From an uncultured virus (IMG/VR IMGVR_UViG_3300001528_000811) (lineage: Duplodnaviria > Heunggongvirae > Uroviricota > Caudoviricetes): a stretch of 64,000 nt of DNA. Below, piece by piece: positions 1-64,000 of the stretch. Made by a program: the position numbers and the translations under genes. The stretch lies in IMG/VR virus record IMGVR_UViG_3300001528_000811. One strand, given 5' to 3'. Every line of letters begins with the position of its first letter. Positions within the stretch are counted from its first letter, which is position 1. The notes under the pieces were generated by a model. The model saw nothing but the letters and a program-made list of their open reading frames with translations, did no database searches and was not told where the DNA came from.

Positions 1-40
1 ATCTCAAAATTTAAATTTTGAGATTAGGTTTTAGTGTTTT
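1..40 (+). terminator. Perfect 24-bp palindrome followed by T-rich tract; probable terminator of an upstream gene
   Basis: ATCTCAAAATTT/AAATTTTGAGAT at 1-24 is self-complementary, followed by TAGGTTTTAGTGTTTT. Confidence 0.4.
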
Positions 41-173
41 TAATATTTAATATTTTATTATGGTGGTTTATAATGATATTTAAATTAAATACTCAATATT
101 TAATATTTTATAAAGATGAATATTAAAGTTAAATATTTTATATTTTATTATATAATTAGAGAGGTGTATAATT

Positions 174-728
174 TTGAGTTTATGGTTAAACGAACCTGCA
201 GTCATGACAAGGACCTCTGATATAATGCCCTGTGGTTTTTATAAATCAGAGATTTGTGCAATGAATTCAATTCGTATATATAAAGAACGATATGAAGAAG
301 ATTATTTAGATTTTTATGAATTACCTCCAGAGAATTTAAATAATCATTATTACAATTATATTTGTTTAGAAAAAACAAGAGGCAATATTGAAGATATTAA
401 AAATTTAAATTATATAGGTATATTAGGTAAAGAATATCCTCATTTATTTAATGAGGATAGAGAAGGGGTACAAGAGTTTTATTTTTATTCGCCTTTATTT
501 AAATTTAAATTTGAGGAAAAAAATATAAGATATATAAAATTAAATAGAAAAATATTAAAAACAGATTTAATAATACATGAAACAGAAAAAGATAAATATT
601 TTTTTGAATATTTTGATATAATAACATTATTAAAAAAAAATACGAATTTAATCTGTTTTTCTAAAGAGTATTTTAAAAATAAATTTAATGTTATAAATTC
701 TTATTTAATATTTTCAAAAAATGCTTAA
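174..728 (+). CDS. Hypothetical protein
   Basis: 184-aa ORF, TTG start after GAGGTG SD; overlaps next start. Confidence 0.6.
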   Translation: MSLWLNEPAVMTRTSDIMPCGFYKSEICAMNSIRIYKERYEEDYLDFYELPPENLNNHYYNYICLEKTRGNIEDIKNLNYIGILGKEYPHLFNEDREGVQEFYFYSPLFKFKFEEKNIRYIKLNRKILKTDLIIHETEKDKYFFEYFDIITLLKKNTNLICFSKEYFKNKFNVINSYLIFSKNA

Positions 729-1602
729 ATATTTAGGAGTACAAAAGATGAATTATGATTATATAATAAATAAATTGAAAGAAAGAGGATATTATTATTT
801 AATATTTAATGATAAAATTTCTTTTAATATTAATATATTTTCTATATCAAGGGTTTATAAAAACACAATATTGTTATGTTATAATAATAAAAGAGAACGC
901 TGTACAGATTATAATGCAGCTTGTAAAAAATTAATATTATTAATAAAAAATTATATCAAACAAAAATCAGTAAATATTAAATTTGAACAATTAAATTTTA
1001 ATGATGAAATTTATTTAAATTTACAAAATATTGAAGTTTCTACAGATGCCACAAAAATAGTATTACAATCTTATTTTTTTGAAGCACATTATAATAAACT
1101 TCATATTTTATCCGTCAATCATTATTCAAGTTTAAATATAATATTTAATAATGAGTTTAATTCTATTAACTCAGAAATTCTATCAAAAATAAAATTTCTT
1201 GTAAGAAATAAACATAAAACTCTAAGAACAGTTACAGAATATATTTATAATTTTTATAATAAAGACTATTGTATAAATACATATACAAAAGATATCATTT
1301 ATTCAGATAATGAAATAATTCCTTATGGGATAGAATTAATAGATGAAGAAAATTCTATATATACATTATTTTCTATTTTGAATTCGTATATTAAATGTGA
1401 GTTATTAAAAAAGCTGACTAAAGAAGATTTGTCAAATTGTGATAATTTATATATACATAGATTTCTAAATAATTATTCTTTAGGTTCAATTAAAGATGAT
1501 TTATTTACGAAATTTAATATTAATAATAATCATCTTATACAATTACAAACATTATTTTTAACAACAATGCCTAAAGATTTACAAACAAGAAAGGAGATTT
1601 AA
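721..1602 (+). CDS. Hypothetical protein
   Basis: 293-aa ORF coupled to neighbours; true start may be the downstream Met (748) after AGGAG. Confidence 0.7.
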   Translation: MLKYLGVQKMNYDYIINKLKERGYYYLIFNDKISFNINIFSISRVYKNTILLCYNNKRERCTDYNAACKKLILLIKNYIKQKSVNIKFEQLNFNDEIYLNLQNIEVSTDATKIVLQSYFFEAHYNKLHILSVNHYSSLNIIFNNEFNSINSEILSKIKFLVRNKHKTLRTVTEYIYNFYNKDYCINTYTKDIIYSDNEIIPYGIELIDEENSIYTLFSILNSYIKCELLKKLTKEDLSNCDNLYIHRFLNNYSLGSIKDDLFTKFNINNNHLIQLQTLFLTTMPKDLQTRKEI

Positions 1603-1604
1603 TA

Positions 1605-3323
1605 TTGGAAGAAACAACAGATATTTTTAATAAAAAGAAGTCTTTAGAATTATTAGACATATTTAAAATAAATAATATAAAAATAAATAATTTAAATTTA
1701 AATTATAATTTAACATTTAAAAATACAAAGTTTAATAAAAATATATTAGTAAATAAGTACAATCATTTATTTTCATCTCAAGAAGAAAAGAAATATTTTT
1801 TAATCGATATTTACAATATAAATAAACAAGAACCTTATTTGGGTTTATGGAATTTATTGGAAAAAGGAGAAGATGGTTATAAAGATGTATGTTGGGAATT
1901 AGTTTCTTTAAGTAAAAATTTAACTAATATTTTCATAAACACTTTTAGTTCTTTTTTAAATTGGAAATATATATTAGAAAATTATAATATTCCAACAATT
2001 ATTTTACAAGAATGTTTACCTCTATTATCTAAAGAAGAATTAGATATTTTAAGTTGTAAGCCTTATCTATCATTAGAGTTTATTGAAAAAAACATAAATC
2101 ATTTAAATAAAGATTTAATAATAAAATATAATGATAATATAGATATAAATTTATTTATAAAAGATAGAAAAGATTTAGGTTTAGGTATAGAAAATGCATC
2201 AATGAAATTTAAGATGTCACACCAGTATTTTTGGAAGTGTGAAAATGAAATAAATTGGAGTAAAGTAAAATATTTTGAAAATGTCCCTGTAGATTTAATT
2301 GATAAACATTTAGAAGAAATAGATATCAATGAATTAATAAACTGTTTTGAATTACCGACTTCTGTATTATTAGAATTTAGAAATGAAATAGATTGGAATA
2401 AATATATTATGAAATATGATATTAATTCTTTAATTTTATCTCAAGTTTATAATCAGTTACCTCCAAATTTATTATTAAAATCTTGTTGTAATGATATTAA
2501 TATAATAATCAAGTATTTCTATAATATAGATTTAAGTAGATACCCAGATTGGAGTTTAGCAACAGTAAATTTGACAGATTATTTTAACTACTCTAACAAT
2601 CTTAATAATTTAAATTATTTTAAATATTCTTTAGAACATATTCAGTATCTACAGGTTTTAAATTTATTGAATAGTAATATATTAAATATTAATATTTTAA
2701 ATAATATAAACAGTTTTGAAGGAAGGGAATTTTTCTTACAAAATATAAATAATATAATAAATAAATCAGAATTTAATAATAAATTAAGTTTAACTGAGCA
2801 GGATATCAATTTATATAAAGAGTATAATTTACCTTTAAAAGATTTAGATATTTTAAATTCTTCATCTTCTTGGGAAACACGATTATCAATAGAAAATAAA
2901 AAATTATTATTTTACGATTTAGAAAGGTATTTATTAGAAGATGAAATAAATTTATTGGAGTATTTTAACAGTAAAGTTGAATATGAATATTTTAGTGATG
3001 TAATACAAACAATTAAACATAAAGAAATATCTAAATCTGATTTCTTTTATTTATTGGATAAAATACCAAATAGAAATATCCTATTGGTATTATTTAATAT
3101 TTGTAAATTAAATTTAGATACTATATTTGCAATAATAGGAGAATTAAATGGTAAAGAAATAGAAGATAAATTAATTTTAATAAAAGATTTATATTTATCT
3201 TTAAAAAATAATATACATATTGATATAGAAGTAAAATCGTTATTATTTGATAATATTGATTTTAGTAAAAATATAGATTTATTAATAAAATTATCTGTTA
3301 ATTATATAGGAGCTTTTAATTAA
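1605..3323 (+). CDS. Helical repeat protein with ~23-aa tryptophan-repeat-like units
   Basis: Recurring units such as LNWKYILENYNIP, LSLEFIEKNINHLNK, INWSKVKYFENVP, EFRNEIDWNKYI; AAGGAG SD; N-terminal TTDIFN. Confidence 0.6.
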   Translation: MEETTDIFNKKKSLELLDIFKINNIKINNLNLNYNLTFKNTKFNKNILVNKYNHLFSSQEEKKYFLIDIYNINKQEPYLGLWNLLEKGEDGYKDVCWELVSLSKNLTNIFINTFSSFLNWKYILENYNIPTIILQECLPLLSKEELDILSCKPYLSLEFIEKNINHLNKDLIIKYNDNIDINLFIKDRKDLGLGIENASMKFKMSHQYFWKCENEINWSKVKYFENVPVDLIDKHLEEIDINELINCFELPTSVLLEFRNEIDWNKYIMKYDINSLILSQVYNQLPPNLLLKSCCNDINIIIKYFYNIDLSRYPDWSLATVNLTDYFNYSNNLNNLNYFKYSLEHIQYLQVLNLLNSNILNINILNNINSFEGREFFLQNINNIINKSEFNNKLSLTEQDINLYKEYNLPLKDLDILNSSSSWETRLSIENKKLLFYDLERYLLEDEINLLEYFNSKVEYEYFSDVIQTIKHKEISKSDFFYLLDKIPNRNILLVLFNICKLNLDTIFAIIGELNGKEIEDKLILIKDLYLSLKNNIHIDIEVKSLLFDNIDFSKNIDLLIKLSVNYIGAFN

Positions 3324-3359
3324 ATAAATTTAATTATTCAAAGGAGAAAGTATATATTT

Positions 3360-3438
3360 AATATTTACATTAATTAAATAAATGCAAAGAATATCAATAA
3401 ACATATGATGTCTTATCTTTGTGTTTAATGTAAATATT
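3360..3438. other. Long imperfect intergenic hairpin
   Basis: AATATTTACATTAA (3360-3373) pairs perfectly with TTAATGTAAATATT (3425-3438); inner ATGCAAAGA/TCTTTGTGT pairs using G-U. Confidence 0.55.
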
Positions 3439-3526
3439 TTTAGTAGAAAAAAAACTACTTAAACATTTTATGTTTTTAATAAATAATATTATAATGAAAA
3501 TATATAAATCAAGGAGATGACACTAT

Positions 3527-4372
3527 ATGAATGAAACTTATTTATTTGATAAACAAGAAAATTTAATTAATTCTATAAAAAATGATATTTTGGAAACATT
3601 AAAAGAAAATAATATTTTTGTTATAAGTACTAATACTAAAATTCTTAAGGATGAAAACGTACATATTCATATTTGTTATTTTTGCTATTATGTTAATGAG
3701 AAGTTATATATTTATCAGAAGAAACCAGGATTTACTATTATATATGATTTAAGCCTTTTAGATGAAGCTTTAAAAACATTAATTGATATTAATAAAGTAG
3801 TAAGTTATGAAATTTATAAAGATGTTGATAATTCAAAAATTGATTTAAGTCATAGATTTATACAATTGACTAAATACAATTTTGATAATTTAGAAAAAGA
3901 TATTTTAGATATAAAAGATAAATATGTATTACATATCTTTAATACTTTAATAAATAATAATAAATTGTTAACTTTAGATAATACAAAAGATAATAATTTT
4001 AAATATGAAATCATTAATAATGAATTATATTTAACAACTGAAAATAATAAAACTAAAATAACTCAAAAATATAAATTAATAACAACTGACTTATTATTTG
4101 ATTTAAGGCTAAATTTCAATTCATATGTATATAAAGTATTTCTTATAGCATTAAGATTTTCAGAAGATTTAAAAAATAAACATGTAAATAATTATCTTTT
4201 AAAATGTATTAAAGACCCTTATACAGCTGGTTCAATATTTGGATTTAGTCAATATAATCTAGCTAATTACCTTAATGATTTAAAAAATGATTATGTGAAG
4301 GATAATCCTAATGTTTATAAAATTTTTAGAAAATCAGTAAAATTTACTAAAGATAATAAAACAGATAAATGA
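3527..4372 (+). CDS. Hypothetical protein
   Basis: 281-aa ORF with AAGGAG SD. Confidence 0.75.
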   Translation: MNETYLFDKQENLINSIKNDILETLKENNIFVISTNTKILKDENVHIHICYFCYYVNEKLYIYQKKPGFTIIYDLSLLDEALKTLIDINKVVSYEIYKDVDNSKIDLSHRFIQLTKYNFDNLEKDILDIKDKYVLHIFNTLINNNKLLTLDNTKDNNFKYEIINNELYLTTENNKTKITQKYKLITTDLLFDLRLNFNSYVYKVFLIALRFSEDLKNKHVNNYLLKCIKDPYTAGSIFGFSQYNLANYLNDLKNDYVKDNPNVYKIFRKSVKFTKDNKTDK

Positions 4373-4487
4373 TTTTTAAAAAATGGATATATTTATAAAC
4401 ACATTATAAAATCTCTATATGAAAGTGAGGGATGCTTATGATTGTTCATTTAATAAAAATACGAAATAAACCACCACCTTAATAATA

Positions 4488-4572
4488 CCCTAGTCATAAA
4501 AAAATAAATTTTATTTGCTAGGGAAATTAAGTGTAATTTAACCTCTTCCCTAAGCAAGTAGAAGGAGGTTAA
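4488..4572 (+). promoter_or_regulatory. Structured 5' leader with SD-occluding hairpin
   Basis: TTAACCTCTTC (4538-4548) pairs with GAAGGAGGTTAA (4561-4572, the SD) with one bulge; upstream CCCTAG...CTAGGG stem (4488-4523). Confidence 0.5.
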
Positions 4573-4578
4573 TAAAAA

Positions 4579-7500
4579 ATGAAAATGAAAAATTTGGAAT
4601 TTATTTTTAATAAGTTTTTACACTATATGTTAATAAGTTCTATATTTTTAAGTAATATAATATATAGTCCAAGTGTAGTAGAAGCAAGAACTAGTGTTAG
4701 TATTCCTACAGGAGTATGGCGTGATTATTATACAGATGAATGTCATCAACCTATATATTTATCTAAAGGCGATGATAAAAAAGAACATTTTTTCATGGAT
4801 ACAATTACATTTTGTCTTGCAAGTATAATTGGTTCAAATACTTGCGATTATTGTGAGGAAACATATTTTGATTATAAATGTACTTACATGTATGCAAAAA
4901 ATAAAATTGAAAAAATGCAGTATATAACTATAAAGAACTGTTCTAAAGAACAGTTAAAATGGGTAGGAAATGAATTATACGACCAAAGAAATATTTTAGT
5001 AGCTACTTTGAGAAATAGCTCATTTGAAAGAGCAAATTTTACATCTTATAGTCATCAAAATCCAAGTGAAGATAATAAATGTTGTTCAGAAGGACAAAAT
5101 CATGATGTTTATAATCACAGTGATTTATCTTTAGATTTTACAAGAGTGGCTTTTTCTTTTGATAGATTAAGTTTTAATATAGGATTTATTTATGAAGGTA
5201 CTTATAATTATTTAGAAGTATCTGATGACTATAAGGACTGTATAGAGTATAAAACTATTAATAGAGATGATTATAAAGTTTTTATACAACCTGAAACTTT
5301 AACTATTCAAGAGGAAGATTGTACAGTGTACTATGGTGACCAGATGCAATTAACAGTAGAAATGAAACCTGAAAATATAAATGCAGGTACTTATATAAAT
5401 TGGTCAAGTTCTAATGATAATGTAGCTTCTATAACTTCCACAGGTCTTGTATCTTTTTTAAACACTGGTGTGGCAACGATAATAGCCACTACAGATAATG
5501 AGATAAAAGATACAATTAAATTTATAGTAGTTCAACCTGATAGCGGTTCTGATGCGACAAATGTTGAAGAAATACAATTTCCTCAACCAAACTATTATGG
5601 ACAAGTTGGTTCACAAATTCAAATAACTCCAACTATATATCCAGAGAATGCAACAAATAAAAAAGTATATTGGTCATCATCTAATGAAGATGTTGCAACA
5701 GTAAATGAGTTCGGAATAGTTACAGCTTTAAAAGCTGGTTTAACAAATATAACAGCAGTATCTGATGATGGACAATATTCTGATGAATATAAATTAGAAG
5801 TTAAGAATAGAGTAGAAAATATTAATATAATAAATAAAGTTAATGAACTTAATTCTGGAGAAACTTATAAATTAGAAGTTAATCTTTATCCAGATAATGT
5901 AAAAGATAATACTTTAACTTATAATTCTTCTAATCCTGAAATTGCAACTATTTCAGATGAAGGTTTAATAACAACTTTAAAAAGAGGCGAAACTTTAATA
6001 TCCGTAATTAGTAATTGCAATTTAAATATAGAGGATGAATTCAATTTAACAGTAAATCAATTAGCAACTACTATAAATGTGGAAAAAGACTTAACTTTAA
6101 TAAAAGGAGAAATGTATAAGTTAAATCCTAAAGTATTACCTGAAGATGCAAATGTAAAAGATTTAATATTTGTATCAAGTAATCCAGAAATAGCAAAGGT
6201 TTCTAATGAAGGCTTAATAGAAGCAATATCTAAAGGAGAAACAACTTTAACAGTAACCACAAAGGATAATTTAATATATGAAATAATAAACATAAAAATT
6301 ATAATTTTACCAGAAAATTTAATAATAGAAGCACCAACAAAAATAGACAAAACTTATAATAAAACATATAAGCTAGGATTAAAATTTGAACCTGAATTAT
6401 GTGAAGAAGATACAATAAAATGGTCTTCATCAAACAATAACATAGCAACTATATCTAATGACGGTTTACTAACAATACTGAATAACGGTTTAGTTACTAT
6501 AACTGCAGTATCAGAAAAATATGATTTATATAATAAAGCAACAATAGAAATTTATACTTCAGCGGAAGGATTTGAAATAGATAGACCTGAGAAAATGTAT
6601 GATGATATGGAATATGATTGGACTTTAAATTTAATTCCAAAAACAACTTCAGAAGATACATTATATATTTTAATAATAAATAATGAAAAATATAATTTAA
6701 ACAAAAATACATTTAATATACATTTTGATAGAAAAGAAGCAGGGATTTATAATTTTAATGCAACTTTATTTACACAAGATTTAGCACCATTAGAAACAAT
6801 ATCTTTTGAGTATGAAATTCTTTCAAGAAAAAAAGAAACTAATATAGAAATATCCAATATAAAGCTTTCGGAAGATTTAATTTCTGACGAAAACGTATCT
6901 TTAATAAAAGAAGGTAACAATATAACAATAGCAATTCCTTCTGATAAAAATTTTAATATTGATGATTTAGAATTTGATATTCCTAAAGGAGCAAAGAAAA
7001 AAGTAATAAAAATAGATGATAATAATTATAAAATAATAATTATATCTAAAGATAATTCAACAGAACAGGAAATACTCATTAATGTGGCACACAAGAAATC
7101 TGATGATATTAATTTAATATCTGTTGTAATAGCTGGTATATCTGCAACATTATTTAATGATAATATTTCAGCAATATTACCTATAGATTATAAATTGCAA
7201 ACATCTGATTTCGAAATAATTTTAAGCGATAAAAAAGCTAATTATTTGATAACAGATGATTTTAAATATTTAATAGTAACAGCAGAAAGTGGTATAACAA
7301 AAACATATAATTTAAATTTAATAATACCTAAAGGAGATGCAAGGATAAAAACAATACAAGTTGGAGATAATTTTGCAATATTTAATGGAGAAAGTTATTA
7401 TATAAATTCTGAATATACAGAGGATATAAAAATAATAACAGTAGACCCAAATGCAAAAATAACTTTAACTTTAACAACTTCAGAACTAAATTATTTAATT

Positions 7501-8520
7501 TATGAATTTAAAATTGAATCTGGCCATGAAGTAAATACAGGTATTTTAAAGATAAAATTAAAAGGAGACAATCCTAACTATATTCCAATAGAGGATGAAA
7601 CTGATAACGAAGTAACTGATAATAAAAATAATGAAAAAGATATAATATCAGGAAGTTCATCTTCAAATAACAATTCTTCAAATAATAATTCTTCAAACAA
7701 AGATTTAATAATAGATAATATAAATAATATCAATACTAAAGAAAGTAACAATTTAGATTATATTTTAGTAAGTAAAGAAGATAAGAATAAATTAATGTCT
7801 ACAGCAGAAGATAATAAAGATTTAATAGTTAAAGATGATAAAATAGTTACAAGTAAGGATAATAAAGAAATAATAACTATCGAAGATTTTTTAACAAAAA
7901 ATATCAGGAAAAATGTATCAGATGATACTTTAATATCTTCAAGTAATAAATATACAGTAAAAGAAAATGATGACGGAACTTTAGATTTAATATTACCGGC
8001 GGAAGCACCTAGCAATGCACTTTCATCAGAAAATATATTTTATGATGAAGAAGTTAATAAATACTATCTATACATAGAAAATTTAGGTTTAATAGAATTA
8101 AACCCTCAAATGGTTTCAACAATGGTTATATCTGCTGAAAATAATATAGGGTATTTGGATAATAAGAAAATTTATATAAAAGATAAAGTTGAAATTATAG
8201 ATGATGAGTATTATTTACCAATGAGGCAGATACTTGAATATCTTGGAGCAGAAGTAGATTGGACACAAGATGAATTTAAGGCATCATTCAGATTAGATAA
8301 TAAATTAATAAATATTTATACAAATAATTTAACATCAGAGTATAAAGTAATAAATGAAAGAATATATACAACTTTAGATGAATTAATAAGTAGTTTCGAT
8401 TTAATATCTGATACAATAAGCAAGGATACAGAAAATAAATCTATAGAGATATTGAAAGATATCACATCAACAGTGTCAAATATTAAATTAGCTACAACTA
8501 TGAAATACACTTTAAATTAA
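4579..8520 (+). CDS. Secreted/surface protein: signal peptide, Cys-rich N-domain, ~5 Ig-like Big_2 repeats, beta-sandwich repeats, C-terminal copper-amine-oxidase-N-like domain
   Basis: Hydrophobic N-terminus ending VEA; repeats WSSSNDNVASI, WSSSNEDVATV, YNSSNPEIATI, FVSSNPEIAKV, WSSSNNNIATI; VTAESGITKTY; S/N linker; YLPMRQILEYLGAEVDW. Confidence 0.85.
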   Translation: MKMKNLEFIFNKFLHYMLISSIFLSNIIYSPSVVEARTSVSIPTGVWRDYYTDECHQPIYLSKGDDKKEHFFMDTITFCLASIIGSNTCDYCEETYFDYKCTYMYAKNKIEKMQYITIKNCSKEQLKWVGNELYDQRNILVATLRNSSFERANFTSYSHQNPSEDNKCCSEGQNHDVYNHSDLSLDFTRVAFSFDRLSFNIGFIYEGTYNYLEVSDDYKDCIEYKTINRDDYKVFIQPETLTIQEEDCTVYYGDQMQLTVEMKPENINAGTYINWSSSNDNVASITSTGLVSFLNTGVATIIATTDNEIKDTIKFIVVQPDSGSDATNVEEIQFPQPNYYGQVGSQIQITPTIYPENATNKKVYWSSSNEDVATVNEFGIVTALKAGLTNITAVSDDGQYSDEYKLEVKNRVENINIINKVNELNSGETYKLEVNLYPDNVKDNTLTYNSSNPEIATISDEGLITTLKRGETLISVISNCNLNIEDEFNLTVNQLATTINVEKDLTLIKGEMYKLNPKVLPEDANVKDLIFVSSNPEIAKVSNEGLIEAISKGETTLTVTTKDNLIYEIINIKIIILPENLIIEAPTKIDKTYNKTYKLGLKFEPELCEEDTIKWSSSNNNIATISNDGLLTILNNGLVTITAVSEKYDLYNKATIEIYTSAEGFEIDRPEKMYDDMEYDWTLNLIPKTTSEDTLYILIINNEKYNLNKNTFNIHFDRKEAGIYNFNATLFTQDLAPLETISFEYEILSRKKETNIEISNIKLSEDLISDENVSLIKEGNNITIAIPSDKNFNIDDLEFDIPKGAKKKVIKIDDNNYKIIIISKDNSTEQEILINVAHKKSDDINLISVVIAGISATLFNDNISAILPIDYKLQTSDFEIILSDKKANYLITDDFKYLIVTAESGITKTYNLNLIIPKGDARIKTIQVGDNFAIFNGESYYINSEYTEDIKIITVDPNAKITLTLTTSELNYLIYEFKIESGHEVNTGILKIKLKGDNPNYIPIEDETDNEVTDNKNNEKDIISGSSSSNNNSSNNNSSNKDLIIDNINNINTKESNNLDYILVSKEDKNKLMSTAEDNKDLIVKDDKIVTSKDNKEIITIEDFLTKNIRKNVSDDTLISSSNKYTVKENDDGTLDLILPAEAPSNALSSENIFYDEEVNKYYLYIENLGLIELNPQMVSTMVISAENNIGYLDNKKIYIKDKVEIIDDEYYLPMRQILEYLGAEVDWTQDEFKASFRLDNKLINIYTNNLTSEYKVINERIYTTLDELISSFDLISDTISKDTENKSIEILKDITSTVSNIKLATTMKYTLN

Positions 8521-8810
8521 TACAATTTAATTTTAACCATTTTAATTTTAATCAATTTAATTTCTATACAATTTAATTTTAACCATTTTAATTTTAATCA
8601 ATTTAATTTCTATACAATTTGATTTTAATACAATTTTAATTTTAATAAATTTTAATTTAACTAATTTGATTTTCACACAATTTAATTTTAACAAATTTTA
8701 ATTTAACTAATTTGATTTTCATACAATTTTAATTTAACAATTTTAATTTAACAATTTAATTTTAACAAATTTTAATTTTAACAAATTTTAATTTTCATAC
8801 AATTTTTAAC
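8521..8810. repeat. Degenerate 14-17-bp tandem repeat (consensus ~CAATTTAATTTTAA, about 18 units) with a 46-bp higher-order duplication
   Basis: TACAATTTAATTTTAACCATTTTAATTTTAATCAATTTAATTTCTA occurs exactly at 8521-8566 and 8567-8612; + strand almost devoid of G. Confidence 0.9.
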
Positions 8811-8828
8811 ACATTCAAATAATAAGAT

Positions 8829-9101
8829 AATAAATAAAAAAAATGATAATGTGCAATGAGCCTTATTATATTTTTTATTTATTTAAATATAAAATAAAAA
8901 TAAATTTATTATACAGTGAGCATTTTAAATACTATTTTTATTTATATATTTATTATGTTTAAGAGCAGTGAGCCTAAATATAATTAATCTTAAACTCAGT
9001 TATGTTTTAATTATTTACAATGAGTTTTTAATTAAAACATAATATTATTAAAATTAAGAGGAAATATTTTGTACAATGAGTAAAAATATTTCCTCTTAAT
9101 T
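8829..9101. ncRNA. Array of five stem-loops sharing loop motif RCARTGAGY (putative structured RNA or ssDNA element)
   Basis: CARTGAG at 8854, 8914, 8966, 9018, 9074, each centred in an inverted repeat of different sequence; two stems are perfect (14 and 19 bp). Confidence 0.6.
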
Positions 9102-9160
9102 AATATTTATATTAAAAAATATTAAAAAGATTATTTAATATTTTTTAATATAAATATTAA
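9100..9160. repeat. Perfect 27-bp inverted repeat, 7-nt loop
   Basis: TTAATATTTATATTAAAAAATATTAAA (9100-9126) / reverse complement at 9134-9160. Confidence 0.9.
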
Positions 9161-9227
9161 TAAAATAAATATATAAACTATAATATTTAATATAATAATT
9201 ATATATAATTTTGAAAGGAGTGATATT

Positions 9228-9401
9228 ATGGAATGTGAACTTTGTAAGCAGGATATAGATACTGATTATGAAAGACATTTTTATTGTCCACATTGTGACT
9301 CATATTTTTGTGAAGAAGAGGAGAATGAGATATCTGTAAGTGGAGGACTTTGTCCAATATGCTATAAAGCCTATGTCGATGAAGTTGATTGTAATATTTA
9401 A
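9228..9401 (+). CDS. 57-aa Cys-rich RING-like zinc-finger protein (missing from ORF track)
   Basis: GAAAGGAG SD; MECELCKQDIDTDYERHFYCPHCDSYFCEEEENEISVSGGLCPICYKAYVDEVDCNI. Confidence 0.8.
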   Translation: MECELCKQDIDTDYERHFYCPHCDSYFCEEEENEISVSGGLCPICYKAYVDEVDCNI

Positions 9402-9442
9402 TATTTTACATTTTAATTATTTAATAAGGGAGTGTGTAAAAT

Positions 9443-9607
9443 ATGAAAATATTAAATTCAAAAACTAGTGAGATAAAAAATAAAATAATTGAAAAAATAT
9501 TGAAGAAAAGGTCAGAAGATTTGTATGATATAAAGACAGGACCTAGTTTAAACTTCTCATTAGAGCAAAATATTACTGGAGGATTTAATAATGGAAATAT
9601 TAGATAA
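9443..9607 (+). CDS. 54-aa hypothetical protein (missing from ORF track)
   Basis: AAGGGAG SD, MKILNSKTSEIKNKIIEKILKKRSEDLYDIK...; overlaps start of PilT-like gene. Confidence 0.5.
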   Translation: MKILNSKTSEIKNKIIEKILKKRSEDLYDIKTGPSLNFSLEQNITGGFNNGNIR

Positions 9608-10478
9608 ACTTCCAGAAATATTTAAAAATCTTTTGGATTTGCAATTGAAGGAAGGAGCTTCAGATTTACATCTTCAGAGTAATTCTGAAGCTTTTTTAAC
9701 TAAAGAGGGACAAATAGTTTCAACAGGAATATTTATAGATGAAAACACTTTATGGAAAGTTAAAGAAGTTTTAACATCAAATACAGTATATTATGGTTTA
9801 TTGATTGATAATAAATCTGTAGATTTTTCATTTGTTTATAATAGTGATTTTAGATTTAGAATATCTATTGTAGAAAGTTTTAGAGGTTTAAAATTTTCTA
9901 TAAGAAATAATAATTATAGAATTAGAACTTTTAAAGAGTTAGGTTTTAATCCTACAGTTTGGGAAAAACCTTTAAGACAAGATGGCGGTTTAATTTTAAT
10001 AGCCGGTTCAACAGGAAGTGGAAAAACCACAACAATGGCTTCTGCAATAAACGAATTAATTAAAAAAAAGAAATGTATAATAACTCTTGAAGACCCTGTA
10101 GAATATATTTATGATACAAATGAAACTTCAGTAACACAGAGAGAATTATATATAAATTTTAATAATTACGCAACAGCAATAAGAGATGCAATGCGTATGA
10201 AACCTGATGCAATAATAGTTAATGAATTACGAGATAAATCTACAATTGATGCAACTTTAGAAGCAGCAGAAACAGGGCATCTTGTAATAGGAACTGTTCA
10301 TACTAAAAATTTAGAGGCAATAGAAAATCGTTTAATTTTAACATTTCCTTCAGATGAGCAGCAATTAAAAAGAGAAATTTTGAAGGAAACTTTAATTTAT
10401 AAAGTTCATCAAAAATTAGTCTTTGATGAATTAACACAAAAATTAAATTTAATTTATACAGATAAAATATTTATTTAA
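9591..10478 (+). CDS. pilT: PilT/PilU-family traffic ATPase, C-terminally short
   Basis: GASDLHL, Walker A GSTGSGKTT, Asp box ITLEDPVEY, Walker B region PDAIIVNELRD, His box AAETGHLVIGTVHT. Confidence 0.85.
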   Translation: MEILDKLPEIFKNLLDLQLKEGASDLHLQSNSEAFLTKEGQIVSTGIFIDENTLWKVKEVLTSNTVYYGLLIDNKSVDFSFVYNSDFRFRISIVESFRGLKFSIRNNNYRIRTFKELGFNPTVWEKPLRQDGGLILIAGSTGSGKTTTMASAINELIKKKKCIITLEDPVEYIYDTNETSVTQRELYINFNNYATAIRDAMRMKPDAIIVNELRDKSTIDATLEAAETGHLVIGTVHTKNLEAIENRLILTFPSDEQQLKREILKETLIYKVHQKLVFDELTQKLNLIYTDKIFI

Positions 10479-10495
10479 TATCTGGGAGGTTTATT

Positions 10496-11365
10496 ATGCT
10501 AGGAATATTTAATAATGAGTTAGAAGAAAATTTTAATAATTTAATGTTAAGACTTTATGAAAAAATAAATATAGAAACTGATTTATGTGTTTTTGGAGAT
10601 TTTAATTTTAAATTTCTTCCAGCTCTAAATATATTTCCTAATTTATATACAAATAAACATTTGAACGAATTTAATATAAACAATATTGAATTTAATAAAG
10701 ATTTAGTAATTATATCTAATAAAAACTTTGAAGAAGTTTTTAATAAAATTAAATATAATCTAAATCAAACAACATATATAAAGGTAAAACATATAACAGA
10801 AAATGTTGTAATTGATACACCAAAGTATATGAAGAATAAAAAAAATTTAATAAAGTATTATTCTTTTAATTGTTTGGGGACCTCTTTAATATCGGAGGAA
10901 ATAAATAAATATTTCACTAATATAAATTTAGATAATATAAACACAATAAGAATTTCTTCAAAAGAAACAAAGATAAAAATAAAATTAACAAGAACTTTAT
11001 ATGAAGAAGTTAAAACATTAGAAGAATTGAAAAAAAGATATTTAATAGGGAGAATAAATCCTATAAGAGAAATAATCATTCCAAGCGAAGAAGATTTTAT
11101 AATAAGTAAAGATATGAACTTAGTAACTGATTTATATTTATCTGATGATATAATATACTCAAATTTAAGTTTAGAAGATTTATTTAATAATATGGGTAAT
11201 TTTGAAAATATAGATAAAAATAATGAATTTAATAATTCAATTCGTCTTTTTTTAAATTATTTAATAATAAAAAATTTAACAATTATATATGTAGATAATT
11301 TAAAAGCTAAAAATGATTTAATATCTTTAGGCTTATCAAAAACAGTTGTAAAAGTAAAAAATTAG
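10496..11365 (+). CDS. Hypothetical protein
   Basis: 289-aa ORF, GGAGG SD. Confidence 0.75.
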   Translation: MLGIFNNELEENFNNLMLRLYEKINIETDLCVFGDFNFKFLPALNIFPNLYTNKHLNEFNINNIEFNKDLVIISNKNFEEVFNKIKYNLNQTTYIKVKHITENVVIDTPKYMKNKKNLIKYYSFNCLGTSLISEEINKYFTNINLDNINTIRISSKETKIKIKLTRTLYEEVKTLEELKKRYLIGRINPIREIIIPSEEDFIISKDMNLVTDLYLSDDIIYSNLSLEDLFNNMGNFENIDKNNEFNNSIRLFLNYLIIKNLTIIYVDNLKAKNDLISLGLSKTVVKVKN

Positions 11366-11377
11366 AGGAGGTTTAGT

Positions 11378-11971
11378 ATGAAAATAGATATTTTATTTTT
11401 AGGTGGTTATACAAATATAAAATTAATAAGAGATAGTTTTTATATTCCCTACTTTGATTATATATCTAAATCATCAGAACATTATTTGGACATACCAACA
11501 GTATTTGCAAGAACTGATAAAAAATATTCTATAGAACAAAGAATAGATATGAAAGAAGAGTATATATGTGTGGATGAAGAGAATTTCTTAGAAAGTATAA
11601 AAAGTTTTGCAAATTCATATAATATAAGATTTGCTTCTAAAGATAACTTCTTGGGTTTATATGATACTAAAGATAGATTAACTTTAACAGCACCGAACAT
11701 TGGTAAGCAATCTTTAGATTTAAGAATAGTTACAAATGTAGTAGCAAAAAATGAAGACCCGAGGAAAGATATAGATATATTATATATAATTGATAATTTG
11801 GAAAATTCTGAAATTGATACTTTTCCATTTTTAAATAAAATTTTTAATGTTATACAAAATAATTCTACAATAGGTATAATAACAAATAGATTAAGTTATC
11901 AAGAGAGGTGTAAAGAAAATTTCGATACTTCATCAAAAATTTATTTATATAATATGAAAGGACAGTTATAA
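11378..11971 (+). CDS. Hypothetical protein
   Basis: 197-aa ORF, GAGGAGG SD. Confidence 0.75.
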   Translation: MKIDILFLGGYTNIKLIRDSFYIPYFDYISKSSEHYLDIPTVFARTDKKYSIEQRIDMKEEYICVDEENFLESIKSFANSYNIRFASKDNFLGLYDTKDRLTLTAPNIGKQSLDLRIVTNVVAKNEDPRKDIDILYIIDNLENSEIDTFPFLNKIFNVIQNNSTIGIITNRLSYQERCKENFDTSSKIYLYNMKGQL

Positions 11972-11981
11972 AAATATAAAA

Positions 11982-12587
11982 ATGTTAATATATAAAATAA
12001 TTATTTTTGTAATTTTGGATAGTTTAAATTTTTATACTTTTAAGCAACATAATATAAAAAAAGTTTTAGATATAATCTATATTATTGTTCTTATTTGTAT
12101 AAAGGATTTAAGAAGTATAAATTATAAATATTGTTTATTAATATTTATAATTTATATATTAGTTAATTTAATATTGCTCATATCTGAGAAACTAAAAAAA
12201 GATAAAGTAAAAAGTAATGAACATACATTAAATTATTTAATAGAAGAAAATAGAAGATTAAAAATTATTTTAAGTTTATCAAAAGATGATTTATATAATT
12301 TACAATCTGAAATACAAAATTTGGAGTCAATATTAGTTTCAAAATCTAAAGAATTAAAATTAACGAAACAGGAATTAAATTTAATAAAAGATAGTAGAAA
12401 ATTATTTAATATTATAAGGTTTATCAATACAACATATATAAATGGAAATACTTTTAATAATCTGTCTACATTAGAATTGAAAATGTTGAAAATCGAATTA
12501 AAACGATTAAATAATAATTTTGGAAATAATAATGGATTAGAGGTAATCTTCAATAATTTAATGGAAGAAATAAATCGTTTATTATAA
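11982..12587 (+). CDS. Hypothetical membrane protein with C-terminal coiled coil
   Basis: N-terminal hydrophobic stretches (YCLLIFIIYILVNLILLI), heptad-like LQSEIQNLESIL region. Confidence 0.6.
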   Translation: MLIYKIIIFVILDSLNFYTFKQHNIKKVLDIIYIIVLICIKDLRSINYKYCLLIFIIYILVNLILLISEKLKKDKVKSNEHTLNYLIEENRRLKIILSLSKDDLYNLQSEIQNLESILVSKSKELKLTKQELNLIKDSRKLFNIIRFINTTYINGNTFNNLSTLELKMLKIELKRLNNNFGNNNGLEVIFNNLMEEINRLL

Positions 12588-12590
12588 TTT

Positions 12591-12660
12591 ATTTAATATT
12601 TAATATTTAATAATTAATATTTAATAATTAATATTTAATAATTAATATTTAATAAATATT
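12591..12660. repeat. 14-bp tandem repeat (TAATATTTAATAAT x3) containing the intergenic motif
   Basis: Direct reading of 12595-12655. Confidence 0.75.
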
Positions 12661-12681
12661 TTTCGATTGGAGAGATAATCT

Positions 12682-13233
12682 TTGAAAATTAAAGAATTGA
12701 CTTATAGCGAGAGTAATAATGATTTAAATAATTTAATAAAGATATTTCAAGCTTTAACTTTAAATTGTGAGGTTGGTGAAGAGTCACCTTATTTTGATAT
12801 ATTATCACAAATATGTTATGATTTAAGACCAAAGATATTAATTCATAGTTATACATTTCCTGAACTTATAACAATTTTAAAAACTATGACAGAAAGCAAA
12901 ATTACAGGTTATGAAATGATTACAAGTATATATGGAATAGGAGCATTAGATACATTTGATGTTGATTTAAAAAATATAATTAATATTTTTAAGAAAAAAA
13001 TAAAAAAATCTTTTAAGTACTTTTTTTATAGTGAATTGAAAGGTATACCAATTTTAATATCTTATAATCCTATGGTAAAGTATAAAGATTTAGTTAATTT
13101 TATTGTTAATGAAGATTTAAAATTTAAATGTAATTTTATACAAATAGGTAATGTTTCATTAAAAAGAAATTTGGATATAATACAAAGTCAGGAGGAAGGT
13201 AATTGTAAAATAATTACTTATAAAATAGAATGA
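12682..13233 (+). CDS. Hypothetical protein
   Basis: 183-aa ORF, TTG start after GGAG, overlaps next gene (ATGA). Confidence 0.65.
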   Translation: MKIKELTYSESNNDLNNLIKIFQALTLNCEVGEESPYFDILSQICYDLRPKILIHSYTFPELITILKTMTESKITGYEMITSIYGIGALDTFDVDLKNIINIFKKKIKKSFKYFFYSELKGIPILISYNPMVKYKDLVNFIVNEDLKFKCNFIQIGNVSLKRNLDIIQSQEEGNCKIITYKIE

Positions 13234-14078
13234 CCGTTAACTTTTGTGGAATAACTCGAGCATCAAAATTTTATACAGATAATTGTTTGCTATATTATAA
13301 AATTTTATTGGAGAGCGTTGTGCAAGATATAAATAGATTAAAGGAAAAGAACTTTAAATATTGTAGAATACAAAATTTAGTTTCTTCAGAAATATTTACA
13401 TTAGATATGAAAATAAATTTAAGAAAAACATTTAAACCTGAGTTAAAATGTAGAATGAATTATAGCTATCATTTGCCTTATATTTTTAATAATATTAAAG
13501 ATTCGAATTTTGAATATGTAAAAAATTATTTAATAAAATTAAGTTATTTTATACAAAATCAGAGTTTATATAATTTAATAATTTGTACTCATTTAAGTGG
13601 TAATGAAAAGAATGATGTAGAAAATTGGTCACGTTTATTTTTTATTGTTGCTAAAGAAACAGGTTTAAGTTTAAAAAATTATTTATGTTTTGAAAATTGT
13701 GATAAGGGAGCAAATTTGGAAAGCACTTATAAAATTTCTAAATATTTTAATATACCTTTTGTTTATGACAATTTACATGATTATTTAAATAGTTCGCGGT
13801 ATTTTAAATTTAAAGATGGATTAGATTATTATTTATATAGTTGGAAATTAAATAATCATTTACCTTATATTCATTATTCATCTTATGTAGATAATAAAGG
13901 AACACATGGGAATAAAATATATTCAGATTTATTTGATGTTCTTGATATTTTAAAATATAATTGCAAGGAATTAATATTAGTACCTGAATTAGTACATTAC
14001 GAAAAGGCAATTGTAGATTTTAATACAGATATTGGTAAAGAACTTAATTGGCTTTCAAATGTAAGATTTAATTATTAG
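13230..14078 (+). CDS. uvsE: UV-damage endonuclease UvsE/UVDE-like (TIM barrel), divergent
   Basis: Ordered motifs SYHLP, ICTHLSG, CFENCDK (cf. LENDDK), IPFVYDNLHD (cf. IPxVFDxHHH), PYIHYSS, THG, VPELxxxEKA. Confidence 0.75.
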   Translation: MTVNFCGITRASKFYTDNCLLYYKILLESVVQDINRLKEKNFKYCRIQNLVSSEIFTLDMKINLRKTFKPELKCRMNYSYHLPYIFNNIKDSNFEYVKNYLIKLSYFIQNQSLYNLIICTHLSGNEKNDVENWSRLFFIVAKETGLSLKNYLCFENCDKGANLESTYKISKYFNIPFVYDNLHDYLNSSRYFKFKDGLDYYLYSWKLNNHLPYIHYSSYVDNKGTHGNKIYSDLFDVLDILKYNCKELILVPELVHYEKAIVDFNTDIGKELNWLSNVRFNY

Positions 14079-14094
14079 AACTGGAGGTATAATA

Positions 14095-14814
14095 GTGTAT
14101 GAATGTTATGTATGTAGAGATAAAGGACTAGTAGATGGCTGTCCAAAATGTGGTAAAGTATTTAATATTTTTAAACCTGAAATAGATAAAAATTTATTAG
14201 AAACTACAAAAGTATTTATACCAGAATTTTATAGAAATAGAGTTTGGAATAAATATCTTGCAATGGTAGATAAATCAGATACTAGTTCATATTTTGATTT
14301 CTTTAATATGTTGGAATTATTGCATAATGGTATATTAGAGGGAAAGCAATTGCATAATTCAGCAATTGTGTCATCTCCTGCAACTTTTAGTAAAACGACT
14401 TGGGTTTATTCATGTTTGCAAAATTTAATATCTCAAAATAAAAAAGTTGCACCTTATATAAGTACATCTGAATATTTGAAATTATATAATATGGATGTTA
14501 ACAAACCTTATATGAATTTTAAATATTTAGAACACACCATATATGATTATAACACAGCAGATATTCTATTTGTAGAAATACCAAATGATGAGGCTTATTT
14601 ATATGCATATGAGACAATATTAAAGATAATAAATTTAAGAGCTAAGTTTGATAAACCAACAGTTTTTGTCACAAATGTTCCTGTAAATAAAATTGTTTCT
14701 CGAGATAGTTCTGGAACTTTAATAAAATATTTAACTAATACTGGAGAAGGAAATCCTTATAAATATCTTGCTTCTATACAGTATGAGGAATTGAAAGAAG
14801 GTGTACATGAGTGA
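14095..14814 (+). CDS. DnaC/IstB-like helicase-loader homolog with N-terminal Zn finger and degenerate Walker motifs
   Basis: CYVC...CPKC; SSPATFSKTT in P-loop position; ADILFVEI; INLRAKFDKPTVFVTN. Confidence 0.6.
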   Translation: MYECYVCRDKGLVDGCPKCGKVFNIFKPEIDKNLLETTKVFIPEFYRNRVWNKYLAMVDKSDTSSYFDFFNMLELLHNGILEGKQLHNSAIVSSPATFSKTTWVYSCLQNLISQNKKVAPYISTSEYLKLYNMDVNKPYMNFKYLEHTIYDYNTADILFVEIPNDEAYLYAYETILKIINLRAKFDKPTVFVTNVPVNKIVSRDSSGTLIKYLTNTGEGNPYKYLASIQYEELKEGVHE

Positions 14815-15485
14815 TAGAAGTATCAAATGGTATTACAGTAGCCTTATCGTATATAAAATACGAAACAGAGATGAATTTTAAAGAAGCATCTAAAATTGTA
14901 GAAGAAACAATGAAAGATGGTGATTTAAGAGAAAATGAACCTTATCAAAAAGCTAAAGAAAATTTAATGATGGAAATTACAAAAAGAGATAGATTTAATA
15001 AACAGACTTATAATTTAATAGGAGTGAATGAATATATAAATGATATAAATTCAAATACTATAAAAAAGCATACTTGGTATGATATTTATATTTTAACAAA
15101 TTTAATGATATCTCAAATAAAAAGTAATAAAGAACTAAATATGTTTTGTAGTATCTTTTTTACAGATGAACAAGTTCCTGAAAATATAAAAAAAATATTT
15201 GGTTCTAAATTAATGGAAAATAAAGTAGTTATAAAATTAACAACTTGTTTTGGTGTAAATAGCAATGAGTTTATAAATTATGGATATAATTCTTACGAGT
15301 CAGAATTATTTAATAACATTAAGACAAAATCTAAATATGAAGTTTTTGATTTACTTTTTGATGAAGGAGATAATTATTACTATATAACAGATACATCAAA
15401 AGATTTTAATATTAGATTAAAAGAAATGTTTGATAGTTTAGATAGTAAATATTTTCCAATAAGATTGGATAGTGATAAAGAATAA
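14811..15485 (+). CDS. greA: GreA-like transcript cleavage factor (N-terminal coiled coil) with unrelated C-terminus
   Basis: GDLRENEPYQKAKE matches Gre signature GDLSENAEYxxAKE, both acidic residues kept. Confidence 0.65.
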   Translation: MIEVSNGITVALSYIKYETEMNFKEASKIVEETMKDGDLRENEPYQKAKENLMMEITKRDRFNKQTYNLIGVNEYINDINSNTIKKHTWYDIYILTNLMISQIKSNKELNMFCSIFFTDEQVPENIKKIFGSKLMENKVVIKLTTCFGVNSNEFINYGYNSYESELFNNIKTKSKYEVFDLLFDEGDNYYYITDTSKDFNIRLKEMFDSLDSKYFPIRLDSDKE

Positions 15486-15603
15486 TGAGTATTTTAGTTC
15501 AAGGAATATTTATATTTATATTAATATTTAACATAACAACATATATATCTTTATCAAGAAAGGAGTGTAAAGAAGGTAAACTTTTTATAGTTTCTTCAAT
15601 AGT

Positions 15604-16092
15604 ATGTCTGATAATAATAATAATATTTTAGCTTCAAAAGAAAATGAAAAAGATGAAAATAAACAAGAGCCAGAAATAAAAATTGATGCTACTCTTAATG
15701 AGAAAATAAATATTAAAGATATTTTTAATAATATAAAGTCAAGTTCATTAGTAGATATTTTTCTACCAATAACTTATATGGGGTATGGAATAAAAGCTTT
15801 ATTGATTATTAAAGACTTTAAACTACCTTATATATTATTTATAAATTTATGTATACATTTAATATTTTTAATATTATCTTTTTTAAAAATAACTAGAGTA
15901 AATTTATTTTCTATTATTATATCTCTCATTATAAGTATTTTATTTTATGGTTTTTTAATAATATGGCGGAGATTTAAATCAAAATTTAAATTTAATAAAT
16001 TTAATAATTTAAATTTAAATCCTATAAATATAAAGTATAATAAAATATATAAATCTGAGAAATTGACAAATTTAGAAAAAAGATATAAATAA
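15604..16092 (+). CDS. Hypothetical membrane protein (~3 TM segments)
   Basis: Hydrophobic stretches YILFINLCIHLIFLILSFL and LFSIIISLIISILFYGFLIIW. Confidence 0.65.
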   Translation: MSDNNNNILASKENEKDENKQEPEIKIDATLNEKINIKDIFNNIKSSSLVDIFLPITYMGYGIKALLIIKDFKLPYILFINLCIHLIFLILSFLKITRVNLFSIIISLIISILFYGFLIIWRRFKSKFKFNKFNNLNLNPINIKYNKIYKSEKLTNLEKRYK

Positions 16093-16137
16093 AATTTAAT
16101 AATAATATTTAATGTGTAAAAGAAAGGAAGATAATTT

Positions 16138-16992
16138 ATGAAAGAGACATCTATATTTAATATACCTGAGAAAAAAATAGAAATAAAATTAAAGAAAAAT
16201 CCAGTAGATTTGCCTAATAGCTTATATGTAAGATTTTTAAAGGATTTAATAAATTGTAGAGATACATTAAAAAATACTTATGATATTCTAGACTCAGAGG
16301 AAAAAGGATATTTAAAATATGCTGAATATGCACAAAATGCATCAGTGGAATTTCTTAAAATTGCTGCTTTATCTATAGATACAGAAACTTATGATAGAAA
16401 TGTATTAGAAAATTTAAAAAATGGAATTAATATTTCTCATATAATTTCATCATATAGAGGGACCGAGCAATGGGAACAAATAGAGTATCTTTTGTATGAT
16501 TTATATGATTTTTTTGGTAATGATAATAATTTTGATATGTATGTAAATGAAGAAGAAATTAATAACTTTATAGAAAATTCTTGTATTAAAAGAATGCCTA
16601 AATTAAAGAAATGTATAGGAGCTTTAAATTTTTTAATTATATTGTATACAGACTCTCCTAATATTTTAAATGGAGAACTTTATAATTTTATGGAAGAATT
16701 TTGCTCAGAACAGGACTCAGATAAATCCATATTAGAAGAAGCTTTAAGTTTTCAAGAAACTTGTACTGAAATATTTAATAAATTTAAACCTGAAATAGAG
16801 CTAGTGTTAAAATATCCTAATCTGGCTGAAGATTTAAAAAATAAGATAAATAATGAAACTTTATATATAAAATTAATAGAGTTGTCAAATGAAGCAACAA
16901 TAAATGAGTTAAAACAAATAGTATCCGGAGATATAAAAATAGAAGAATACATTGATGTTTTAATTGACAGATTAAATGAAATAGAAGAGTAA
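16138..16992 (+). CDS. Hypothetical acidic helical protein
   Basis: 284-aa ORF, AAGGA SD, N-terminal ETSIFN. Confidence 0.75.
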   Translation: MKETSIFNIPEKKIEIKLKKNPVDLPNSLYVRFLKDLINCRDTLKNTYDILDSEEKGYLKYAEYAQNASVEFLKIAALSIDTETYDRNVLENLKNGINISHIISSYRGTEQWEQIEYLLYDLYDFFGNDNNFDMYVNEEEINNFIENSCIKRMPKLKKCIGALNFLIILYTDSPNILNGELYNFMEEFCSEQDSDKSILEEALSFQETCTEIFNKFKPEIELVLKYPNLAEDLKNKINNETLYIKLIELSNEATINELKQIVSGDIKIEEYIDVLIDRLNEIEE

Positions 16993-17014
16993 TAAAAATA
17001 AGGGGGAATTAATT

Positions 17015-17275
17015 ATGACAAAACTAGAAGATTTATTGACAAAAGATAATATGGAAAATGTAATTATTTCTTCAGATAAAAATTTGGAAGTATCAGCAAA
17101 ATACAGAAATGTAAATAATTTTAATAATGCAGTAAAACATATTTCAATGTTTGATGAGAGTAATATTCTAAATTATTTTACAGCTATAGCTATATGCATA
17201 TTTAAAAATCAATATTGTATAAATGAGTATGTTCCGTATGCAGAAAAACTTCTTAATAAGGTGATTTTTATATGA
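17015..17275 (+). CDS. Hypothetical protein
   Basis: 86-aa ORF, AGGGGG SD, ATGA overlap with helicase. Confidence 0.65.
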   Translation: MTKLEDLLTKDNMENVIISSDKNLEVSAKYRNVNNFNNAVKHISMFDESNILNYFTAIAICIFKNQYCINEYVPYAEKLLNKVIFI

Positions 17276-18663
17276 TAGGGAATTTTTTAGATGGAAGTTT
17301 ATCTAAATTGCAAGTATTAAATTTATTAGAATTAGCAAAATCAGTTGCAGATGAAGAACCTGATTATCTTAAGCATAGAAATAGATTACCTTATACGGAA
17401 TTAACTTGGTATCAATGTTTTTGTATTGAACATGCATTATTATCTAAAGGAACTTTAATATCGTTAGGTACAGGTTTAGGAAAGACATATTCTGCAATGG
17501 GTTACATTTCGGCTTTATTAGAGAAATTTAATAATAAGAAGATTTTATATGTATGTATGCCTATAAGTTTAGACCAGACAACAGAAGATTTTAAAAATAA
17601 TACAAATTTTAATATTAGGACTATAACAGGACAAGAAAATGATATTATTAAATTAAAAAAAAATGATATCAATTTTAATGTTTTAATAGTATCCTATCAA
17701 GCATTATATAATAAGCAATTCGCAAATTATTTATTAGAATTATTACCACATGTTATAAGTTGTATTGTAGATGAGGCACATAATATATCTCAAGACTCTT
17801 TAATAAATTCTATATTAGAAGTATTATTAAAGAAGGTTGAATATAAAGTTTTTTTAACTGCAACACCCATAACAGTATCTCCTACTCAAGTAATTTCTCT
17901 AATGAATTTATTAGATGAAAAAATGTTTCCAGAGGGTGAAAGATTTTTAAGACCTTACGAAATAAGAGATGAAGAAACTTTTGAATTAATTGATTATAAG
18001 AAATTAGATGATTTAAGTAAAATGCTGTATCTACGTTATGTCTATTGGGAAAGAGAAGAGTTAGGGATAAAGGGAACACCTAGAGCTTATCCTTTATTAG
18101 TAGAACCTACAGATGAAGAACAACTGAATTGTACTTTATTAAACATACCAACCATACTTAAAGGAAGAAAAAATTCAAATCAAGTGGAAGTGCTTAAAGC
18201 TCTTTTATTAGATTTAAAGAAAAGAGGTTTAATAGGTTTAATTTATGCTAATAGAATAAATAATTGTAAAATGATAAAAGAGATTTGCAATGATATAAAT
18301 ATAAAGACAGAAATATTGAATGGGGAAACTTCTAGAGAACAAAAGAAACAAATACAAAAAGATTTTCATAATTTTAAGTATGATGTTTTAATAACTTCTT
18401 TAACAACATCTTTAAATCTTGATTGTGACTTTGTAATTTTTTGGGAGAATACTAATTTAAGCCAACAGGTATTGGGGAGATGTCAAAGAGGATTTCTACC
18501 TAAAGATTTATTAATATATTTTATTTTAACCAATAAAACTGTAGAATTAGAACAATTTGATAAAAACGTTTGGAGAAGGAATAAATGGTTACATGAAGCT
18601 TTAGGTAAAGATACAGAAATTTTTAATCAAATTCATAATAAAATTCAAAGATATAAAATTTAA
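17272..18663 (+). CDS. Superfamily 2 (SNF2-like) helicase/translocase
   Basis: Motif I LGTGLGKT, II VDEAH, III LTATP, V SLNL, VI QVLGRCQR. Confidence 0.9.
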   Translation: MIGNFLDGSLSKLQVLNLLELAKSVADEEPDYLKHRNRLPYTELTWYQCFCIEHALLSKGTLISLGTGLGKTYSAMGYISALLEKFNNKKILYVCMPISLDQTTEDFKNNTNFNIRTITGQENDIIKLKKNDINFNVLIVSYQALYNKQFANYLLELLPHVISCIVDEAHNISQDSLINSILEVLLKKVEYKVFLTATPITVSPTQVISLMNLLDEKMFPEGERFLRPYEIRDEETFELIDYKKLDDLSKMLYLRYVYWEREELGIKGTPRAYPLLVEPTDEEQLNCTLLNIPTILKGRKNSNQVEVLKALLLDLKKRGLIGLIYANRINNCKMIKEICNDINIKTEILNGETSREQKKQIQKDFHNFKYDVLITSLTTSLNLDCDFVIFWENTNLSQQVLGRCQRGFLPKDLLIYFILTNKTVELEQFDKNVWRRNKWLHEALGKDTEIFNQIHNKIQRYKI

Positions 18664-18817
18664 TAATATATTAAATATTTTAATATTTAATATTTAAATT
18701 TTATAAATATAGTATATAAAAATATTTAATATTTTTAATGTTATTTATTTTAGTAATATTATAAATTTATTATTAAATATAATTTTATTAATATCAAATA
18801 TAAGTGAGGTTATTCTG

Positions 18818-20467
18818 ATGAAAGTATTAAATGAGGAGGATATAGAATTAACATTATCTACTAACACTTTAGAGATATTGGATTTGGTATATAGTAGTTT
18901 AATAAATGAAGGAGATAAAATAAATTTAGTTGAATTAAACAAATTTTTTATTGTGGTAGAACAAAAAGAATTAAAAGGCTTTTATGCAATTTTTTATAAA
19001 TATATAAAACGCATAAAAGAATTAAATGCTTTAACAAATTCCACAAAAATAAAAATTTCTGATAAAGCATTTGAAAATTATTTAAATATAAATATAACAG
19101 CTTTTTTAAGTTCAGAAGAAATACAGTTAATTTCTGTTTTAAATGATATGGAAATAGATAATGTTATTAATATTCAAGATGATTTAATAATTAGAAAAAA
19201 AGCTTTTGATTACTGTATTAAAAAATATAAAATGATAAAGAGTTTAGGTGAAACCTCATCTAATTTAATTTTAAATTTAGATAATCTATTATCATGTGTT
19301 ATAAATGATTATTTAGAATATAGTATTTTTAAAAATGCAGAAATATTATCTGAAGGTACTAATCTAAAATCTTTAACTTTAATCGGATCTGAAGATAGTT
19401 TTAATTTTACAAAATTAATTTTGAATATTATAGAAGAAAAGAAAAATGATTATAATTTATTAGATGAAAATATATTAGATTTATCTAGTATAGAAAAATA
19501 TAGAGAAGCATCACAAAATGCAAATTTAAAAATGTTTAATATTTGTGAATATGGCTTCCCACCTATTGATAAAATAGCACATATGACTAATCAAGATATT
19601 ATAACTTTAGTTGCTTCAGAAGGTACTGGTAAAACAACTTATTTTGCAGCAACAGCAGCCAAGGAATTATTTGCAGGACGTTCAATAATATTTATGGCTG
19701 GTGAAACGGCAAAGTTAAAAATAGCAAATATGATTTTAAGTCATTTTATATATTTAAGAACATCAAAACCAAATATACCTGGAATGAGAGTATCTTGGTT
19801 AGAAATACAAAATAAATATGATAGTTTACCTGATACAATAAAAGCAGAAATAGATAGAGCTAAATATGATATATACGAAAATAAAAAGTTTGGATTTCCA
19901 ATAATAGTGGAAAGTTTTAAATATCAAACTTATATGCAAGAAGTATTAGATATAAAAAATTTACACCCAGATTATATTTGGGGTCATGTATTTGTAGACC
20001 ATATTGATGCTCTTGATAGAGATAATAGTCAAGGAGTAAGAAATTATTTTTTAAAAGATTCAAGAGATTTAATAAAAGAAATGTATAGACAGGCAATAAA
20101 GTTAAAAAATCATTATGGAATACCAACCATATTTTCAGCACACACTTCTTATGAAGCAGAGAAAGCTATAGTAGCTTCTAAGAAAACTGGAGTGCGTGTA
20201 GGAGCATCTTCATCTTCAACATCAAAAGATGTTGATGTTGAAATTCTATTTGAGACCAATGACGAGTTGTCAAAACATAATTTGATAAAAATTTCATTGA
20301 AAAAATTTAGAAATTATGATATAACTTTATTTGAACCTTTTGTGGTATTGAAAGAATTTGATGCTTGTTTGTTTACTTACTCTACTACATTGCAAGGAAT
20401 ACTTAATAATGATAATGAGAAAATGTTAGATATAAAAAATATAAAATCAGAAGAATTATTAGATTAG
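18818..20467 (+). CDS. dnaB: DnaB-like (SF4) replicative helicase, divergent
   Basis: LVASEGTGKTT, FMAGE, VFVDHIDAL, SAHT, DVDVEILF, KFRN in DnaB order. Confidence 0.75.
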   Translation: MKVLNEEDIELTLSTNTLEILDLVYSSLINEGDKINLVELNKFFIVVEQKELKGFYAIFYKYIKRIKELNALTNSTKIKISDKAFENYLNINITAFLSSEEIQLISVLNDMEIDNVINIQDDLIIRKKAFDYCIKKYKMIKSLGETSSNLILNLDNLLSCVINDYLEYSIFKNAEILSEGTNLKSLTLIGSEDSFNFTKLILNIIEEKKNDYNLLDENILDLSSIEKYREASQNANLKMFNICEYGFPPIDKIAHMTNQDIITLVASEGTGKTTYFAATAAKELFAGRSIIFMAGETAKLKIANMILSHFIYLRTSKPNIPGMRVSWLEIQNKYDSLPDTIKAEIDRAKYDIYENKKFGFPIIVESFKYQTYMQEVLDIKNLHPDYIWGHVFVDHIDALDRDNSQGVRNYFLKDSRDLIKEMYRQAIKLKNHYGIPTIFSAHTSYEAEKAIVASKKTGVRVGASSSSTSKDVDVEILFETNDELSKHNLIKISLKKFRNYDITLFEPFVVLKEFDACLFTYSTTLQGILNNDNEKMLDIKNIKSEELLD

Positions 20468-20478
20468 GAGGTAAATGT

Positions 20479-22218
20479 ATGGAATATTATTATGGAATAG
20501 ATTTAGGTACAACAAATTCTTGCATTTCAGTATATACATCTAAAGGCAAATCTAAAGTAATTCCATTGGACACAAAAGGTTCAACTACAATGCCTTCATG
20601 TGTAATGTTTAAGAATAAAAAGTTAATAGTTGGGAAAGAAGCATATTGTAAAAGGTTTGAAAAATTTTCTCAAAATGGTAATAAAACTGTGGGGATAGCT
20701 TGTTATTCTATAAAACGAAGAATAGGTGATTTAAGTGCTTCACATACTTTCATTGATGAAGAAACTGGAGAAATTATTGGCACTTATAATCCAGTTGAAA
20801 TATCATCAATGATTTTAACAGGCTTAATTGAAAAAGCATCTGCAACATATCCAAATATAAAAGGTTCTAAAGTAACTATTACTGTACCAGCTTCTTTCAA
20901 TAGTGAGCAAAGAGCTCAAACAAAAAAAGCTGGACAATTAGCCGGATTAAATGTAATAGATATAATAAATGAACCTACATCAGCATCACTTTGTTATACA
21001 AATGATAAATCTGAAACAATTTTAGTTTATGATTTAGGTGGAGGCACATTTGATGTTTCTTTATTAAAGATTGATGTTCCAAAAGTAGGAACATTTAATA
21101 TTCCAGAACTCGGTATAGATTTAACAGTAGATAAATCTAATGTAAAGGAGTATACTCAATTTAAAGTACTTGCATCTGAAGGTTCACCTAAATTAGGTGG
21201 TGATGATTTAGATGAATTAATGTTAGAAGAATTATTAAAACAGTCTGCAAAAGAGTTAAATATTTCTTTAAATAAATTTAAGAAATTAATATCTGAAGAA
21301 CAAATAGCAGAAAATATATTTAATATTGAGCAATTTAAAAAAATGAGTGGAGTTCAGTCAGTTAGTATATATTTTAAGCCTAATAAAATGCCAGAACATT
21401 TAACCCATTTAAATCTTGAAATCTATCAGAAGGCTTCCGAGATTTTATATGAAAGAACAACAAAATATGTAAAAGCTTGTATAAATAAAACAAATTTAAA
21501 AAACATTAAAGTTGATAAAATTGTTCTTGTGGGAGGCTCAACTAAAAATAATTATATTAGAAAATTCTTACAAAGAGATTTTCCTGATAGTCAATTAAAC
21601 TATGCAATAAATCCAGATGAGGCCGTAGGAGCAGGAGCATCTATTCAAACAGCAATAAAAACCGGAACTTTAAATAAAAGATTTATAGATATATCTCCAT
21701 ACACTATAGGCGTAGAGGTAGATGAGCTAGATGCTTTTGGAAATAAAAGAACAATTATAAAGCATTTATTTAAGAAGGGAGCATCTTTACCTTTAAAGAG
21801 TACGTATAAATTTGATTTAGAAAAAGATAAGGAATATTCAGGTATAAATGTTAATTTATATCAAGGAGATGCTATAATTCCAGAATTAAATATTTTTTTA
21901 GGCGAGATAACTTTAAGTGTAACAAAAGGAACACAATTTATTTATTTAATAACTGAGGTAGATGCTTCTGGCATATTAAAACTATCTGCAAAAGATGATA
22001 AAGGAAATATATCTTCAATATCTTTTGGTTCAATAAAAACAAATACAAATATAAACAAAGAATTAGAAAATATAAAAAATATTTTAATTTTAAAGACAAT
22101 AAAAAAAATTAAACAGAAAAATATAGCAATGACTGAAGAGTTATTTGATATAATAATGGATGCAAATAAAACATCAAATTTAGAAAAATTAAATAAGTAT
22201 ATGGAGAATTTAAAATAA
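20479..22218 (+). CDS. dnaK: Hsp70/DnaK-family chaperone
   Basis: GIDLGTTNS, VTITVPASF, INEPTSA, VYDLGGGTFDVS, LGGDDLD, LVGGST, NPDEAV. Confidence 0.95.
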   Translation: MEYYYGIDLGTTNSCISVYTSKGKSKVIPLDTKGSTTMPSCVMFKNKKLIVGKEAYCKRFEKFSQNGNKTVGIACYSIKRRIGDLSASHTFIDEETGEIIGTYNPVEISSMILTGLIEKASATYPNIKGSKVTITVPASFNSEQRAQTKKAGQLAGLNVIDIINEPTSASLCYTNDKSETILVYDLGGGTFDVSLLKIDVPKVGTFNIPELGIDLTVDKSNVKEYTQFKVLASEGSPKLGGDDLDELMLEELLKQSAKELNISLNKFKKLISEEQIAENIFNIEQFKKMSGVQSVSIYFKPNKMPEHLTHLNLEIYQKASEILYERTTKYVKACINKTNLKNIKVDKIVLVGGSTKNNYIRKFLQRDFPDSQLNYAINPDEAVGAGASIQTAIKTGTLNKRFIDISPYTIGVEVDELDAFGNKRTIIKHLFKKGASLPLKSTYKFDLEKDKEYSGINVNLYQGDAIIPELNIFLGEITLSVTKGTQFIYLITEVDASGILKLSAKDDKGNISSISFGSIKTNTNINKELENIKNILILKTIKKIKQKNIAMTEELFDIIMDANKTSNLEKLNKYMENLK

Positions 22219-22727
22219 TGATTTATAATAAACAAAGAGTAGAAAGTTTAATATATTATTTAAATTCATTACATATATCAGATATATTTAATGAATTTGA
22301 TTTAAAAATAGAAGGTAGGAAAGCATTGTGTCCTTTTCATGATGAAACTCGACCTTCTTTATTCGTATTGGAAACTGATATAGATAATGATAAATGGTTC
22401 TGTCAATCTTGTAGGAGGGGAGGAACGATATCAAATTTCATAGGAGAATATTATAAAATATTTTTAAATGCTTCTAATTTTTATGCAGCTTTGGATATAT
22501 ATTTGTATAAACATAAAGAATTATGGGAAATATTATCTTTTAAAACTTTAAGAGATTTTAATAATACAAAACAAGATATAAGTTTAAAAGAAGCATTAGA
22601 TAAATTTAATATGTATAAAGATTTAAATAAATCAAAACTTCATATAGATGTTAAATTATTACCAAATAAATATATATATAAAGATGTATTGGAATATTTA
22701 ATAAAGTTACAAAGAGGATGTAAGTGA
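22218..22727 (+). CDS. Stand-alone CHC2 zinc finger (DnaG primase zinc-binding domain), no TOPRIM domain
   Basis: LCPFHDETRPS...WFCQSCRRGG; only 169 aa. Confidence 0.85.
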   Translation: MIYNKQRVESLIYYLNSLHISDIFNEFDLKIEGRKALCPFHDETRPSLFVLETDIDNDKWFCQSCRRGGTISNFIGEYYKIFLNASNFYAALDIYLYKHKELWEILSFKTLRDFNNTKQDISLKEALDKFNMYKDLNKSKLHIDVKLLPNKYIYKDVLEYLIKLQRGCK

Positions 22728-23245
22728 TGGATAATACAACTCATATATTTAATAAAAAAATAAATGAAAATAAAAAATCAAGTATATTTAATACTAAAAT
22801 TTCTAATGAAGATGAATTAAGAAAATTTTTATTAAGAAGTAAAGATATAAAAAAATATAATTCAACTTATTATAGAGATAATCAAAAAAATTCAGAATTA
22901 AGTAATACAGAATTACGAAGATATACAAATAGATTTTATATAGATACAATTTCAGAAGACACAGATATAGATATACCTCAATTAAGGTATGATGAATATA
23001 TTCAAGAATTGTTAAAAGTGGTAAGGTCACAGAAAATTTTAACTAAGCATTTAACAAGATATTTTATGCCACAAAAAAATGGGTATATAATAACTTCAGT
23101 TGTAATACTAGATAAATACAAAGAAAGGCCTGTAATACTTTCAGAAATAATATATCAGAACAAAATATGTAAACAGATGTTTTATGATTTATATAATGTA
23201 GTAGATACAATACAGGATTGTAAAGATTTAAGTGTTAAAAATTAA
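22724..23245 (+). CDS. Hypothetical protein
   Basis: 173-aa ORF; N-terminus carries TTHIFN and SSIFN. Confidence 0.7.
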   Translation: MMDNTTHIFNKKINENKKSSIFNTKISNEDELRKFLLRSKDIKKYNSTYYRDNQKNSELSNTELRRYTNRFYIDTISEDTDIDIPQLRYDEYIQELLKVVRSQKILTKHLTRYFMPQKNGYIITSVVILDKYKERPVILSEIIYQNKICKQMFYDLYNVVDTIQDCKDLSVKN

Positions 23246-23347
23246 ATCTCTTAAATATTTAATATTTTATAAAGAATAATCTAAAACTTATATTATTTAA
23301 TAAATATTCAATATTTTATATATTATAAATAGATAGGGGAGTTATAT

Positions 23348-24265
23348 ATGAAGATATATCAGGTTTTTAGAGAAGAGCTTGATAGTAGTTATATAATTTA
23401 TTATCACAATGGAGAAGTGTATAAAAGACCTTGGTTTAAAGATTGGAATTTAAAAAGTAAAAAAATATCTTTAGGTATAGACCAATCTTCAACTTGTACA
23501 GGACTTTATTTAGAAGGAGAAAGTGACAAAATACTGATAGAGTTCCCAAGAAATTTAACAGATGTGCAAACTTATAAAAAAGCTTTAATAAATGAATTAG
23601 ATAGTTTAATTTTTAATAGTGAAGTAGAACATTTTATCTATGAAATTCATAACCATATTTCCACTAAAGACTCACCATTATATAAAATAACAGAAGAGCT
23701 TAGAGAATATTCTAAAGCAGGAACATTCAATAATTCAAAAGTCAAAGGGGTACTTCCAAGTGTTTGGAGAAAAGGATTTTTAAATAAAGAAGAATATAAA
23801 GGCGAGTACACTAGAGATAAAGTTAAAGAAGCTTGTTTAAGACAAACGCTAAAGGAAAATCCAAATTTTGAAAAGTATATAAAATATTCTCATAAAGATT
23901 TAGATAGTTATGAGGCTTATGGTATTTTAAAAGGATATATGACTTTAAATTATAATATAGAAGGTGTCAGACTAGTCAATACTACAATGAGTGTTTTAAA
24001 TAGTAGAAATTTTAAATATACCATAAAGGCAGTAAAATATGAAAATTTATCTAAAGAATTATCACAATTTAATATTCCGATTTTATTGAGTAATAATGAA
24101 ATAAATTTAAAAGAAAGCTGTAATAGAGTTTTAGATGAATATACAGAATGTTTAATATTATTTGATAATAGTCATCCGGAAGTACCTAGATATATTTTGG
24201 AAACAGGTACTTATTGTGATGAAGATTTAATATATATTGTGCATACAAAAAAAGGAGGTTTTTAA
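23348..24265 (+). CDS. RuvC-like Holliday junction resolvase-fold nuclease
   Basis: LGIDQSSTCTG, FIYE, VLPSVWRK, DLDSYEAYGI. Confidence 0.75.
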   Translation: MKIYQVFREELDSSYIIYYHNGEVYKRPWFKDWNLKSKKISLGIDQSSTCTGLYLEGESDKILIEFPRNLTDVQTYKKALINELDSLIFNSEVEHFIYEIHNHISTKDSPLYKITEELREYSKAGTFNNSKVKGVLPSVWRKGFLNKEEYKGEYTRDKVKEACLRQTLKENPNFEKYIKYSHKDLDSYEAYGILKGYMTLNYNIEGVRLVNTTMSVLNSRNFKYTIKAVKYENLSKELSQFNIPILLSNNEINLKESCNRVLDEYTECLILFDNSHPEVPRYILETGTYCDEDLIYIVHTKKGGF

Positions 24266-24267
24266 TA

Positions 24268-25485
24268 TTGGAATTAATGTACAAAAAAGCTTTAGAAGAA
24301 GCTTCTTCTTTCGAACTTTATATTTTAGCAAGATATGCACATAAATTAGGAATGGATATGTTAACAGATGAGGAATATGATACATTGGAAGAACGTATAA
24401 AAACATTTAGTCCTTATCATCCTTTACTGAATGAAAACTGGGAGGAAGATGAAGAGCCAACAGAATTAGCTTTAAAGTATGGGATAGTTTTTCCAGATTT
24501 AAAAAAATCAATGTCTGAACGATTAATAAAATATTCAAGACATTTATCTTATCAACATGCAATATCTATTAAACCTGTTAGAGATTGGAATGAAGCTCAT
24601 TGCTGGTTTGATGAGCATATAGGTCAGGAGTTAATTTTTATGTTAAAAATTGATGGAATTCATTTAACAACTTTAACTGATAGTAATACTGGAAATGTAT
24701 GTTGTGTATCTTCAAGAGCAAGAGATGCTAGACAGATGTTAGATTATACTGATGCTTTTATTAAGTTAAAGAACAATTTTAATTATAAAAAAAAAGACAA
24801 AAATAAAAATTTTAATATAACTCATTTTGAATGTTATTGTACAAAAGAGTCATTATCAAAGTTAAGAAATATTCAAGGAGCTTTTTATAAAACTGAAAAA
24901 TCAGCAGCTCTAGGTTTAATGACACGAGGTATCAATGAATTTCAAATTCCTTATGTAAAATTATATGCTTTAAGACCGGAGCCAATATTTAATACTTTAA
25001 GTAGAGATTTAACTTATTTAAATTTAAAGTGTAATTTAAATATACCTCCATTTATAGTGAAAACTTACAATGGATTAAACGATAATAACTTTAATGGTTT
25101 TATAGAGGAAATACAAGAATTATTAATATGTAAAGCAAAAGAATTAAAAATACCTTATGATGGGATAGTAGTGCAAATTAATAATAATGAAGATTTTTAT
25201 AGAGCAGAAATAGATAATAAATATTCATCTGGTAATATAGCAATAAAATTTGGATATAATACAGCTAAGAAATTTGTAGTCAAAGTAAAAGATATAAAAT
25301 TTATAAATTCTAAAGAACGTCTTATTCCAAAAATTATATTATATCCAACTGTATCTCCAGATGGAAAAAAAATTACAGAAATATCAGGATATAATGTAAA
25401 AACATTAATAGCAAATAAAATATTACCTGAAAGTTATGTTTCTATAAAATGGCAGTCAGATGCTATACCTATATTAGATATTTAA
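24268..25485 (+). CDS. ligA: NAD-dependent DNA ligase, N-terminal part (Ia + adenylation + OB)
   Basis: LTDEEYDTL (domain Ia), KIDG, YDGIVVQIN, IAIKF; ends after OB fold. Confidence 0.8.
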   Translation: MELMYKKALEEASSFELYILARYAHKLGMDMLTDEEYDTLEERIKTFSPYHPLLNENWEEDEEPTELALKYGIVFPDLKKSMSERLIKYSRHLSYQHAISIKPVRDWNEAHCWFDEHIGQELIFMLKIDGIHLTTLTDSNTGNVCCVSSRARDARQMLDYTDAFIKLKNNFNYKKKDKNKNFNITHFECYCTKESLSKLRNIQGAFYKTEKSAALGLMTRGINEFQIPYVKLYALRPEPIFNTLSRDLTYLNLKCNLNIPPFIVKTYNGLNDNNFNGFIEEIQELLICKAKELKIPYDGIVVQINNNEDFYRAEIDNKYSSGNIAIKFGYNTAKKFVVKVKDIKFINSKERLIPKIILYPTVSPDGKKITEISGYNVKTLIANKILPESYVSIKWQSDAIPILDI

Positions 25486-25503
25486 TAATAAGAGGTGATT
25501 TAA

Positions 25504-25725
25504 GTGAATACATTGTTGCATAAAAATGTAAAAATAATAGAAGGTATTATTGTAGATGATAGTAAACAAGAAAAATCTTTAAATAATTATTTTTTTAATA
25601 ATAAAGATTTAATAGATGTTTGTGTAGATAATAAAATAATACGTATAAAAAAAATAGAAAAATATTCTAAAAATAAAGAAAATATGAATGATGAAGAATT
25701 AACAAATATTTTTAATAAAGGGTGA
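25504..25725 (+). CDS. Hypothetical protein
   Basis: 73-aa ORF, GAGGTG SD, C-terminal ELTNIFNKG. Confidence 0.6.
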   Translation: MNTLLHKNVKIIEGIIVDDSKQEKSLNNYFFNNKDLIDVCVDNKIIRIKKIEKYSKNKENMNDEELTNIFNKG

Positions 25726-26456
25726 TACATTTGATTTATTATATAAAAAGAGAAAGGGATAATATCATAAAAGAACAGAAGGAACATTTAAATTTAGATA
25801 AAGAGATATTTGTAATTGAAAAAGAAATTAAAAATAATGAATTAGATATTGTTTGTAAAGAGATTTTAAACAGAGAACCTGAATTAATGGAATTTAATTT
25901 AGTGATAAATCTATCTCCTAATATGACATCTGTAAGAATTAAAAATTTTAAGAAATTAATTCATAACAAACCTATACAACAGAAAAATTTAATAATTTCA
26001 AAAAATATTTCTGAATTAAAGCAACAGATGAAAGAAAATTTAGAAAAAGATGTAAAATATTATTCTGTATTAAAATATTCTATATATACTGAATTAGAGT
26101 CTAGCATATATACATCTTTATTTTTTAATCCTAAAACAATTTTAAGTTTAATAGATTTTAATTGCTCAGAAAATGGTATTGTATATTGGGAGCTTATAAA
26201 AACATTAAATATACAAACTTCAGACTTTGAGAATAAAGAAAGTGCTATGCTAATATATCTACAAATATTTCTATACTTTTTTAATAAAGAAAAAAATGGA
26301 AAAAATTTAACAATAAAAGATATAAAAGAAATACAAAGAGTTATGCGAGAGGTAGATGATTATTTTTCTGAAATAGTACCTTTCGGGAAAAAAACTTTAA
26401 AGTTATTAAGAGAAGATATAACTGTAAATAAAATAGCTCATATTTATATACATTAA
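25722..26456 (+). CDS. Hypothetical protein
   Basis: 244-aa ORF, GTGA overlap. Confidence 0.7.
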   Translation: MIHLIYYIKRERDNIIKEQKEHLNLDKEIFVIEKEIKNNELDIVCKEILNREPELMEFNLVINLSPNMTSVRIKNFKKLIHNKPIQQKNLIISKNISELKQQMKENLEKDVKYYSVLKYSIYTELESSIYTSLFFNPKTILSLIDFNCSENGIVYWELIKTLNIQTSDFENKESAMLIYLQIFLYFFNKEKNGKNLTIKDIKEIQRVMREVDDYFSEIVPFGKKTLKLLREDITVNKIAHIYIH

Positions 26457-26478
26457 TATAGGAGATGAGGTATTCTGT

Positions 26479-29400
26479 ATGGATAAATTATATAATATGT
26501 TTTTAAATGATTTATTAGAACCTAAAATAATAGAAGAATTTTTTCCAGTACCAAATAGAATAGATAGATTTATTATTTTAAGAGAAATTTATGAGAAATC
26601 ATATGTTTGTGATAAAATAGATTTTACATTAAATGATATAAATACAAATATAAATTTAAGAGTAACAATACAATTGGGAATATGTCCAAATAAAAAGGAT
26701 ACTTCATCTGTGGAATTTACTACTGTAGAACAATTAATAGTTACAGATTTTTTAAAAGTTCCTTCTTTAACTTCAAGAGGTATTTTAATGTCAGGACAGT
26801 TATACTTTACAAAATATTGTAATGAAATTGTAAAGGGTATAACATATCATGAAAATTCTGTAACAGAAGAGGAAAAAAATCTGATACAATTAAATTTAAG
26901 GTCCGATAATTATAGGAATATAAGTTTTAAAGTTTCTGATGATAAAATAATTTGTAAAAGAAAAAATAAATATACAAGTAAAGAAATGTCATTTGATTTT
27001 TATAAATTATTGAGAATATTTAATGAAAATGAAGCAGACAATTTTTTATCTGAGAATTCAGCAACGAGTATTTCAAATTATGATAAAAGTTCGATTTCTT
27101 ATGAAGATTTAATACAAGAATTTTTATCTTGGATAGGTAAAGATTATCAAACTTTAGATAATATAGTAAATAATACAAGAAAAGAGCAATATGTAAAAAA
27201 TGGTTTATATTTTAAGTTTGAGGAAGAAACTTTGAAAAATATGAGACATTTTTTAAGTTTTGAAAATAGAATTAAAGGTGCAGTTATCTGGGAAGATATA
27301 AATACAAAGATAGAAGAAGTGAATACTGAAATAATAAAAATTAATTTTAATAAAGGAAAAATCTTAAAATCTGAAGATTTAATATTATTAGATAAGTGCA
27401 AAGATATAACATCATTAATTGTAAAAATAAATAATAAAATATTCAGAGTTATTAAAAAACCAATAACAAATACTTTAGATATAAATATGTTAGCCAATAT
27501 ATTTAATATTATGGATACTTTAAGATATATAAAAAATATAGAAGCTAATGAGTCAAACTTTCTGTATCAAAGAGCTAGCACTTATTATTCTGTAATGATG
27601 AAATTCGTAGATGATAATGTATCAGAATATTCAAAAAAATTAAATAAGCATATTTATGATTGTGTAAAAAATTGCTATAATAGTTTAGAAAATTATCAAA
27701 AAAAAGTTATTGATGAAAATGTTGTATTTAATTGCTTATATGAAAATATGAGTAATCATCTTTTTTTAAAAGAAAGGATGCAAAAAGAATATAAATATCC
27801 TATAAAGTTTTTTGATAAATATAAAGATAATCCTGATATGTATAAATTAATATCTTTAGCAGATAATAGAAATTCTAGAATAGCATATGCAAATAAAAAT
27901 ATATTTATAAATCCATCAAAAGAAGTTTCTATAAAAGCTAAAGAAATTCAAGCGACACATATGTTTTTTTTATGTTCTATATCCGCTCCTGAGTCAGATA
28001 AAGCCGGAGCTACAAAGCATTTAACAGTAGGAACTTTTGTAGATAAATATGGAGTTTTTAGAAATTCTTTTGTTAATTTAATAACAGGAGAAACAGAATA
28101 TTTATCAGCTTTAGACATATATACAAAAAAAGTAGCTGTTGAAGATTTTGATAATAAGGTATCGGCAAAAGTTTTATATAGAGGAGAAATAATTGAAACA
28201 GAAGTATCTAAAATAGAGTATAAACCTAAGAGTTGGTCACAGATTAGTTCTATAAATATAGCATCTGGTATATGTGGAACTTTTAATAAATCACGTAGAC
28301 AATTAATGGAAAATAATGAATTAAATCAGACTTTAACTATATTAGGTGGAGAACCAACATCTTTAAATACCGGATTAGACTCGAAGTATTTACAAGATTA
28401 TTGCATTACTGTAAAAGATATTTTATTATATAATGAAATGGATTTAACAGTTCTTCCAGAGAATGTAGTTTTAATATTTAAATCTATAAAGGATATAACA
28501 AAATCGAATATAGATATAAAAAATAAACAAATTATAGAATATATATTTGAAATTAAAGAATTAATTGAAAATGAAAATATAGATTTAGATATGAATAATA
28601 TTATTGAAGTTGATACAAATGAAAAAGAATACTTGGAGGAACAATTTAATCCTATAAAAGGAAAAAGAATTTTAAAATATCCAATTATGAAAAATTATTT
28701 ACAAGCACAACAAAATATTACTTTAAAAATGGTAAATAAAAATATTTTTCATTTAAATGATATTGTATTTATACCTGAAGATGCAGAATATATGGAAGAA
28801 GAGCAGACACAAGTTTTTGAGGATATAGATACGAGTTCTAAACATTTAAGATTATCTATTGGCAAAAATGTGACAATAGCTTATATGAATTATGAAGGAT
28901 ATTGTTATGAAGATGGTATGGTTATAAGAGAAGGATTAGCTAATTCTTTAGGATTATCACATGTATATACAAAAACAGAAAGCTATGAATTAGAATTAAA
29001 TGAAGTATTTATAGCAAAAGAACCTTTAGGAACGAAAGTATACCCTGGGATGATTTTAGGTTCAATATTTAATAATGAAGGTGTGTTAATAAAAAATATA
29101 ATTGTTCCGAGAGACAAAGAAGGTATATTTAGTTTTTATGAATTAAAAAATAATATATTAACATTAACTATAACCGGTATTTATTTTGTTGAAGTAAGTT
29201 GTAAATTTGCAGGTTTCCACGGAAATAAATGTACAGTTTGTGCAATAATTCCAGATGATAAAATGCCTTTGGACCCTGACACTTTAATTCCTGTAGATAT
29301 TTGTTTAAATCCTTTGGGAATTACAACACGTGATAACATGGGGCAATTAATAGAAGGCAATTTAAATTTAATAGGTGAAAAAGATGCTATTGCATATAAA

Positions 29401-32400
29401 ATATCTGTAGATAGTTTAAATAATGCAAAAGCATTAGATACTAATAAAATTTTAATAGACGGTAGAACAGGAACACCTTTTAGAACAAAAGTGAATGTTA
29501 TAAGAAGTTCTTTTATACAACTAGACCATCATGCAAAAGATAAATTAAGAACATCTTTATTACCAACTGCTATTGATTTAGTATCAAATCAAATTAAAAA
29601 AGGAGATAATAACGAAGGTGGTTGTGGTATATCTGAGTTAACAACTAATGCTTTATTAGCTTCTGGAGCAAATCAAACTTTAGATTATTTAAAAATGATT
29701 GGAGAGGGAGCAGGAAATAAGACTGTCGGAAGTTTTGCTGAATATTTAATAAAAAGTGCTAAATATGAAATGAAGGATATTTTAAAGAGTTCAAATACAA
29801 ATAGATTTCAGAAGTATCTTGTATATTTGTATGGTTCAGCAGGATTAATGTATAATTATAATAATTCAACAGCTTCAATAGAAGTTTTAACTAATGATAG
29901 TATAGAAGCAACTTTTAAAAATATAAATTCAGATAAAGCATTTAATAATGAAGTTTATTTAACTAGCACGAGTACAAATAATTTAATAAATGTATATTTA
30001 GGTATAGACTCTGAAAAGTATATGAAAGATATTGTAAGAATAGAAGTACCTGGAGTTTGCTGGTTAAATCCGGCAATAATATACACACAAATATTTAAAG
30101 ATATAAATAAAAATTATGGGATATCTCCACAAGATTTAATAGATGAAAATATTTATATTAGATTAGAAGAAATGTCATCTGAAAATGAGGAAGTTAATTT
30201 TGATATACAGATTTTAAAAAAAGGAGAAAATGCAATACCGGAAGATTTTATAACAGGAGCATATGCTTTAATGCAGATGATAAATAAATTAGATACTGAT
30301 GCATATAAATATTTAATCAATAATTTTGTTTTAATCCCTAGAGAATTTAGAAAGAAAAATAAAGAGAAATATGCAGAAGCGGATATTAATAAAGCTTATA
30401 GTTATTTATTAAAAAGATTGAGAGATGTTTTAATATATTTTAAAGAAACATCAAATATCAATAACTCTTTAGAAGAAGGATTTAATAATATTATAAATAC
30501 AAATAATAAAGAAGCTATAAAAGCTTATAATTTATTTTATAAAGAATATTTTAATTATTTTACTTCTAAAACAAGAAAATCTGTGAATGAAGATTTTTTA
30601 AAAGTAAGACCTTATTTAGATTATTTATCAGATAAAGAAATAGGTGTATATCGTTCAATGCTACTTGCTAAAAGAGTAGCAAGTTCAATGGGTTCTGTAA
30701 TTGTCGGTGACCCATATATAAAATTAGATGAAGTTGGTGTACCTTTTTTATCTTTAGTAGATTTATATAGGTATGAAATATATTACAATTTATTTTCATC
30801 TGAAGCATTATTTAGTGATAAATATGAACCTTTACGTGATTTTTTAAAACCTTATATTGATATAATTAAATATGTAAAAGATTTAGAAGGTCATAATGTA
30901 GGTTATGATATAGTAAAAACTACAGATTTATTTGATATATTTTGTAATAGATTAAAAAGTATAGTTTATAGAAATATTTATTATAAAGATGATATTTATA
31001 ATACACAATTTAAATCATATACAGAACTTGAAAAAATTAGAAATTTATTAAAAGATTTTGTACAAAAAATTTGTAATACTAAAATAAATATTTTAATAAG
31101 AGAACCTGTTTTGCATAGATTTAATGTGGAAGGATTTAAACCTGTTATTGTCGAGGGCTATGCTTTACATATTAATACTTTAATATGTAAAACTTATAAT
31201 GCAGATTTTGATGGAGATAATATGCAAAATATTTCAATATTGCCTGAAAATGTTGTGAATGAAGTAAAAGATAAACTAACACCATATCAGATGTTTTTTG
31301 ATGATAGTGGTAATTATAATTATCCTTTAGTTCAAGATGTTCTATATGGTTTATGTGTTGGAATAGGTTGTTTAAATATTCCAAATGAAAAATCAATAGA
31401 ATATGAAAACTTTAATATTTTAGATTTTAAAAATCATAAATATAATTTGAATGATTTAATAAATTCAGATATAAAAACAACAGTAGGAAAATATTATTTC
31501 TTAGAAAAAATATCAGATAAATTTAATATACCTCGAAAAGAATTGTTTAAAATTTTAGAAGAAAATTTCAAAGATATAAATAAAATAATTACTTTAATAG
31601 AACAAAAAGTTAATAATAAAGTAGAATTATTTAATGATTTAAAATTAATATCTTTTGAATTTATGATGCAAGAACCTGTAACTTTATCTTTAAAAGATAT
31701 GATAGATATATCAAATGTTTGGGAAGCGATAAAAGAAAAATCTACAGAAAAAGAAAATAATTTATTGTATTCTACGATATTATTAAATCATCACTTTTTT
31801 AATTTTAAAGATATATCAAGAGAAGATAAATTATCAGAAATACAAAATGATATATCAGATATTCAATATAAATATCTTGAAAATACTTTAAAACAAAGCG
31901 AATATAAAGAAAGATTGAAAGATAACAATTTTATGAAAATTGTAAATACTGGAGCTAAAGGAAAATTAATAACATTGCATGATTTAATTATAGGTGGTTC
32001 ACAGCCTGTAGGTATAAGGGGGAATAATTCTCCGGCAAGAATATCTACACCAACTTTAAGTGGTTTAAAGCCTTATGAAGTATTTCAATCAGGTTATACT
32101 TCTTTAACTTCTCAGTATTCAACAAATGAAAGTACAAAAGATGCAGGAGAATTATCAAGAAGTTTTTCAACAGGTTTAAGTAGAAAAATTATGGATGATG
32201 ATTGTGGAGCTAAACCTACATTACATGATTTATATATGGAAATTCCTTTCAGTAATTTTACTTCTTTAAAATTTAAAGAATATGAAGGAAAATTATTTGA
32301 ACCTAATATTATTGTAAAAGATGTTGTTTCAAAAAATAAAATTACTAATTTATCTCAAGGAATGGTTTTTGGCAGCACTTTAATATCTTCTAATTTGAAA

Positions 32401-33696
32401 CCTATATTTGAAGATTTAAGACTAGATAAAATATATGCAAAAGGTATAAAGGAACCTTTTAATTTTATATGGGAGATTTCAGATTTATCTTACCAATTAT
32501 ATGAAGGACGTTATGGTTATGATTTAAATTTTGATAATACTGTAAATAAAGATAAAGAAGTACTATTAACAAAAGAAATAATAAAAAAATATTTTGATGC
32601 AGGATATAAACAAATATATGTAAGAACATTATATGATTGTGTACACAATCAAGGTATATGTTCCAAATGTTTCGGTGTAACTTTAAATTATAAAGAAAAT
32701 CCGAATACAATGAAATTTTATAAGATAAATACAGAAATAGGTAAGATAATTGCAACACAAATTAGTCAGAGATTAACACAAGCTAAAATGGATAAAAAGA
32801 ATAAATCTATACATGAAGAAGAAGTTGATACAATACAACAATTTAATATACTTTTAAATTTGAGTGACAAAAGTGTAAAAACACCAACTTCTTTAAGAGC
32901 ACCTGAGAGATATTTTGTGGGTTTTGAAAATAAGATAACAGGAGAAATTAATCTATGTAATTCTAAATATAAAGTTAATGATTTGTTATTAGACAAACAA
33001 ACAAGACCACCTGTAGGTTTTAAAGTTACTAATGGTAATGAGAATTTTAAACGTTTAAGTAAATTAGTAAATATAGATAAATTTAGATATTTATTATTAC
33101 TTGAATATTATAATCTATACAAAGAAAATAATTTAATAATAGACCCACGCTGTTTCGAGTTATTAGTTGCTATACAAACTTCTATGGTAAGAATATTGAA
33201 GAACAATATAGTAGATATAAATGGAAATCATACAGAAAAAAAATTCTATGTAAATAGTTATAGACCATTAAGTCATGCTAAAAAATATATAGATAAAAAT
33301 CAATTAGAAGTTGAAATCGAACCTTTATCACTTTCTAAAGTTTTAGCTTACAGGTCACCTTTAACAGCTTTAGGTTTTTCTCATATTTCTTTTATGTTAA
33401 AAAATATAATAAGTAATAAAGTAACTATTGATTTAAGAGATAATATCGAATTATTGAATGGGGGATTATTTTTAACAAAATTTAATACTCCTACGTATGA
33501 ACAGAAAAGATATAAAAAATACAAAGATGAATTAATGAAGGGTGATAAGTATAATAAAACGAAAGATATAGAAAAGTCAGATAGAGATTTAACGAGTACA
33601 GTGGAAGAGAATTCAGATATTATTAAAAACGTAAAAGAAACCAAGATAGATGTAAATTTAGGAGTAAATGAAGAAGAAACTTCTTTATTTAATTAA
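26479..33696 (+). CDS. rpoBC: Fused beta-beta' two-barrel DNA-directed RNA polymerase, highly divergent
   Basis: beta: CSISAPESDKAG, GYCYEDG, KFAGFHGNK, LNPLGITTRDNMGQ, DGRTG, LDHHAKDK; beta': LLAKRV, REPVLHR, NADFDGD (31198-31218), TGAKG, TKDAGELSR, VRTLYDC...CSKCFG; single uninterrupted frame. Confidence 0.95.
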   Translation: MDKLYNMFLNDLLEPKIIEEFFPVPNRIDRFIILREIYEKSYVCDKIDFTLNDINTNINLRVTIQLGICPNKKDTSSVEFTTVEQLIVTDFLKVPSLTSRGILMSGQLYFTKYCNEIVKGITYHENSVTEEEKNLIQLNLRSDNYRNISFKVSDDKIICKRKNKYTSKEMSFDFYKLLRIFNENEADNFLSENSATSISNYDKSSISYEDLIQEFLSWIGKDYQTLDNIVNNTRKEQYVKNGLYFKFEEETLKNMRHFLSFENRIKGAVIWEDINTKIEEVNTEIIKINFNKGKILKSEDLILLDKCKDITSLIVKINNKIFRVIKKPITNTLDINMLANIFNIMDTLRYIKNIEANESNFLYQRASTYYSVMMKFVDDNVSEYSKKLNKHIYDCVKNCYNSLENYQKKVIDENVVFNCLYENMSNHLFLKERMQKEYKYPIKFFDKYKDNPDMYKLISLADNRNSRIAYANKNIFINPSKEVSIKAKEIQATHMFFLCSISAPESDKAGATKHLTVGTFVDKYGVFRNSFVNLITGETEYLSALDIYTKKVAVEDFDNKVSAKVLYRGEIIETEVSKIEYKPKSWSQISSINIASGICGTFNKSRRQLMENNELNQTLTILGGEPTSLNTGLDSKYLQDYCITVKDILLYNEMDLTVLPENVVLIFKSIKDITKSNIDIKNKQIIEYIFEIKELIENENIDLDMNNIIEVDTNEKEYLEEQFNPIKGKRILKYPIMKNYLQAQQNITLKMVNKNIFHLNDIVFIPEDAEYMEEEQTQVFEDIDTSSKHLRLSIGKNVTIAYMNYEGYCYEDGMVIREGLANSLGLSHVYTKTESYELELNEVFIAKEPLGTKVYPGMILGSIFNNEGVLIKNIIVPRDKEGIFSFYELKNNILTLTITGIYFVEVSCKFAGFHGNKCTVCAIIPDDKMPLDPDTLIPVDICLNPLGITTRDNMGQLIEGNLNLIGEKDAIAYKISVDSLNNAKALDTNKILIDGRTGTPFRTKVNVIRSSFIQLDHHAKDKLRTSLLPTAIDLVSNQIKKGDNNEGGCGISELTTNALLASGANQTLDYLKMIGEGAGNKTVGSFAEYLIKSAKYEMKDILKSSNTNRFQKYLVYLYGSAGLMYNYNNSTASIEVLTNDSIEATFKNINSDKAFNNEVYLTSTSTNNLINVYLGIDSEKYMKDIVRIEVPGVCWLNPAIIYTQIFKDINKNYGISPQDLIDENIYIRLEEMSSENEEVNFDIQILKKGENAIPEDFITGAYALMQMINKLDTDAYKYLINNFVLIPREFRKKNKEKYAEADINKAYSYLLKRLRDVLIYFKETSNINNSLEEGFNNIINTNNKEAIKAYNLFYKEYFNYFTSKTRKSVNEDFLKVRPYLDYLSDKEIGVYRSMLLAKRVASSMGSVIVGDPYIKLDEVGVPFLSLVDLYRYEIYYNLFSSEALFSDKYEPLRDFLKPYIDIIKYVKDLEGHNVGYDIVKTTDLFDIFCNRLKSIVYRNIYYKDDIYNTQFKSYTELEKIRNLLKDFVQKICNTKINILIREPVLHRFNVEGFKPVIVEGYALHINTLICKTYNADFDGDNMQNISILPENVVNEVKDKLTPYQMFFDDSGNYNYPLVQDVLYGLCVGIGCLNIPNEKSIEYENFNILDFKNHKYNLNDLINSDIKTTVGKYYFLEKISDKFNIPRKELFKILEENFKDINKIITLIEQKVNNKVELFNDLKLISFEFMMQEPVTLSLKDMIDISNVWEAIKEKSTEKENNLLYSTILLNHHFFNFKDISREDKLSEIQNDISDIQYKYLENTLKQSEYKERLKDNNFMKIVNTGAKGKLITLHDLIIGGSQPVGIRGNNSPARISTPTLSGLKPYEVFQSGYTSLTSQYSTNESTKDAGELSRSFSTGLSRKIMDDDCGAKPTLHDLYMEIPFSNFTSLKFKEYEGKLFEPNIIVKDVVSKNKITNLSQGMVFGSTLISSNLKPIFEDLRLDKIYAKGIKEPFNFIWEISDLSYQLYEGRYGYDLNFDNTVNKDKEVLLTKEIIKKYFDAGYKQIYVRTLYDCVHNQGICSKCFGVTLNYKENPNTMKFYKINTEIGKIIATQISQRLTQAKMDKKNKSIHEEEVDTIQQFNILLNLSDKSVKTPTSLRAPERYFVGFENKITGEINLCNSKYKVNDLLLDKQTRPPVGFKVTNGNENFKRLSKLVNIDKFRYLLLLEYYNLYKENNLIIDPRCFELLVAIQTSMVRILKNNIVDINGNHTEKKFYVNSYRPLSHAKKYIDKNQLEVEIEPLSLSKVLAYRSPLTALGFSHISFMLKNIISNKVTIDLRDNIELLNGGLFLTKFNTPTYEQKRYKKYKDELMKGDKYNKTKDIEKSDRDLTSTVEENSDIIKNVKETKIDVNLGVNEEETSLFN

Positions 33697-33711
33697 TTTA
33701 ATTTTTAAAGT

Positions 33712-33753
33712 AAAAATACTCTTTTAATGTTTAGTATTAAAAGAGTATTTTTT
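33712..33753 (+). terminator. Intrinsic terminator after RNAP gene
   Basis: 17-bp perfect IR AAAAATACTCTTTTAAT / ATTAAAAGAGTATTTTT, 7-nt loop, ends in T run. Confidence 0.8.
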
Positions 33754-33868
33754 AATTATTAATATTTTTAAACAAGTATTTAATATTATTGATTAAATAT
33801 TTATTTAATATTTTTAGATTAAATATTTATTTAAAAATATTAATGAAATTACAAAAGGAGGATATTTA

Positions 33869-36007
33869 ATGAAAAAGAATTTAATTTTTATGTGCCTAGC
33901 TGTATATGAGCAAACAAAAAATACAAATTTAATTTTGAATTTTAATATTTCAAATGAATTTGATACTGAAGATTTTGTTATTGAGAATTCTTGGTTTAAG
34001 GAATTATATACTAATTCTGAAATAAATTTAGATATTACAAATATTATAGAAACTTATGAGAAATATAAAAAAATGGATAAAAATGATGTATATATGAATT
34101 GTAGCCTTTTACAGGAATATTTAAAAGATAATGCTATAAAATCAAATTTTAAAAGAAATATAGATGAATATATAAAACAAGGAATATTAATATTTTTGAC
34201 TAAATTTTCTGAAAATAATTTAAATGACACAACATATAAAAGCGTTATGGCATATATGAGAAATGCTTGTAATAATTTTGTTAAACCTTCTAATATAAAA
34301 GAAAAGGGAAATGAATTTTTTACCAACGAGTCCGGAGAACTTTATAGAAAAGAATTTACTTTAAATAATATTATAAATATAATTAAAGTAAATTCTCAGA
34401 TACCTAAAATATTATCAGATGAGGATTTTTTTATATATTTTTTGGATACAGCGAAAATGGCTGATGAATATTTATCTTATTCAGGTTCAAAAAAATATTT
34501 AAATAGTTGTTTAAATATTTATCAAACCGTGATATTATCTGAAATACAGAGTTATATTAATTTAATAACTGGAAATAATATAAACATATATAATGAAAAT
34601 TTTATGAATTTAAATGTTTATGAAGTTTCAAAAAATGCTAAATATGGTTGGGACTCTTATAATAATAATCTAAAAATTGAAGAATTAAATGTATATAATA
34701 ATAGGGGTAATATATCTGAGATAAGTAGTAAGTATGATTTAATTTTAAATGCACAAAAAATCCTTTATTTATTGAGAGAACAAATTTATAGATTGCAGAG
34801 GATACCCGAATTATATGAATTCATATCTTATGTTAATGTCTATATAAATGATTTATCAGATAATGATATTTCAAATTTATATAAAGTATTTTTGTTATGT
34901 ATATATTTAGATGGCCAATTGCAAGGTAGTAATTTTACTATTTTTGATATTTGTGGGAGTGCTTTACGTACAGGACAAACACAACATTTTAATAATTTAA
35001 AGGATTTAATATTAGAGTATGATAATCCTTATTATCTTTTAGAAAAAAGATATTATACAAATGAAGAAATACAATTAAATATTCTTAAAGAAAATGTAAA
35101 TAAATTTATAAAGGATATAAACTCAAATAGAAATATAATAAATGAAATTAAAGTATTAGAAGATAAAAAAAGTTCAGATATAAATGTTATAATTAATAAT
35201 ATAATTAATGTTTTAAAAGGAATATTTAAAGAAAAATATTTAAGTATAATAAAAGATAAAGATATAGAAATTATAATTAATATGTACAATTTAAGTTTTT
35301 TAAATGAAGTACCTAATAATTTGAAGAAATATTTATTGGATAGAAAATTATCTTTATTTAATGATGAGGATACATTAAATAACTATAAACAGGAATTTCA
35401 TAAAATAAAAGAGTATTTTAACTATATTAATAACATAGAAACAAGTAATTCTGGATTACTTATTTCAATATGTTTAATAATATCTAAAATTTTAATACAG
35501 ATGTTAATTATACTGCAAGATGAAAAAAATAATAATATTAAAAATTCTTTTCCTTTTTTATCTTCTATAAATTTAAAATTAGGAAATTATGAATTTGGAA
35601 CTATAGAAAATATGGTAAAAAATAATAGAAGTTTACTTGTAATGATATTATATACTTTAAATCTAAATAGAGTGGAAAAAACGGTAGTAGAAATAAATTT
35701 AGGTTTAGGAAAATTATTTGAAACAATAGAATATAATATTTATAGACCAATACAAGAAATGTTAGATAAGTATAAAAAAGAAAATGAATTAGATAATTTT
35801 ATAAATGAAGATTTTATAGTAAATGTAGTAAATAATGATTATATGACAAAAATAGTAAATATATTAGAAAATAAACATGAAGAAAATAGTAATTTAGTAA
35901 TAGATAAAGGAATGTCTTATAAAGACATATTAGTAAAAACAGGTTCTTGTGTGGCATTAACAGATAAGAAATATATTATATATAAAAATAAACTTTATTA
36001 TATTTAA
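33869..36007 (+). CDS. Hypothetical protein (weak sigma region-2-like segment near N-terminus)
   Basis: 712-aa ORF, AGGAGG SD; DEYIKQGILIFLTKF...YKSVMAYMRNACNNFVK. Confidence 0.7.
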   Translation: MKKNLIFMCLAVYEQTKNTNLILNFNISNEFDTEDFVIENSWFKELYTNSEINLDITNIIETYEKYKKMDKNDVYMNCSLLQEYLKDNAIKSNFKRNIDEYIKQGILIFLTKFSENNLNDTTYKSVMAYMRNACNNFVKPSNIKEKGNEFFTNESGELYRKEFTLNNIINIIKVNSQIPKILSDEDFFIYFLDTAKMADEYLSYSGSKKYLNSCLNIYQTVILSEIQSYINLITGNNINIYNENFMNLNVYEVSKNAKYGWDSYNNNLKIEELNVYNNRGNISEISSKYDLILNAQKILYLLREQIYRLQRIPELYEFISYVNVYINDLSDNDISNLYKVFLLCIYLDGQLQGSNFTIFDICGSALRTGQTQHFNNLKDLILEYDNPYYLLEKRYYTNEEIQLNILKENVNKFIKDINSNRNIINEIKVLEDKKSSDINVIINNIINVLKGIFKEKYLSIIKDKDIEIIINMYNLSFLNEVPNNLKKYLLDRKLSLFNDEDTLNNYKQEFHKIKEYFNYINNIETSNSGLLISICLIISKILIQMLIILQDEKNNNIKNSFPFLSSINLKLGNYEFGTIENMVKNNRSLLVMILYTLNLNRVEKTVVEINLGLGKLFETIEYNIYRPIQEMLDKYKKENELDNFINEDFIVNVVNNDYMTKIVNILENKHEENSNLVIDKGMSYKDILVKTGSCVALTDKKYIIYKNKLYYI

Positions 36008-36042
36008 TAAAAACAAGCATAAAGAGGTGTAAGAATATTTAA

Positions 36043-36924
36043 ATGAAATGGAATAGATTACAGTTAAATTTAAATAGAGGTACAATAAAAATAAATGAAG
36101 TGAATATACAAAATTTAAAAAATATGATTGATAAAGAAACAAACAATATTAAAAAAGCTATATTAAGTACAATTTTAAATAATATGAAGAAATATGAAAA
36201 AAGTAATATTCGTAATTCTGAAATTTTTGGTAATGCTCCAGATGATTTATTATTTGGAGCATTTTTGTATAATATATTATCTGTAGAGTCACAAACTTCT
36301 AAAAGTATCACATATGTAGTACATATGTCAAATAGTTTGAAAAGATTGTTATTGAAAGATTCTTTAAAGAAAGATAATATATATCAGTATTTGAAAATAA
36401 ATGGTTCACATTATCCTTATAATGAAATAGATAAAACTGATATAATATCAATATTTAATTATAATTATTTGTTGAAACAATACGGTTTAAATGAAGGAGA
36501 TTTCTCTCAATTATTTTTAACCATATATGATTTTAAAACAATACAAGAAAATAAATTAGATAGTTATAAAATTTCAGGGCAAGATGCTATAAATATTTTT
36601 CCAAGATTAATTCTTTATATTACATCTATTATGCACTACGCTAAGATTTTTGATTTTAATGAATTGGAATTTTTAAGAGATAAATTACGTTTAATAAGTT
36701 TAAATAATACAAATATTAAAGATGATGTTAGTTTGATAATATCTGAATTTTTTAGAAGTATGTCCTATGACCAAACAAAAAGTTTAGCTTTAAGTTTGTA
36801 TGATATATGTAATCCTTACATAAATTCTTTTTCTTATCAAGGCTTAGTATTTACAATAATGGAAAATAATTATGAAATAGAGAAATATTTAAATGAAAAT
36901 AATTATAAATATTTTAAATATTAG
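36043..36924 (+). CDS. Hypothetical protein
   Basis: 293-aa ORF, GAGGTG SD. Confidence 0.7.
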   Translation: MKWNRLQLNLNRGTIKINEVNIQNLKNMIDKETNNIKKAILSTILNNMKKYEKSNIRNSEIFGNAPDDLLFGAFLYNILSVESQTSKSITYVVHMSNSLKRLLLKDSLKKDNIYQYLKINGSHYPYNEIDKTDIISIFNYNYLLKQYGLNEGDFSQLFLTIYDFKTIQENKLDSYKISGQDAINIFPRLILYITSIMHYAKIFDFNELEFLRDKLRLISLNNTNIKDDVSLIISEFFRSMSYDQTKSLALSLYDICNPYINSFSYQGLVFTIMENNYEIEKYLNENNYKYFKY

Positions 36925-36936
36925 AGGTGGTATAAA

Positions 36937-39900
36937 ATGAGATATATTGGAACATTTGTAAGAGGTGATAGTCATTATTATTTTATTTATTCATATAGTA
37001 CAACCAAAACAAGTTGGGTATTATTTAATAATTCTATTAAAACAGGACTATCTACAAAAATTTTAACTTTAGATAAGGTTATAAGAGAACCTCAAAAAAT
37101 AGAAAAAGAATTTATTGAAGGAGCAATTGTATTATCAACAAAAAATCTTTTAGCATATGGTAATACATTTTTAATAAATAATTTAATAGAAATTTTTAAT
37201 AAGAAAGATACTTTACAAAATAAAGATGTTTTATCTTATGAGGAATTTGACAATAAAATTATTAAAATAGCAGAAAAAAAATCCCCCATGATAACAGTAA
37301 AAAAGAAAGAAACATTATTCAAAACAAAAATTTTAAAAAAACTTGAAAATGAGGATATAACTGTAGTAAAAGAAGTTATAGAGGAGTTAAATGTAAAATT
37401 TGGAAATACAGTTTTAATATTAGAATATAATAATATAGAAAAAGGTAGTTTTGTACCAAAGGTAGAATTTAATGATGTAGAAGATGAATTTTCAGATAAT
37501 GGTGTTGAATATTCTAAAGATTTAATATCGTCAACAAAGGCAAAATCTTTATCTTATTTAAGATATACTAGAGATTTATCTTTTTATTATGGTCCTGATG
37601 GTACAACAAAAAAACATTACAGACTTATAAATTCTTCAAAAGAATTACAGCGAATATTGGAAACTGAAGTGAAAGATAAAGTAAAATTGTGGGCAGTCGA
37701 TATAGAGTCAACGGGTTTAATGATGTATAAACCTAATGAAATTAATAAGGGACAACTTGATCGTACAGTTTCAATAATGGTTTCTTGGAAAAAAGATGAA
37801 GCTTTGTTTATACCAATAGATATGGTTTATGTAAAAAATATAGATAAAGATTGGGTTAATATTATGAAACCTTATCTGGAAAGTATACCAGCCGTTGGTG
37901 CAAATATAAGTTTTGATGCAAGAGGTCTTTGGTCAGAATATAATATAGAATTAAATATTGAGCATGATGTTTTGCAATTAGCCTTTGTAATAAATTGTTT
38001 TGCAGTTAAAAATCATAATAATCTCAAAGAGCATGAACATAAATTTTTAAATGTTGATACTTTAACTTTAAAGGATATATTTGGAACTTCAAAACTTGCA
38101 GGATTATTTAGATATTTACCAGAAGAATTAGCTTTAATTTATGCTTGTCCCGATGTTGATATGTGTTTAGAATTATTCTATATTTTAATAGAAAGATTAC
38201 CACCATCTTGTTATAAATCATATAAATTAGATATGGATACTATAAAAAATTTATATAAATTAGATGCAATAGGTAATGCTGTAGATGTCGAATTAGCTGA
38301 AAAATACAGAGATGCAAATAATAAAGATAGAGATATAATAAAAAATTTAATTTATCATATTGTGGGACAACAATTAGCTTTAGTGAATAAAGTTAGTGAA
38401 TTAAAGTCTAAATATGATTTTAATAATGAGGAACAGTTAAAAAAAATAGAAGAAGAATTAGAACAATTTTTAATTAGTCCGAATTATACTAAAGCATCCA
38501 AAGAATTTAATTTAGGTTCTGATGATTTAGGAAAGTATATGTTTGATTTATTAAAATATCCTGTTTATGCTGTACAAGAAAAAACTCATAAACCTGCAGT
38601 AAATACAACAGTTTTGAAAAAATTAATGGAACAAACTTTTAATAGTGAGGAAGAGCAAGAACAAGCCTCCATATTAAGAAGTAAAGGCAGTTCAGGTTAT
38701 TTAAAAGAAGATATAGTATCTGCTATATCAGATGTTATAGGAAGTGAGGAAGTTTTAATAAAAGCAGATACTTTTAATAAAATGAAATATCCATTAGCAT
38801 ATTTAATAACAGAATATCGTTTAAGAGAAAAAAGAGATAATACATTTTTTCATCAGATTTGTGATTTAAATTTAGGCGGGCTTTATTACACTTCAACAAA
38901 ATCAGCTCATGCTGAAACTGCTCGTTTAATAAATGTAATACAAGTTCTTCAGTCATATATGAAGAAACTAATAGTTCCTTATAATAAAGACTATTATCAT
39001 TTAATATTTGATTTTTCTCAAATTGAATATAGAGTAATGACAGGAGTTTCAGGTTTAATAGCTTTAAAGAAAGCCTTAGATAATCCAAGAGCAGATTTCC
39101 ATAAAGAGTGTGGTGCACTTTTAAAATCTAAGAAAGCTCATCAGGTTACACATGATGAAAGAAAACAATTAAAAGGTTTAAATTTTGGTATTCCTTATGG
39201 CTTAGGTTTAAGAAGTTTATGTGTAAGTTTATATGGTTCTGTAACAGAAGAAAATATATTTAAGACACAAGACATTCTTAATAAATGGAAAACTTCTTTT
39301 GCAAAAATATGGGATATGTTAGAGTCTGGAAGAAAAAAAGCTTTAGATAAAGGTTACGCAGAAAGTATAACAAAAAGACGTCGACCCTTTATAAAAGACT
39401 ATCCTTTTAATAATGAAGAAGAAGAAAAAAGTTTAGTTGAAGAATGGTATACTAATTTAACAGCATCTCAGAAAGCTTTAATAAGAAGGGAGAGTGGAAA
39501 CTATTTAATACAGGAAACTGCAGCACATATATTTAAAATAGCTTTTAATAATTTTCGTAAAAGATTAAAAGAAGAAGGATTGGAAGATAAAGTTTTAACA
39601 ACAGCTTTAATTCATGATGAAATGGTTTCTTCTGTTCATAAATCAGTAAACCCTTATTATTTATATAGAATAATATATGAAGAGTGTATGATGATTATTA
39701 AAGGACATCCTAGATATTATGCGGGAATATCTATAGTTGATAATTGGTATGAAGGTAAAGCAGATGAATATGAAGCACCTATAGAATTTGTAGAATATAT
39801 ACTAAAAAGTGATAAAAGTAAAAATAAATACGTTGATAATTCTGATATGATTTCTCCAAAAGAATTAGTATTTAAAGATATAAAAAATTTTATGCAACAG

Positions 39901-40734
39901 CTTTTAAAATCGGAGTATGAAAAACTTGGAATAGATTTTAATAGTGATACATTAGATATAAATACTATTCTTGAAAATACAGAAGATTATTTTATACTTG
40001 ATAAAATTTCTGTTTATTGGCCAATAGAAAAGAAATTTAAAAAAATTCAAAATGATAAAGAAAAAACATACAATAATACAAAATTTATAAGAAGCTTCGA
40101 AAGATTTGCTTTAGAGTTAAATATCAAGAACGAATATAGTATAATATATCCAAAGGATTATCCTTTAGGAATATATGGCAAGATTACTAAAGAAAAAAGA
40201 GTTTTATATAATGAGGATAATATAATAACTTTAATACAAAATACTACAGATATTAAACAAGAAGGAAATTTAATAACTGATTTAAATTTAAATTTAGATA
40301 CAGAAATGAATTTTGATTTGGATTTAAATTTAAATGAAAATGTGTTATTCGAAGATATAAATGCTTCTTTAAGTGAATTAAGTTTATATGACTCTTTCAG
40401 TTATGAAGGTTCTGCAGTTTATTATTTTAATGATATAAATAAAATGGAAATAAATGATATTGAAATAAATAGAGATAAATATATAAATACAAATTTTAAT
40501 AATACTGATAAAACAATACAATTTTTGAAAGATGAAATAATAATAAATAATAATGATATAAAAGTTAATGGTTTAGAAGCTATAAAGGAATATTTAATAA
40601 AATACAAAAGTAACAAACTTGGAAGCTTACCGGTTTATATAAGAAATGGTGATAAAGTTGAAACTTTAGGATTTAATGTTAAAGGTTATAATCCAGATGA
40701 AATATTACAAATAGTAAAAAAATATTCACTTTAA
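36937..40734 (+). CDS. polA: Family A DNA polymerase with 3'-5' exonuclease and long N- and C-terminal extensions (likely replicase)
   Basis: ExoI VDIESTG, ExoII NISFD, ExoIII YACPD; motif A DFSQIEYR, B RKQLKGLNFGIPYG, C IHDE; no recognisable 5'-3' exonuclease. Confidence 0.92.
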   Translation: MRYIGTFVRGDSHYYFIYSYSTTKTSWVLFNNSIKTGLSTKILTLDKVIREPQKIEKEFIEGAIVLSTKNLLAYGNTFLINNLIEIFNKKDTLQNKDVLSYEEFDNKIIKIAEKKSPMITVKKKETLFKTKILKKLENEDITVVKEVIEELNVKFGNTVLILEYNNIEKGSFVPKVEFNDVEDEFSDNGVEYSKDLISSTKAKSLSYLRYTRDLSFYYGPDGTTKKHYRLINSSKELQRILETEVKDKVKLWAVDIESTGLMMYKPNEINKGQLDRTVSIMVSWKKDEALFIPIDMVYVKNIDKDWVNIMKPYLESIPAVGANISFDARGLWSEYNIELNIEHDVLQLAFVINCFAVKNHNNLKEHEHKFLNVDTLTLKDIFGTSKLAGLFRYLPEELALIYACPDVDMCLELFYILIERLPPSCYKSYKLDMDTIKNLYKLDAIGNAVDVELAEKYRDANNKDRDIIKNLIYHIVGQQLALVNKVSELKSKYDFNNEEQLKKIEEELEQFLISPNYTKASKEFNLGSDDLGKYMFDLLKYPVYAVQEKTHKPAVNTTVLKKLMEQTFNSEEEQEQASILRSKGSSGYLKEDIVSAISDVIGSEEVLIKADTFNKMKYPLAYLITEYRLREKRDNTFFHQICDLNLGGLYYTSTKSAHAETARLINVIQVLQSYMKKLIVPYNKDYYHLIFDFSQIEYRVMTGVSGLIALKKALDNPRADFHKECGALLKSKKAHQVTHDERKQLKGLNFGIPYGLGLRSLCVSLYGSVTEENIFKTQDILNKWKTSFAKIWDMLESGRKKALDKGYAESITKRRRPFIKDYPFNNEEEEKSLVEEWYTNLTASQKALIRRESGNYLIQETAAHIFKIAFNNFRKRLKEEGLEDKVLTTALIHDEMVSSVHKSVNPYYLYRIIYEECMMIIKGHPRYYAGISIVDNWYEGKADEYEAPIEFVEYILKSDKSKNKYVDNSDMISPKELVFKDIKNFMQQLLKSEYEKLGIDFNSDTLDINTILENTEDYFILDKISVYWPIEKKFKKIQNDKEKTYNNTKFIRSFERFALELNIKNEYSIIYPKDYPLGIYGKITKEKRVLYNEDNIITLIQNTTDIKQEGNLITDLNLNLDTEMNFDLDLNLNENVLFEDINASLSELSLYDSFSYEGSAVYYFNDINKMEINDIEINRDKYINTNFNNTDKTIQFLKDEIIINNNDIKVNGLEAIKEYLIKYKSNKLGSLPVYIRNGDKVETLGFNVKGYNPDEILQIVKKYSL

Positions 40735-40837
40735 TGAGAAAATTATTTTTTATGCTTCTAATAATATTTAATATTTAAAAACTATAAAAAATTTGTTAAA
40801 ATTAGTATACATTTTTGAAGAAAGGAGATAAATTATA

Positions 40838-41758
40838 ATGACTATAAAAGAAGCAAAAAATAAGAAAATAATTCCAGAAGAATTTAATTTTATTCCAGAC
40901 ATATGTTCTGTATGTGGAAGTGATTTAAATATAAATGAAAATTTAACTATTATGGAATGTTCAAATATCTATTGTTTAGAAAGCGTAATATATCGAGCTG
41001 AACAAATGTTAAAGAATTTTAATATTGTAGGAGTAGGCACTCAGTTTTGTAGGAAATTTTTTAATTTATTTCCAAGTAATCATCATACAACTATTTTGTT
41101 AGCATCTTTAGATAAATTAATATCTGCAGGTGGTGAAGCTCAAGGAACGTCAATATATAAACAAATATTAAATATAGTACGACAAGTTTGGACATTTGAT
41201 GACTTAGTTTCTAAATTAGCGTTACCTAATTTAAATCAAGAAGCTTATAAAATATTTAAGGGTATATATGGTTGGAAAACGTTTAAGTTAGCAGTAGAAC
41301 AAGTTTCAGGTAATATGGAAAATTATTTATTTAATTTAGAAGGTTTCGGAGAAATAAAATCAAAATCTATAGCAAAAACTTTTGAATTATTTGATATCGA
41401 TTTGATAATAGTGGATATGTTATTTAAAAAATATTTAGGAAAAAGAAAAAGTTATAATATTTGTATTACAGGTTTCACAAATTATTACAACATGACAAAG
41501 ACAGAATATATAGATTATTTAAAAAAGATATCAAATGGAATAATTAGTATAGTACAGAAATCTAGTTTTACAAGCGATTGTGATTATTTAATAGCTTCTA
41601 ATAAATATGCAAATTTACCTTCAAATATGTTGAGCATTAAGCATAATCAAGCTTTAGCTCGCGAAAGAAGAACAGGGCAAATGTGTATATTAACCGCAGA
41701 AGAATTTGTTAATTTAATATTAAAAGAAAGGGAGCAATTAAATGGAGAAACAAACTGA
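40838..41758 (+). CDS. ligA: NAD-dependent DNA ligase, C-terminal part (Zn finger + HhH + BRCT)
   Basis: PDICSVCGS...ECSNIYC, NIVGVG, LEGFGEIKSKSI, BRCT-like ICITG...SFTSDCDYLIA. Confidence 0.8.
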   Translation: MTIKEAKNKKIIPEEFNFIPDICSVCGSDLNINENLTIMECSNIYCLESVIYRAEQMLKNFNIVGVGTQFCRKFFNLFPSNHHTTILLASLDKLISAGGEAQGTSIYKQILNIVRQVWTFDDLVSKLALPNLNQEAYKIFKGIYGWKTFKLAVEQVSGNMENYLFNLEGFGEIKSKSIAKTFELFDIDLIIVDMLFKKYLGKRKSYNICITGFTNYYNMTKTEYIDYLKKISNGIISIVQKSSFTSDCDYLIASNKYANLPSNMLSIKHNQALARERRTGQMCILTAEEFVNLILKEREQLNGETN

Positions 41759-44717
41759 TATTTTTAATAGTGCTGAAAAGAGTTCTCAATTAGATATTAT
41801 TAATATAAATGATTTGGATTTAAATAGTACCGAGTTAGATTTAAATTTAACATCTAGTAGTGATAATATATCCATTGATTTGAATATTGATATTATAGAT
41901 GAAAATTTAAATTTAGATATTATTGATTTTAAGCCTATATTAGATTTAGATTTTAATATCCCAGAACAAGAGAATAAAACTTTAGCAATATTTGAAGATA
42001 ATAATAATAATTTAATAAATAATTTAAAAGAACTTGATAAACTTCCATCAAATTTAAAAGATGTAAAAAATTCAGCTTTAAATATTTTAAATAAAAATTA
42101 TACTACAGATGATTTATCAATATGGCAAAATAATATGATTTTCAATGAAAATAAAAAACAAAGAATAACTTTTGATGAATTTAGAAAATCAATTTTAAGT
42201 GCATATGAAAATTTAAAAAATAATATTTATAGTATAAATAATAATATATTATATATTGAAAGTTTGAATAATTCAAATGATTTAAAAGATGCTTTAAAAG
42301 CTTTACAAGGAGATAATCCAAATTTAGAAAATAATTTAATATTAGAAAATATTGTGAATGTTTTGAGTTTATTGGGATTACCAGAAGATTTAATAGTAGA
42401 TTTTCAAGACAGAGTTTTTCAAACTTTAGATTTAGATGCAAGTAGTAAAACAGGAAATTTTTTGCAGAACAGTTTAATAACAGAAATAATAAATGTTGAC
42501 GAAAAAGGTATTTATTCTTACAAGTGTCCGATATGTGGTGAAATTCATAAATCTAAATTTTTTAATATAAATTTAAATAATTTAATAGCAACACCTTCAG
42601 TTTATAATGTATTAGAATTAAAAAAATATCTAACAGCAAATAAAATTAAATGTGTAAACACAAATATAGACCTTGTTATTTCTCCTGAGATTGTATATAA
42701 TTTATTAACTATTATAATGAAAAATAGTATAGGAAATGCATTAAATTTAACACAAATTTTTAAGACTTCAAATAAAAAAGAGAATAATAGGGAATTAGAA
42801 TTAAAAAAAGAAAAAATAGATTTAAGCTTATTGAATAGAAACATATCAGATTGGAATAAAAATGAATTATTATTTTTATCTAAAAATGAAGAGGATTTAT
42901 ACTTAGAAGCCAAAATAGATGTATTAATAAAAAAAATACCTTTGCTGAAAAATGTAAAATTTAAAGATATTTATTCTATATGTAAAAATCCTTTCATAAA
43001 ATATATAGCAAAAGAGGTAGAAGATTTAAGAAAACAAATACAATTATTATCTGTTAATGAATTTGAAATATTTAAATATTTAACAATGATAAAATCAGAT
43101 AGTACACCTGATGCAGTTTATTTAATTGATAGAAATGATAATACATTAAGATTTGATAATTCTTTAAAAAATATTAAAATGTATATATTAGAGTTAATAG
43201 AGAATTTTTTGAAATCTTATATGTCTATGTTTAATAATAAAAATGTTGAGTCCGAACTAAATTCAGAGATAGAGAAATTAAGGAAAGGTTTAGTAGAGAA
43301 AAAAGATTTTGAAATATTATATTTAAAATTAATAAATATAAAAAAAGATTTAAATAATAAAATAAAGTATTTTCAAGAATTGATTATTAAATTTGCATCT
43401 TTTTTAAGTTTAACTGTAAATGAAAATTTAATAGTACCGGATGATGATGTAGATTTATTAAATTTATTTTTAATATTTAATAATGAAAATGATTTTAAAA
43501 AGTTTATGTTAAATGTTGAATATAATTATTTAAAAAGTCTATTATTACAGGATAATTTAGAGTTTATATTATCAACAAAAAATATTTACTTTGAAGAGAA
43601 TTACAAACAAAGAATAAATATATTAAATGATTATATTCATTCTTATAATACGATTTTACGAGAAAATTCTTCAAATTATAATTTATTAAAAACAGGTATT
43701 TTAAAGGAAAAAGATGTATCTTTTTATTTTGTTCATTTAAATAGAAATATAATAAATGATTATGTTAAATCTGTGGGAAAAAATAAATCAAAATTATTTT
43801 ATGATTTTAGTTATAAAAATATGTTTAATATTGAAGAAAATTTAAAAAATCTTTTTATGAATGTTTTTAGTTCGGAGAATGATACTCTGTTGAGTTATAC
43901 AAGAATGTATGATTTAGGAAATTCCATATTTGAGACAAAAAATAATTTTAATGAAATAGGAAATTTGTTAAGTTCAATAATGCCTGAAATACTTTATGAT
44001 ACTTTAGATAAAATAGAAAAAACTATAAATCAAAATTTAGACACTTTACAACAGATGAATGTATTTCATAATCAAAATTTTGATAATATAAAACTTAATG
44101 CATATAATGTTTTAATTGAATATACAAAAGGATTGTTTGATAAATCTTATTTTATTTATGAAGACCCAACAACATTAGGTTATTCTAATGAAGATATAGA
44201 AATATGGGGAAAATTGGAAAATCAACAATCATTGATAAAATTATTGGAATATAATATAAATAATCTAAATAATTTATATTTAAGTGTATTAAATTTAAAA
44301 GAATTATCAAAGAAAAATAACGAGGCTTTATTTGATTTAGAGTTTAATAATATATATGCATTAAGTTTAGAAAATAGTATATTTATATATTTAATAACTT
44401 TTTTAGGCTTATTAAATAGTAAATCAATAAAAGATAATTTTAATAAAAATAATTTATGTATTGATATCAGTGAAGATAAATATGAAAAAATATGGAATAA
44501 TTTAATAAGACCTGTAAATCAAGATTTAAATGAAAAAATAGGTAATAGAGAATTAGGAATATTTTCAAATGTATATATATTATTTTCTATTTTATGTTGT
44601 TTTAATTTAATAGAATTATTTGAAGAAGAATTGAATAAAACGAATTTAAAATTTAGAGATAAAGAATTAGAGAGTAAGATTAGAAAATTAATTATAAAAT
44701 TTTATTCTTCTAATTAA
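41742..44717 (+). CDS. Large hypothetical protein with acidic low-complexity N-terminus and a CPIC Zn-ribbon half
   Basis: 991 aa; QTDIFN, DLDLN-rich N-terminus, YKCPICGE. Confidence 0.75.
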   Translation: MEKQTDIFNSAEKSSQLDIININDLDLNSTELDLNLTSSSDNISIDLNIDIIDENLNLDIIDFKPILDLDFNIPEQENKTLAIFEDNNNNLINNLKELDKLPSNLKDVKNSALNILNKNYTTDDLSIWQNNMIFNENKKQRITFDEFRKSILSAYENLKNNIYSINNNILYIESLNNSNDLKDALKALQGDNPNLENNLILENIVNVLSLLGLPEDLIVDFQDRVFQTLDLDASSKTGNFLQNSLITEIINVDEKGIYSYKCPICGEIHKSKFFNINLNNLIATPSVYNVLELKKYLTANKIKCVNTNIDLVISPEIVYNLLTIIMKNSIGNALNLTQIFKTSNKKENNRELELKKEKIDLSLLNRNISDWNKNELLFLSKNEEDLYLEAKIDVLIKKIPLLKNVKFKDIYSICKNPFIKYIAKEVEDLRKQIQLLSVNEFEIFKYLTMIKSDSTPDAVYLIDRNDNTLRFDNSLKNIKMYILELIENFLKSYMSMFNNKNVESELNSEIEKLRKGLVEKKDFEILYLKLINIKKDLNNKIKYFQELIIKFASFLSLTVNENLIVPDDDVDLLNLFLIFNNENDFKKFMLNVEYNYLKSLLLQDNLEFILSTKNIYFEENYKQRINILNDYIHSYNTILRENSSNYNLLKTGILKEKDVSFYFVHLNRNIINDYVKSVGKNKSKLFYDFSYKNMFNIEENLKNLFMNVFSSENDTLLSYTRMYDLGNSIFETKNNFNEIGNLLSSIMPEILYDTLDKIEKTINQNLDTLQQMNVFHNQNFDNIKLNAYNVLIEYTKGLFDKSYFIYEDPTTLGYSNEDIEIWGKLENQQSLIKLLEYNINNLNNLYLSVLNLKELSKKNNEALFDLEFNNIYALSLENSIFIYLITFLGLLNSKSIKDNFNKNNLCIDISEDKYEKIWNNLIRPVNQDLNEKIGNRELGIFSNVYILFSILCCFNLIELFEEELNKTNLKFRDKELESKIRKLIIKFYSSN

Positions 44718-44792
44718 TATTTAATAAATATCTTTTATAAAATATTTAATATTTTTTACTTAATATATCTTTATATAAAGGAGGTTGGATAT

Positions 44793-45761
44793 GTGTTAAT
44801 ATTTATGAAAACAGCACCTTCAATGATGACAGATTTAGCTATTCAAGAAATTTCAAAAAAATATTATAAAACTAATATAAAAGAAATCTATCCTATTTAT
44901 AAACAATTAAAAGAAAGAAATATTATTGATATAGAAGATTATTTAAATAAAGTTTTAGAATATTTAAAGGACCCTCCTTTTTTGGGAGAATATAAATTAT
45001 TATTATGTTATACTGATAAATTTACAGAATTATATTTTAATAAACTTTTAAATTTAATAATTGAATTCGTAAAAAAAAGAGAAGATAGTAAAAATTATAC
45101 AATAGTAATTTTATCTGAAAATAAAAGATTTTTAACTTTAACAAAAGGCATGTTTTTTTCAGAAATTGAAATTTTAAATATAGGAAATCCACCAGATTGG
45201 TTATTTAATAATTATTTAATAAAACAATTACCTTTAGGTATTAGTACAGGAGCAGCAAGTAAATTAAAAAATAAATTAAAATATAATTTCAATTTATTAG
45301 ATTTTTATATAATGAAACTTCAAACTTTAAATAAATATATTACAGAAATTGATATAAAACAAAATATTAAAATAGATAAACAAGAAAATCTTTTTATATT
45401 AATAAAATATATTTTTGGATATGTTTCATTAGATGTAGTTTTAATTAATATACAAAAATATAAATATGCAAATAAATTCTTATATAAATATATAAATGAA
45501 AAATTAGATTTAATATTGAAATTAAAAAAAGCATATATAAAAGGAGAATTAAATTTATCAAATGCTAATGAATATAAAAAAAGAGAGAATATAGAAGATA
45601 GTGTTGAATTGTATCTTGAACTATTTGTTTTTAAAATCTCTATGAAGTTATTATTTTTTATTAAAAGCATTTTATTAGAATATAAAAATAAGTCTATTTA
45701 TGAATTCCTTTTAATTATGGGTAGTTTTTGGAAGGGAGATTTATATGACAGAAAATGTTGA
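44793..45761 (+). CDS. holA: DNA polymerase III delta (clamp-loader HolA)-like subunit
   Basis: PPFLGEYKLLL, ISTGAASKLKNKLKYNFNLL...MKLQTL...ITEIDIKQNI...ENLFILIKYI follow the delta pattern; ~320 aa. Confidence 0.6.
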   Translation: MLIFMKTAPSMMTDLAIQEISKKYYKTNIKEIYPIYKQLKERNIIDIEDYLNKVLEYLKDPPFLGEYKLLLCYTDKFTELYFNKLLNLIIEFVKKREDSKNYTIVILSENKRFLTLTKGMFFSEIEILNIGNPPDWLFNNYLIKQLPLGISTGAASKLKNKLKYNFNLLDFYIMKLQTLNKYITEIDIKQNIKIDKQENLFILIKYIFGYVSLDVVLINIQKYKYANKFLYKYINEKLDLILKLKKAYIKGELNLSNANEYKKRENIEDSVELYLELFVFKISMKLLFFIKSILLEYKNKSIYEFLLIMGSFWKGDLYDRKC

Positions 45762-46140
45762 AAATATATTAAAAGAATTAAAAAATATAGATACATCAAA
45801 TCCAAAAAATATAGGTTTAATTGGTATTACAAAAGAATTAGATAATACTCCCAAATTAATAATAAAACCTCATAATGAATATGAAATATTATATATTAAA
45901 TCTTTAATAAAAAAATTTAATATTGATAAAAAAGATTTAAATAGTATAGAAGTTTTATTGCAATTAAATAGATCTTTGATAGGTGTGGGGTATTTAGAAT
46001 TTTGTTACGAACATGTAATTAAAATTTTAAATTATAATCCAAATATTAAATTGGGAGTTTTAATTAATAATAAAATAAATGAAATGGAATGGAAACAAAT
46101 TTTAAATTTACCTATGTGTATAAATAAAAAGGAGGTTTAA
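45745..46140 (+). CDS. Hypothetical protein
   Basis: 131-aa ORF, GGGAG SD. Confidence 0.7.
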   Translation: MTENVENILKELKNIDTSNPKNIGLIGITKELDNTPKLIIKPHNEYEILYIKSLIKKFNIDKKDLNSIEVLLQLNRSLIGVGYLEFCYEHVIKILNYNPNIKLGVLINNKINEMEWKQILNLPMCINKKEV

Positions 46141-46141
46141 T

Positions 46142-46543
46142 ATGATTTGTGAATTATTAAATACAGAAGAATTGAAAACAAGTGAAGCTTATAATTATTT
46201 TTTAATATCTCAGAAAAATTATAATGAATTAATAGATAGAGTAGACAATAATGATAATTATAAAAATATATTGAAAGATTTGAAGGATAAAAAACCTTTA
46301 TATGCAGAAGTGCATTTATTAAATTTATTTTTATTTTTAATAATTAATAGATATGTTAATCAGGAAGATAAAGTTTCTAAATTATATATTTTAGAAAATT
46401 TAACAAAACCTTTATGTGAAATGATACCAAATTTAAATGATTTCAAAAATAAGTATGAAAATGATTATAAAAATATGTTAGAAGATTTAATATCTATATA
46501 CTATGAAATTAAAGAAAATTTAAAATTTAAATATGTAGATTAG
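46142..46543 (+). CDS. Hypothetical protein
   Basis: 133-aa ORF, AGGAGG SD. Confidence 0.7.
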   Translation: MICELLNTEELKTSEAYNYFLISQKNYNELIDRVDNNDNYKNILKDLKDKKPLYAEVHLLNLFLFLIINRYVNQEDKVSKLYILENLTKPLCEMIPNLNDFKNKYENDYKNMLEDLISIYYEIKENLKFKYVD

Positions 46544-46554
46544 GAGATTTTACT

Positions 46555-46824
46555 ATGATTGAATTGATAGTATTTATTTTTTTAATGTTTGTTTATATAA
46601 AACCATTTAAAGGTTTAATACCTTTAAGTGATAATGAATATAAAATGTTAAGTTTTCTTTTAAATAATAAAAAAGAAACAGCAGAGTTATTAAAAACAAA
46701 AATAGAGTCAAAAGAAACAAAATCTTCAGATTTATTGGATATTGATACTTTAAATATGTTTGGAGAAGATAAAGAAGATTATTTCGATGTAAATATAAAA
46801 GATATTATGAATATGAAAAAATGA
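46555..46824 (+). CDS. Small protein with N-terminal membrane anchor
   Basis: MIELIVFIFLMFVYIK; AGGAG SD. Confidence 0.65.
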   Translation: MIELIVFIFLMFVYIKPFKGLIPLSDNEYKMLSFLLNNKKETAELLKTKIESKETKSSDLLDIDTLNMFGEDKEDYFDVNIKDIMNMKK

Positions 46825-46837
46825 TGGGAGTTGTATT

Positions 46838-47803
46838 ATGAATATAGTATCTGAGAATGTTAATAAGGATTTATCAAAAGATGAACAAAAATTTAAAAGT
46901 ATGCTAATAAATGAAAAAACATTTGAAACTAACAGTAGAGTTGAAGGTATAGCACTTTTAAGAGCTGTGAAAGAAGCAACAACTTCTACAGGCAGTCCAA
47001 TGGTCAAATTTACTTTTCAAGGTGCAGGAGGTGGGAGCTTTCAGGCGAATATATTTTTAAATTATTTAGAAACAGCAACAGCTTCTTTATACGAAGCTGT
47101 AGGTAAATTAGTAAAAATTTCTGGAGTTGTAAATAAGTTTAATAATGTATTATTATTAAACTTAGATGATAATCCTATAGTATTTAATGATATTGATATA
47201 AAATTATCTGACTTTTTTTTGGAAACACAAAATCTTAAAGAATATATGAATTATATAACGGAGTATTTAGATAGTAAAGCAACTATAGATTATTACATGA
47301 AAACTTGGGTAGAACAGATACATCAGCTTAATATGATTAAATTATTATCTACAAGTGTATTGGATATGAATGTAACTTATAAAGGAGATGCATTAAAACT
47401 TGTAGTAAATATTTTAAAAGATATTGAAAATATAGATATAGAATGTAAAAATTATATTGGTTTATTAACTATATTATATTTTGGATTAGAGCAGTGGTAT
47501 TTTAATTTAAGTGTATCTTCAAAAAAAATATTAACAACAATAGAAATTGATAAAATGAAAAAAATATTTGATTTAATAAATAAAATATATATTCCAACTT
47601 TTGTAAATTATAAAGTAGAAGAGGAGTTAGAACATGTATACTCAGTATTTAATTTTAATAAAAATCCAAAGACTTTAACGGCAAATATTTTAACAATATT
47701 GTATAAAAAAAATTTTGATTTAATAAATGTAGAAAATATTTTTTCTGTTATACGTGATAACTCAGTAAAAGTAATTGATAATAAAGAATATTTAAAACTA
47801 TAG
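46838..47803 (+). CDS. YhaM/Cbf1-like OB-fold protein with degenerate HD domain
   Basis: TTSTGSPMVKFTFQG...VKISGVVNKFNN (OB fold); ELEHVY...PKTLTANIL tail; no HD dyad. Confidence 0.55.
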   Translation: MNIVSENVNKDLSKDEQKFKSMLINEKTFETNSRVEGIALLRAVKEATTSTGSPMVKFTFQGAGGGSFQANIFLNYLETATASLYEAVGKLVKISGVVNKFNNVLLLNLDDNPIVFNDIDIKLSDFFLETQNLKEYMNYITEYLDSKATIDYYMKTWVEQIHQLNMIKLLSTSVLDMNVTYKGDALKLVVNILKDIENIDIECKNYIGLLTILYFGLEQWYFNLSVSSKKILTTIEIDKMKKIFDLINKIYIPTFVNYKVEEELEHVYSVFNFNKNPKTLTANILTILYKKNFDLINVENIFSVIRDNSVKVIDNKEYLKL

Positions 47804-47815
47804 GGGGGTTATTTA

Positions 47816-49120
47816 ATGACAATAATTGAATTAAAAAATGATAAAGATTTCAAACCTTTTTTTGTGGAAGTTCTTTATTATAATACAAATCAAGAATTTT
47901 TAAGCTTAGTGATATGGCAAGATTTTGACCCTACAGAACTGTCATTTAGAGGATATTTAATACAATCTAAAGTAAATGATAATTTATTAAATTTTTTAAA
48001 ATATTTAAAAGAAGATTTAAAGGTAGAATGTAATTACACTATTTTAAATATAGGAAAACAATTTAAAGACTGGGTTAATACATCTTCAAATATTGCAATA
48101 TATTTTGAAGAATATAAAATAAAAAATATAACTGAAGTACTAACGTTAAAATTAAGTATACCTTTTGATGGATACATTTCATTATTACATCCAGCATTAT
48201 ATGATAATGGTTATATTTATGATGAAGAAGAGAATAAGCATCCAATTAAGTTAGTAAGTACATCTAGAAGACATTTAGCTTTAAATGTACAAATTGTAAA
48301 AAATATTAATGATAAGCAAAAACAAATATCTTTAATTTCTTTAATAAATTCAAAAGATAAAGTAAGAAAATTGGAATTGAAGGGTTTTGCAGCAGAAATA
48401 GTTAGTGTCTTAAAATCTGAACCTTCTATAAAAGGTTGGTTTAATCCAAAATTTATAGATAGTAATACAGTAAGTGTAGAAATAAGTACAGTAAATAGCA
48501 TGCCAGGAAATATGTTTTTAGAAGTAGGTGATAATGCATTTAATATTAAGTCTGGATTAGAAAATTTAATAGGTAAGGAAATACTGATAAATATTTTATG
48601 TGATAATTTTTATTTAGATATAAAATATAATACATTACTAGCTATTCGACCTTTATCAGAAGAAACAAATTTTATAAAGAATGATAAAAATAGAATTTCT
48701 GAAGATTTAGGTACAACAGAGTCTTATGTAAATCCAGGAGTAGGTAAAATCTATTCTACACAAATAAGAGAATGGCTATACAAATATGGGATATATTCTG
48801 ATGACAGAGAAATATTGAGTAAAAAGTTTAAATTATTGGAAGAAAGATTAAAAGAAGAAAGAGTTTTAACAGAAAATAAAGTTTTAAATGAATTAGAAAT
48901 ATTTTTAATATTAAATACAATTAATGATGTGATAAAAAGTAATTTAAGTATAGAAATTTTGATAAATCAATGTAAATTAGAATGCTCTAGAGCAACACTT
49001 AATAACATATCTTTGAGAACAGCAATATTGAGAAACTCAATTATAAATTTTTCCAAAAATAAAGAAATAATTAATTGGTCATCTAGTATATCTCCAAAAG
49101 AGGTACATTTTTTATTTTAA
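47816..49120 (+). CDS. Hypothetical protein
   Basis: 434-aa ORF, GGGGGG SD. Confidence 0.75.
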   Translation: MTIIELKNDKDFKPFFVEVLYYNTNQEFLSLVIWQDFDPTELSFRGYLIQSKVNDNLLNFLKYLKEDLKVECNYTILNIGKQFKDWVNTSSNIAIYFEEYKIKNITEVLTLKLSIPFDGYISLLHPALYDNGYIYDEEENKHPIKLVSTSRRHLALNVQIVKNINDKQKQISLISLINSKDKVRKLELKGFAAEIVSVLKSEPSIKGWFNPKFIDSNTVSVEISTVNSMPGNMFLEVGDNAFNIKSGLENLIGKEILINILCDNFYLDIKYNTLLAIRPLSEETNFIKNDKNRISEDLGTTESYVNPGVGKIYSTQIREWLYKYGIYSDDREILSKKFKLLEERLKEERVLTENKVLNELEIFLILNTINDVIKSNLSIEILINQCKLECSRATLNNISLRTAILRNSIINFSKNKEIINWSSSISPKEVHFLF

Positions 49121-49132
49121 GGAGATGATTTT

Positions 49133-50071
49133 TTGAAAAATTTATTAGAAAAAATTAGTAATGATTTACACACTTATAAAGTAATATATAATGGAAAAAT
49201 GTTGACGACAGTTAAATTTGTAAACGGAAGTATTAAAGTATTAAATGAAAACATATCATTTAATATTAATAAAGATTTTTCTAAATTGTTTCAATTGTCT
49301 GAAGTAAGGACTTTGGAAGATGCTTTAGACTCAACTTTTGGTATAGAAGAATTAAATATAAGTAGTGATTATTATGATTTTGCATTATCTACTTATAACA
49401 GAGTTATTGTGATAACTAAAAAATGTTTATTAGAGCAAAATACATCAAAAAGTGAATTTGTAAAATTTGTAACAAGATATCATTTTTTATATTCTTTTTT
49501 GAATTATCAAAATAATATGGGTAACACATATTTTAATGGTAACCCTATGTTACAATTTAAAAAAATTGAAGATTTAAAAAATGATTTTTTTGTGATACCT
49601 AATAGAATAGGAAATTTAAATATATTTAATTTTAAATATGATGCAGATATAAATGATTATGTATTGTTTAAAAATGATAAAGAATTTTGTAAAATAAAAC
49701 CTTTTAATTATAGCCCAAATATAAATTATATTGGTGATTTTGATGGAGTTTATTCTTTCAGAAAAAATAATTTAAGTTTAATACGAGAAGTGAAAAATTT
49801 AAGTGAGATAGAGGAAGAATTAGCTTTAATAATCGCAAATATACAATTTATAGATTTTGAAGAAGTTTATGATTTCACACTTATATTAACTAAAATTTTT
49901 AATATTTTTTTAGAAGATAGAATGGAGTCTATGAATTCAGTTGGCTTTTTACATTATTTATATTTGCAGTTATTAACAAATGTAGCATTAAATAAATTAA
50001 CATTAGATAATAAAGGGGAGATAATACTTGATACAATCAAAGTTCTTAACACAAATACAGATGATAAATAA
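49133..50071 (+). CDS. Hypothetical protein
   Basis: 312-aa ORF, TTG start after AAGGAG. Confidence 0.7.
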   Translation: MKNLLEKISNDLHTYKVIYNGKMLTTVKFVNGSIKVLNENISFNINKDFSKLFQLSEVRTLEDALDSTFGIEELNISSDYYDFALSTYNRVIVITKKCLLEQNTSKSEFVKFVTRYHFLYSFLNYQNNMGNTYFNGNPMLQFKKIEDLKNDFFVIPNRIGNLNIFNFKYDADINDYVLFKNDKEFCKIKPFNYSPNINYIGDFDGVYSFRKNNLSLIREVKNLSEIEEELALIIANIQFIDFEEVYDFTLILTKIFNIFLEDRMESMNSVGFLHYLYLQLLTNVALNKLTLDNKGEIILDTIKVLNTNTDDK

Positions 50072-50852
50072 TTTGTATTTAGATAAATTATATAATCTAA
50101 ATAAGAATAAATATAATAAATTATTTAAAGAAGTATTTAAACAAACTATTTCAGAATTTGAAAAAGCTTTAAAAAAAAGTACTTATAAATGGGATGTATA
50201 TTTTATTAGTAAAAAAATATCAGATTTAATAAAATATAATTTTAAATCAGATAAGAAAATATATAAAGAAATAGAAGAAAATTTAAATAATATAGAAATT
50301 TTAAAACAATTATTGGAAGAATTGTTTTTTAATAATATTTATATAGCTGATACTATAGAAGTAAAAAATAATAGCTTAAAACATTTTTTAGCATTGACTC
50401 CAGATGATAAATGGATTATAGATGAAAATAGTTTTTCATTAATAAATGAGAATTTAATATCTTCTATTATCTCTATGTTACAAAATAAAGATATATTAGA
50501 AAACTATGTTGATAATTTGATGATAGGAAATGGTTATGATGATGCTAATCGCATAGCTTTAATTTTAAAGGTCAAAGAGTCTTTTAAATTTGATAGTATC
50601 CCAAAATTTAAAAAATATAAAAAAATTTTAGATTTACAAGAATATCCTATAACTGTAATGTTAGGTGACTCTTTTATAACAAATAAATTAATATTTCAAG
50701 AAGATGAAAATAGTATATATCAATTTAATATATCAAATGAACTTTTAGATACTTTAATCGAAATGTATGATAATAGTGAGTTGATATTTAAAGATAATAA
50801 ATTTTTTATAAGGGATAAAAGTTTAGTTGAAGTCTTTAATGCTATTGGATAA
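50028..50852 (+). CDS. Hypothetical protein
   Basis: 274-aa ORF, TTG start after AAGGGGAG. Confidence 0.7.
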   Translation: MIQSKFLTQIQMINNLYLDKLYNLNKNKYNKLFKEVFKQTISEFEKALKKSTYKWDVYFISKKISDLIKYNFKSDKKIYKEIEENLNNIEILKQLLEELFFNNIYIADTIEVKNNSLKHFLALTPDDKWIIDENSFSLINENLISSIISMLQNKDILENYVDNLMIGNGYDDANRIALILKVKESFKFDSIPKFKKYKKILDLQEYPITVMLGDSFITNKLIFQEDENSIYQFNISNELLDTLIEMYDNSELIFKDNKFFIRDKSLVEVFNAIG

Positions 50853-50863
50853 GGAGATATATT

Positions 50864-51451
50864 ATGAAATTGGTATTAGACGTTGAAGCGACAGGACTTA
50901 AAGAAACAGATGATATATTACAATTAGCAACAATTATATTAAATTCAAATGATAGTGTTTTTGCAGCATATAATTTTTATTTTAAGACAGATAAAAAATA
51001 TGCAGAAGCTTATATAATAAATGGACTTTTAAAGGAGAAGTTAGCTAATTCTAATTATAATCAAGATAATGTAAAACAGATAATGAAAATAATATTGAAA
51101 GATGTGGATACACTTATAGGCTATAATTTAATGTTTGATTTAAATTTAATATTTAATAAATGTGATGATGTTTTAATAAATAATATATATAATCTAAATA
51201 AATTAGATATGATGAAAGATTTGGATTGGTATAAAGCTGGATTCGATTCTAAAAAAGGCTTTACAAAACATTATTTAAGATTAGAAGAGTCAGTATCGAA
51301 AATGATAAATAGCGGGACAGATATTAATGATATGAAAAAAGAATATCAACAAATATTTAACACAAAAGATGCAAATTTTCATGATGCTAGATGGGACACT
51401 TATACAACATATTTATTGTATAGAGATTATTACAAAAAACTTAATCTTTAA
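50864..51451 (+). CDS. DEDDh 3'-5' exonuclease (DnaQ/epsilon-like)
   Basis: LDVEATG, IGYNLMFD, HDARWDT. Confidence 0.9.
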   Translation: MKLVLDVEATGLKETDDILQLATIILNSNDSVFAAYNFYFKTDKKYAEAYIINGLLKEKLANSNYNQDNVKQIMKIILKDVDTLIGYNLMFDLNLIFNKCDDVLINNIYNLNKLDMMKDLDWYKAGFDSKKGFTKHYLRLEESVSKMINSGTDINDMKKEYQQIFNTKDANFHDARWDTYTTYLLYRDYYKKLNL

Positions 51452-51483
51452 TATTAGTATTCATTTTTATTATGACAGTATTT

Positions 51484-51525
51484 AATATTTAATATTTAAT
51501 ATTTAATATTTAATATTTAATATTT
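51484..51525. repeat. (AATATTT)x6 perfect tandem repeat
   Basis: Six exact copies read directly. Confidence 0.95.
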
Positions 51526-51542
51526 AACTCCTATAGTTTAAG

Positions 51543-53411
51543 GTGGTGAAATTTTTAATGTTTCAGAGGTATAAAGAATTAAAAATAAAAATAAAAGATA
51601 TAGGAGAGAAATTAATAGATTTAGATATAAACATTAAGGAATTAAGAAATCAAATAGATATATATAAAATAGATATTAAAGATAAACAAGATAATATAAG
51701 AATACAATTAGAGCAACAATCTGAACGTTTATTTACAAATACATTAAACGATAATTTAGATGAAATAGTAGAATTAAAAATGGATTTAAATAATTACGAA
51801 AATAATATAATAAAAACTTTTGAGAATTTAATTAATAAATGTAATAATAAGAATTATATAGATTTTTATAATTTTAATGAACTATTAAATACTTTAGAAT
51901 TGATAGATGATAAATTAATTAAAATTTTAAACAAATCACAATGTAATGAATATTTAGATTATTTTAAAAATACAGATTTAATTCTATTAAAAAATAAATT
52001 ATCAAACGAGGATATTTTAAAATATCTAAATTATTATACTAATTATGATTTAACAAAAGAGGCTAATAATTATTTCTTAACATTAGTAAACTTACTAAGT
52101 AAAATAGAAGATAACTCAATTTTAATTGCTATATTATTTTTATTTTTCTTTTTAGTTTATATTTTTAAATTTTATATTATAGTACCTTATATTTTTATTT
52201 ATTTTTGTACTTTAATAATAGATGTAAAAAAATTTATTTTAATAATAAGATTGTGTAATCTAAAAAATATAATAGAAATTCAAAAAAATACTTTAAATAT
52301 ATATAACGAAAAAAAGAGTAAAGAAATAATAAAATTGCAAATAAATCAATTGAAAAATAAAAAAGAGTTATATATAGAAAATGTTAAAAAATTAAGAAAA
52401 TTAATTGACAGAAGGGAAGATGAAATAAGGTATGAAACAAAAAAGAATTTTAATTATGAAAAAGCACAAAAAGAAGCAGAAAATAATATAAAATTATTAG
52501 AAAAAGATATAAATGAAAAAATAGAAATGATACAAGAAACATTAAAATATAAAGAAAAAGAATATGAAAAATTAAATGAAGCGAAAAATACTTTAATAGA
52601 AGAATTTAATAAATTAAAAAAAAATATAAAATCCTCCTATGAAGAACTTAAACCTAATTTTAATTCATATAGTATGTTAAAAGAATTTTTTTTAGGTTTT
52701 ACTGAAGATGAAGATATTTCAACTTTTGTTTATACTAGAGAACCTTATCTTATAGTATATAATGATACTATCGGACAATTTGAAGCAATGTTACAAATGA
52801 TTTCTATGATATTATGTCAAATAATTTGTAATATGACACCATTAGCATATCATATAAATATTATAGATACTTTAACAGCAGGAATGGGTTTGATGGGTTT
52901 TACAGCATCTTATAAAGATGATGAGCAAAATAATTTAGTATCTTTAATTATAAATGACAAATCTTATGAAGATTTAATAAATAATCTTTATAATGAATTT
53001 ATGAATCGTGGAGTAGAAATAAAGACATCTTTTAATGATATAGAAGAATACAATAATAAACAATTATCAATAGAAGCTAGAAGTCTACCTTATATTATTA
53101 ATATCTTTTTTAATTATAACTTAACAACAGTAATTAATAATGATAAGTTAAAACAATTAAATAAAGTAGGTTCTGAAATAGGAATTGACAATATTTATGT
53201 TTTTAATATATCTGAAATTGAAAGTAATAAAAAAAATAGAGAAACTGTGAGTACATCAAAAATTTATAAATATAAATATGAAGATTACAGTGAGTTTATA
53301 AAAATATTTAAAAAAGAGAATATATTTTCTTTTAATATAAATAATGATGATATAAAGATAGTACCTTTAACAAAAGATGAAATGGAAAATATAATAATAA
53401 AAAATATTTAA
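51543..53411 (+). CDS. Coiled-coil membrane protein with C-terminal degenerate FtsK-like domain
   Basis: Coiled coils flanking a TM hairpin (ILIAILFLFFFLVYIFKFYIIVPYIFIYF); INIID, LYNEFMNR, DIEEYN, LPYIINIF, VGSEIGI resemble FtsK layout without Walker A. Confidence 0.6.
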   Translation: MVKFLMFQRYKELKIKIKDIGEKLIDLDINIKELRNQIDIYKIDIKDKQDNIRIQLEQQSERLFTNTLNDNLDEIVELKMDLNNYENNIIKTFENLINKCNNKNYIDFYNFNELLNTLELIDDKLIKILNKSQCNEYLDYFKNTDLILLKNKLSNEDILKYLNYYTNYDLTKEANNYFLTLVNLLSKIEDNSILIAILFLFFFLVYIFKFYIIVPYIFIYFCTLIIDVKKFILIIRLCNLKNIIEIQKNTLNIYNEKKSKEIIKLQINQLKNKKELYIENVKKLRKLIDRREDEIRYETKKNFNYEKAQKEAENNIKLLEKDINEKIEMIQETLKYKEKEYEKLNEAKNTLIEEFNKLKKNIKSSYEELKPNFNSYSMLKEFFLGFTEDEDISTFVYTREPYLIVYNDTIGQFEAMLQMISMILCQIICNMTPLAYHINIIDTLTAGMGLMGFTASYKDDEQNNLVSLIINDKSYEDLINNLYNEFMNRGVEIKTSFNDIEEYNNKQLSIEARSLPYIINIFFNYNLTTVINNDKLKQLNKVGSEIGIDNIYVFNISEIESNKKNRETVSTSKIYKYKYEDYSEFIKIFKKENIFSFNINNDDIKIVPLTKDEMENIIIKNI

Positions 53412-53431
53412 TAGTTGAGAGGAGTTATATA

Positions 53432-56056
53432 ATGAAATTAATAACATCAAAATTAGATTTTATAGATATTCCTATAGAATATTTTGTAGGATATATAAAT
53501 GATGAAAAACAATTAATATGTTTAGGTGAAATATTTAATAATTTAGAGGAATTTAATTTTTTAATTAGGAATGAGATAATTGAATTAGATACTTTAATGA
53601 TAAGAGATATTGCAATACCTTATTTTAATTTAAATGAAAAAATTGAAATAATAAATTTAGGTTCAGAAATAGATTTAAAGAATTTAAAAAACTTAGCATC
53701 AAATTATAATATGGACATTTCAGTAAAAAAGAAGTTAGACCCATTATTAATTACAATGAATTTAACTTCTGAAGAAATTTATATATTGCAGCAATTTATA
53801 ACAAATACATTTACCATAAAAAATGAATTAAAAGAAAATTATTACAATGATAATTTCTTAAATTCAGATTTAATAATTATGAATCAAGCATTTGATATTT
53901 TAAGAAATAGTAGAAAGAAAAATCCCAAAATATCAAATATTAGATATTCTTTAGTAAATACTTTTAACAATATTACATCATCTCAAATAACATCAAGTGA
54001 TATATTATCTATAAGAATACCAGATATTGATATGTTACGAAATTATAAAAATAAATTAAAAAATGCAAAAATAAAGAATATAGAAAATTACGATTTAATA
54101 GAAAACAGAATTTTTGAATTAATAAATGATTATATTACAGATTTTGTTTATGAATTAAAAAGTAATGATTTACAGAGATTAGGTATTAGGCAATCTTCGG
54201 ACAAATCTAATTATGAGTCTACAGAGTGTGAAGTTATTGGAAATGATGTTAATGACCATTTATCAATTTTTATAAATGAAAAATCTTTTTATGATGCTTT
54301 AAAAAATTTTATAATAGAATATATAAAAATATTCTCTGAAGATGAATTTGATAAGAACTTAATATTATCTAATTTATATACATCAGACAATAGATTTATG
54401 AAACCTTTAATAATATTAATAAATGGTTATATATCTTTGGGTATCTATGAAAACTGGGCATTCATTAGAAATATGTCAGAAGATGAAAGAGCATTTGTTT
54501 ATAAGAGTAAACAAACAATGTTAACTTATAATGATGACGATAATGAGGAAGAAGAAAATAATGATGTATATTATGGTATAACAGAGAAACAGCTTTTAAG
54601 ACAATTTGAAGAACAATATTTAGATATAGCAAAAGTATGCAATAATATAGGTTCAAATTCTCAATATTACTATCTGGATAAAATAAAAACATTTATGTTA
54701 ACAAATGATTGTTCAACATTAGCCGTATTGGAATTAATTATAAAGCTTTTTAGGTGGGGTAATAGAAAACCTAGAAATATCTATCTTGAATGGGGAGAGA
54801 TGCATTATAGTTTAAGAAATAGTTATTTGGATTTATTGGAAATGGACACAATATTTACAGGAAATAGTTTAGCACAAAAACCAGTAGATTTCACAGATGA
54901 ATATCAATATAATTTTATTGGCTTTGGAATATCTGAATATAAAGAATTGGTAGAAGGTGTAGAAGCACCGACAAGACCTTTATCTAAAGCGGATATCTTA
55001 TATATGGAACAATTTTTAAATATAGAAATACCTGAAGGATTAAAAAATGGTATTAGATTAAATTCCATAATAACAAGTTTTCTCTTTAATGAATATTATA
55101 CTGAATTTGACAAATTAAAAAGTCGATTAATAGCAGTAGACTTATTTGATATAAAACAATTTTTAAATGAACATACAGCAGCAGGAATTAGGCTAGATAG
55201 TTCAAATAATATAGAATTATTTAATTATGAAGATGAAGAAACAGGTATCAATGGAATAAATTATAACAATTTAATTTTTATTGATACTTTTAATCTTTCT
55301 TATTTTTATAAAAGAAATTCTCTGCAAATGTGTAAAATATTTTTTGATAAGACTTTATATAAAACTTATTCAAATGTTAAAACGGCAGATGAGCAATTTA
55401 ATTTTACAGCAATAAATTTAATTGATAAAATATTTAATAAAAATTTAATAGTTAATATTTTAATGCCAAAAGAAAAGACAAATGAGAATGATTATTTAAT
55501 ATATAAAGAGTTTGGTTATAAAATATTACATTATATAGAACTTTGTAATGATTTAAATATTATTACTAATAATACTATAGATACGGCAGAGTCCTATACA
55601 AAAATTTATCACAATTTAAAATCATCTATAAAAAATATAGAAGATGAAATAAAATTAAGAATTGAATTAATAAATGATGTTTTAAATACCAATTATAAAA
55701 TAAAGATTAATAAAGAATTAAAAATAGAAGATAATGTGTTACTTGAAAAAATGGAAATTTCGGAAAAAGCAATTTTTTATTTTACAATTGAAAATGGAGT
55801 ACACCATTTATATGTAAATTCAGAATTTCCTGATTTACCACAATCTTCAGAATATAAATATTTTACAAATGCAAATGCAGGGTATAGATTATTAGTAGAT
55901 AAAGTAAAAAGATTTGAAGAGACCAAACAAACCTTAAAATTATCTAGAGCTTGTTTACAGGGAGTACAGCAAATAATAAGTTTTTATGCTAAAATAATAA
56001 AAACAGGAGATGTAAAAACTGTTTATGCTGTTCTAGAAAAAAATTATAAGTGTTAG
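53432..56056 (+). CDS. Large hypothetical protein
   Basis: 874-aa ORF, GAGGAG SD. Confidence 0.8.
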   Translation: MKLITSKLDFIDIPIEYFVGYINDEKQLICLGEIFNNLEEFNFLIRNEIIELDTLMIRDIAIPYFNLNEKIEIINLGSEIDLKNLKNLASNYNMDISVKKKLDPLLITMNLTSEEIYILQQFITNTFTIKNELKENYYNDNFLNSDLIIMNQAFDILRNSRKKNPKISNIRYSLVNTFNNITSSQITSSDILSIRIPDIDMLRNYKNKLKNAKIKNIENYDLIENRIFELINDYITDFVYELKSNDLQRLGIRQSSDKSNYESTECEVIGNDVNDHLSIFINEKSFYDALKNFIIEYIKIFSEDEFDKNLILSNLYTSDNRFMKPLIILINGYISLGIYENWAFIRNMSEDERAFVYKSKQTMLTYNDDDNEEEENNDVYYGITEKQLLRQFEEQYLDIAKVCNNIGSNSQYYYLDKIKTFMLTNDCSTLAVLELIIKLFRWGNRKPRNIYLEWGEMHYSLRNSYLDLLEMDTIFTGNSLAQKPVDFTDEYQYNFIGFGISEYKELVEGVEAPTRPLSKADILYMEQFLNIEIPEGLKNGIRLNSIITSFLFNEYYTEFDKLKSRLIAVDLFDIKQFLNEHTAAGIRLDSSNNIELFNYEDEETGINGINYNNLIFIDTFNLSYFYKRNSLQMCKIFFDKTLYKTYSNVKTADEQFNFTAINLIDKIFNKNLIVNILMPKEKTNENDYLIYKEFGYKILHYIELCNDLNIITNNTIDTAESYTKIYHNLKSSIKNIEDEIKLRIELINDVLNTNYKIKINKELKIEDNVLLEKMEISEKAIFYFTIENGVHHLYVNSEFPDLPQSSEYKYFTNANAGYRLLVDKVKRFEETKQTLKLSRACLQGVQQIISFYAKIIKTGDVKTVYAVLEKNYKC

Positions 56057-56120
56057 GTAAACATTTTCAATATTTAATATTTAATGTTAAGATTAACTAA
56101 CTAAACCCTACTATTTTTAT

Positions 56121-56210
56121 TTTTAATATTTAATATTTTTGATATTAGTATTCTTTTTTAATATTTAATATTTTTGATATTAGTATTCTTTTTAATATTT
56201 AATATTTTGA
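56121..56210. repeat. 34-35-bp direct repeat x2.5 carrying the intergenic motif
   Basis: AATATTTAATATTTTTGATATTAGTATTCTTTTT at 56125 and 56160, partial at 56194. Confidence 0.9.
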
Positions 56211-56234
56211 ATCTTTAATTTTTTTAATAGGGAG

Positions 56235-58586
56235 GTGGATTTATTGATTTTAAATTACGATAAATTAGCAATTAAAGAATTAGCCATATCAGCATCTAAG
56301 TTTTATCAACATGAATTAGATAAAACTTTAAATTTAGAAGATTATATTGAAATTCTTTTAAAAAATGCACAAAAAGGTGATACTAACTTTATGGGTACCA
56401 ATACTTTATATAAAAAAGTTGGTAGAAATAGAACAGTGAAAATAGCACCTAATATAAAAGAAATTTCAGATATAATAGATAGTATATCTGATAAACTAGA
56501 TGATATAAAAGAGTCTAATTTAAGTTTAGGTAAAAAAATACAAAAGAGAAAAGAATTATTACAAGAAAATATAAAACCTATAAAAATAGTAGAATTAAAA
56601 GATACAGATAAAATTTGGTGGGGAGATACAATCGATGGTATTAACATTCGATTTGGTTTATTAAATAATGATAGGTCAAAACCAGCTCTTGTAAATTTTG
56701 ATAACAATTGTGTACATGGTAATGCAGGAGGAGAAACAGGACAAGGAAAATCTGTAATGGATGATTGTATTTTAATGTCTTGGATTTATGAATATCCACC
56801 TTGGGAATTGAAGATTTATTTTATAGATGCTAAAATGGCGGAGGGTTCTAAATACAATGGAATGTATAAAGTTCCAACTATTAAAGATATAGGTATGACA
56901 GGTACAGGTAGTTATGCTTCAACTATATATAATTACGTATCAAAAGAAATGACTTTATTATATAGCATAAATTCAAAATTAGAAATAAATAGTTTAAAAG
57001 CTTTAAGAGGTATGCTTGATATGGCAATACCTCGAACTATTATATTACATGATGAGATGACAGAAACTACTAATAGATGTACAAATAAAGAATTAGAAGT
57101 TTTAATGAATTCTTTAACAACAATTGTAAATCAAGGTCGAGCAGTAGGAAATCATTTATTTTTAACAACACAAACTTTCGCAGGAGTATTAAGTAATAAA
57201 ATACAAGGACAATTTGCTTTAGGTTTAAGTGTAGGAGCTAACCCAGATATTAGTGATAATTTAATAGGTAATGATAGAGCTACTGGATTAAAAAAGAAAA
57301 GAGGTTACTGTATTGTAAATAATAAAAGAAATATTAAAAATAATATAGATTTTAATCTAGAAGCAAAAGTAGCTTTTTGTCCAACAGGGGATGAAGCTGG
57401 TCAGAAGATATTTCTTAATCTCCTAAAAGTTGTGTCTGATTTTGCTGATGAAAAAGGAATTACAGAAAGGTCTACTGCTTTTAGCGAAGAGTCTTCAACT
57501 AACATAAAAAATTTTGATGAAGATTTAAAAGAAGTACAATTAAAAGCTGAAGAACAAATACAGCAATTTAATTTTAATAATTTAACCACTTTGTTATTGG
57601 GAGATGGTATGGTTTATACAGGTTCTGTAAAAACCTATAAAGAATATTTAATATGGAATTATGAAAAAAAATCTAACTTATTTATACATACTTCTAATAT
57701 ATCAAATTTAATTTATATGACAAGAATGGTAGGTAAAGCAATAGATAATTTAAATAAAGATATAACGCACTATGCTATAATAGACAAAGCTATGCTATTT
57801 AAAGATAATATTATAAATAGTTCTATAAGCAAAGATTATACCGGAGATTTTAATGTTAATAGTTATTTAAAAGATATAGAAGTAAGAAAAACTTTTTTAC
57901 GATATGGGAATATATGCAGAGGAGAAAATAAGAAGTGGAACTTTTTTGATTTTATAGATTATTTAATATCCAAAAATTTATTTGAATTTAAGATAGAATT
58001 TATAGAATTTAAAAAAACAATTTCAAGTTTAATTCTATTTGAAAAAGCAATCCCAGCTTTAATAGAACTTTGTCAATCGAGAAATGTTTTTGAATATAAT
58101 TTAAATAATAAGTCTTTAAAATATTTTAAAGAACATATAGAATTTTACACTTTAACAATGAGATGGATGATTAGATATAATTTAATAAAATCTCGCATAA
58201 CAAAAGATTATTTAAAACCCGAAGATTTACCTGTAAAAATCTTTTGGTTTTTTGGACCAAGTAATAATGATGGTATAAAAAATAAATGGGGAGAAATATC
58301 AAATGAATTTAATCAATTTTTAATTGAAGGTTCAGAAGTAGGTTTATTTAGTATTTTAATTGTAGATGAATTGGAGAACGCTGCTGCAACAGTTAAATGT
58401 TGTAAACACTTAATAGCTTCAACTTTACACCCATCTATAGATAAATATAATTTAATTAATTTTAAAGAAAATGAAAAAATAAAAGGTAAGTTATTTTCTT
58501 ATACTCAATGTGAGAATACAAATACACCTACAGTATATTTTAAACGTTATTATACCGGAAAAGATTTAACTGTTTTAAATTTTTAA
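56235..58586 (+). CDS. FtsK/SpoIIIE (EssC/EccC-like) ATPase with second degenerate ATPase domain
   Basis: HGNAGGETGQGKS, YPPWELKIYFIDAK, IILHDE, QGRAVGNHLFLTTQ; C-terminal LIEGSEVGLF. Confidence 0.85.
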   Translation: MDLLILNYDKLAIKELAISASKFYQHELDKTLNLEDYIEILLKNAQKGDTNFMGTNTLYKKVGRNRTVKIAPNIKEISDIIDSISDKLDDIKESNLSLGKKIQKRKELLQENIKPIKIVELKDTDKIWWGDTIDGINIRFGLLNNDRSKPALVNFDNNCVHGNAGGETGQGKSVMDDCILMSWIYEYPPWELKIYFIDAKMAEGSKYNGMYKVPTIKDIGMTGTGSYASTIYNYVSKEMTLLYSINSKLEINSLKALRGMLDMAIPRTIILHDEMTETTNRCTNKELEVLMNSLTTIVNQGRAVGNHLFLTTQTFAGVLSNKIQGQFALGLSVGANPDISDNLIGNDRATGLKKKRGYCIVNNKRNIKNNIDFNLEAKVAFCPTGDEAGQKIFLNLLKVVSDFADEKGITERSTAFSEESSTNIKNFDEDLKEVQLKAEEQIQQFNFNNLTTLLLGDGMVYTGSVKTYKEYLIWNYEKKSNLFIHTSNISNLIYMTRMVGKAIDNLNKDITHYAIIDKAMLFKDNIINSSISKDYTGDFNVNSYLKDIEVRKTFLRYGNICRGENKKWNFFDFIDYLISKNLFEFKIEFIEFKKTISSLILFEKAIPALIELCQSRNVFEYNLNNKSLKYFKEHIEFYTLTMRWMIRYNLIKSRITKDYLKPEDLPVKIFWFFGPSNNDGIKNKWGEISNEFNQFLIEGSEVGLFSILIVDELENAAATVKCCKHLIASTLHPSIDKYNLINFKENEKIKGKLFSYTQCENTNTPTVYFKRYYTGKDLTVLNF

Positions 58587-58703
58587 AAGTCGGTATATAA
58601 AACTAGATATTTTTAATAATTGTATGTATATAAGATTAGTCAAGAGATATGGGCTATCTTGATTTAATATATTAAATTTTAATAAATGAAAGGAGTGCTA
58701 AAT

Positions 58704-59399
58704 ATGGCACAGATTTTAGCTTCAGGAAAGAAAATTGATTTTGTAAAAAATGTCACAGAGGAAACACTTAAATTACAAAGAATATTGCAAGAAGGTATTC
58801 TAGATGTAAAGAAAACAGCAAATGAGATTAATCAATCTACATTTGTTAAAACTTACAATGCTTTAGTTGATGGCATAAATGCTTTCAATGAAGTAACAAA
58901 TGAGATTTCCACATTACTTGTAAATTCAGCGGATAATTGGAGTTCAGTACCGGGAATAGCACAAGTAGCCAAAGTTGGGTTTGAAGAAGCATCAGCAGAA
59001 GCAAAGAAAATTAAATCAAATATAATTGAGGCAAAAATTATGGAATTGCCAGATGATTTGCATGAGAATGTAACAGACGATTTAACAAGAAAATTTACAG
59101 ATGTTTTAAATGATGTCATGGTACAACCACGTGAATACATTAAAAGAGTGGCAGAAGTTATAAATGATACTTCAACAGATGATACAAGAAATTTGTACGT
59201 TTCTATAGGTGCAGGTATCGAAAGAGTAACAAATGCATTTGTACGCGCATACAATGAGAATAAAGCAGAATTGCAGAAATGGAATATTGCTTTAGAGAAT
59301 ATTCAGTCTGATACTCAGACTAAAGCAAATACAAGAATTTCTTCTGTAGATAATACAACTTCAGTATTAGAGAAAAAAGTAAAAGCAGATATACTTTAA
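58704..59399 (+). CDS. All-alpha-helical protein, possible WXG100-like/structural protein
   Basis: AAGGAG SD places start at 58704 (MAQIL); visibly higher GC and Ala/Thr-rich relative to neighbours. Confidence 0.7.
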   Translation: MAQILASGKKIDFVKNVTEETLKLQRILQEGILDVKKTANEINQSTFVKTYNALVDGINAFNEVTNEISTLLVNSADNWSSVPGIAQVAKVGFEEASAEAKKIKSNIIEAKIMELPDDLHENVTDDLTRKFTDVLNDVMVQPREYIKRVAEVINDTSTDDTRNLYVSIGAGIERVTNAFVRAYNENKAELQKWNIALENIQSDTQTKANTRISSVDNTTSVLEKKVKADIL

Positions 59400-59550
59400 T
59401 AAATTTATTATAATACAAATTTAAGTTTATTCTAATATTTAATATTTTCCAATACTCATATTTGCAGTAATCTTATTTTAATTAAAAAATTAATATTTAA
59501 ATATTTAATATTTTTGAATATCATATATAGAATTAAATATTTGAATATTT

Positions 59551-59634
59551 AATATTTTTAATTATTTAATATTTTTAATTATTTAATATTTTAATTATTT
59601 AATATTTTAATTATTTAAATATTTTAATTATTTA
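59551..59634. repeat. 16-17-bp tandem repeat (AATATTTT(T)AATTATTT(A)) x5
   Basis: Units begin at 59551, 59568, 59585, 59601, 59618. Confidence 0.85.
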
Positions 59635-59690
59635 AATATTAAATAAAAAAATTATTCTATTTCAAATAATTTTTTTATTTAATATTTAAA
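59631..59690. repeat. Perfect 26-bp inverted repeat, 8-nt loop, abutting an SD
   Basis: TTTAAATATTAAATAAAAAAATTATT (59631-59656) / reverse complement 59665-59690, then GTGAGGAG. Confidence 0.9.
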
Positions 59691-59704
59691 GTGAGGAGAT
59701 TTAT

Positions 59705-60118
59705 ATGAATAATAAGACATTTAAAAATAAGACATTTTTAAATAAAGTCGCAATGTTAAGGGATAACTTATTTAAGCGTGGTATTGAATTAACTGATCAT
59801 CAATTAAATATAATTATTAATACATTGAATTTAACTAAACATTATTATTTATTTGTATATATTAATGAAGAAGATTTTAACAATAAAATAAATGAGATAT
59901 GCGAAAAATCAGGAACTGTGATAAAGCAAAATGATTTTAATAAAAGTTTAGAAGATAATTGTTTAGTATATTTATATAATAAAACTAGAGGAAATTTTAA
60001 AATTATAATTGCTTTACATTTAAATTTTACGACAGAACAAAATTATGATATTTTAAAAGATACGCAATATGCATCTTTAATAATCGGTAAATGGAGTGAG
60101 AATAGTGAAACTTTATAG
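59705..60118 (+). CDS. Hypothetical protein
   Basis: 137-aa ORF, GAGGAG SD. Confidence 0.7.
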   Translation: MNNKTFKNKTFLNKVAMLRDNLFKRGIELTDHQLNIIINTLNLTKHYYLFVYINEEDFNNKINEICEKSGTVIKQNDFNKSLEDNCLVYLYNKTRGNFKIIIALHLNFTTEQNYDILKDTQYASLIIGKWSENSETL

Positions 60119-60758
60119 TGAAGATATAATATTAATAAAAGATTATCTGCAAAAGAATAAAGATGCTAATATAAAAATAATTATTTTTGGAGATATAATT
60201 ATTTCTAAATATAAAGAGATAGATACAATAAAACCTGAATTAAAAACATTTTTTAATTCTGAATTGGAGCTATCTTCTAAAGATAATTTTTTAATAAAGA
60301 AAGAACCTTTATGTTCAGAGATTTTTAATTTTATAGAAGAAATTCCTGATGTATATAATATTTCTAGACTTATAGAGTATTCTGAGATTTCTTTAATTAT
60401 TAACGACAATTTAATAAATAGTAGAATAGAATTATTAAGAATAATTATAGAAGATTTTAAAGAAGGTTTAGATGTTAATGTATTTAATGTTTATTATAAA
60501 ATAAATAATATTTATTATAAAGCTTATCTTATTTTAAACACTAATACTTTAGTAAAAGATTATTACTATAGAGATAATCAAAATAAAATATTATTATTAA
60601 TGTCAGATTTAAAAATATTCTTAAGTAAATTTGAAGTTAGATTTATAAAAATAGAACCAAATTTAATTTTTAAAACTTTAAATGATTTAATAGATACATT
60701 TAAAATGTTTGAGAATGAAAATACAATTTTAAAAATAAAAAAAAATAAATACACGTAA
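60096..60758 (+). CDS. Hypothetical protein
   Basis: 220-aa ORF overlapping upstream gene; start uncertain (GTG at 60096 or 60105). Confidence 0.65.
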   Translation: MRIVKLYSEDIILIKDYLQKNKDANIKIIIFGDIIISKYKEIDTIKPELKTFFNSELELSSKDNFLIKKEPLCSEIFNFIEEIPDVYNISRLIEYSEISLIINDNLINSRIELLRIIIEDFKEGLDVNVFNVYYKINNIYYKAYLILNTNTLVKDYYYRDNQNKILLLMSDLKIFLSKFEVRFIKIEPNLIFKTLNDLIDTFKMFENENTILKIKKNKYT

Positions 60759-60770
60759 AAGAGGTGTCCT

Positions 60771-62543
60771 ATGTTAAAATATACAAAAACAGATTATGTT
60801 CCATCTTTGGAATTTAAAGCTTTAATGAGACGCCATTTAAATTTATATATGGATTATAATAAATTAAAATATGATATAATGTATGACAATGGTATCTTAA
60901 ATAATTTGTTTAAACAGATAAGCAATTATATTGAATTTTTTTCAGATTATAAGATAGAAAAATATACAGCTAATGAGATATGTCCATTTTTAGTAAAGTA
61001 TGAAAAAGTACCAGAAAATTTAATAATGAAGATAGGTAAAAAAGGTCCAATATATTCTTTAGATAAAACAATTAGAGAAAAATTAAATTCATATAATTAT
61101 GTACCTGAATTGATGGATTTAATTAATGCTTATACTGAAATAGATACATCTGTGGATATTGGTAGAAGTCTTTTAAGGGCATTAATAAAAACAGATTTAA
61201 TTTCAAACTGCGGTGATGAGATTTATTCTGCACCCTTTTCTTATAAAGAGTCTGATACCTTTAGAGTATATACTTCGGATATATCTGCAACAACTATTCC
61301 AATAAAATATGTAAAGCATATAACATCTCCAAAAGATTATTTGTTACTTTGGTGTGATTTTGCACAAATAGATTTGAGATGTGCTTGGAATATGATTTTA
61401 CGTTATAATAATGAACAATCTGCAAATATAGATATAAATTCTGACACAATAGATTTTTATAAATTAGTAGCACAAGATGTATCATTAACAAATAAAAGAA
61501 ATTTTTCGGAAGAGAAATTTAAAGAGGATAGACATAAATATAAAAGAATTATATTATCAACTATAAATGGTGCTTCAGTACAAGCTTTAATAAATGATAT
61601 AAAAGATAAAGTATTTTCTGAAAATTTATATAATTATATAAATACACAAAATAAAGCATATGTAGAATATAAAGAAACAATAAATAATAATATAGCTTCA
61701 AAAGTTAATTTTTATATGCAAACTTATTTTGGAACAAAAATGTATATACCTTTTGATGGTTTAGATAAAGATATATGCACAGCATCTTTAAATAGACCTT
61801 TACAGGGAACATCAGCAGATATACAAAAATTAGTAACAGTAGATATTTATAATAAGATGCAATCTTTAATAAATGACCCTACTAAATTTTTTCCTATTTT
61901 AAATAGGCATGATGAAACTTTATGGTATATACATAAAGAATGTTTGCCTTTTTTAAATGAGTTTAATAGCATGTGTAAAATACAAATAGATGATTGGGAT
62001 TTAATTGAATTAGAGTGGGAGATAGGGTATAATTATAAAACACCTATAACTGATATAAAAAATAAGTATATAAATAATTCAGAAGAAAAATTTATAAAAT
62101 CTAATGAAATATTGCCTAAACCTTTTTTACAACCAATACCTTTAGTAACCTTTTATTGTCAAGAAAAAATTGAAGATTATAATTTATATATAATTTCTTT
62201 AGATTGGGATAATTTAATTTTTGATGTTTACAAAGGTGATACAAATAAAGCAACTGAAAAATTTTTAAATAATTTATTCAATAAACATCTTAAAAATAAA
62301 GAATTCACTAGATTAATTTTACATGGAAATCGTGAAGGTTATTTAAATTTTAATGATAAAGAAATTATATTCTCTACAGAAAATAATAATACAAAATTCT
62401 TATATTCATGTAGATATATTATGAATAGATATATAGAAAGAGTACTTAAATTAAAAAAAACATTAGATTTAATCACTTCAGAAGTTTTTAAATTTACTCA
62501 CCAGAATAAATATTATTATGAGGAGGGTATACCTTGGAAATAA
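60771..62543 (+). CDS. Second family A DNA polymerase-like protein (polymerase domain only, atypical motif B)
   Basis: TFRVY, motif A CDFAQIDLR, motif B RHKYKRIILSTING, LNRPLQGTSADI, motif C RHDE; no exonuclease motifs. Confidence 0.8.
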   Translation: MLKYTKTDYVPSLEFKALMRRHLNLYMDYNKLKYDIMYDNGILNNLFKQISNYIEFFSDYKIEKYTANEICPFLVKYEKVPENLIMKIGKKGPIYSLDKTIREKLNSYNYVPELMDLINAYTEIDTSVDIGRSLLRALIKTDLISNCGDEIYSAPFSYKESDTFRVYTSDISATTIPIKYVKHITSPKDYLLLWCDFAQIDLRCAWNMILRYNNEQSANIDINSDTIDFYKLVAQDVSLTNKRNFSEEKFKEDRHKYKRIILSTINGASVQALINDIKDKVFSENLYNYINTQNKAYVEYKETINNNIASKVNFYMQTYFGTKMYIPFDGLDKDICTASLNRPLQGTSADIQKLVTVDIYNKMQSLINDPTKFFPILNRHDETLWYIHKECLPFLNEFNSMCKIQIDDWDLIELEWEIGYNYKTPITDIKNKYINNSEEKFIKSNEILPKPFLQPIPLVTFYCQEKIEDYNLYIISLDWDNLIFDVYKGDTNKATEKFLNNLFNKHLKNKEFTRLILHGNREGYLNFNDKEIIFSTENNNTKFLYSCRYIMNRYIERVLKLKKTLDLITSEVFKFTHQNKYYYEEGIPWK

Positions 62544-63274
62544 AAGAATTGATAGATTTTAAGGATAATTTAAGAAAAGTATTTATGAATATTTATATTA
62601 AATCTAATTATAATTGGTATTATTTTTTAAAATCTGCAGAACATTTAAGAAATGATGCTTTAAAGCAAAGTAAAGCTTTAAATGATACATCTTTGGCAGG
62701 ACAAATAAGAGGTGAGATTGCAGAAATAATTTTAGAAGTAAAGATAATAGATTTTATCAAAAAAAACAGATTACCTTGGTTTATAGTAAAGTCTTTAACA
62801 ATTCCTCGTACAGATAAGAAACAAAAAAAGACAACGGAATTGGATTTAACTTTATTCACACCAACACATATAATTCTTTTTGAAATAAAATCAAGAAAAG
62901 GAAAATATATTTTAAAAGATGAATGTAATTTAATCTCTAGTGGTTTTGATTATAATTCAAACGTATATAAACAAAATATAATGCATTTAGATAATTTAAG
63001 ATATTTTCTGGGAGATGCAATCTTAACTATGAACAAAGAAAAACCTTTTAAGTTTGTTTTGTTTCTTGATGATATTTGTGATTGTGTTGATAAAAGAGAT
63101 TTTAATAATAAACAAAAATATCAGCTTTTAAGATTAAATGATATAGATAAATATTTAGCAAATGAGTTAAAATATACATCACAAATTTGGGATATGCAAA
63201 AAATAAAAAATATTTTAATAAAGTTAAATAATGAGTCAGAAAATAATTTTTTAAAACATATGAATGTTAAATAA
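62534..63274 (+). CDS. NERD-domain (PD-(D/E)xK) nuclease
   Basis: GEIAE, TELDLTLFTPTHIILFEIKS, NVYKQNIMH. Confidence 0.8.
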   Translation: MEIKELIDFKDNLRKVFMNIYIKSNYNWYYFLKSAEHLRNDALKQSKALNDTSLAGQIRGEIAEIILEVKIIDFIKKNRLPWFIVKSLTIPRTDKKQKKTTELDLTLFTPTHIILFEIKSRKGKYILKDECNLISSGFDYNSNVYKQNIMHLDNLRYFLGDAILTMNKEKPFKFVLFLDDICDCVDKRDFNNKQKYQLLRLNDIDKYLANELKYTSQIWDMQKIKNILIKLNNESENNFLKHMNVK

Positions 63275-63326
63275 TTGAGAATTGTTTAATATTTAATATT
63301 TTAATTTTTAAGGAGGTGTTTTTAAA

Positions 63327-63761
63327 ATGATAAAAATTGATTTAAATAAATTTAAGAAAGGTATGGAAATAATATTAGATGCTTCATTTCAACGAGTAAC
63401 AGTTGAAACACTATATAAAAAATTATTTATTGAAAATACAGAAATAAATAATTTAATAATACAAGAATTAGAAAGTATGAAAGATATACCTGAAGATTTA
63501 ATTGTGAATTATAAAAAATTAGTTGATTTTTTATCAAATTGTAAAAAATTTAATTTTGATTTAAAATTTAATAATATAAAAATAAAAAATATAATAAAAA
63601 AAGATATATCTACATTTGTAGAAAATAATTTTAATTTAGATATAAATAATATAGAAATTAAATATGCCATATGTGAAAATACAAAAATAGATTTGCCTAT
63701 GAATACCTTACTAGTTGATTTAGAAAAAGGAGATAATTATGTATTCACAAATATTAACTAA
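63327..63761 (+). CDS. Hypothetical protein
   Basis: 144-aa ORF, AAGGAGGTG SD. Confidence 0.7.
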   Translation: MIKIDLNKFKKGMEIILDASFQRVTVETLYKKLFIENTEINNLIIQELESMKDIPEDLIVNYKKLVDFLSNCKKFNFDLKFNNIKIKNIIKKDISTFVENNFNLDINNIEIKYAICENTKIDLPMNTLLVDLEKGDNYVFTNIN

Positions 63762-64000
63762 ATTAGTTAATAATATATATGCAAGTGATTATTTAAAACA
63801 AAAAAATTTATTGGAATATTTTTGTAATAATATAAGAAAAATAGATTTAAATATTTTATTAGATTGTAAAGCTTTTATAGTAATATCTGATAGATATTTA
63901 TTAAATTTTGATAAGGATTTAGATATTTATCCTGAGTTAAATATATATCAAAATGGTAAGTGTAAATTTTATTCTCGTTTAATATTACCCATTTGGGGAT
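63739..64000 (+). CDS. Partial ORF, probable DnaG-type primase catalytic core lacking its zinc finger
   Basis: AAGGAG SD, open to window end; ...PELNIYQNGKCKFYSRLILPIW resembles DnaG FxxRIxFPI. Confidence 0.5.
   Translation, partial: MYSQILTKLVNNIYASDYLKQKNLLEYFCNNIRKIDLNILLDCKAFIVISDRYLLNFDKDLDIYPELNIYQNGKCKFYSRLILPIWG

Follow-up and report, generated by a model that had tools for sequence, protein, structure and literature searches.

The window analysed here is a stretch of 64,000 nucleotides from a 73,777-bp (73.8-kb) linear contig, a fragment that was entered as a virus. In our view, it likely holds the core set of replication and transcription genes of a giant circular element of Clostridia, plasmid-like in kind and about 190 kb or more in size. 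The window encodes a fused beta-beta' RNA polymerase (RNAP), a Gre factor and a replisome that is nearly complete; these genes share a single strand and follow the same order as in a complete relative, a closed circle (G001:C57, hereafter C57) of a Clostridium paraputrificum isolate. The best reading of the family is one of transcriptionally autonomous, probably conjugative megaplasmids.

Gene layout and content of the window

An earlier note, made from the sequence alone, had described about 50 genes on a single strand. The + strand indeed holds all 50 non-overlapping ORFs (at least 70 aa) starting in the window and all 58 ORFs of the whole contig, which is 94.6% coding with a GC content of 21.6%. 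The listed minus-strand ORFs do not exceed 133 aa and overlap + genes, and GC skew is above 0 in 32 out of 32 bins. The following features were annotated in the window.

4579..8520, + strand: surface protein with five Big_2 Ig repeats and a C-terminal Cu_amine_oxidN1 domain (Pfam, E = 4.6e-59 and 1.5e-7)
8505..8806: AT-rich array in which a 15-16-nt unit is repeated about 19 times in tandem (repeat analysis)
9591..10478, + strand: PilT-type pilus ATPase (TIGR01420, E = 1.9e-64; T2SSE)
12590..12655, + strand: example of the strand-polar intergenic motif TATTTAATATT (motif search)
13230..14078, + strand: UvdE UV-damage endonuclease (Pfam, E = 7.3e-8)
14095..14814, + strand: putative DnaC-like helicase loader (motif and position)
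14811..15485, + strand: Gre-type transcript cleavage factor (GreA_GreB_N, 25.2 bits, cut-off 24.5)
17272..18663, + strand: SNF2-type helicase (profile library; C57 homologue, E = 1.7e-32)
18818..20467, + strand: DnaB replicative helicase (PHROG 19, E = 7.6e-7; Walker A at 266)
20479..22218, + strand: DnaK/Hsp70 (Pfam, E = 1.7e-72)
22218..22727, + strand: stand-alone primase CHC2 zinc finger (Pfam, E = 2.1e-8)
23348..24265, + strand: putative RuvC-like resolvase (same-position C57 homologue, E = 2.7e-11)
24268..25485, + strand: NAD-dependent ligase, adenylation part (PHROG 3869, E = 1.2e-18; KxDG at 127)
26479..33696, + strand: single-chain beta-beta' RNA polymerase, 2,405 aa (Pfam Rpb2_6 and Rpb1_2 in one ORF)
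33869..36007, + strand: 712-aa protein in a conserved post-RNAP position
36043..36924, + strand: 293-aa protein in a conserved pre-PolA position (E = 0.09 to the relatives' profile)
36937..40734, + strand: DNA polymerase A with exonuclease domain (Pfam, E = 1.4e-36; motifs intact)
40838..41758, + strand: putative C-terminal part of the split ligase (C57 homologue, E = 7.3e-11)
41742..44717, + strand: 991-aa protein with an N-terminal T-x-x-F motif, in the conserved position of a 930-aa C57 gene
44793..45761, + strand: putative clamp-loader delta-like protein (positional C57 gene, pairwise E = 1.7e-5)
50864..51451, + strand: DEDD exonuclease (Pfam, E = 2.8e-8)
51543..56056, + strand: two proteins conserved ahead of the FtsK/EssC ATPase, a coiled-coil/membrane protein of 622 aa and a protein of 874 aa
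56235..58586, + strand: FtsK/EssC-like ATPase (Pfam, E = 4.9e-8; TIGR03928, E = 1.8e-10)
58686..59399, + strand: helical protein (no named family in profile libraries)
60771..62543, + strand: second PolA with intact motifs, consisting of the polymerase domain only (Pfam, E = 6.8e-15)
62534..63274, + strand: NERD nuclease (Pfam, E = 1.6e-10)
63739..64000, + strand: primase Toprim part, running on to contig position 64,500 (profile and homology searches)

Profile libraries bore out most of the names first given to these genes: the RNAP, Gre, DnaB, CHC2 and separate Toprim parts of the primase, both PolA, the ligase's N-terminal part, DnaK (HSP70), the Ig-repeat protein, PilT and FtsK/EssC. The DnaC-like, RuvC-like, delta-like and ligase C-terminal assignments gave no library match and are drawn from motifs, position or homologues in the relative. 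The DnaC-like gene has homologues in C57 (E = 7.8e-26) and in a Bacillus velezensis plasmid, and C57 likewise has a Gre gene after it. The C57 homologue of the ligase C-terminal part matches a ligase PHROG, and plasmid pXO16 also carries a homologue (E = 1.4e-10). The PolA at 36937..40734, whose top-scoring plasmid matches are pXO16 and the B. velezensis plasmid, is likely the replicase. UvdE and the beta-beta' fusion in the RNAP were absent from the earlier gene list.

The 622-aa and 874-aa proteins match the C57 genes in the same position with pairwise E-values of 9.8e-8 and 0.004, respectively, and a similarity search with the latter returned itself alone. The C57 homologue of the FtsK/EssC-like ATPase matches EccCa (E = 2.6e-17); at a guess from its size and context, the helical protein is possibly WXG100-like.

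The 9.8 kb of contig outside the window, where the earlier note would have taken ribosomal and housekeeping operons as evidence against its reading, contain no housekeeping operons. They carry SbcC/SbcD-like and replication genes, including a 360-aa candidate beta-clamp gene, after the Toprim part. An Atlas lead links this candidate to a beta-clamp cluster (score 0.92) of low recognition, with PF00712 in 11% of members; it had no PDB match, and hhalign against the host DnaN gave no signal, below several of 112 controls.

The earlier note had recognised no capsid, terminase or ribosomal gene, and the searches agree. Profile libraries revealed no ribosomal protein on the 73.8-kb contig, no tRNA or tmRNA was found on it and Rfam gave no match. 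Among 60 contig proteins compared with PHROGs, no terminase, portal or HK97 capsid was detected; the virion-type matches were confined to the Ig repeats (tail and structural families) and to PilT, which matches one terminase family through its P-loop (E = 0.00098), and these matches do not indicate virion genes. Since the contig is a linear fragment, on which a terminal repeat was looked for and is not present, missing virion genes on it alone prove nothing. PADLOC gave 0 matches among 26 proteins.

A near full-length RNAP related to those of tailed phages

The RNAP is near full length and aligns with bacterial RpoB and RpoC. Both barrels are present, with the NADFDGD motif (residue 1574) and the beta catalytic-barrel motif intact, and the acidic C-terminal tail ends in a T-x-x-F motif. 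In the phylogenetic tree, it lies outside the cellular-type sequences, in a clade of at least 94 clusters (<50% identity) with an SH-aLRT support of 100. The sister clade consists of tailed-phage RNAPs from virus records, one of them with terminase and capsid, and the support for the two clades together is 99.6.

Of 50 distinct loci, three belong to this family; they come from a Clostridium MAG, an assembly of Lachnospiraceae and the C. paraputrificum isolate, which agrees with the Clostridia-like host initially guessed. A motif of the clade, which covers about one third of the family (near-identical pattern: 34/94) and excludes the subclade of the window, gave 0 matches in viral contigs; in genomes it picked out 3 members and in metagenomes 31. 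Patterns aimed at the subclade of the window itself gave no match in contigs from viruses, genomes or metagenomes. In scans with universal motifs, none of the matches listed (at least 160 viral loci) had the family as best match. Metagenome members sit on contigs of up to 670 kb (553 and 670 kb, 20 kb of each read), and a near relative of the window has its RNAP, 50% identical to that of the window, on a 195-kb contig (194,667 bp). Three others lie on contigs of 144-181 kb.

Three queries against PLSDB and INPHARED returned no close RNAP relative; the best-scoring matches were either misfiled records that carry chromosomal rpoBC or phages at 22-36% identity. None of the 72,556 catalogued plasmids gave an RNAP match, and our literature search found no description of such an RNAP-bearing megaplasmid family. 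Close similarity to a known phage genus, which would have spoken against the earlier note, was not found: among described phages and plasmids, none carries a closely related RNAP.

Other mobile elements encode two-barrel RNAPs. The plasmid-borne Orf6, an Rpb2::Rpb1 fusion (PMC2919709), resembles the RNAP of the window in its two fused barrels. As described in PMC7824862, however, these element-encoded enzymes are reduced, split or very divergent, whereas that of the window is near complete and accompanied by Gre. Moreover, a candidate alpha-like gene goes with the RNAP in C57 (RpoA-like match in C57 only, E = 1.6e-4), unlike in the reduced enzymes of that source. No sigma family was found in the window or C57. 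In the relatives, a gene of 740-1,100 aa comes after the RNAP gene, as the 712-aa gene does in the window. This protein has no sequence similarity to its positional counterparts, no Atlas match and no tie to a sigma factor; we infer from position only that it might be a candidate promoter-specificity factor.

The intergenic motif TATTTAATATT, also present at 51,479-51,527, 56,118-56,229 and 59,492-59,645, occurs in 13 of the 17 intergenic regions (shuffle mean 0.56), with 41 copies on the + strand and 6 on the - strand. Such polar motifs vary between lineages. Sigma-70-like sites show no enrichment (175 vs. 180.7). The motif is a candidate promoter of the element's RNAP, and the AT-rich array at 8505..8806 may be a candidate replication origin.

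A complete circular relative in Clostridium paraputrificum

C57 is a closed circle of 188,342 bp with a 127-nt end overlap; the circularity asked about for the window's contig was found in this relative. Of its ORFs, 213 out of 216 lie on one strand; the skew is positive in all bins and the GC content is 31.9%. The host genome also carries normal chromosomal rpoB and rpoC. C57 matches 19 of the 58 proteins of the contig, and all 19 shared genes are in a common circular order (0 of 2,000 shuffles as good). The two elements are nonetheless only about 25-30% identical, and a long branch of the RNAP tree separates their subclades. Scoring covered 122 genomes of the isolate's genus, with 8 more left out, and one genome carried the RNAP at E = 1e-60.

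C57 (216 ORFs against Pfam, 146 against PHROGs) yielded neither a terminase nor a portal nor a major capsid, and its one match to a PhiKZ decoration protein stayed below threshold (20.4 bits, cut-off 35). The circle encodes CpaB, ParA/TadZ-like, TadA/VirB11, PilB, ParM-like (PHROG 691, E = 2e-8), sortase, NlpC/P60 and RpoA-like proteins. A P-loop ATPase next to NlpC/P60 is homologous to ATPases of Bacillus megaplasmids including pXO16; we call it VirB4-like from its P-loop motifs, context and plasmid homologues, with no VirB4 library match. No relaxase, coupling protein or VirD4 family was detected among the 216 ORFs. The block bearing VirB4, Tad and ParM is missing between the PilT and DnaC-like genes of the window, and no VirB4, Tad, ParM or relaxase gene was seen in the fragment; its PilT is of a different ATPase type from the PilB of C57.

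Comparison with megaplasmids

Two RNAP-less plasmids, pXO16 of Bacillus thuringiensis sv. israelensis (350 kb, NZ_CP013277.1) and the B. velezensis plasmid (216 kb, NZ_CP076292.1), share 5-7 proteins with the window and 12-15 with C57. Like the window, they are coded on one strand (405/426 and 235/260 ORFs, respectively), with a positive skew throughout; a common CDS orientation is described for pXO16 (PMC6199540). They have homologous PolA, SNF2, ligase, Toprim, UvrD, clamp loader and VirB4-like ATPase. In contrast, no two-barrel RNAP was detected in them, either by profile (a search without its own positive control) or as DFDGD, and the DnaK and FtsK/EssC of the window give no match. Gene order is shared with C57 for 10 out of 12 genes in the B. 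velezensis plasmid and is weakly conserved in pXO16 (9/15; 61 of 2,000 shuffles). The backbone of the family is distantly homologous to that of these Bacillus megaplasmids. pXO16 is experimentally conjugative, with relaxase and oriT not identified according to PMC9673590.

Hodor megaplasmids (Yuan et al. 2026 preprint, PMC12934698) exceed 300 kb, occur in gut Bacillota, carry VirB4, ParM and sortases and are often filed as viruses. C57 recalls them in its VirB4-like, ParM-like and sortase genes, the family in its gut Bacillota setting and the window's record in its virus filing. Hodor is defined in that preprint by Rep_3, ParAB, a protein of >7,300 aa and 44-47% GC; C57, at 31.9% GC, lacks Rep_3, the >7,300-aa surface protein and the SecYEG module, which rules out identity with Hodor as so described. 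The preprint's main text contains 0 occurrences of 'RNA polymerase', as does that on Inocles (Kiguchi et al. 2025, PMC12340149). Those are likewise giant, circular and plasmid-like, occur in Bacillota and carry genes for sortase and DNA repair. Inocles use Pol III, whereas the window has PolA, and their marker InoC (PF13814) is absent from the Pfam scans of the window and C57; this identity was ruled out. Enterobacteriaceae megaplasmids were also rejected as an identity.

Nature of the element

The earlier note had left a jumbo phage and a giant plasmid-like element side by side. The closed circle, the pilus, transfer-type and partition genes and the lack of detectable virion genes in the relative favour the latter, with a small probability left for the former in the case of the fragment itself. 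A large tailed phage or phage-plasmid, with virion genes outside the fragment or too divergent and with accessory pilus and ATPase genes, is in our view unlikely. Its RNAP clade is sister to that of tailed phages, the record was filed as a virus, the split primase, split ligase and SbcCD-like genes are phage-like, and more than 100 kb of the element probably lie beyond the contig. mReC tailed phages, as described by Weinheimer and Aylward (2020, PMC7481178), have a multi-subunit, deep-branching bacterial-type RNAP, as in the window. Profile misses are also real, since a search with one terminase family failed in 2 of 3 virus records of the sister clade. However, mReC carry capsid and terminase according to the same source, whereas profiles detected no virion genes in the fragment or in the complete, colinear C57. 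A sister-clade virus (G136, 80 ORFs) used as a positive control clearly has a terminase (E = 7.8e-55), a major head protein (E = 5.3e-10) and a tail sheath. It codes on both strands and shares the RNAP alone with the contig (1/58) and with C57 (1/216). The partition, sortase, Tad and VirB4-like genes of C57 and the absence of clade-motif matches in viral contigs also argue against a phage.

A chromosome-integrated conjugative element or giant genomic island, of which circles would be excised forms only, seems very improbable. The 553- and 670-kb contigs, each read over 20 kb, could include host flanks, but the copy in the isolate was assembled into a closed circle, with its own replisome and a ParM-like gene, and Pfam revealed no integrase among its 216 ORFs. 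Hardly credible is that the contig derives from a strongly reduced cellular genome or from a secondary chromosome. Fused RpoBC does occur in some bacteria (PMC2919709), the GC content is 21.6%, and DnaK, Gre and the replisome are cellular-type genes. Nevertheless, the 73.8 kb contain no tRNA, rRNA or ribosomal protein, the 216 ORFs of C57 include no ribosomal protein, the RNAP falls outside cellular-type sequences and the host has its own rpoBC; the complete circle largely refutes this reading.

As a plasmid-like element, the circle would be replicated unidirectionally by the DnaB, split primase, PolA and split ligase that it encodes, which would leave all transcription running with the fork. 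Its RNAP, probably with the alpha-like subunit seen in C57, would recognise AT-rich promoters particular to the lineage and not the sigma-70 sites of the host. Judging from genes seen only in C57, a ParM-type system may maintain the element, and it may spread by cell contact through pili and a pXO16-like VirB4/NlpC-P60 apparatus, without virions. The RNAP gene would share an ancestor with tailed-phage RNAPs and have been joined to a pXO16-like megaplasmid backbone.

To our knowledge, plasmids are taken to rely on the RNA polymerase of their host. If the plasmid reading is true, a megaplasmid family with its own RNAP, Gre, replisome and promoters would be shielded from the host's sigma control and would link tailed-phage RNAPs to a plasmid backbone, while supplying pXO16 with a set of relatives. 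Family members sit on some of the longest gut-metagenome contigs, and at least that of the window was filed as a virus. With a cultured carrier, autonomy, promoter use and particle formation are directly testable.

Jumbo phages deliver a virion RNAP into the host. A tentative and somewhat doubtful extension of the plasmid reading is that these are undescribed capsid-less Clostridia replicons (about 190 to >400 kb) with jumbo-phage-like private expression and conjugative spread, whose RNAP and dozens of further proteins, bearing a terminal S/T-x-x-F tag particular to the lineage, would be gathered by one hub and co-delivered with the DNA to the recipient. The terminal T-x-x-F-type motif, in a pattern chosen by eye, occurs in 5 window proteins (0.23 expected); under an objective definition, the excess is marginal (5/57 vs. 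2.0, reached in 14 of 300 shuffles).

Gene content and proposed replication of the element

The window forms positions 1-64,000 of a 73,777-bp contig catalogued as a virus record. The one-strand layout described in the earlier note holds for the whole contig, where all 58 ORFs of at least 70 aa are on the + strand (50 of them start in the window). GC content is 21.6%, with a positive GC skew in 32 of 32 bins, and neither tRNAs nor Rfam matches were found. Most of the genes named in that note were recovered with profile libraries; the DnaC-like, RuvC-like and delta-like genes were assigned from motif and position only. Its observation that no virion genes were recognised was confirmed, the virion-family matches of the contig proteins being limited to Ig repeats and one P-loop. 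The RNA polymerase (RNAP; 26,479-33,696) is a single 2,405-aa chain with both beta and beta' barrels and an intact NADFDGD.

Features of the window and of its closed relative C57
Window 8,505-8,806: AT-rich array, candidate origin
Window 51,543-59,399 and C57 179,691-186,875: conserved block (coiled-coil/membrane protein, large unknown protein, EssC/EccC-like ATPase, small helical protein); this may be a type VII-like module within the core
C57 38,805-39,425 (L212:18805-19422): RpoA-like protein, 206 aa (NF003517, E 1.6e-4)
C57 18,629-22,189 and 135,335-140,637: Fic (two), HicA, HipA-like, nucleotidyltransferase-HEPN and SLOG genes, putative toxin-antitoxin or conflict cargo
G001:C57 8,428, 23,899, 83,969, 91,848 and others: polar motif sites

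Replication would be unidirectional and rely on the element's DnaB and PolA together with its split primase and split ligase. This would explain the uniform skew, and such a fork would put all transcription in its direction. Transcription would probably be carried out by the element's own RNAP, and spread would most likely occur via cell contact. PolA is encoded twice in the window (36,937-40,734 and 60,771-62,543) and twice in C57, each time with its catalytic motifs intact. In relatives, the gene immediately preceding the long PolA resembles, by eye, a decayed PolA C-terminus.

A complete circular relative

The window's own contig is linear and without terminal repeat. C57 comes from the genome of a Clostridium paraputrificum isolate; this 188,469-bp contig has a 127-nt overlap between its ends and is therefore circular. 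In C57, 213 of 216 ORFs lie on one strand and the skew is positive throughout; its host genome additionally carries ordinary rpoB/rpoC. Nineteen of the 58 window-contig proteins match C57, all in a common circular order (0 of 2,000 shuffles), although one of these pairs, PilT in the window and PilB in C57, is probably not orthologous. Further genes of C57 form a Tad-type locus or code for PilB, a ParM-like actin, a sortase, UvrD, a RecJ-like protein, a clamp loader and a 5'-3' exonuclease, whose gene adjoins the RpoA-like gene, itself upstream of a clamp-loader ATPase. Behind large membrane-type proteins, a P-loop ATPase adjoins an NlpC/P60 hydrolase, the same arrangement as in Gram-positive transfer regions. 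The C57 ORF scans recognised neither a relaxase nor a coupling protein, and the window's 73,777-bp fragment has none of the transfer or partition genes of C57.

Plasmid or phage

The earlier note had proposed a jumbo phage or a giant plasmid-like element, and it is the second branch that is best supported: a plasmid-like identity is rather likely, mainly through the distant but colinear C57. That the element is instead a phage whose virion genes went unseen appears unlikely. Such profile misses are possible because a single terminase family failed in two of three other sister-clade records. No terminase, portal or major capsid was found in C57 when its 216 ORFs were scanned against Pfam and 146 of them against PHROGs. 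Virion labels were confined to NlpC/P60 tail-lysin matches and a single PhiKZ decoration match below the threshold. The control was the sister-clade record G136, a tailed phage of 202 kb that has direct terminal repeats and whose beta-beta' RNAP is a fusion of ~2,060 aa; 80 of its ORFs (230-1,500 aa) gave a terminase (E 7.8e-55), a major head protein (E 5.3e-10) and a tail sheath.

The window PolA scores highest with pXO16 (192 bits), a Bacillus thuringiensis sv. israelensis plasmid, followed by a B. velezensis plasmid of 216 kb (156 bits); no other record among the 20 of 76 matches listed exceeds 90 bits. In both plasmids most of the coding lies on one strand, as in the window and C57; they have 5-7 proteins in common with the former and 12-15 with the latter; neither holds an RNAP, by profile or motif, and the conserved EssC/EccC-like block was not detected in them. 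Gene order relative to C57 is conserved in the B. velezensis plasmid (10/12; 0 of 2,000 shuffles) and weakly so in pXO16 (9/15; 61 of 2,000 shuffles). As these RNAP-less plasmids share backbone proteins, while the RNAP is the sole protein that G136 has in common with the window and with C57, the element is, judged from sequence, a pXO16-like backbone with an RNAP that has phage relatives. The VirB4-like P-loop ATPase of C57 also matches 11 Bacillus plasmids. In 136-155-kb B. subtilis-group plasmids typed as non-mobilizable (L310, NZ_CP089149.1 and kin), its homologue is followed by an M23 peptidase.

The element would be a megaplasmid with such a backbone and its own multi-subunit RNAP. No account of this family was found in literature largely without subscription papers. 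The term "RNA polymerase" does not occur in the main texts of PMC12934698 (Hodor), PMC12340149 (Inocle) and 10.1101/2025.09.30.679422; the comparison covers main texts, and the Hodor gene tables or huge-phage collections could list family members. In the parts consulted, the mReC paper mentions an RNAP fusion for crAssphage only (PMC7481178); parts of PMC7824862, PMC7162821, PMC2919709, PMC6199540, PMC7446861 and PMC9673590 were also consulted.

The RNAP family and its distribution

Three queries against 72,556 plasmids and 50,697 phages gave no close RNAP relative. In a cluster-representative search, the best 150 of 5,617 matches were mostly proteins of 2,000-3,400 aa. A first tree of 135 proteins of at least 1,850 aa (out of 154) placed 94 sequences and the window in one clade, and a second (60 sequences) gave SH-aLRT values of 100 for this family and 99.6 for the family with its sister clade, which matches IMG/VR contigs. 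The window RNAP and two 50%-identical proteins form a long branch within the family, and contigs carrying relatives of this subclade reach 145-195 kb. Several plasmid- or phage-listed records, e.g. 12 of C. difficile, carry ordinary chromosomal rpoB/rpoC and are probably misfiled chromosome pieces.

Members were searched with a clade motif, a near-identical pattern of which covers 34 of the 94 family members, outside the window's subclade. This motif, which misses that subclade, had 0 matches in viral contigs; it gave 3 members among 50 distinct loci in genomes, C57 being one of the contigs so identified, and 31 among 75 in metagenomes. Thirteen of the 31 metagenome contigs exceed 200 kb, with a maximum of 670 kb (at most 20 kb of each was examined). 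A recurrent gene order at the 33 member loci compared is ligase, RNAP, large protein, PolA, and the RNAP strand holds 542,208 of 549,537 ORF bases. Among the metagenome members (L234-L305), a single lineage (best match P0148) accounts for 17 of 31, and its contigs reach 553 kb; four member contigs have "human gut" in their names, and an HNH gene follows the RNAP in most.

Candidate transcription signals and a terminal motif

A polar motif occurs in 13 of 17 intergenic regions of the window (shuffle mean 0.56), 41 times on the + strand and 6 on the - strand, its pattern having been chosen after inspection. All 10 matches of the C57 motif TATARATWWGTG, likewise chosen after inspection, are intergenic; none is on the minus strand, and 7 lie 31-54 nt upstream of an ORF. 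The two motifs differ, and neither was found on the other element's coding strand. Sigma-70-like sites are not enriched (8.4-27 kb), and no sigma factor was found in the window or C57; the gene after the RNAP is a candidate specificity factor by position only.

The window RNAP has an acidic C-terminal tail that closes with an F motif (33,670-33,696). This S/T-x-x-F terminus is found in most family RNAPs: 72 of 94 carry F within their final four residues, vs. 9 of 41 others. Its binding partner may be a clamp (putative gene), a chaperone or a transfer ATPase. In C57 the terminus is found on 33 of 212 other proteins vs. 5.7 expected (0 of 300 shuffles), while its excess is marginal in C37 and in the window, where 5 of 57 proteins carry it vs. 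2.0 expected.

Follow-up and report, generated by a model that had tools for sequence, protein, structure and literature searches.

The element examined here is phage-like and very AT-rich (21% G+C), and the window, by which we mean the whole stretch of 64,000 nt that was analysed, contains one non-coding gap that exceeds all others, namely 707 nt against 305 nt for the next largest. This gap, which lies in a stretch where the G+C content is 12–14% (8400–9199), is bordered by a surface-type gene and holds, in order, a block of direct repeats, five hairpins that share a loop motif (H1–H5), and a sixth palindrome with a promoter-like motif (H6), after which a cluster of replication and transcription genes begins. 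The upstream flanking gene (4579..8520, + strand) encodes a large surface-type protein of 1313 aa that combines Ig-like repeats (Big_2, E 4.6e-59) with a C-terminal Cu_amine_oxidN1-type domain, and its PHROG matches are Ig-domain structural or tail proteins. The first gene 3' of the array (9228..9401, + strand) encodes a 57-aa protein with four CxxC pairs, a double zinc ribbon, which matches zinc-ribbon families at sub-threshold level only (best E 9e-4, under the Pfam cut-off); next come a 54-aa ORF and a PilT/VirB11-like (PilT/HerA-like) ATPase (9591–10478; T2SSE, E 1.4e-36). Together with this ATPase, the downstream cluster comprises an SNF2 helicase, a DnaB-like helicase, Hsp70, a primase zinc ribbon, an NAD ligase, and PolA, with a DnaC/IstB-like loader as a lead (Atlas features 0.95–0.97), and the ORFs at 10496–13233 matched no family. 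The element further encodes a GreA-like factor and a very divergent fused beta-beta' RNA polymerase, whose near-full-length relatives number only two (~50% identity) among the 21 proteins returned by the search. Searches of the neighbouring proteins with Pfam (E <= 1), NCBIfam, PADLOC, and the Atlas tied no RNA-binding protein, initiator, or nuclease to the array. The orphan proteins of the neighbourhood gave no alignment depth.

The direct repeats (8505..8805) amount to about 18 units of 13–17 bp (18.5 copies of the TTTAATTT(T)AAC type), constitute the top-scoring tandem repeat of the window (TRF score 314), and are themselves organized into 6.4 copies of a longer, 46-bp super-repeat. Taken as single-stranded sequence, this block is unstructured: its RNA fold has a z of +1.64, and 93 of 100 shuffles fold as well or better. 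The word ACAAT is found 11 times within 8500–9110, where 1.6 copies are expected, and is spaced at ~46 bp within the direct repeats; since this ACAAT/CAAT spacing is followed by the loop motif at 52–60 bp, the whole of 8505–9101 looks like one periodic array. At the other end of the gap, H6 (9096..9164) lacks the loop motif, its 31-nt arms are 97% complementary around a spacer of 7 nt, and it folds at -23.3 kcal/mol (z -8.8). The promoter-like motif ATTTAATATTT resides in its 3' arm (9133..9143, + strand, 95 nt before the ATG at 9228), with a one-mismatch copy on the - strand in the other arm, a 10-mer starting at 9126. Throughout the element ATTTAATATTT has 45 sites against 4.5 expected, 39 of which are on the + strand, mainly in gaps ahead of genes, and H6 belongs to a different class from H1–H5, that of palindromes built from the promoter motif, which are present in other gaps too. 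The first-pass annotation, which had described the five hairpins, left out the context most favourable to the option of an origin or control region, namely the 18 repeats, the promoter-bearing H6, and the replication cluster.

H1–H5 abut one another, with no genes in between, and have the tip alone in common. The strength of each RNA fold was expressed as a z value and a rank against 200 shuffles, and a genome-matched null was drawn from 12,704 windows of 61 nt outside the array region, of which 0.95% have an MFE of -13.5 kcal/mol or lower and none reaches -22.3. H1 (8829..8883, + strand; tip gCAATGAGc, motif at 8854) folds at -13.8 kcal/mol (z -4.9, 0/200 shuffles as good) through arms that are A-rich on the 5' side and T-rich on the 3' side, with two single-base bulges on the 5' side below the tip, one A.A mismatch, and one G.T pair. 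H2 (8884..8952, + strand; tip aCAGTGAGc, motif at 8914; -10.7 kcal/mol, z -2.8, 3/200) has an A.C mismatch beside the C-G closing pair and a long imperfect AT stem with internal loops, while H3 (8952..8984, + strand; tip gCAGTGAGc, motif at 8966; -6.9 kcal/mol, z -2.9, 1/200) has a short stem with two bulges on the 5' side and one G.T pair, shares the tip architecture of H1, and as DNA reaches only -2.8 kcal/mol (10/200). The perfect 14-bp stem of H4 (9000..9042, + strand; tip aCAATGAGt, motif at 9018; -13.5 kcal/mol, z -5.4, 0/200) carries a symmetric TTT/TTT internal loop below the tip, and the perfect 19-bp stem of H5 (9052..9101, + strand; tip aCAATGAGt, motif at 9074; -22.3 kcal/mol, z -8.3, 0/200) carries a single bulged G on its 5' side and a tip helix of 3 bp. 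In strength, H1, H4, and H5 stand well clear of the background of the window, whereas H2 and H3 are weak, their 61-nt energies (-6.1 and -7.2) being ordinary and equalled by 33% and 21% of background windows, respectively. The stems originally proposed hold up: the arms 9000–9013/9029–9042 (14 nt) and 9052–9070/9083–9101 (19 nt) are 100% complementary, and two imperfect upstream stems pair at 90% over 21 nt (8829–8849/8863–8883) and at 77% over 22 nt (8891–8912/8929–8950). In H1, H3, and H5 the tip module sits over a 5'-side bulge, and in H2 and H4 over an internal loop.

The motif CARTGAG was found just as first reported, with spacings of 60, 52, 52, and 56, always on the + strand and in the five contexts given above. 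Its 12 occurrences in the window (11 on the + strand, 1 on the -), five of which fall in the array, compare with a shuffle expectation of 5.5 +/- 2.4, and as 3 of 100 shuffles reach 12, the five copies in 227 bases represent a local cluster with no genome-wide excess. Every fold bears out that each copy occupies the tip of its own inverted repeat. The accompanying claim of a shared 9-nt loop survives only in part, in that the motif is indeed at the tip but does not form an open loop of 9 nt; it consists instead of a 2–3 bp tip helix and a pentaloop, ARTGA, which in all folds is closed by the pairing of the motif's C with its last G. The flanking R and Y bases pair as G-C in two hairpins, as A-U in two, and as A.C in one; in a set of five sequences this covariation of the tip pairs lacks significance, the same level being attained by 199 of 500 shuffles. 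Six of the seven core bases are invariant across the five copies, the sole variable base being A or G, and the nine tip bases include 5–6 G+C at H1–H3 and 3 at H4–H5.

The position of the motif can be quantified by asking how often a 7-mer is centred in a tip loop of at most 9 nt with at least 14 spanning pairs, which is the case at 5/5 array sites and at 6.3% of background positions. Among the + strand sites outside the array, two of six (8219, 23985) have this placement, in weak folds of ordinary energy (-6.4, -7.0); at 53288, 58156, and 59252 the tip loops that hold the motif are larger and have fewer pairs spanning them, and at 15263 it lies outside any tip loop. Allowing one mismatch yields 133 sites in the window, and outside the array only three of these cap a hairpin with an energy of -9 kcal/mol or lower. 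These sites, at 18484, 20908, and 60823, are all inside ORFs, and the first two, when folded, look incidental. AT-matched chance, which the first-pass annotation had named as a possible refutation, does not produce an array of this kind: the AT-flanked three-motif pattern has 3 matches in the window, against none in 100 shuffles. A coding role was likewise discarded: ORFs started in the loops run for 3–24 codons, have no ribosome-binding site, and share only Met/Val-Ser as a peptide.

That the tip is kept while the stems differ, as first proposed and now confirmed, points to selection on a single-stranded stem-loop. The alternative that the array has no dedicated function would have it arise at this locus alone, by the duplication in tandem of a palindromic unit within AT-rich DNA of low complexity, in which template switching keeps the arms complementary and the centres are alike by recent common descent only. 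Traces of such descent are visible in the similarity of H1 to H3 (74% over 31 nt) and of H4 to H5 (88% over 16 nt) and in the like starts of the H3 and H4 5' arms; AT-rich windows fold easily, and the scans of viral, metagenome, and genome collections turned up no analogue. We nevertheless hold this alternative to be improbable: stems have diverged past recognition while the core of the motif stays invariant and G+C-rich against an AT mutational background, which is the opposite of neutral duplicate decay, and the perfect 14- and 19-bp stems are unrelated in sequence.

The array is real and unusual in its repeated motif, in the tip position of that motif, in its unrelated stems, and in matching no known family. 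Rfam, which includes the IRE models, returned no match at gathering score for the whole window and none at E <= 10 for 8400–9300 on both strands. The view that this is not a CRISPR array was also upheld: such arrays consist of near-identical direct repeats of 24–48 nt with unique spacers, and here there is no long identical repeat, the units having 7–9 nt in common and a best identity of 74% over 31 nt. No Cas family is found with Pfam among the 48 ORFs of the window that were scanned, and the only PADLOC hits in the 16 neighbouring ORFs were weak ones of P-loop ATPase type, which fell on the PilT-like ATPase; a type IV CRISPR DinG/Csf4 helicase model was among them (E 0.0015), with no further link to Cas. 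In ToxI-like type III toxin-antitoxin systems, tandem near-identical RNA repeats are located directly upstream of a ToxN/AbiQ-type endoribonuclease gene; this identity was rejected, as the hairpin units are not near-identical and neither PADLOC (16 ORFs) nor Pfam detects ToxN/AbiQ.

Closer parallels are offered by RNAs in which only the loops are conserved. The CsrB/RsmZ sponge RNAs display several stem-loops with different stems and repeated GGA (ANGGA) loops, bind many copies of CsrA/RsmA, and end in a terminator. The array resembles them in presenting one loop motif on several different stems, and a terminal terminator would fit a transcript of the - strand; it differs in its loop, C-ARUGA-G without GGA, in the lack of an Rfam match, in its much longer stems, and in its phage-like host. 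The iron-responsive element (IRE) is defined by a hexaloop CAGUGN with a C1-G5 cross-loop pair and a 5' bulged C five pairs below, and five IREs occur in tandem in the transferrin-receptor 3' UTR. The likeness extends to five hairpins in an AU-rich non-coding stretch, variable stems, a 5'-side bulge, and the CAGUG with which the loops of H2 and H3 begin. Identity with the IRE was, however, rejected on the hexaloop, the closing pair, and the bulge, as well as on the Rfam result: three of the five loops have CAAUG, the C pairs with the seventh base, the would-be hexaloop is flanked by G.G or A.G, and the bulged base is U, A, or G and lies 2–3 pairs below the tip (H1, H3, H5), with internal loops in H2 and H4. 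A third comparison concerns ColE1 RNA I/RNA II, with its three kissing-hairpin loops that are mutually different. The array is likewise a row of hairpins with loops of the 7-nt class beside replication functions, the loops would be mutually complementary if both strands were transcribed, and the - strand loop starts with CUCA and so fits YUNR, which by a rough estimate happens ~40% of the time by chance; the five identical loops, unlike those of ColE1, suggest one external reader rather than cis-antisense pairing.

Our preferred reading, to which we give somewhat less than even confidence, is that the array is an RNA of several hairpins, all of which present the same loop to a single binding protein; its transcription, the strand used, the protein partner, and the regulatory outcome are what we infer beyond the observations above. 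H1–H5 would be a stem-loop family retained for its shape, with a common tip formed by a C-G-closed pentaloop A-R-U-G-A, a tip helix of 2–3 bp, and a bulge or internal loop above a long AU stem, and these tips, in single-stranded form, would be read by one sequence-specific partner. As part of a non-coding RNA or UTR, the five tips could engage a protein of the phage or the host, either in several copies or as one oligomer, and the array might act as a sponge or an operator in the manner of CsrB/RsmZ or the transferrin-receptor IREs. In favour of this RNA reading, comparatively G+C-rich tips are kept on five unrelated stems in a stretch of 12–14% G+C, where drift at 21% G+C should erase them, and all five motifs are at a tip, compared with the small background fraction reported above. 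The recurring layout of a tip above a bulge or internal loop counts on the same side, a tip module over a 5' bulge or internal loop being typical of protein-binding RNA hairpins, as does the restriction of the loop's one variable base to A or G. The bulges, G.U pairs, and internal loops of H1–H3 are tolerated by RNA and not by cruciform DNA, and H3 is more stable as RNA than as DNA, both of which favour RNA.

The choice of strand is less clear, for folding and G-U usage, by which the first-pass annotation had proposed to assign it, gave no preference: the summed RNA energies are -67.2 kcal/mol on the + strand and -64.3 on the -, and H2 favours the - strand by 4.8. This counts against the RNA reading, while the three G.U pairs on the + strand, against one on the -, count for it. 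On the + strand, the array would be the tail of the upstream gene's mRNA and its loops would read CARUGAG. No exact promoter-like motif is present on that strand between the upstream gene and H1, and the U-rich 3' arms of H1 and H2 could halt a + transcript ahead of H3–H5, both of which weigh against the RNA reading. On the - strand, an RNA of ~270 nt would begin in H6, at the promoter-like copy with one mismatch that its left arm contains, pass from H5 to H1, and stop at a U8 run after H1, with loops reading CUCAYUG; the order of promoter-like copy, five hairpins, and U-run is the layout of a small-RNA gene and is counted in its favour. Further points against the RNA reading are that the stability of H2 and H3 is matched by a third to a fifth of background windows, that stems of 19–25 bp exceed the need of protein-binding hairpins, that template switching in replication, by arm-to-arm copying, could keep DNA palindromes paired without selection at the RNA level, and that the tip pairs show no significant covariation. 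The 18 adjoining repeats and the position before the replication genes are, moreover, better explained by an element that acts at the DNA level.

The U-rich arms and the promoter motif also bear on two explanations in terms of transcription. The array might be a terminator or insulator block that stops transcription of the upstream gene, and possibly opposite transcription, before the replication-gene promoter, its G+C-containing tip being kept only as a folding nucleus in an AT-only stem; we give this a small chance. With A-rich 5' and T-rich 3' arms, H1 and H2 have the form of bidirectional intrinsic terminators, there is no other terminator-like hairpin from the stop codon at 8520 to H1, and elsewhere in the window a hairpin is directly followed by the promoter-like motif (e.g., 33712–33752 and 59646–59690). 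Intrinsic terminators have a G+C-rich stem with a T-run immediately behind it. A consensus scan of 8520–9227 nevertheless finds no terminator, although its requirement for 3 G-C pairs may not suit a sequence of 21% G+C; H3, H4, and H5 have no T-run after the stem, the other operon ends in the window consist of a single hairpin with an unrelated loop, and nucleation accounts for the C-G and R-Y pairs but not for the five conserved loop bases. The second explanation, which we consider very improbable, is modelled on coliphage N4, whose early region opens with a short series of DNA hairpins that serve as promoters and are recognized by their shape and a few loop bases. An injected polymerase would likewise read the present hairpins in extruded or single-stranded form and start on the first genes downstream. 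The array heads the first gene block in the orientation of the genes, its tips are conserved and its stem sequences are not, and the element has its own divergent RNA polymerase and GreA-like factor. N4 promoters, however, have stems of 5–7 bp, purine-rich loops of 3 nt, and a single-subunit polymerase, as opposed to stems of 10–25 bp, loops of 5 nt, and the fused beta-beta' enzyme of multisubunit type here, no single-subunit polymerase being seen in the window (many of its ORFs are unassigned, and ~15 kb of the 79,393-bp contig lie outside it). The gene after the array, furthermore, already bears the common promoter-like motif, and five promoters in 270 nt, each reading through the next hairpins, would be odd.

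The main rival to the RNA reading, unlikely on balance but much to be reckoned with, is that the array acts as DNA in a replication origin or origin-control region. The ~18 direct repeats would be iterons for an initiator, the AT-rich palindromes would melt or fold as ssDNA hairpins, the tip would be read by an initiator, a helicase loader or helicase, or a primase as a loading or priming signal, and the promoter palindrome H6 would tie the array to the expression of the replication genes. The setting speaks for it: the largest non-coding gap and the top tandem repeat of the window coincide directly ahead of the replication cluster with its loader lead, the direct repeats lie beside an AT-rich region (18.5 copies of 15–16 bp at 8505–8805, with 12–14% G+C), 8505–9101 resembles a single periodic array, and folding is equally good on both strands. 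Iteron origins such as lambda ori and those of the lactococcal theta replicons combine direct repeats, an AT-rich stretch, inverted repeats, and a replication-gene promoter; in the lactococcal plasmids the order runs from direct repeats to inverted repeats, to the promoter, and to the first gene of the replication operon, which is the layout seen here, and Hsp70 and the DnaC-like loader lead are nearby. We know of no origin type with five tandem hairpins of identical loop, and no iteron origin with a hairpin series sharing one conserved loop, and in this respect the array differs from them, as it does in its 18 repeats and their unusual 15.5-bp spacing, which does not keep step with the DNA helix. 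The initiator that binds iterons is usually encoded beside them, and no initiator family was recognized among the flanking ORFs, of which those at 10496–13233 match no family and several have no match at all; H1–H3 are too imperfect for cruciform extrusion, and H3 is marginal as ssDNA. GC skew is positive on either side of the array region without a switch, which argues only weakly against an origin because the genes are all on one strand.

A related comparison is with HUH origins (geminivirus/nanovirus and pMV158-type), in which iterons are found beside one nick-site stem-loop with an invariant loop sequence, and which depend on a Rep or relaxase with HUH and Y motifs. The array shares the adjacency of iterons and stem-loops with an invariant short loop, but it has five loops in tandem, and five nick sites would excise the DNA between them. 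The scan of 48 ORFs, some of which match no family, detected no Rep, HUH, or relaxase family, and PolA, a primase, and a helicase are encoded by the element itself.

The search for relatives covered both the array and its neighbouring genes. In viral contigs, the three-motif pattern occurs at no fewer than 118 loci, and among the matches listed none has a stem of at least 8 pairs around the motif, by a strict, ungapped score that misses H1 and H2 too; a complete scan with the R/Y flanks added gave 55 loci, which, ranked by folding, include no AT-rich hairpins with variable stems. Four of them that were read over their whole length (L132, L152, L173, L134) proved to be either coding sequence or simple direct repeats in tandem and were rejected as analogues, as were three metagenome matches to the AT-flanked pattern (L174, L176, and the satellite-like L175), which are direct repeats of one unit. 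The AT-flanked pattern has no match in genome contigs or viral contigs, and the exact H5 sequence has none in viral contigs; as the pattern scans need the exact motif, relatives with a changed loop would be missed. With blastn, 8400–9300 has no match in phage records. By way of the proteins, phage records were searched by tblastn with the RNA polymerase, the ATPase, and PolA, and plasmid records with the RNA polymerase; the matches were distant only (<= 37%) and largely to ordinary cellular-type genes. Alignment of the RNA polymerase identified 79 distant loci in viral contigs (mostly 21–31%, at most 47% identity over the best segment), none of which has three motifs within 200 nt. With the flanking ATPase as query, 8, 200, and 92 pattern matches were obtained in viral, metagenome, and genome contigs, respectively, and none was confirmed. 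The close relatives of this protein number only two (P0002 and P0003, 65–71% identity). Full-text searches of the literature by element type and by motif brought up nothing relevant.

The array has the look of several docking sites that serve a single putative binding partner. Hairpin arrays in which only the loop is conserved serve cells and viruses as multivalent docking sites, as in CsrB/RsmZ, the IRE cluster, and the packaging signals of RNA phages, and to our knowledge none has been described for a large DNA phage. The present one, with a loop motif that matches no curated RNA family, lies at the boundary of two gene blocks in an almost unknown element. Should it be an RNA sponge or operator, it would bring a new RNA-protein pair and a new means of timing the phage programme; should it mark an origin, hairpin loops would become a recognition element added to iteron origins; and on either reading the 9-nt tip with its natural stem variants offers a compact, testable handle on the biology of an uncultured lineage. 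A more specific proposal, which is possible though less likely than not, is a new class of phage-borne multivalent decoy RNA, in which just five stem-loops would display a new recognition tip, a C-G-closed A-R-U-G-A pentaloop above a 5' bulge, and so titrate a protein of the host or the phage, or assemble it, at the structural/replication switch. Each of the + strand loops presents a start codon (AUG or GUG) in context, with AG behind it, and the C-U-C-A-U stretch of the initiator-tRNA anticodon loop is complementary to this sequence, so that the array could mimic initiation sites. In a bolder version of the decoy proposal, suggested by this complementarity of sequence, the array could sequester initiator tRNA or 30S initiation complexes.

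The five hairpins H1-H5 (8829..9101) form a genuine set of stem-loops that is not random, is unique to date and has been selected for a common tip. A motif search confirmed the five CARTGAG sites of the first-pass annotation (8854, 8914, 8966, 9018 and 9074) and their spacing, and inverted-repeat searches and folds place every one of them, as had been proposed, at the tip of a hairpin formed by its own inverted repeat. The common unit consists of a pentaloop A-R-T-G-A closed by a C-G pair, an R-Y pair beneath it (G-C in H1 and H3, A-U in H4 and H5, A.C in H2), a 5'-side bulge (H1, H3, H5) or internal loop (H2, H4) below that, and, at the base, an AT-rich stem whose sequence is unrelated from one hairpin to the next, in keeping with the original description of differing stems. 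In folding energy, H1, H4 and H5 stand out as exceptional from the shuffles as well as from a null taken from the window, and H2 and H3 do not; what sets all five apart is a rare 7-mer, containing G+C, that occupies the very tip in every one of them, where 6.3% of background positions in the window satisfy the tip criterion. Shuffling, suggested at first pass as a check on chance origin, came out in the array's favour, with 3 matches to the AT-flanked three-motif pattern in the window vs 0 in 100 shuffles, and folding of 8815-9215 gives z -9.9 for the + strand and z -11.2 for the - strand. Covariation at the tip pair within the locus is suggestive, not significant.

The array occupies a 707-nt stretch, larger than any other non-coding gap in the window, between the genes for an Ig-repeat protein (4579..8520, +; 1313 aa) and a 57-aa protein (9228..9401, +). 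A terminator or insulator block is an explanation we consider improbable. The gap opens with direct repeats (8505-8805), about 18 in number and 13-17 bp long, organised as a 46-bp super-repeat. They set in within the final 15 nt of the gene upstream, constitute the window's strongest tandem repeat, are less structured as a single strand than shuffles (z +1.64) and are iteron- or centromere-like. Through these repeats ACAAT returns every ~46 bp, a series that carries on in the hairpin tips, there at a spacing of 52-60 bp; therefore 8505-9101 may form a single periodic array. Located 3' of H5, the sixth palindrome, H6 (9096..9164), is near-perfect, with 31-bp arms and without the loop motif; its 3' arm contains ATTTAATATTT, and its other arm carries, on the - strand, a copy with one mismatch. 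Since palindromes built from this motif recur in other gaps, H6 is placed in a different class from H1-H5.

ATTTAATATTT, whose wider consensus is AATATTTAATATTT, is found at 45 sites in the window (among others at 9133-9143, 12591-12608, 18685-18734, 33803-33813, 51480-51525, 56072-56207 and 59437-59687), 39 of which are on the + strand, vs an expectation of 4.5 sites. The sites lie mostly in gaps ahead of genes, 28-170 nt 5' of start codons, often in tandem or within palindromes, and the motif probably serves the fused beta-beta' RNA polymerase that the element encodes (26479-33696, 2405 aa), as its promoter or as a regulator site. That H1-H5 would themselves act as N4-like hairpin promoters is very unlikely. 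Microsatellite-like arrays in several intergenic gaps (12590-12655, 51479-51527, 59492-59645 and 56118-56229; units of TATTTAA in 7-9 copies, 17 bp in 5.6 copies and 35 bp in 2.6 copies) are all made of promoter-like motif copies that overlap one another.

Stems that differ and yet pair are not enough to prove selection at the RNA level, because template switching can keep DNA palindromes paired; a functionless palindromic duplication is, at the same time, an improbable account of the array. Our leading reading, held tentatively and at less than an even chance, is a multi-hairpin RNA whose hairpins would all present the same loop to a single binding protein: H1-H3, made imperfect by bulges and wobble pairs, would not form cruciforms, the DNA fold of H3 is marginal, the layout of tip over bulge recurs, and the - strand, with a promoter-like copy, H5 to H1 and then a U8 run, resembles a small-RNA gene. 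As to strand, folding favours neither clearly: the folds contain three G.U pairs on + and one on -, the summed RNA energies are -67.2 (+) vs -64.3 (-) kcal/mol, and H2 folds better on the - strand. Single-stranded DNA hairpins within an iteron-type origin or control region are a rather doubtful but substantial alternative, favoured by the adjoining direct repeats and the periodic ACAAT series spanning both halves, by the extreme AT-richness of the stretch, by the position of the array directly ahead of replication genes, and by there being no exact promoter-like motif 5' of H1 on the + strand. The little probability that is left falls to other explanations.

The array works like known multivalent hairpin arrays and is a member of none of the families tested. 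The expectation that it would belong to no known RNA family, and that it is not a CRISPR array, was borne out: Rfam gives no match to the array region even at E <= 10, and long shared repeats are absent, as are cas genes among the 48 window ORFs scanned. A ToxI-type antitoxin array was rejected because the repeats are not near-identical and no ToxN/AbiQ was found among the 16 neighbouring ORFs or in the Pfam scans; an IRE cluster, which the array resembles through CAGUG in two of its loops, was rejected because loop register, bulge position and covariance models all fail. A coding reading was likewise dismissed, as the loop-started ORFs have 3-24 codons, without a ribosome-binding site, and their peptides have nothing in common beyond Met/Val-Ser.

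The window has a G+C content of 17-28%, carries all real-looking ORFs of at least 100 aa on the + strand, and contains no tRNA or Rfam family. Besides the fused RNA polymerase, the element's recognised genes include two separate family-A DNA polymerases (36937-40734, 1265 aa, and 60771-62543, 590 aa), a separate RNase T-like exonuclease (50864-51451), a NAD ligase, a SNF2 helicase, a GreA-like factor, PilT/VirB11-like and FtsK-like ATPases, and a putative DnaC/IstB-like loader assigned from Atlas features alone. Among the window genes none was recognised as coding for a capsid, portal or terminase protein, and for that reason the element is described as phage-like and not as a proven phage. 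An Hsp70 gene (20479-22218) lies between the genes for a DnaB-like helicase and a primase zinc ribbon (both within 18818-23245), a position that suggests, by analogy, a chaperone dedicated to replication-complex remodelling, the role of DnaK in lambda and iteron plasmids. A strong local hairpin within its coding sequence (20904-20918, tip C-AAAGA-G, -18.7 kcal/mol over 73 nt) is judged incidental to the protein code. The 57-aa protein (9228-9401), encoded by the first gene 3' of the array, has four CxxC pairs; its matches are all sub-threshold, some of them to families named for zinc-ribbon RNA-binding proteins (E 9e-4 and 0.07), and it is a speculative candidate for the protein that would bind the tips.

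By sequence comparison the element is an orphan lineage. Its PilT/VirB11-like ATPase has two relatives (65-71% identity), and the near-full-length relatives of its fused RNA polymerase are two proteins only (~50% identity), with a handful of more distant fused polymerases of 2500-3400 aa, some bearing intein domains. The lineage appears to be very thinly sampled. No related locus was found by protein-anchored searches of three collections (viral, metagenome and genome contigs) or by BLAST against phage and plasmid records, and none of 79 loci with distant polymerases has a motif cluster. Only ordinary tandem direct repeats were seen among the at least 118 loci matched by a motif-array scan, the 55 loci of a second, complete scan, and the three metagenome loci (genome 0, viral 0) matched by the AT-flanked pattern. 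One locus from the last scan, spanning a 1222-bp metagenome contig (L175, 1-1222), is a satellite, rich in AT, in which direct repeats of 22-24 bp, each able to form a small hairpin with the tip C-AATGA-G, are interleaved with a second, ~50-bp inverted module; it has the tip sequence in common with H1-H5 but consists simply of one unit repeated in tandem, and probably has no relation to them.

Follow-up and report, generated by a model that had tools for sequence, protein, structure and literature searches.

A single gene on very AT-rich, phage- or plasmid-like DNA appears to encode the two large subunits of a bacterial-type RNA polymerase in one polypeptide, which raises the questions of whether the chain is real, to which lineage it belongs and how such an enzyme would serve the element that carries it. 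We analysed a 64-kb stretch (the window) from a contig no shorter than 79,393 bp; the gene absences reported here refer to the window. An earlier note on this DNA had described beta motifs that run in frame into a beta-prime-like start, and had read the gene as a distinct polymerase lineage on a mobile element.

A single chain spanning beta and beta-prime

The gene, its two modules and its catalytic motifs are arranged as follows, with clade X denoting the group of related metagenomic proteins that emerges from the phylogeny described below.

26479..33696, + strand: P0001, fused beta-beta-prime RNA polymerase of 2,405 aa, a single ORF under translation table 11
26479..29868, + strand: beta-like module, aa 1-1130, from the clade-X profile and structure match
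29869..33693, + strand: beta-prime-like module, aa 1131-2405, from profile and structure match
29203..29232, + strand: beta barrel motif KFAGFHGNKC, aa 909-918, with K909, G912, G915 and K917 invariant in 26 clade-X sequences
31198..31218, + strand: NADFDGD, the catalytic loop of beta-prime, aa 1574-1580, without variation in clade X

The frame of P0001 contains its terminal stop only, whereas the number of stops in the five alternative frames ranges from 83 to 349; given the base composition of the ORF, the probability of 2,405 codons without a stop is ~1e-116. The peptides on either side of the join are in place, with FQKYLVYLYGSAG at aa 1110-1122 (nt 29806) and TASIEVLTNDSIE beginning at aa 1131 (nt 29869), and the uninterrupted passage from beta to beta-prime that had been claimed is thus borne out. 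Domain mapping by HMM, which the same note had proposed, places two Pfam domains in this one chain, beta before beta-prime: Rpb2_6 at aa 905-1025 (E 2e-20), then Rpb1_2 at aa 1525-1595 (E 8.8e-19).

It is barely credible that the single frame arose through an assembly or sequencing error that fused two genes. A near-identical relative of P0048 is indeed listed in two parts, 1,812 and 699 aa long, that share a contig; against this, P0002 and P0003, from independent assemblies, have the same fused frame at 48% identity and 100% coverage, P0004 and P0195 are fused too, and independent assemblies keep the frame at 48% and 26% identity. The fused frame is also retained across 110 clade-X proteins, and of the 150 best library hits 144 have it. 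Residues spanning the join are conserved (K1112, Y1113, Y1116-Y1118, G1122, I1134 and L1137-N1139 are common to P0001-P0003), and when an AlphaFold2 model is compared with the E. coli subunits, the match passes from the last beta residue directly to beta-prime residue 19, leaving no linker at the junction.

Collinearity with the bacterial subunits extends over nearly their whole length, as had been proposed. A profile of 26 clade-X sequences matches the solved beta-prime 7l7b_D at E 6e-198 and the solved beta 8i23_C at E 3.5e-183; residues ~31-685 and 754-1197 of Bacillota beta correspond to profile positions 8-604 and 727-1123, and residues 124-807 and 825-1152 of Bacillota beta-prime are aligned. 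The AlphaFold2 model, which covers aa 760-1910 (pLDDT 79.3, pTM 0.79) and may be biased by solved RNA polymerases that the predictor had already seen, matches both subunits in order: aa 764-1130 (model residues 5-371) superimpose on residues 517-1342 of E. coli beta (Z 19.3, rmsd 3.8, 348 residues aligned), and aa 1131-1904 (model residues 372-1145) on residues 19-808 of its beta-prime (Z 19.4, rmsd 5.3, 636 residues aligned). A BFVD fold search returned separate beta-like or beta-prime-like viral proteins only. Identity to cellular subunits is ~25%, in line with the claim that the enzyme is very divergent.

The catalytic centre is preserved within this divergence. P0001 has the core features of a two-barrel polymerase, namely the lysine pair of the beta barrel, the Asp triad of the beta-prime barrel and collinearity with both subunits. 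In addition to the motifs listed above, R951, N953, R1541, P1543, N1574 and D1576-D1580 are invariant among the 26 clade-X sequences, and C1909, C2054, C2061 and C2064 are nearly so. The spacings between catalytic landmarks (35, 36-37, 48-49 and 62 residues) equal those of cellular enzymes. These results confirm P0001 as a real, collinear and very divergent single-chain beta-beta-prime enzyme.

Position among multisubunit polymerases

In the main tree (80 rows, 772 columns), P0001 falls in clade X, whose 27 rows are split from 20 cellular rows by a branch with SH-aLRT 100. The clade consists of fused metagenomic proteins only, receives 98 of the 150 best library hits and stands apart from cellular beta and beta-prime, from the split enzymes of mReC phages and from a second fused clade related to phage Arash (clade Y). 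The enzyme is thus not placed within a chromosomal rpoBC clade, the outcome that would have spoken against the earlier reading, and the proposal of a distinct lineage holds. Fusion on an element does not in itself set this DNA apart: 64 of the 80 examined IMG/VR loci, among the matches listed, carry a fused beta-beta-prime ORF, and the cultured phages Arash and D69 join beta to the front of beta-prime. With a second fused clade in phages and 98 of 150 hits in the all-fused clade X, mobile elements elsewhere evidently carry such fusions too.

tblastn with P0001, P0060 and P0112 against GenBank phages gave no record covering 80% of the query, and with P0001 and P0060 against PLSDB none reaching 80% query coverage; the best matches in both were cellular-type rpoB or rpoC at 24-30% identity. 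JGI metagenome scans with alignment A2 and P0200 and IMG/VR scans with P0001 and P0060 singly found no relative, and IMG/VR scans with alignments A1 and A3 found distant polymerases only, among the matches listed. Two trees, one of 285 and one of 325 units, place none of the examined IMG/VR loci inside clade X. The GTDB scan returned split cellular genes only, and 0 of 80 GTDB loci are fused or close, both among the matches listed. The searchable literature holds no description of the lineage. P0001 belongs to a large and still unnamed family of one-chain enzymes known only from metagenomes, with no member in GenBank phages, PLSDB or the examined IMG/VR loci among the matches listed. The size of this family, to which 98 of the 150 best representatives belong, shows that a transcription strategy widespread among large uncultured elements has yet to be described.

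Cellular RpoBC fusions resemble P0001 in having beta followed by beta-prime in one chain with equal catalytic motifs. The NCBIfam models NF007172 (2,890 positions) and NF011417 (2,839 positions), which we take to represent the fusions of Helicobacter and Wolbachia, give P0001 139.3 bits against a cut-off of 5,372 and 106.2 against 4,632, and assignment to cellular RpoBC was rejected. Compared with these proteins, P0001 is ~450 aa shorter, lies outside the cellular clade, has no chromosomal context, and has a trimmed flap and no beta-prime N-terminal zinc motif.

Cultured counterparts are found in Salmonella phage Arash and in phage D69, in which beta is fused to the front of beta-prime and the remainder of beta-prime is separate (gp216 in Arash). 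Clade Y as used here comprises Arash gp206 (1,525 aa) with gp216, the proteins of Vibrio phage D69 (1,527 and 609 aa) and fused IMG/VR ORFs of 2,030-2,470 aa; Arash and D69 are not rows of the tree and are tied to the clade by tblastn with locus L004. Like P0001, these enzymes are element-encoded and of bacterial type, with beta fused to beta-prime or to its front and no alpha annotated, and the junction between landmarks is similarly compact (238-264 aa in clade Y, 238 in P0001). They lack the clade-X insert described below (55 aa against 69-136) and sit on recognised viral contigs of mostly 50-67% GC, whereas the element of P0001 has roughly 21%. Membership of P0001 in clade Y was rejected on the separation of the two clades (SH-aLRT 100 for clade X) and on the lack of any IMG/VR locus in clade X.

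An alternative role for P0001 would be that of an early polymerase packaged in the virion and injected with the DNA, as in Arash-like phages, rather than one made after entry. In Arash, gp206 and gp216 are reported from mass spectrometry to rank with the most plentiful proteins of the virion, and such association is documented for Arash only (PMC10585845); the prevalence of fused enzymes on IMG/VR viral contigs (the 64 of 80 loci noted above, among the matches listed) would also fit. P0001, however, belongs to another clade, and its gene lies among replication genes in a window with no recognisable virion gene, and we regard packaging as unlikely.

Other element-encoded enzymes differ more. 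The phiKZ/AR9-type polymerases are described as phage beta/beta-prime enzymes that need neither alpha nor omega and have no sigma that can be recognised (PMC7598289, PMC7824862). They are cut into four or five polypeptides, with beta and beta-prime each split in two or three (PMC7598289), whereas P0001 is one chain of 2,405 aa, and it was not assigned to this type. The mReC phages are uncultured and encode deep-branching beta and beta-prime homologs (Weinheimer and Aylward 2020, PMC7481178); their contig Ga0075113_1000011 (141,546 bp; PMC7481178) is our locus L001. In the loci examined, mReC enzymes are encoded by two separate genes, that bearing NADFDGD coming first, and the seven mReC-like rows form their own group (SH-aLRT 93); the fused P0001 was rejected as a member. 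YonO, gp66 from phi14:2 (a crAss-like phage) and gp64 and gp96 of P23-45 are minimal element-encoded two-barrel polymerases of one chain (PMC10770324). P0001 shares with them both barrels in one chain and an element as carrier. Going by their descriptions, such minimal polymerases have lost most accessory domains of beta and beta-prime and are hard to recognise from sequence, the crAss enzyme giving no match to beta and beta-prime models (PMC7481178), whereas P0001 has full length and can be aligned with both large subunits from end to end.

The element and its candidate control signals

Genes and candidate signals of the window that may bear on the polymerase are as follows.

14811..15485, + strand: 224-aa protein with a GreA/GreB N-terminal domain at aa 16-53 (PF03449) and an unrelated C-terminal part
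23255..23315, + strand: two ATATTTAATATT copies, one exact and one with 1 mismatch, ahead of the probable transcription unit of the polymerase
23348..26456, + strand: a close-set run of four ORFs in one orientation (305 aa; 405 aa, ligase-like; 73 aa; 244 aa, orphan) upstream of the polymerase gene, with gaps of 2-22 nt or overlaps
33712..33752, + strand: terminator-like hairpin of 18 bp with a U-run behind it, 15 nt past the stop codon (dG -16.2 kcal/mol, z -4.9)

The genes of the window, all on one strand, include family-A DNA polymerases, a DnaB-like helicase, a primase finger, ligase-like proteins and an Hsp70; DNA polymerase and Hsp70 gave distant matches only by tblastn. Most window ORFs have no family, and a hydropathy count over them indicates few membrane proteins. 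A 434-aa ORF gave no usable Atlas match. Neither capsid, portal, terminase, relaxase nor VirB4 was recognised in the window with Pfam, PHROGs and NCBIfam, loose thresholds included. Relatives sit on contigs of 130-480 kb, those with P0195, P0048, P0199, P0051 and P0060 measuring 131-195 kb. The element is probably a large extrachromosomal replicon, either a phage or plasmid-like. Cell-like genes (Hsp70, PolA and FtsK-like) occur near the polymerase gene.

A housekeeping rpoBC from the tiny AT-rich genome of a symbiont would account for the GC content of 21%, the contig sizes of the relatives and the cell-like neighbours, and cellular rpoBC fusions do exist (NCBIfam NF007172, NF011417). We consider this origin very improbable, however: no tRNA, rRNA or any other Rfam match was found in the 64 kb, no ribosomal-protein family matched, most ORFs have no family, the scores of P0001 lie far below both RpoBC cut-offs, none of the 80 GTDB loci among the matches listed is fused or close, and clade X lies outside the cellular rows. 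An organelle or symbiont origin was rejected on the missing tRNA, rRNA and ribosomal proteins, the RpoBC scores and the tree position. The claim of a mobile rather than chromosomal location is consistent with an element that looks non-chromosomal and an enzyme outside the cellular clade. Family scans of the 45-46 window ORFs gave no match to ribosomal proteins, alpha, omega or sigma, which agrees with the reported lack of flanking ribosomal protein genes and of a recognised alpha or omega gene.

The polymerase gene and the four ORFs before it are probably one transcription unit, and the hairpin beyond its stop codon has a stability that none of 200 shuffles equalled. ATATTTAATATT occurs 26 times where 1.6 occurrences are expected, 25 of them on the gene strand, with 22 copies within 3,310 intergenic bases; from this distribution we regard it as a candidate promoter or control element. 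A scan for sigma-70-type promoters gave no enrichment (139 found against 152 expected), and no promoter-specificity factor was recognised among the window ORFs.

The 224-aa protein matches PF03449 narrowly, with 25.2 bits where the cut-off is 24.5 (E 1.9e-5), its single-sequence fold has a pLDDT of 35, too low for use, and a word-index homolog search returned the protein itself only. The same holds for the homolog search with the 244-aa ORF that lies just before the polymerase gene. As neither has detectable relatives, their link to the polymerase rests on one genome. A Gre-like factor of this kind may act via the secondary channel of the enzyme.

Structural departures and a proposed working

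Three further sites stand out in P0001.

28909..29220, + strand: shortened flap segment, E811 to H914, 103 aa (cellular median 157, minimum 155)
30742..31101, + strand: clade-X-specific helical insert, P1422 to R1541, 119 aa, from landmark spacing and the model
33673..33693, + strand: acidic C-terminal tail EETSLFN, its Phe nearly invariant in alignment A3

The tip helix of a full-length flap is the contact for sigma region 4. In P0001 the flap is ~54 aa shorter than in any of 69 cellular rows, and in the model it seems to consist of strands only, with no tip helix to be seen. The N-terminus of bacterial beta-prime carries a zinc-binding motif of four cysteines; this motif is absent from P0001, which has one Cys (C1194) within aa 1075-1300, and the first ~120 residues of Bacillota beta-prime have no counterpart in the clade-X profile. 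The region P1422-R1541 spans 69-136 aa across clade X but 56 in 69/69 cellular rows. The C-terminal residue is Phe in 44 of 110 clade-X proteins. The shortened flap, the absent zinc motif and the clade-specific insert together suggest a way of recognising promoters other than the sigma-70 mode of the host. The clamp coiled-coil after aa 1291 is retained and well modelled, and might thus still offer a docking site to a host sigma or to a specificity factor that has escaped recognition.

It is likely, in our judgement, that P0001 is an active, self-contained core of the bacterial two-barrel type that transcribes the genes of its own element without recourse to the core enzyme of the host; we infer both its activity and its independence of alpha. 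Its beta module is joined head to tail with the beta-prime module at the point where the beta C-terminus and the beta-prime N-terminus meet in bacterial enzymes. The active centre would form within the one chain, with the beta barrel carrying K909 and K917 opposite the beta-prime barrel, whose D1576, D1578 and D1580 would hold the magnesium ions. The earlier note's suggestion that fusion may lessen dependence on alpha gained no support from the analysis. The jumbo-phage polymerases have neither alpha nor omega and yet are split (PMC7598289), so that an alpha-less enzyme needs no fusion as its explanation.

Alternatively, the fused protein could substitute for beta and beta-prime only, forming a hybrid with the host alpha dimer, omega and sigma that is redirected to the element. 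The retained clamp coiled-coil, the near-complete collinearity with both subunits and the lack of a recognised alpha, omega or sigma gene in the window are compatible with such a hybrid. It appears doubtful, however, in view of the trimmed flap, the absent zinc motif and the ~25% identity to cellular subunits; other phage multisubunit enzymes, moreover, function without alpha and omega (PMC7598289).

If the self-contained core does work without alpha and omega, it would offer a simple expressible model enzyme and possibly an orthogonal transcription tool. Cellular-type polymerases encoded by elements serve in studies of how little a two-barrel enzyme needs for assembly, promoter finding and termination. 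More tentatively, clade X might be the third major branch of the bacterial-type RNA polymerases, its members fused without exception, devoid of alpha and omega, and equipped with a helical insert of their own and an acidic docking tail at the C-terminus. Its members would reside on unrecognised large AT-rich replicons that virus catalogues have missed and that may not be tailed phages, each with a private transcription system of its own polymerase, a Gre-like factor and heptamer-repeat promoters.

Within clade X, P0001-P0003 sit on a long stem of 0.98 changes per column and have a skewed amino-acid composition, so these three proteins may be evolving fast or have an altered function. The trigger-loop region of P0001 is far from the clade-X consensus.

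One reading frame for both subunits

The polymerase gene (26479..33696, + strand), encoding P0001, is a single open reading frame of 2,405 codons (table 11). Its sole stop is the terminal one, compared with 83 to 349 stops in each of the other five frames over the same stretch; for a base composition of 43% A and 34% T, the chance of a stop-free run that long is ~1e-116. The uninterrupted frame through the beta/beta-prime join that the earlier note had read is thus borne out, and the peptides it quoted lie where it placed them: FQKYLVYLYGSAG at residues 1110–1122 (nt 29806), TASIEVLTNDSIE from residue 1131 (nt 29869) and NADFDGD at residues 1574–1580. HMM domain mapping, a check proposed in the same note, finds both subunits in one chain, with the Pfam beta domain Rpb2_6 matching residues 905–1025 (E 2e-20) and the beta-prime domain Rpb1_2 residues 1525–1595 (E 8.8e-19); Rpb2_3 and Rpb1_4 match more weakly, both under their own cut-offs. 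Among solved structures, P0001 matched 173 distinct chains at E ≤0.01, headed by bacterial beta 8i23_C (E 4.5e-26) and beta-prime 7l7b_D (E 3.6e-19). The A3 profile, built from 26 relatives, matched solved beta-prime at E 6e-198 and beta at E 3.5e-183. Its alignment spans residues ~31–1197 of Bacillota beta and 124–1152 of Bacillota beta-prime, so P0001 is collinear with all of beta and then nearly all of beta-prime, in agreement with the collinearity first claimed.

An AlphaFold2 model of residues 760–1910 (42-row alignment; mean pLDDT 79.3, pTM 0.79) was compared with known structures by Foldseek, and the matches were re-examined with VIA-align. Model residues 5–371 (P0001 764–1130) correspond to E. 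coli beta 517–1342 (Z 19.3, rmsd 3.8, 348 aligned), where 1342 is the last residue of beta; model residues 372–1145 (P0001 1131–1904) correspond to E. coli beta-prime 19–808 (Z 19.4, rmsd 5.3, 636 aligned). As the model switches from beta's last residue to beta-prime residue 19, the join is predicted to be seamless and to fall at nt 29868/29869, the position originally proposed. RNA polymerase structures were known to the predictor, so the model lends support but does not count as independent evidence.

The reality of the fusion was judged on comparative evidence. A word-index protein search with P0001 (7,998 candidates scored, 47 matches) returned three relatives from other assemblies that are fused and full-length: P0002 and P0003 at 48% identity and 100% coverage, and P0004 at 26% identity. 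Residues flanking the join on both sides are invariant across P0001–P0003. An exhaustive profile-free search with the P0001 core (residues 780–1950, E ≤0.001) gave 5,394 matches; among the best 150 of these, 144 hold both catalytic cores in one chain and 130 reach 2,000 aa or more.

A separate lineage of fused polymerases

For phylogenetic placement, home-made profiles served to excise the beta and beta-prime cores from all proteins and locus ORFs, and the core blocks were aligned, trimmed and their columns concatenated. FastTree trees (285 and 325 units) and a quick IQ-TREE run under LG+G4 (80 rows, 772 columns), all unrooted, are concordant on clade X, a group whose members are all fused metagenomic proteins and to which P0001 belongs. 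The 325-unit tree places 110 members in clade X, 98 of the 150 best of the 5,394 matches among them; in the IQ-TREE tree, where 27 of its rows were sampled, the clade receives an SH-aLRT of 100. Opposite this branch lie 20 cellular rows (all split genes), clade Y (Arash-related fused ORFs on IMG/VR viral contigs) and a split phage group. Set against cellular polymerases, as the earlier note had advised, P0001 therefore lies outside them and not inside a chromosomal rpoBC clade, and the distinct lineage claimed there is recovered as the separate clade X in all trees. P0001–P0003 sit on a long stem (0.98) within a 10-row subclade (SH-aLRT 99) and have a skewed amino-acid composition, so their exact branch depth should not be over-read. 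In agreement with the trees, P0001 scores far under the cut-offs of the NCBIfam models NF007172 (fused beta/beta-prime; 139 bits versus 5,372) and NF011417 (106 bits versus 4,632), which indicates that it is no cellular equivalog. For one relative sharing at least 90% identity with the related protein P0048, the record shows two pieces, P0197 and P0198, of 1,812 and 699 aa, both on an 18,920-bp contig; we take this as an exception or error, in which a fused clade-X polymerase is either frameshifted or truly split.

Fusion on a mobile element, as first proposed, is present here but is not unique to this element and recurs in phages: a fused ORF of ~2,030–2,470 aa (some cut by contig ends) is present in 64 of 80 IMG/VR loci retrieved with alignment A1, versus 0 of 80 GTDB genome loci among the matches listed. 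Vibrio phages D69, D148 and D181 match the fused ORF of clade-Y locus L004 over 96–97% of its length, and Salmonella phage Arash over 70%. D69 encodes two proteins (1,527 and 609 aa), and Arash gp206 (1,525 aa) is annotated as beta. According to PMC10585845, gp206 and the beta-prime protein gp216 belong to the virion's most abundant proteins, together with a sigma factor, gp10. This Arash-like fused family is a lineage separate from clade X in the trees. The split phage group is the mReC group of Weinheimer and Aylward (PMC7481178), whose supplementary table includes contig Ga0075113_1000011 (141,546 bp), our IMG/VR locus L001. In L001 and two other mReC-like loci, L029 and L078, the NADFDGD gene comes first and the beta-like gene second, opposite to the arrangement in bacteria. 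Beta and beta-prime lengths for Ga0075113_1000011 look swapped in the mReC supplement relative to the NADFDGD motif check (PMC7481178).

P0001 is a full-length, one-chain form of an element-encoded, cellular-type polymerase, and clade X is large, unnamed and metagenome-only. No description of the clade was found in the full-text literature, in a search largely outside subscription journals, and the accessible parts of two jumbo-phage reviews (PMC7824862, PMC7598289), the mReC paper (PMC7481178) and the P23-45 paper (PMC10770324) do not mention any phage or plasmid with beta and beta-prime in one full-length chain. No member bears a name from any source, and among the matches listed the clade was not found in GenBank phages, PLSDB or the fetched IMG/VR loci. 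The enzyme class and fusion in phages are already known; the lineage of clade X, its structural features and the elements that carry it have no description in that literature, and lend themselves readily to testing.

Conserved and altered features

Invariant in the 26-sequence A3 alignment are K909, G912, G915 and K917 of the beta barrel, R951, N953, R1541 and P1543, and N1574 and D1576–D1580 of the beta-prime barrel; cysteines C1909, C2054, C2061 and C2064 are nearly so. Catalytic landmarks are spaced as in cellular enzymes. The flap segment from E811 to H914, modelled as strands only, has 103 aa, the shortest in clade X (median 128), compared with at least 155 aa in 69 of 69 cellular rows. 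Only 238 aa separate the last beta from the first beta-prime landmark, versus ~350–390 aa across the Bacillota beta C-terminus and beta-prime N-terminus. Bacterial beta-prime has an N-terminal zinc-binding motif, which is missing from P0001, since residues 1075–1300 include a single cysteine. A helical insert from P1422 to R1541 is a marker of clade X: it spans 119 aa in P0001 and 69–136 aa across the 110 members, the equivalent segment being 56 aa in every cellular row. Long helices beyond residue 1291, equivalent to the clamp coiled-coil, are retained and well modelled by AlphaFold2, and the trigger-loop region has diverged far from the clade-X consensus. The chain ends in the acidic tail EETSLFN (33673–33693), whose Phe is nearly invariant in A3; Phe is the final residue in 44 of 110 clade-X members. 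Clade-X tails are acidic, ending in SLF or similar, and by analogy resemble the short C-terminal docking peptides known from SSB and clamp-binding proteins.

In such an enzyme, the active centre would be built from two barrels of one chain, and the join would copy the natural contact of the beta C-terminus with the beta-prime N-terminus. Window genes gave no family match to alpha, omega or sigma, loose thresholds included, as the earlier note had found for alpha and omega. Its suggestion that fusion reduces alpha dependence stays conjecture, because jumbo-phage polymerases are split, yet without alpha and omega (PMC7598289); by the same analogy, alpha would not be required to explain an enzyme like P0001, which may use host alpha. 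The trimmed flap and the absence of the zinc motif speak against sigma-70 docking in the classical way; the kept clamp coiled-coil leaves room for a factor.

The carrier element and its putative transcription signals

The window has ~21% GC overall (17–28%) and 52 greedy ORF calls, nearly all on the + strand with short gaps; no tRNA or Rfam match was found in its 64 kb. Strong Shine–Dalgarno sequences precede the genes, which suggests a Bacillota-like host. Polymerase relatives lie on contigs of 131–195 kb; one relative cluster comprises three assemblies of 156–168 kb, and further relatives reach 313 and 480 kb.

Located features of the window
4579–8520: possible adhesin or fibre of 1,313 aa, with a Cu_amine_oxidN1 domain besides five Big_2 repeats of the Ig-like type
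8505–8806: iteron-like tandem array, read as 46 bp x 6.4 or as 15 bp x 19.6, within the 707-bp gap 8521–9227, the longest non-coding stretch; may be an origin or partition site
9591–10478: PilT/PilU-family ATPase (E 1.9e-64, under the family cut-off); several family-less ORFs follow
14811–15485: 224-aa protein with a GreA/GreB N-terminal domain at residues 16–53 (Pfam E 1.9e-5, over cut-off)
24268–25485 and 40838–41758: two LigA-matching ORFs (model positions 254–372 and 388–551); look like an NAD-dependent DNA ligase split into two distant genes
36937–40734: family-A DNA polymerase, 1,265 aa
56235–58586: FtsK/SpoIIIE-like ATPase, 783 aa, without predicted membrane segment
60771–62543: second family-A DNA polymerase, shorter (590 aa), weaker match
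43–54, 12596–12607, 18683–18694, 23255–23266, 40764–40775: example sites of the 12-mer ATATTTAATATT
51485–51524, 56070–56206, 59435–59556, 63289–63300: further sites of this 12-mer

Other window genes encode a UvdE-like nuclease, SNF2-type and DnaB-like helicases, Hsp70, a primase zinc finger, a DEDDh exonuclease and a NERD nuclease. Lacking a membrane segment, the FtsK/SpoIIIE-like ATPase is unlike conjugative coupling proteins. Capsid, portal, terminase and relaxase families had no match in the window, even at loose thresholds; the element may be a large phage with virion genes outside the window, or a plasmid-like replicon.

The Gre-like protein, the 12-mer and a hairpin, all in putative roles, fit a private transcription system on the element. 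Gre factors have an acidic tip, which the GDLRENEPY stretch of the 224-aa protein resembles in sequence; its C-terminal part is unrelated to Gre and of no known family, and the word-index search found no relatives. The 12-mer, a candidate promoter or operator, occurs 26 times versus 1.6 expected, a count reached in 0 of 100 shuffles. All but one copy (25 of 26) are on the + (gene) strand, 22 lie wholly inside 3,310 intergenic bases, and many form part of tandem TATTTAA heptamer arrays (x9.3 at 12590–12654, x7 at 51479–51527). Directly 3' of the polymerase gene is an 18-bp hairpin with a U-run (dG -16.2 kcal/mol, z -4.9), and new copies of the 12-mer lie between it and the next gene.
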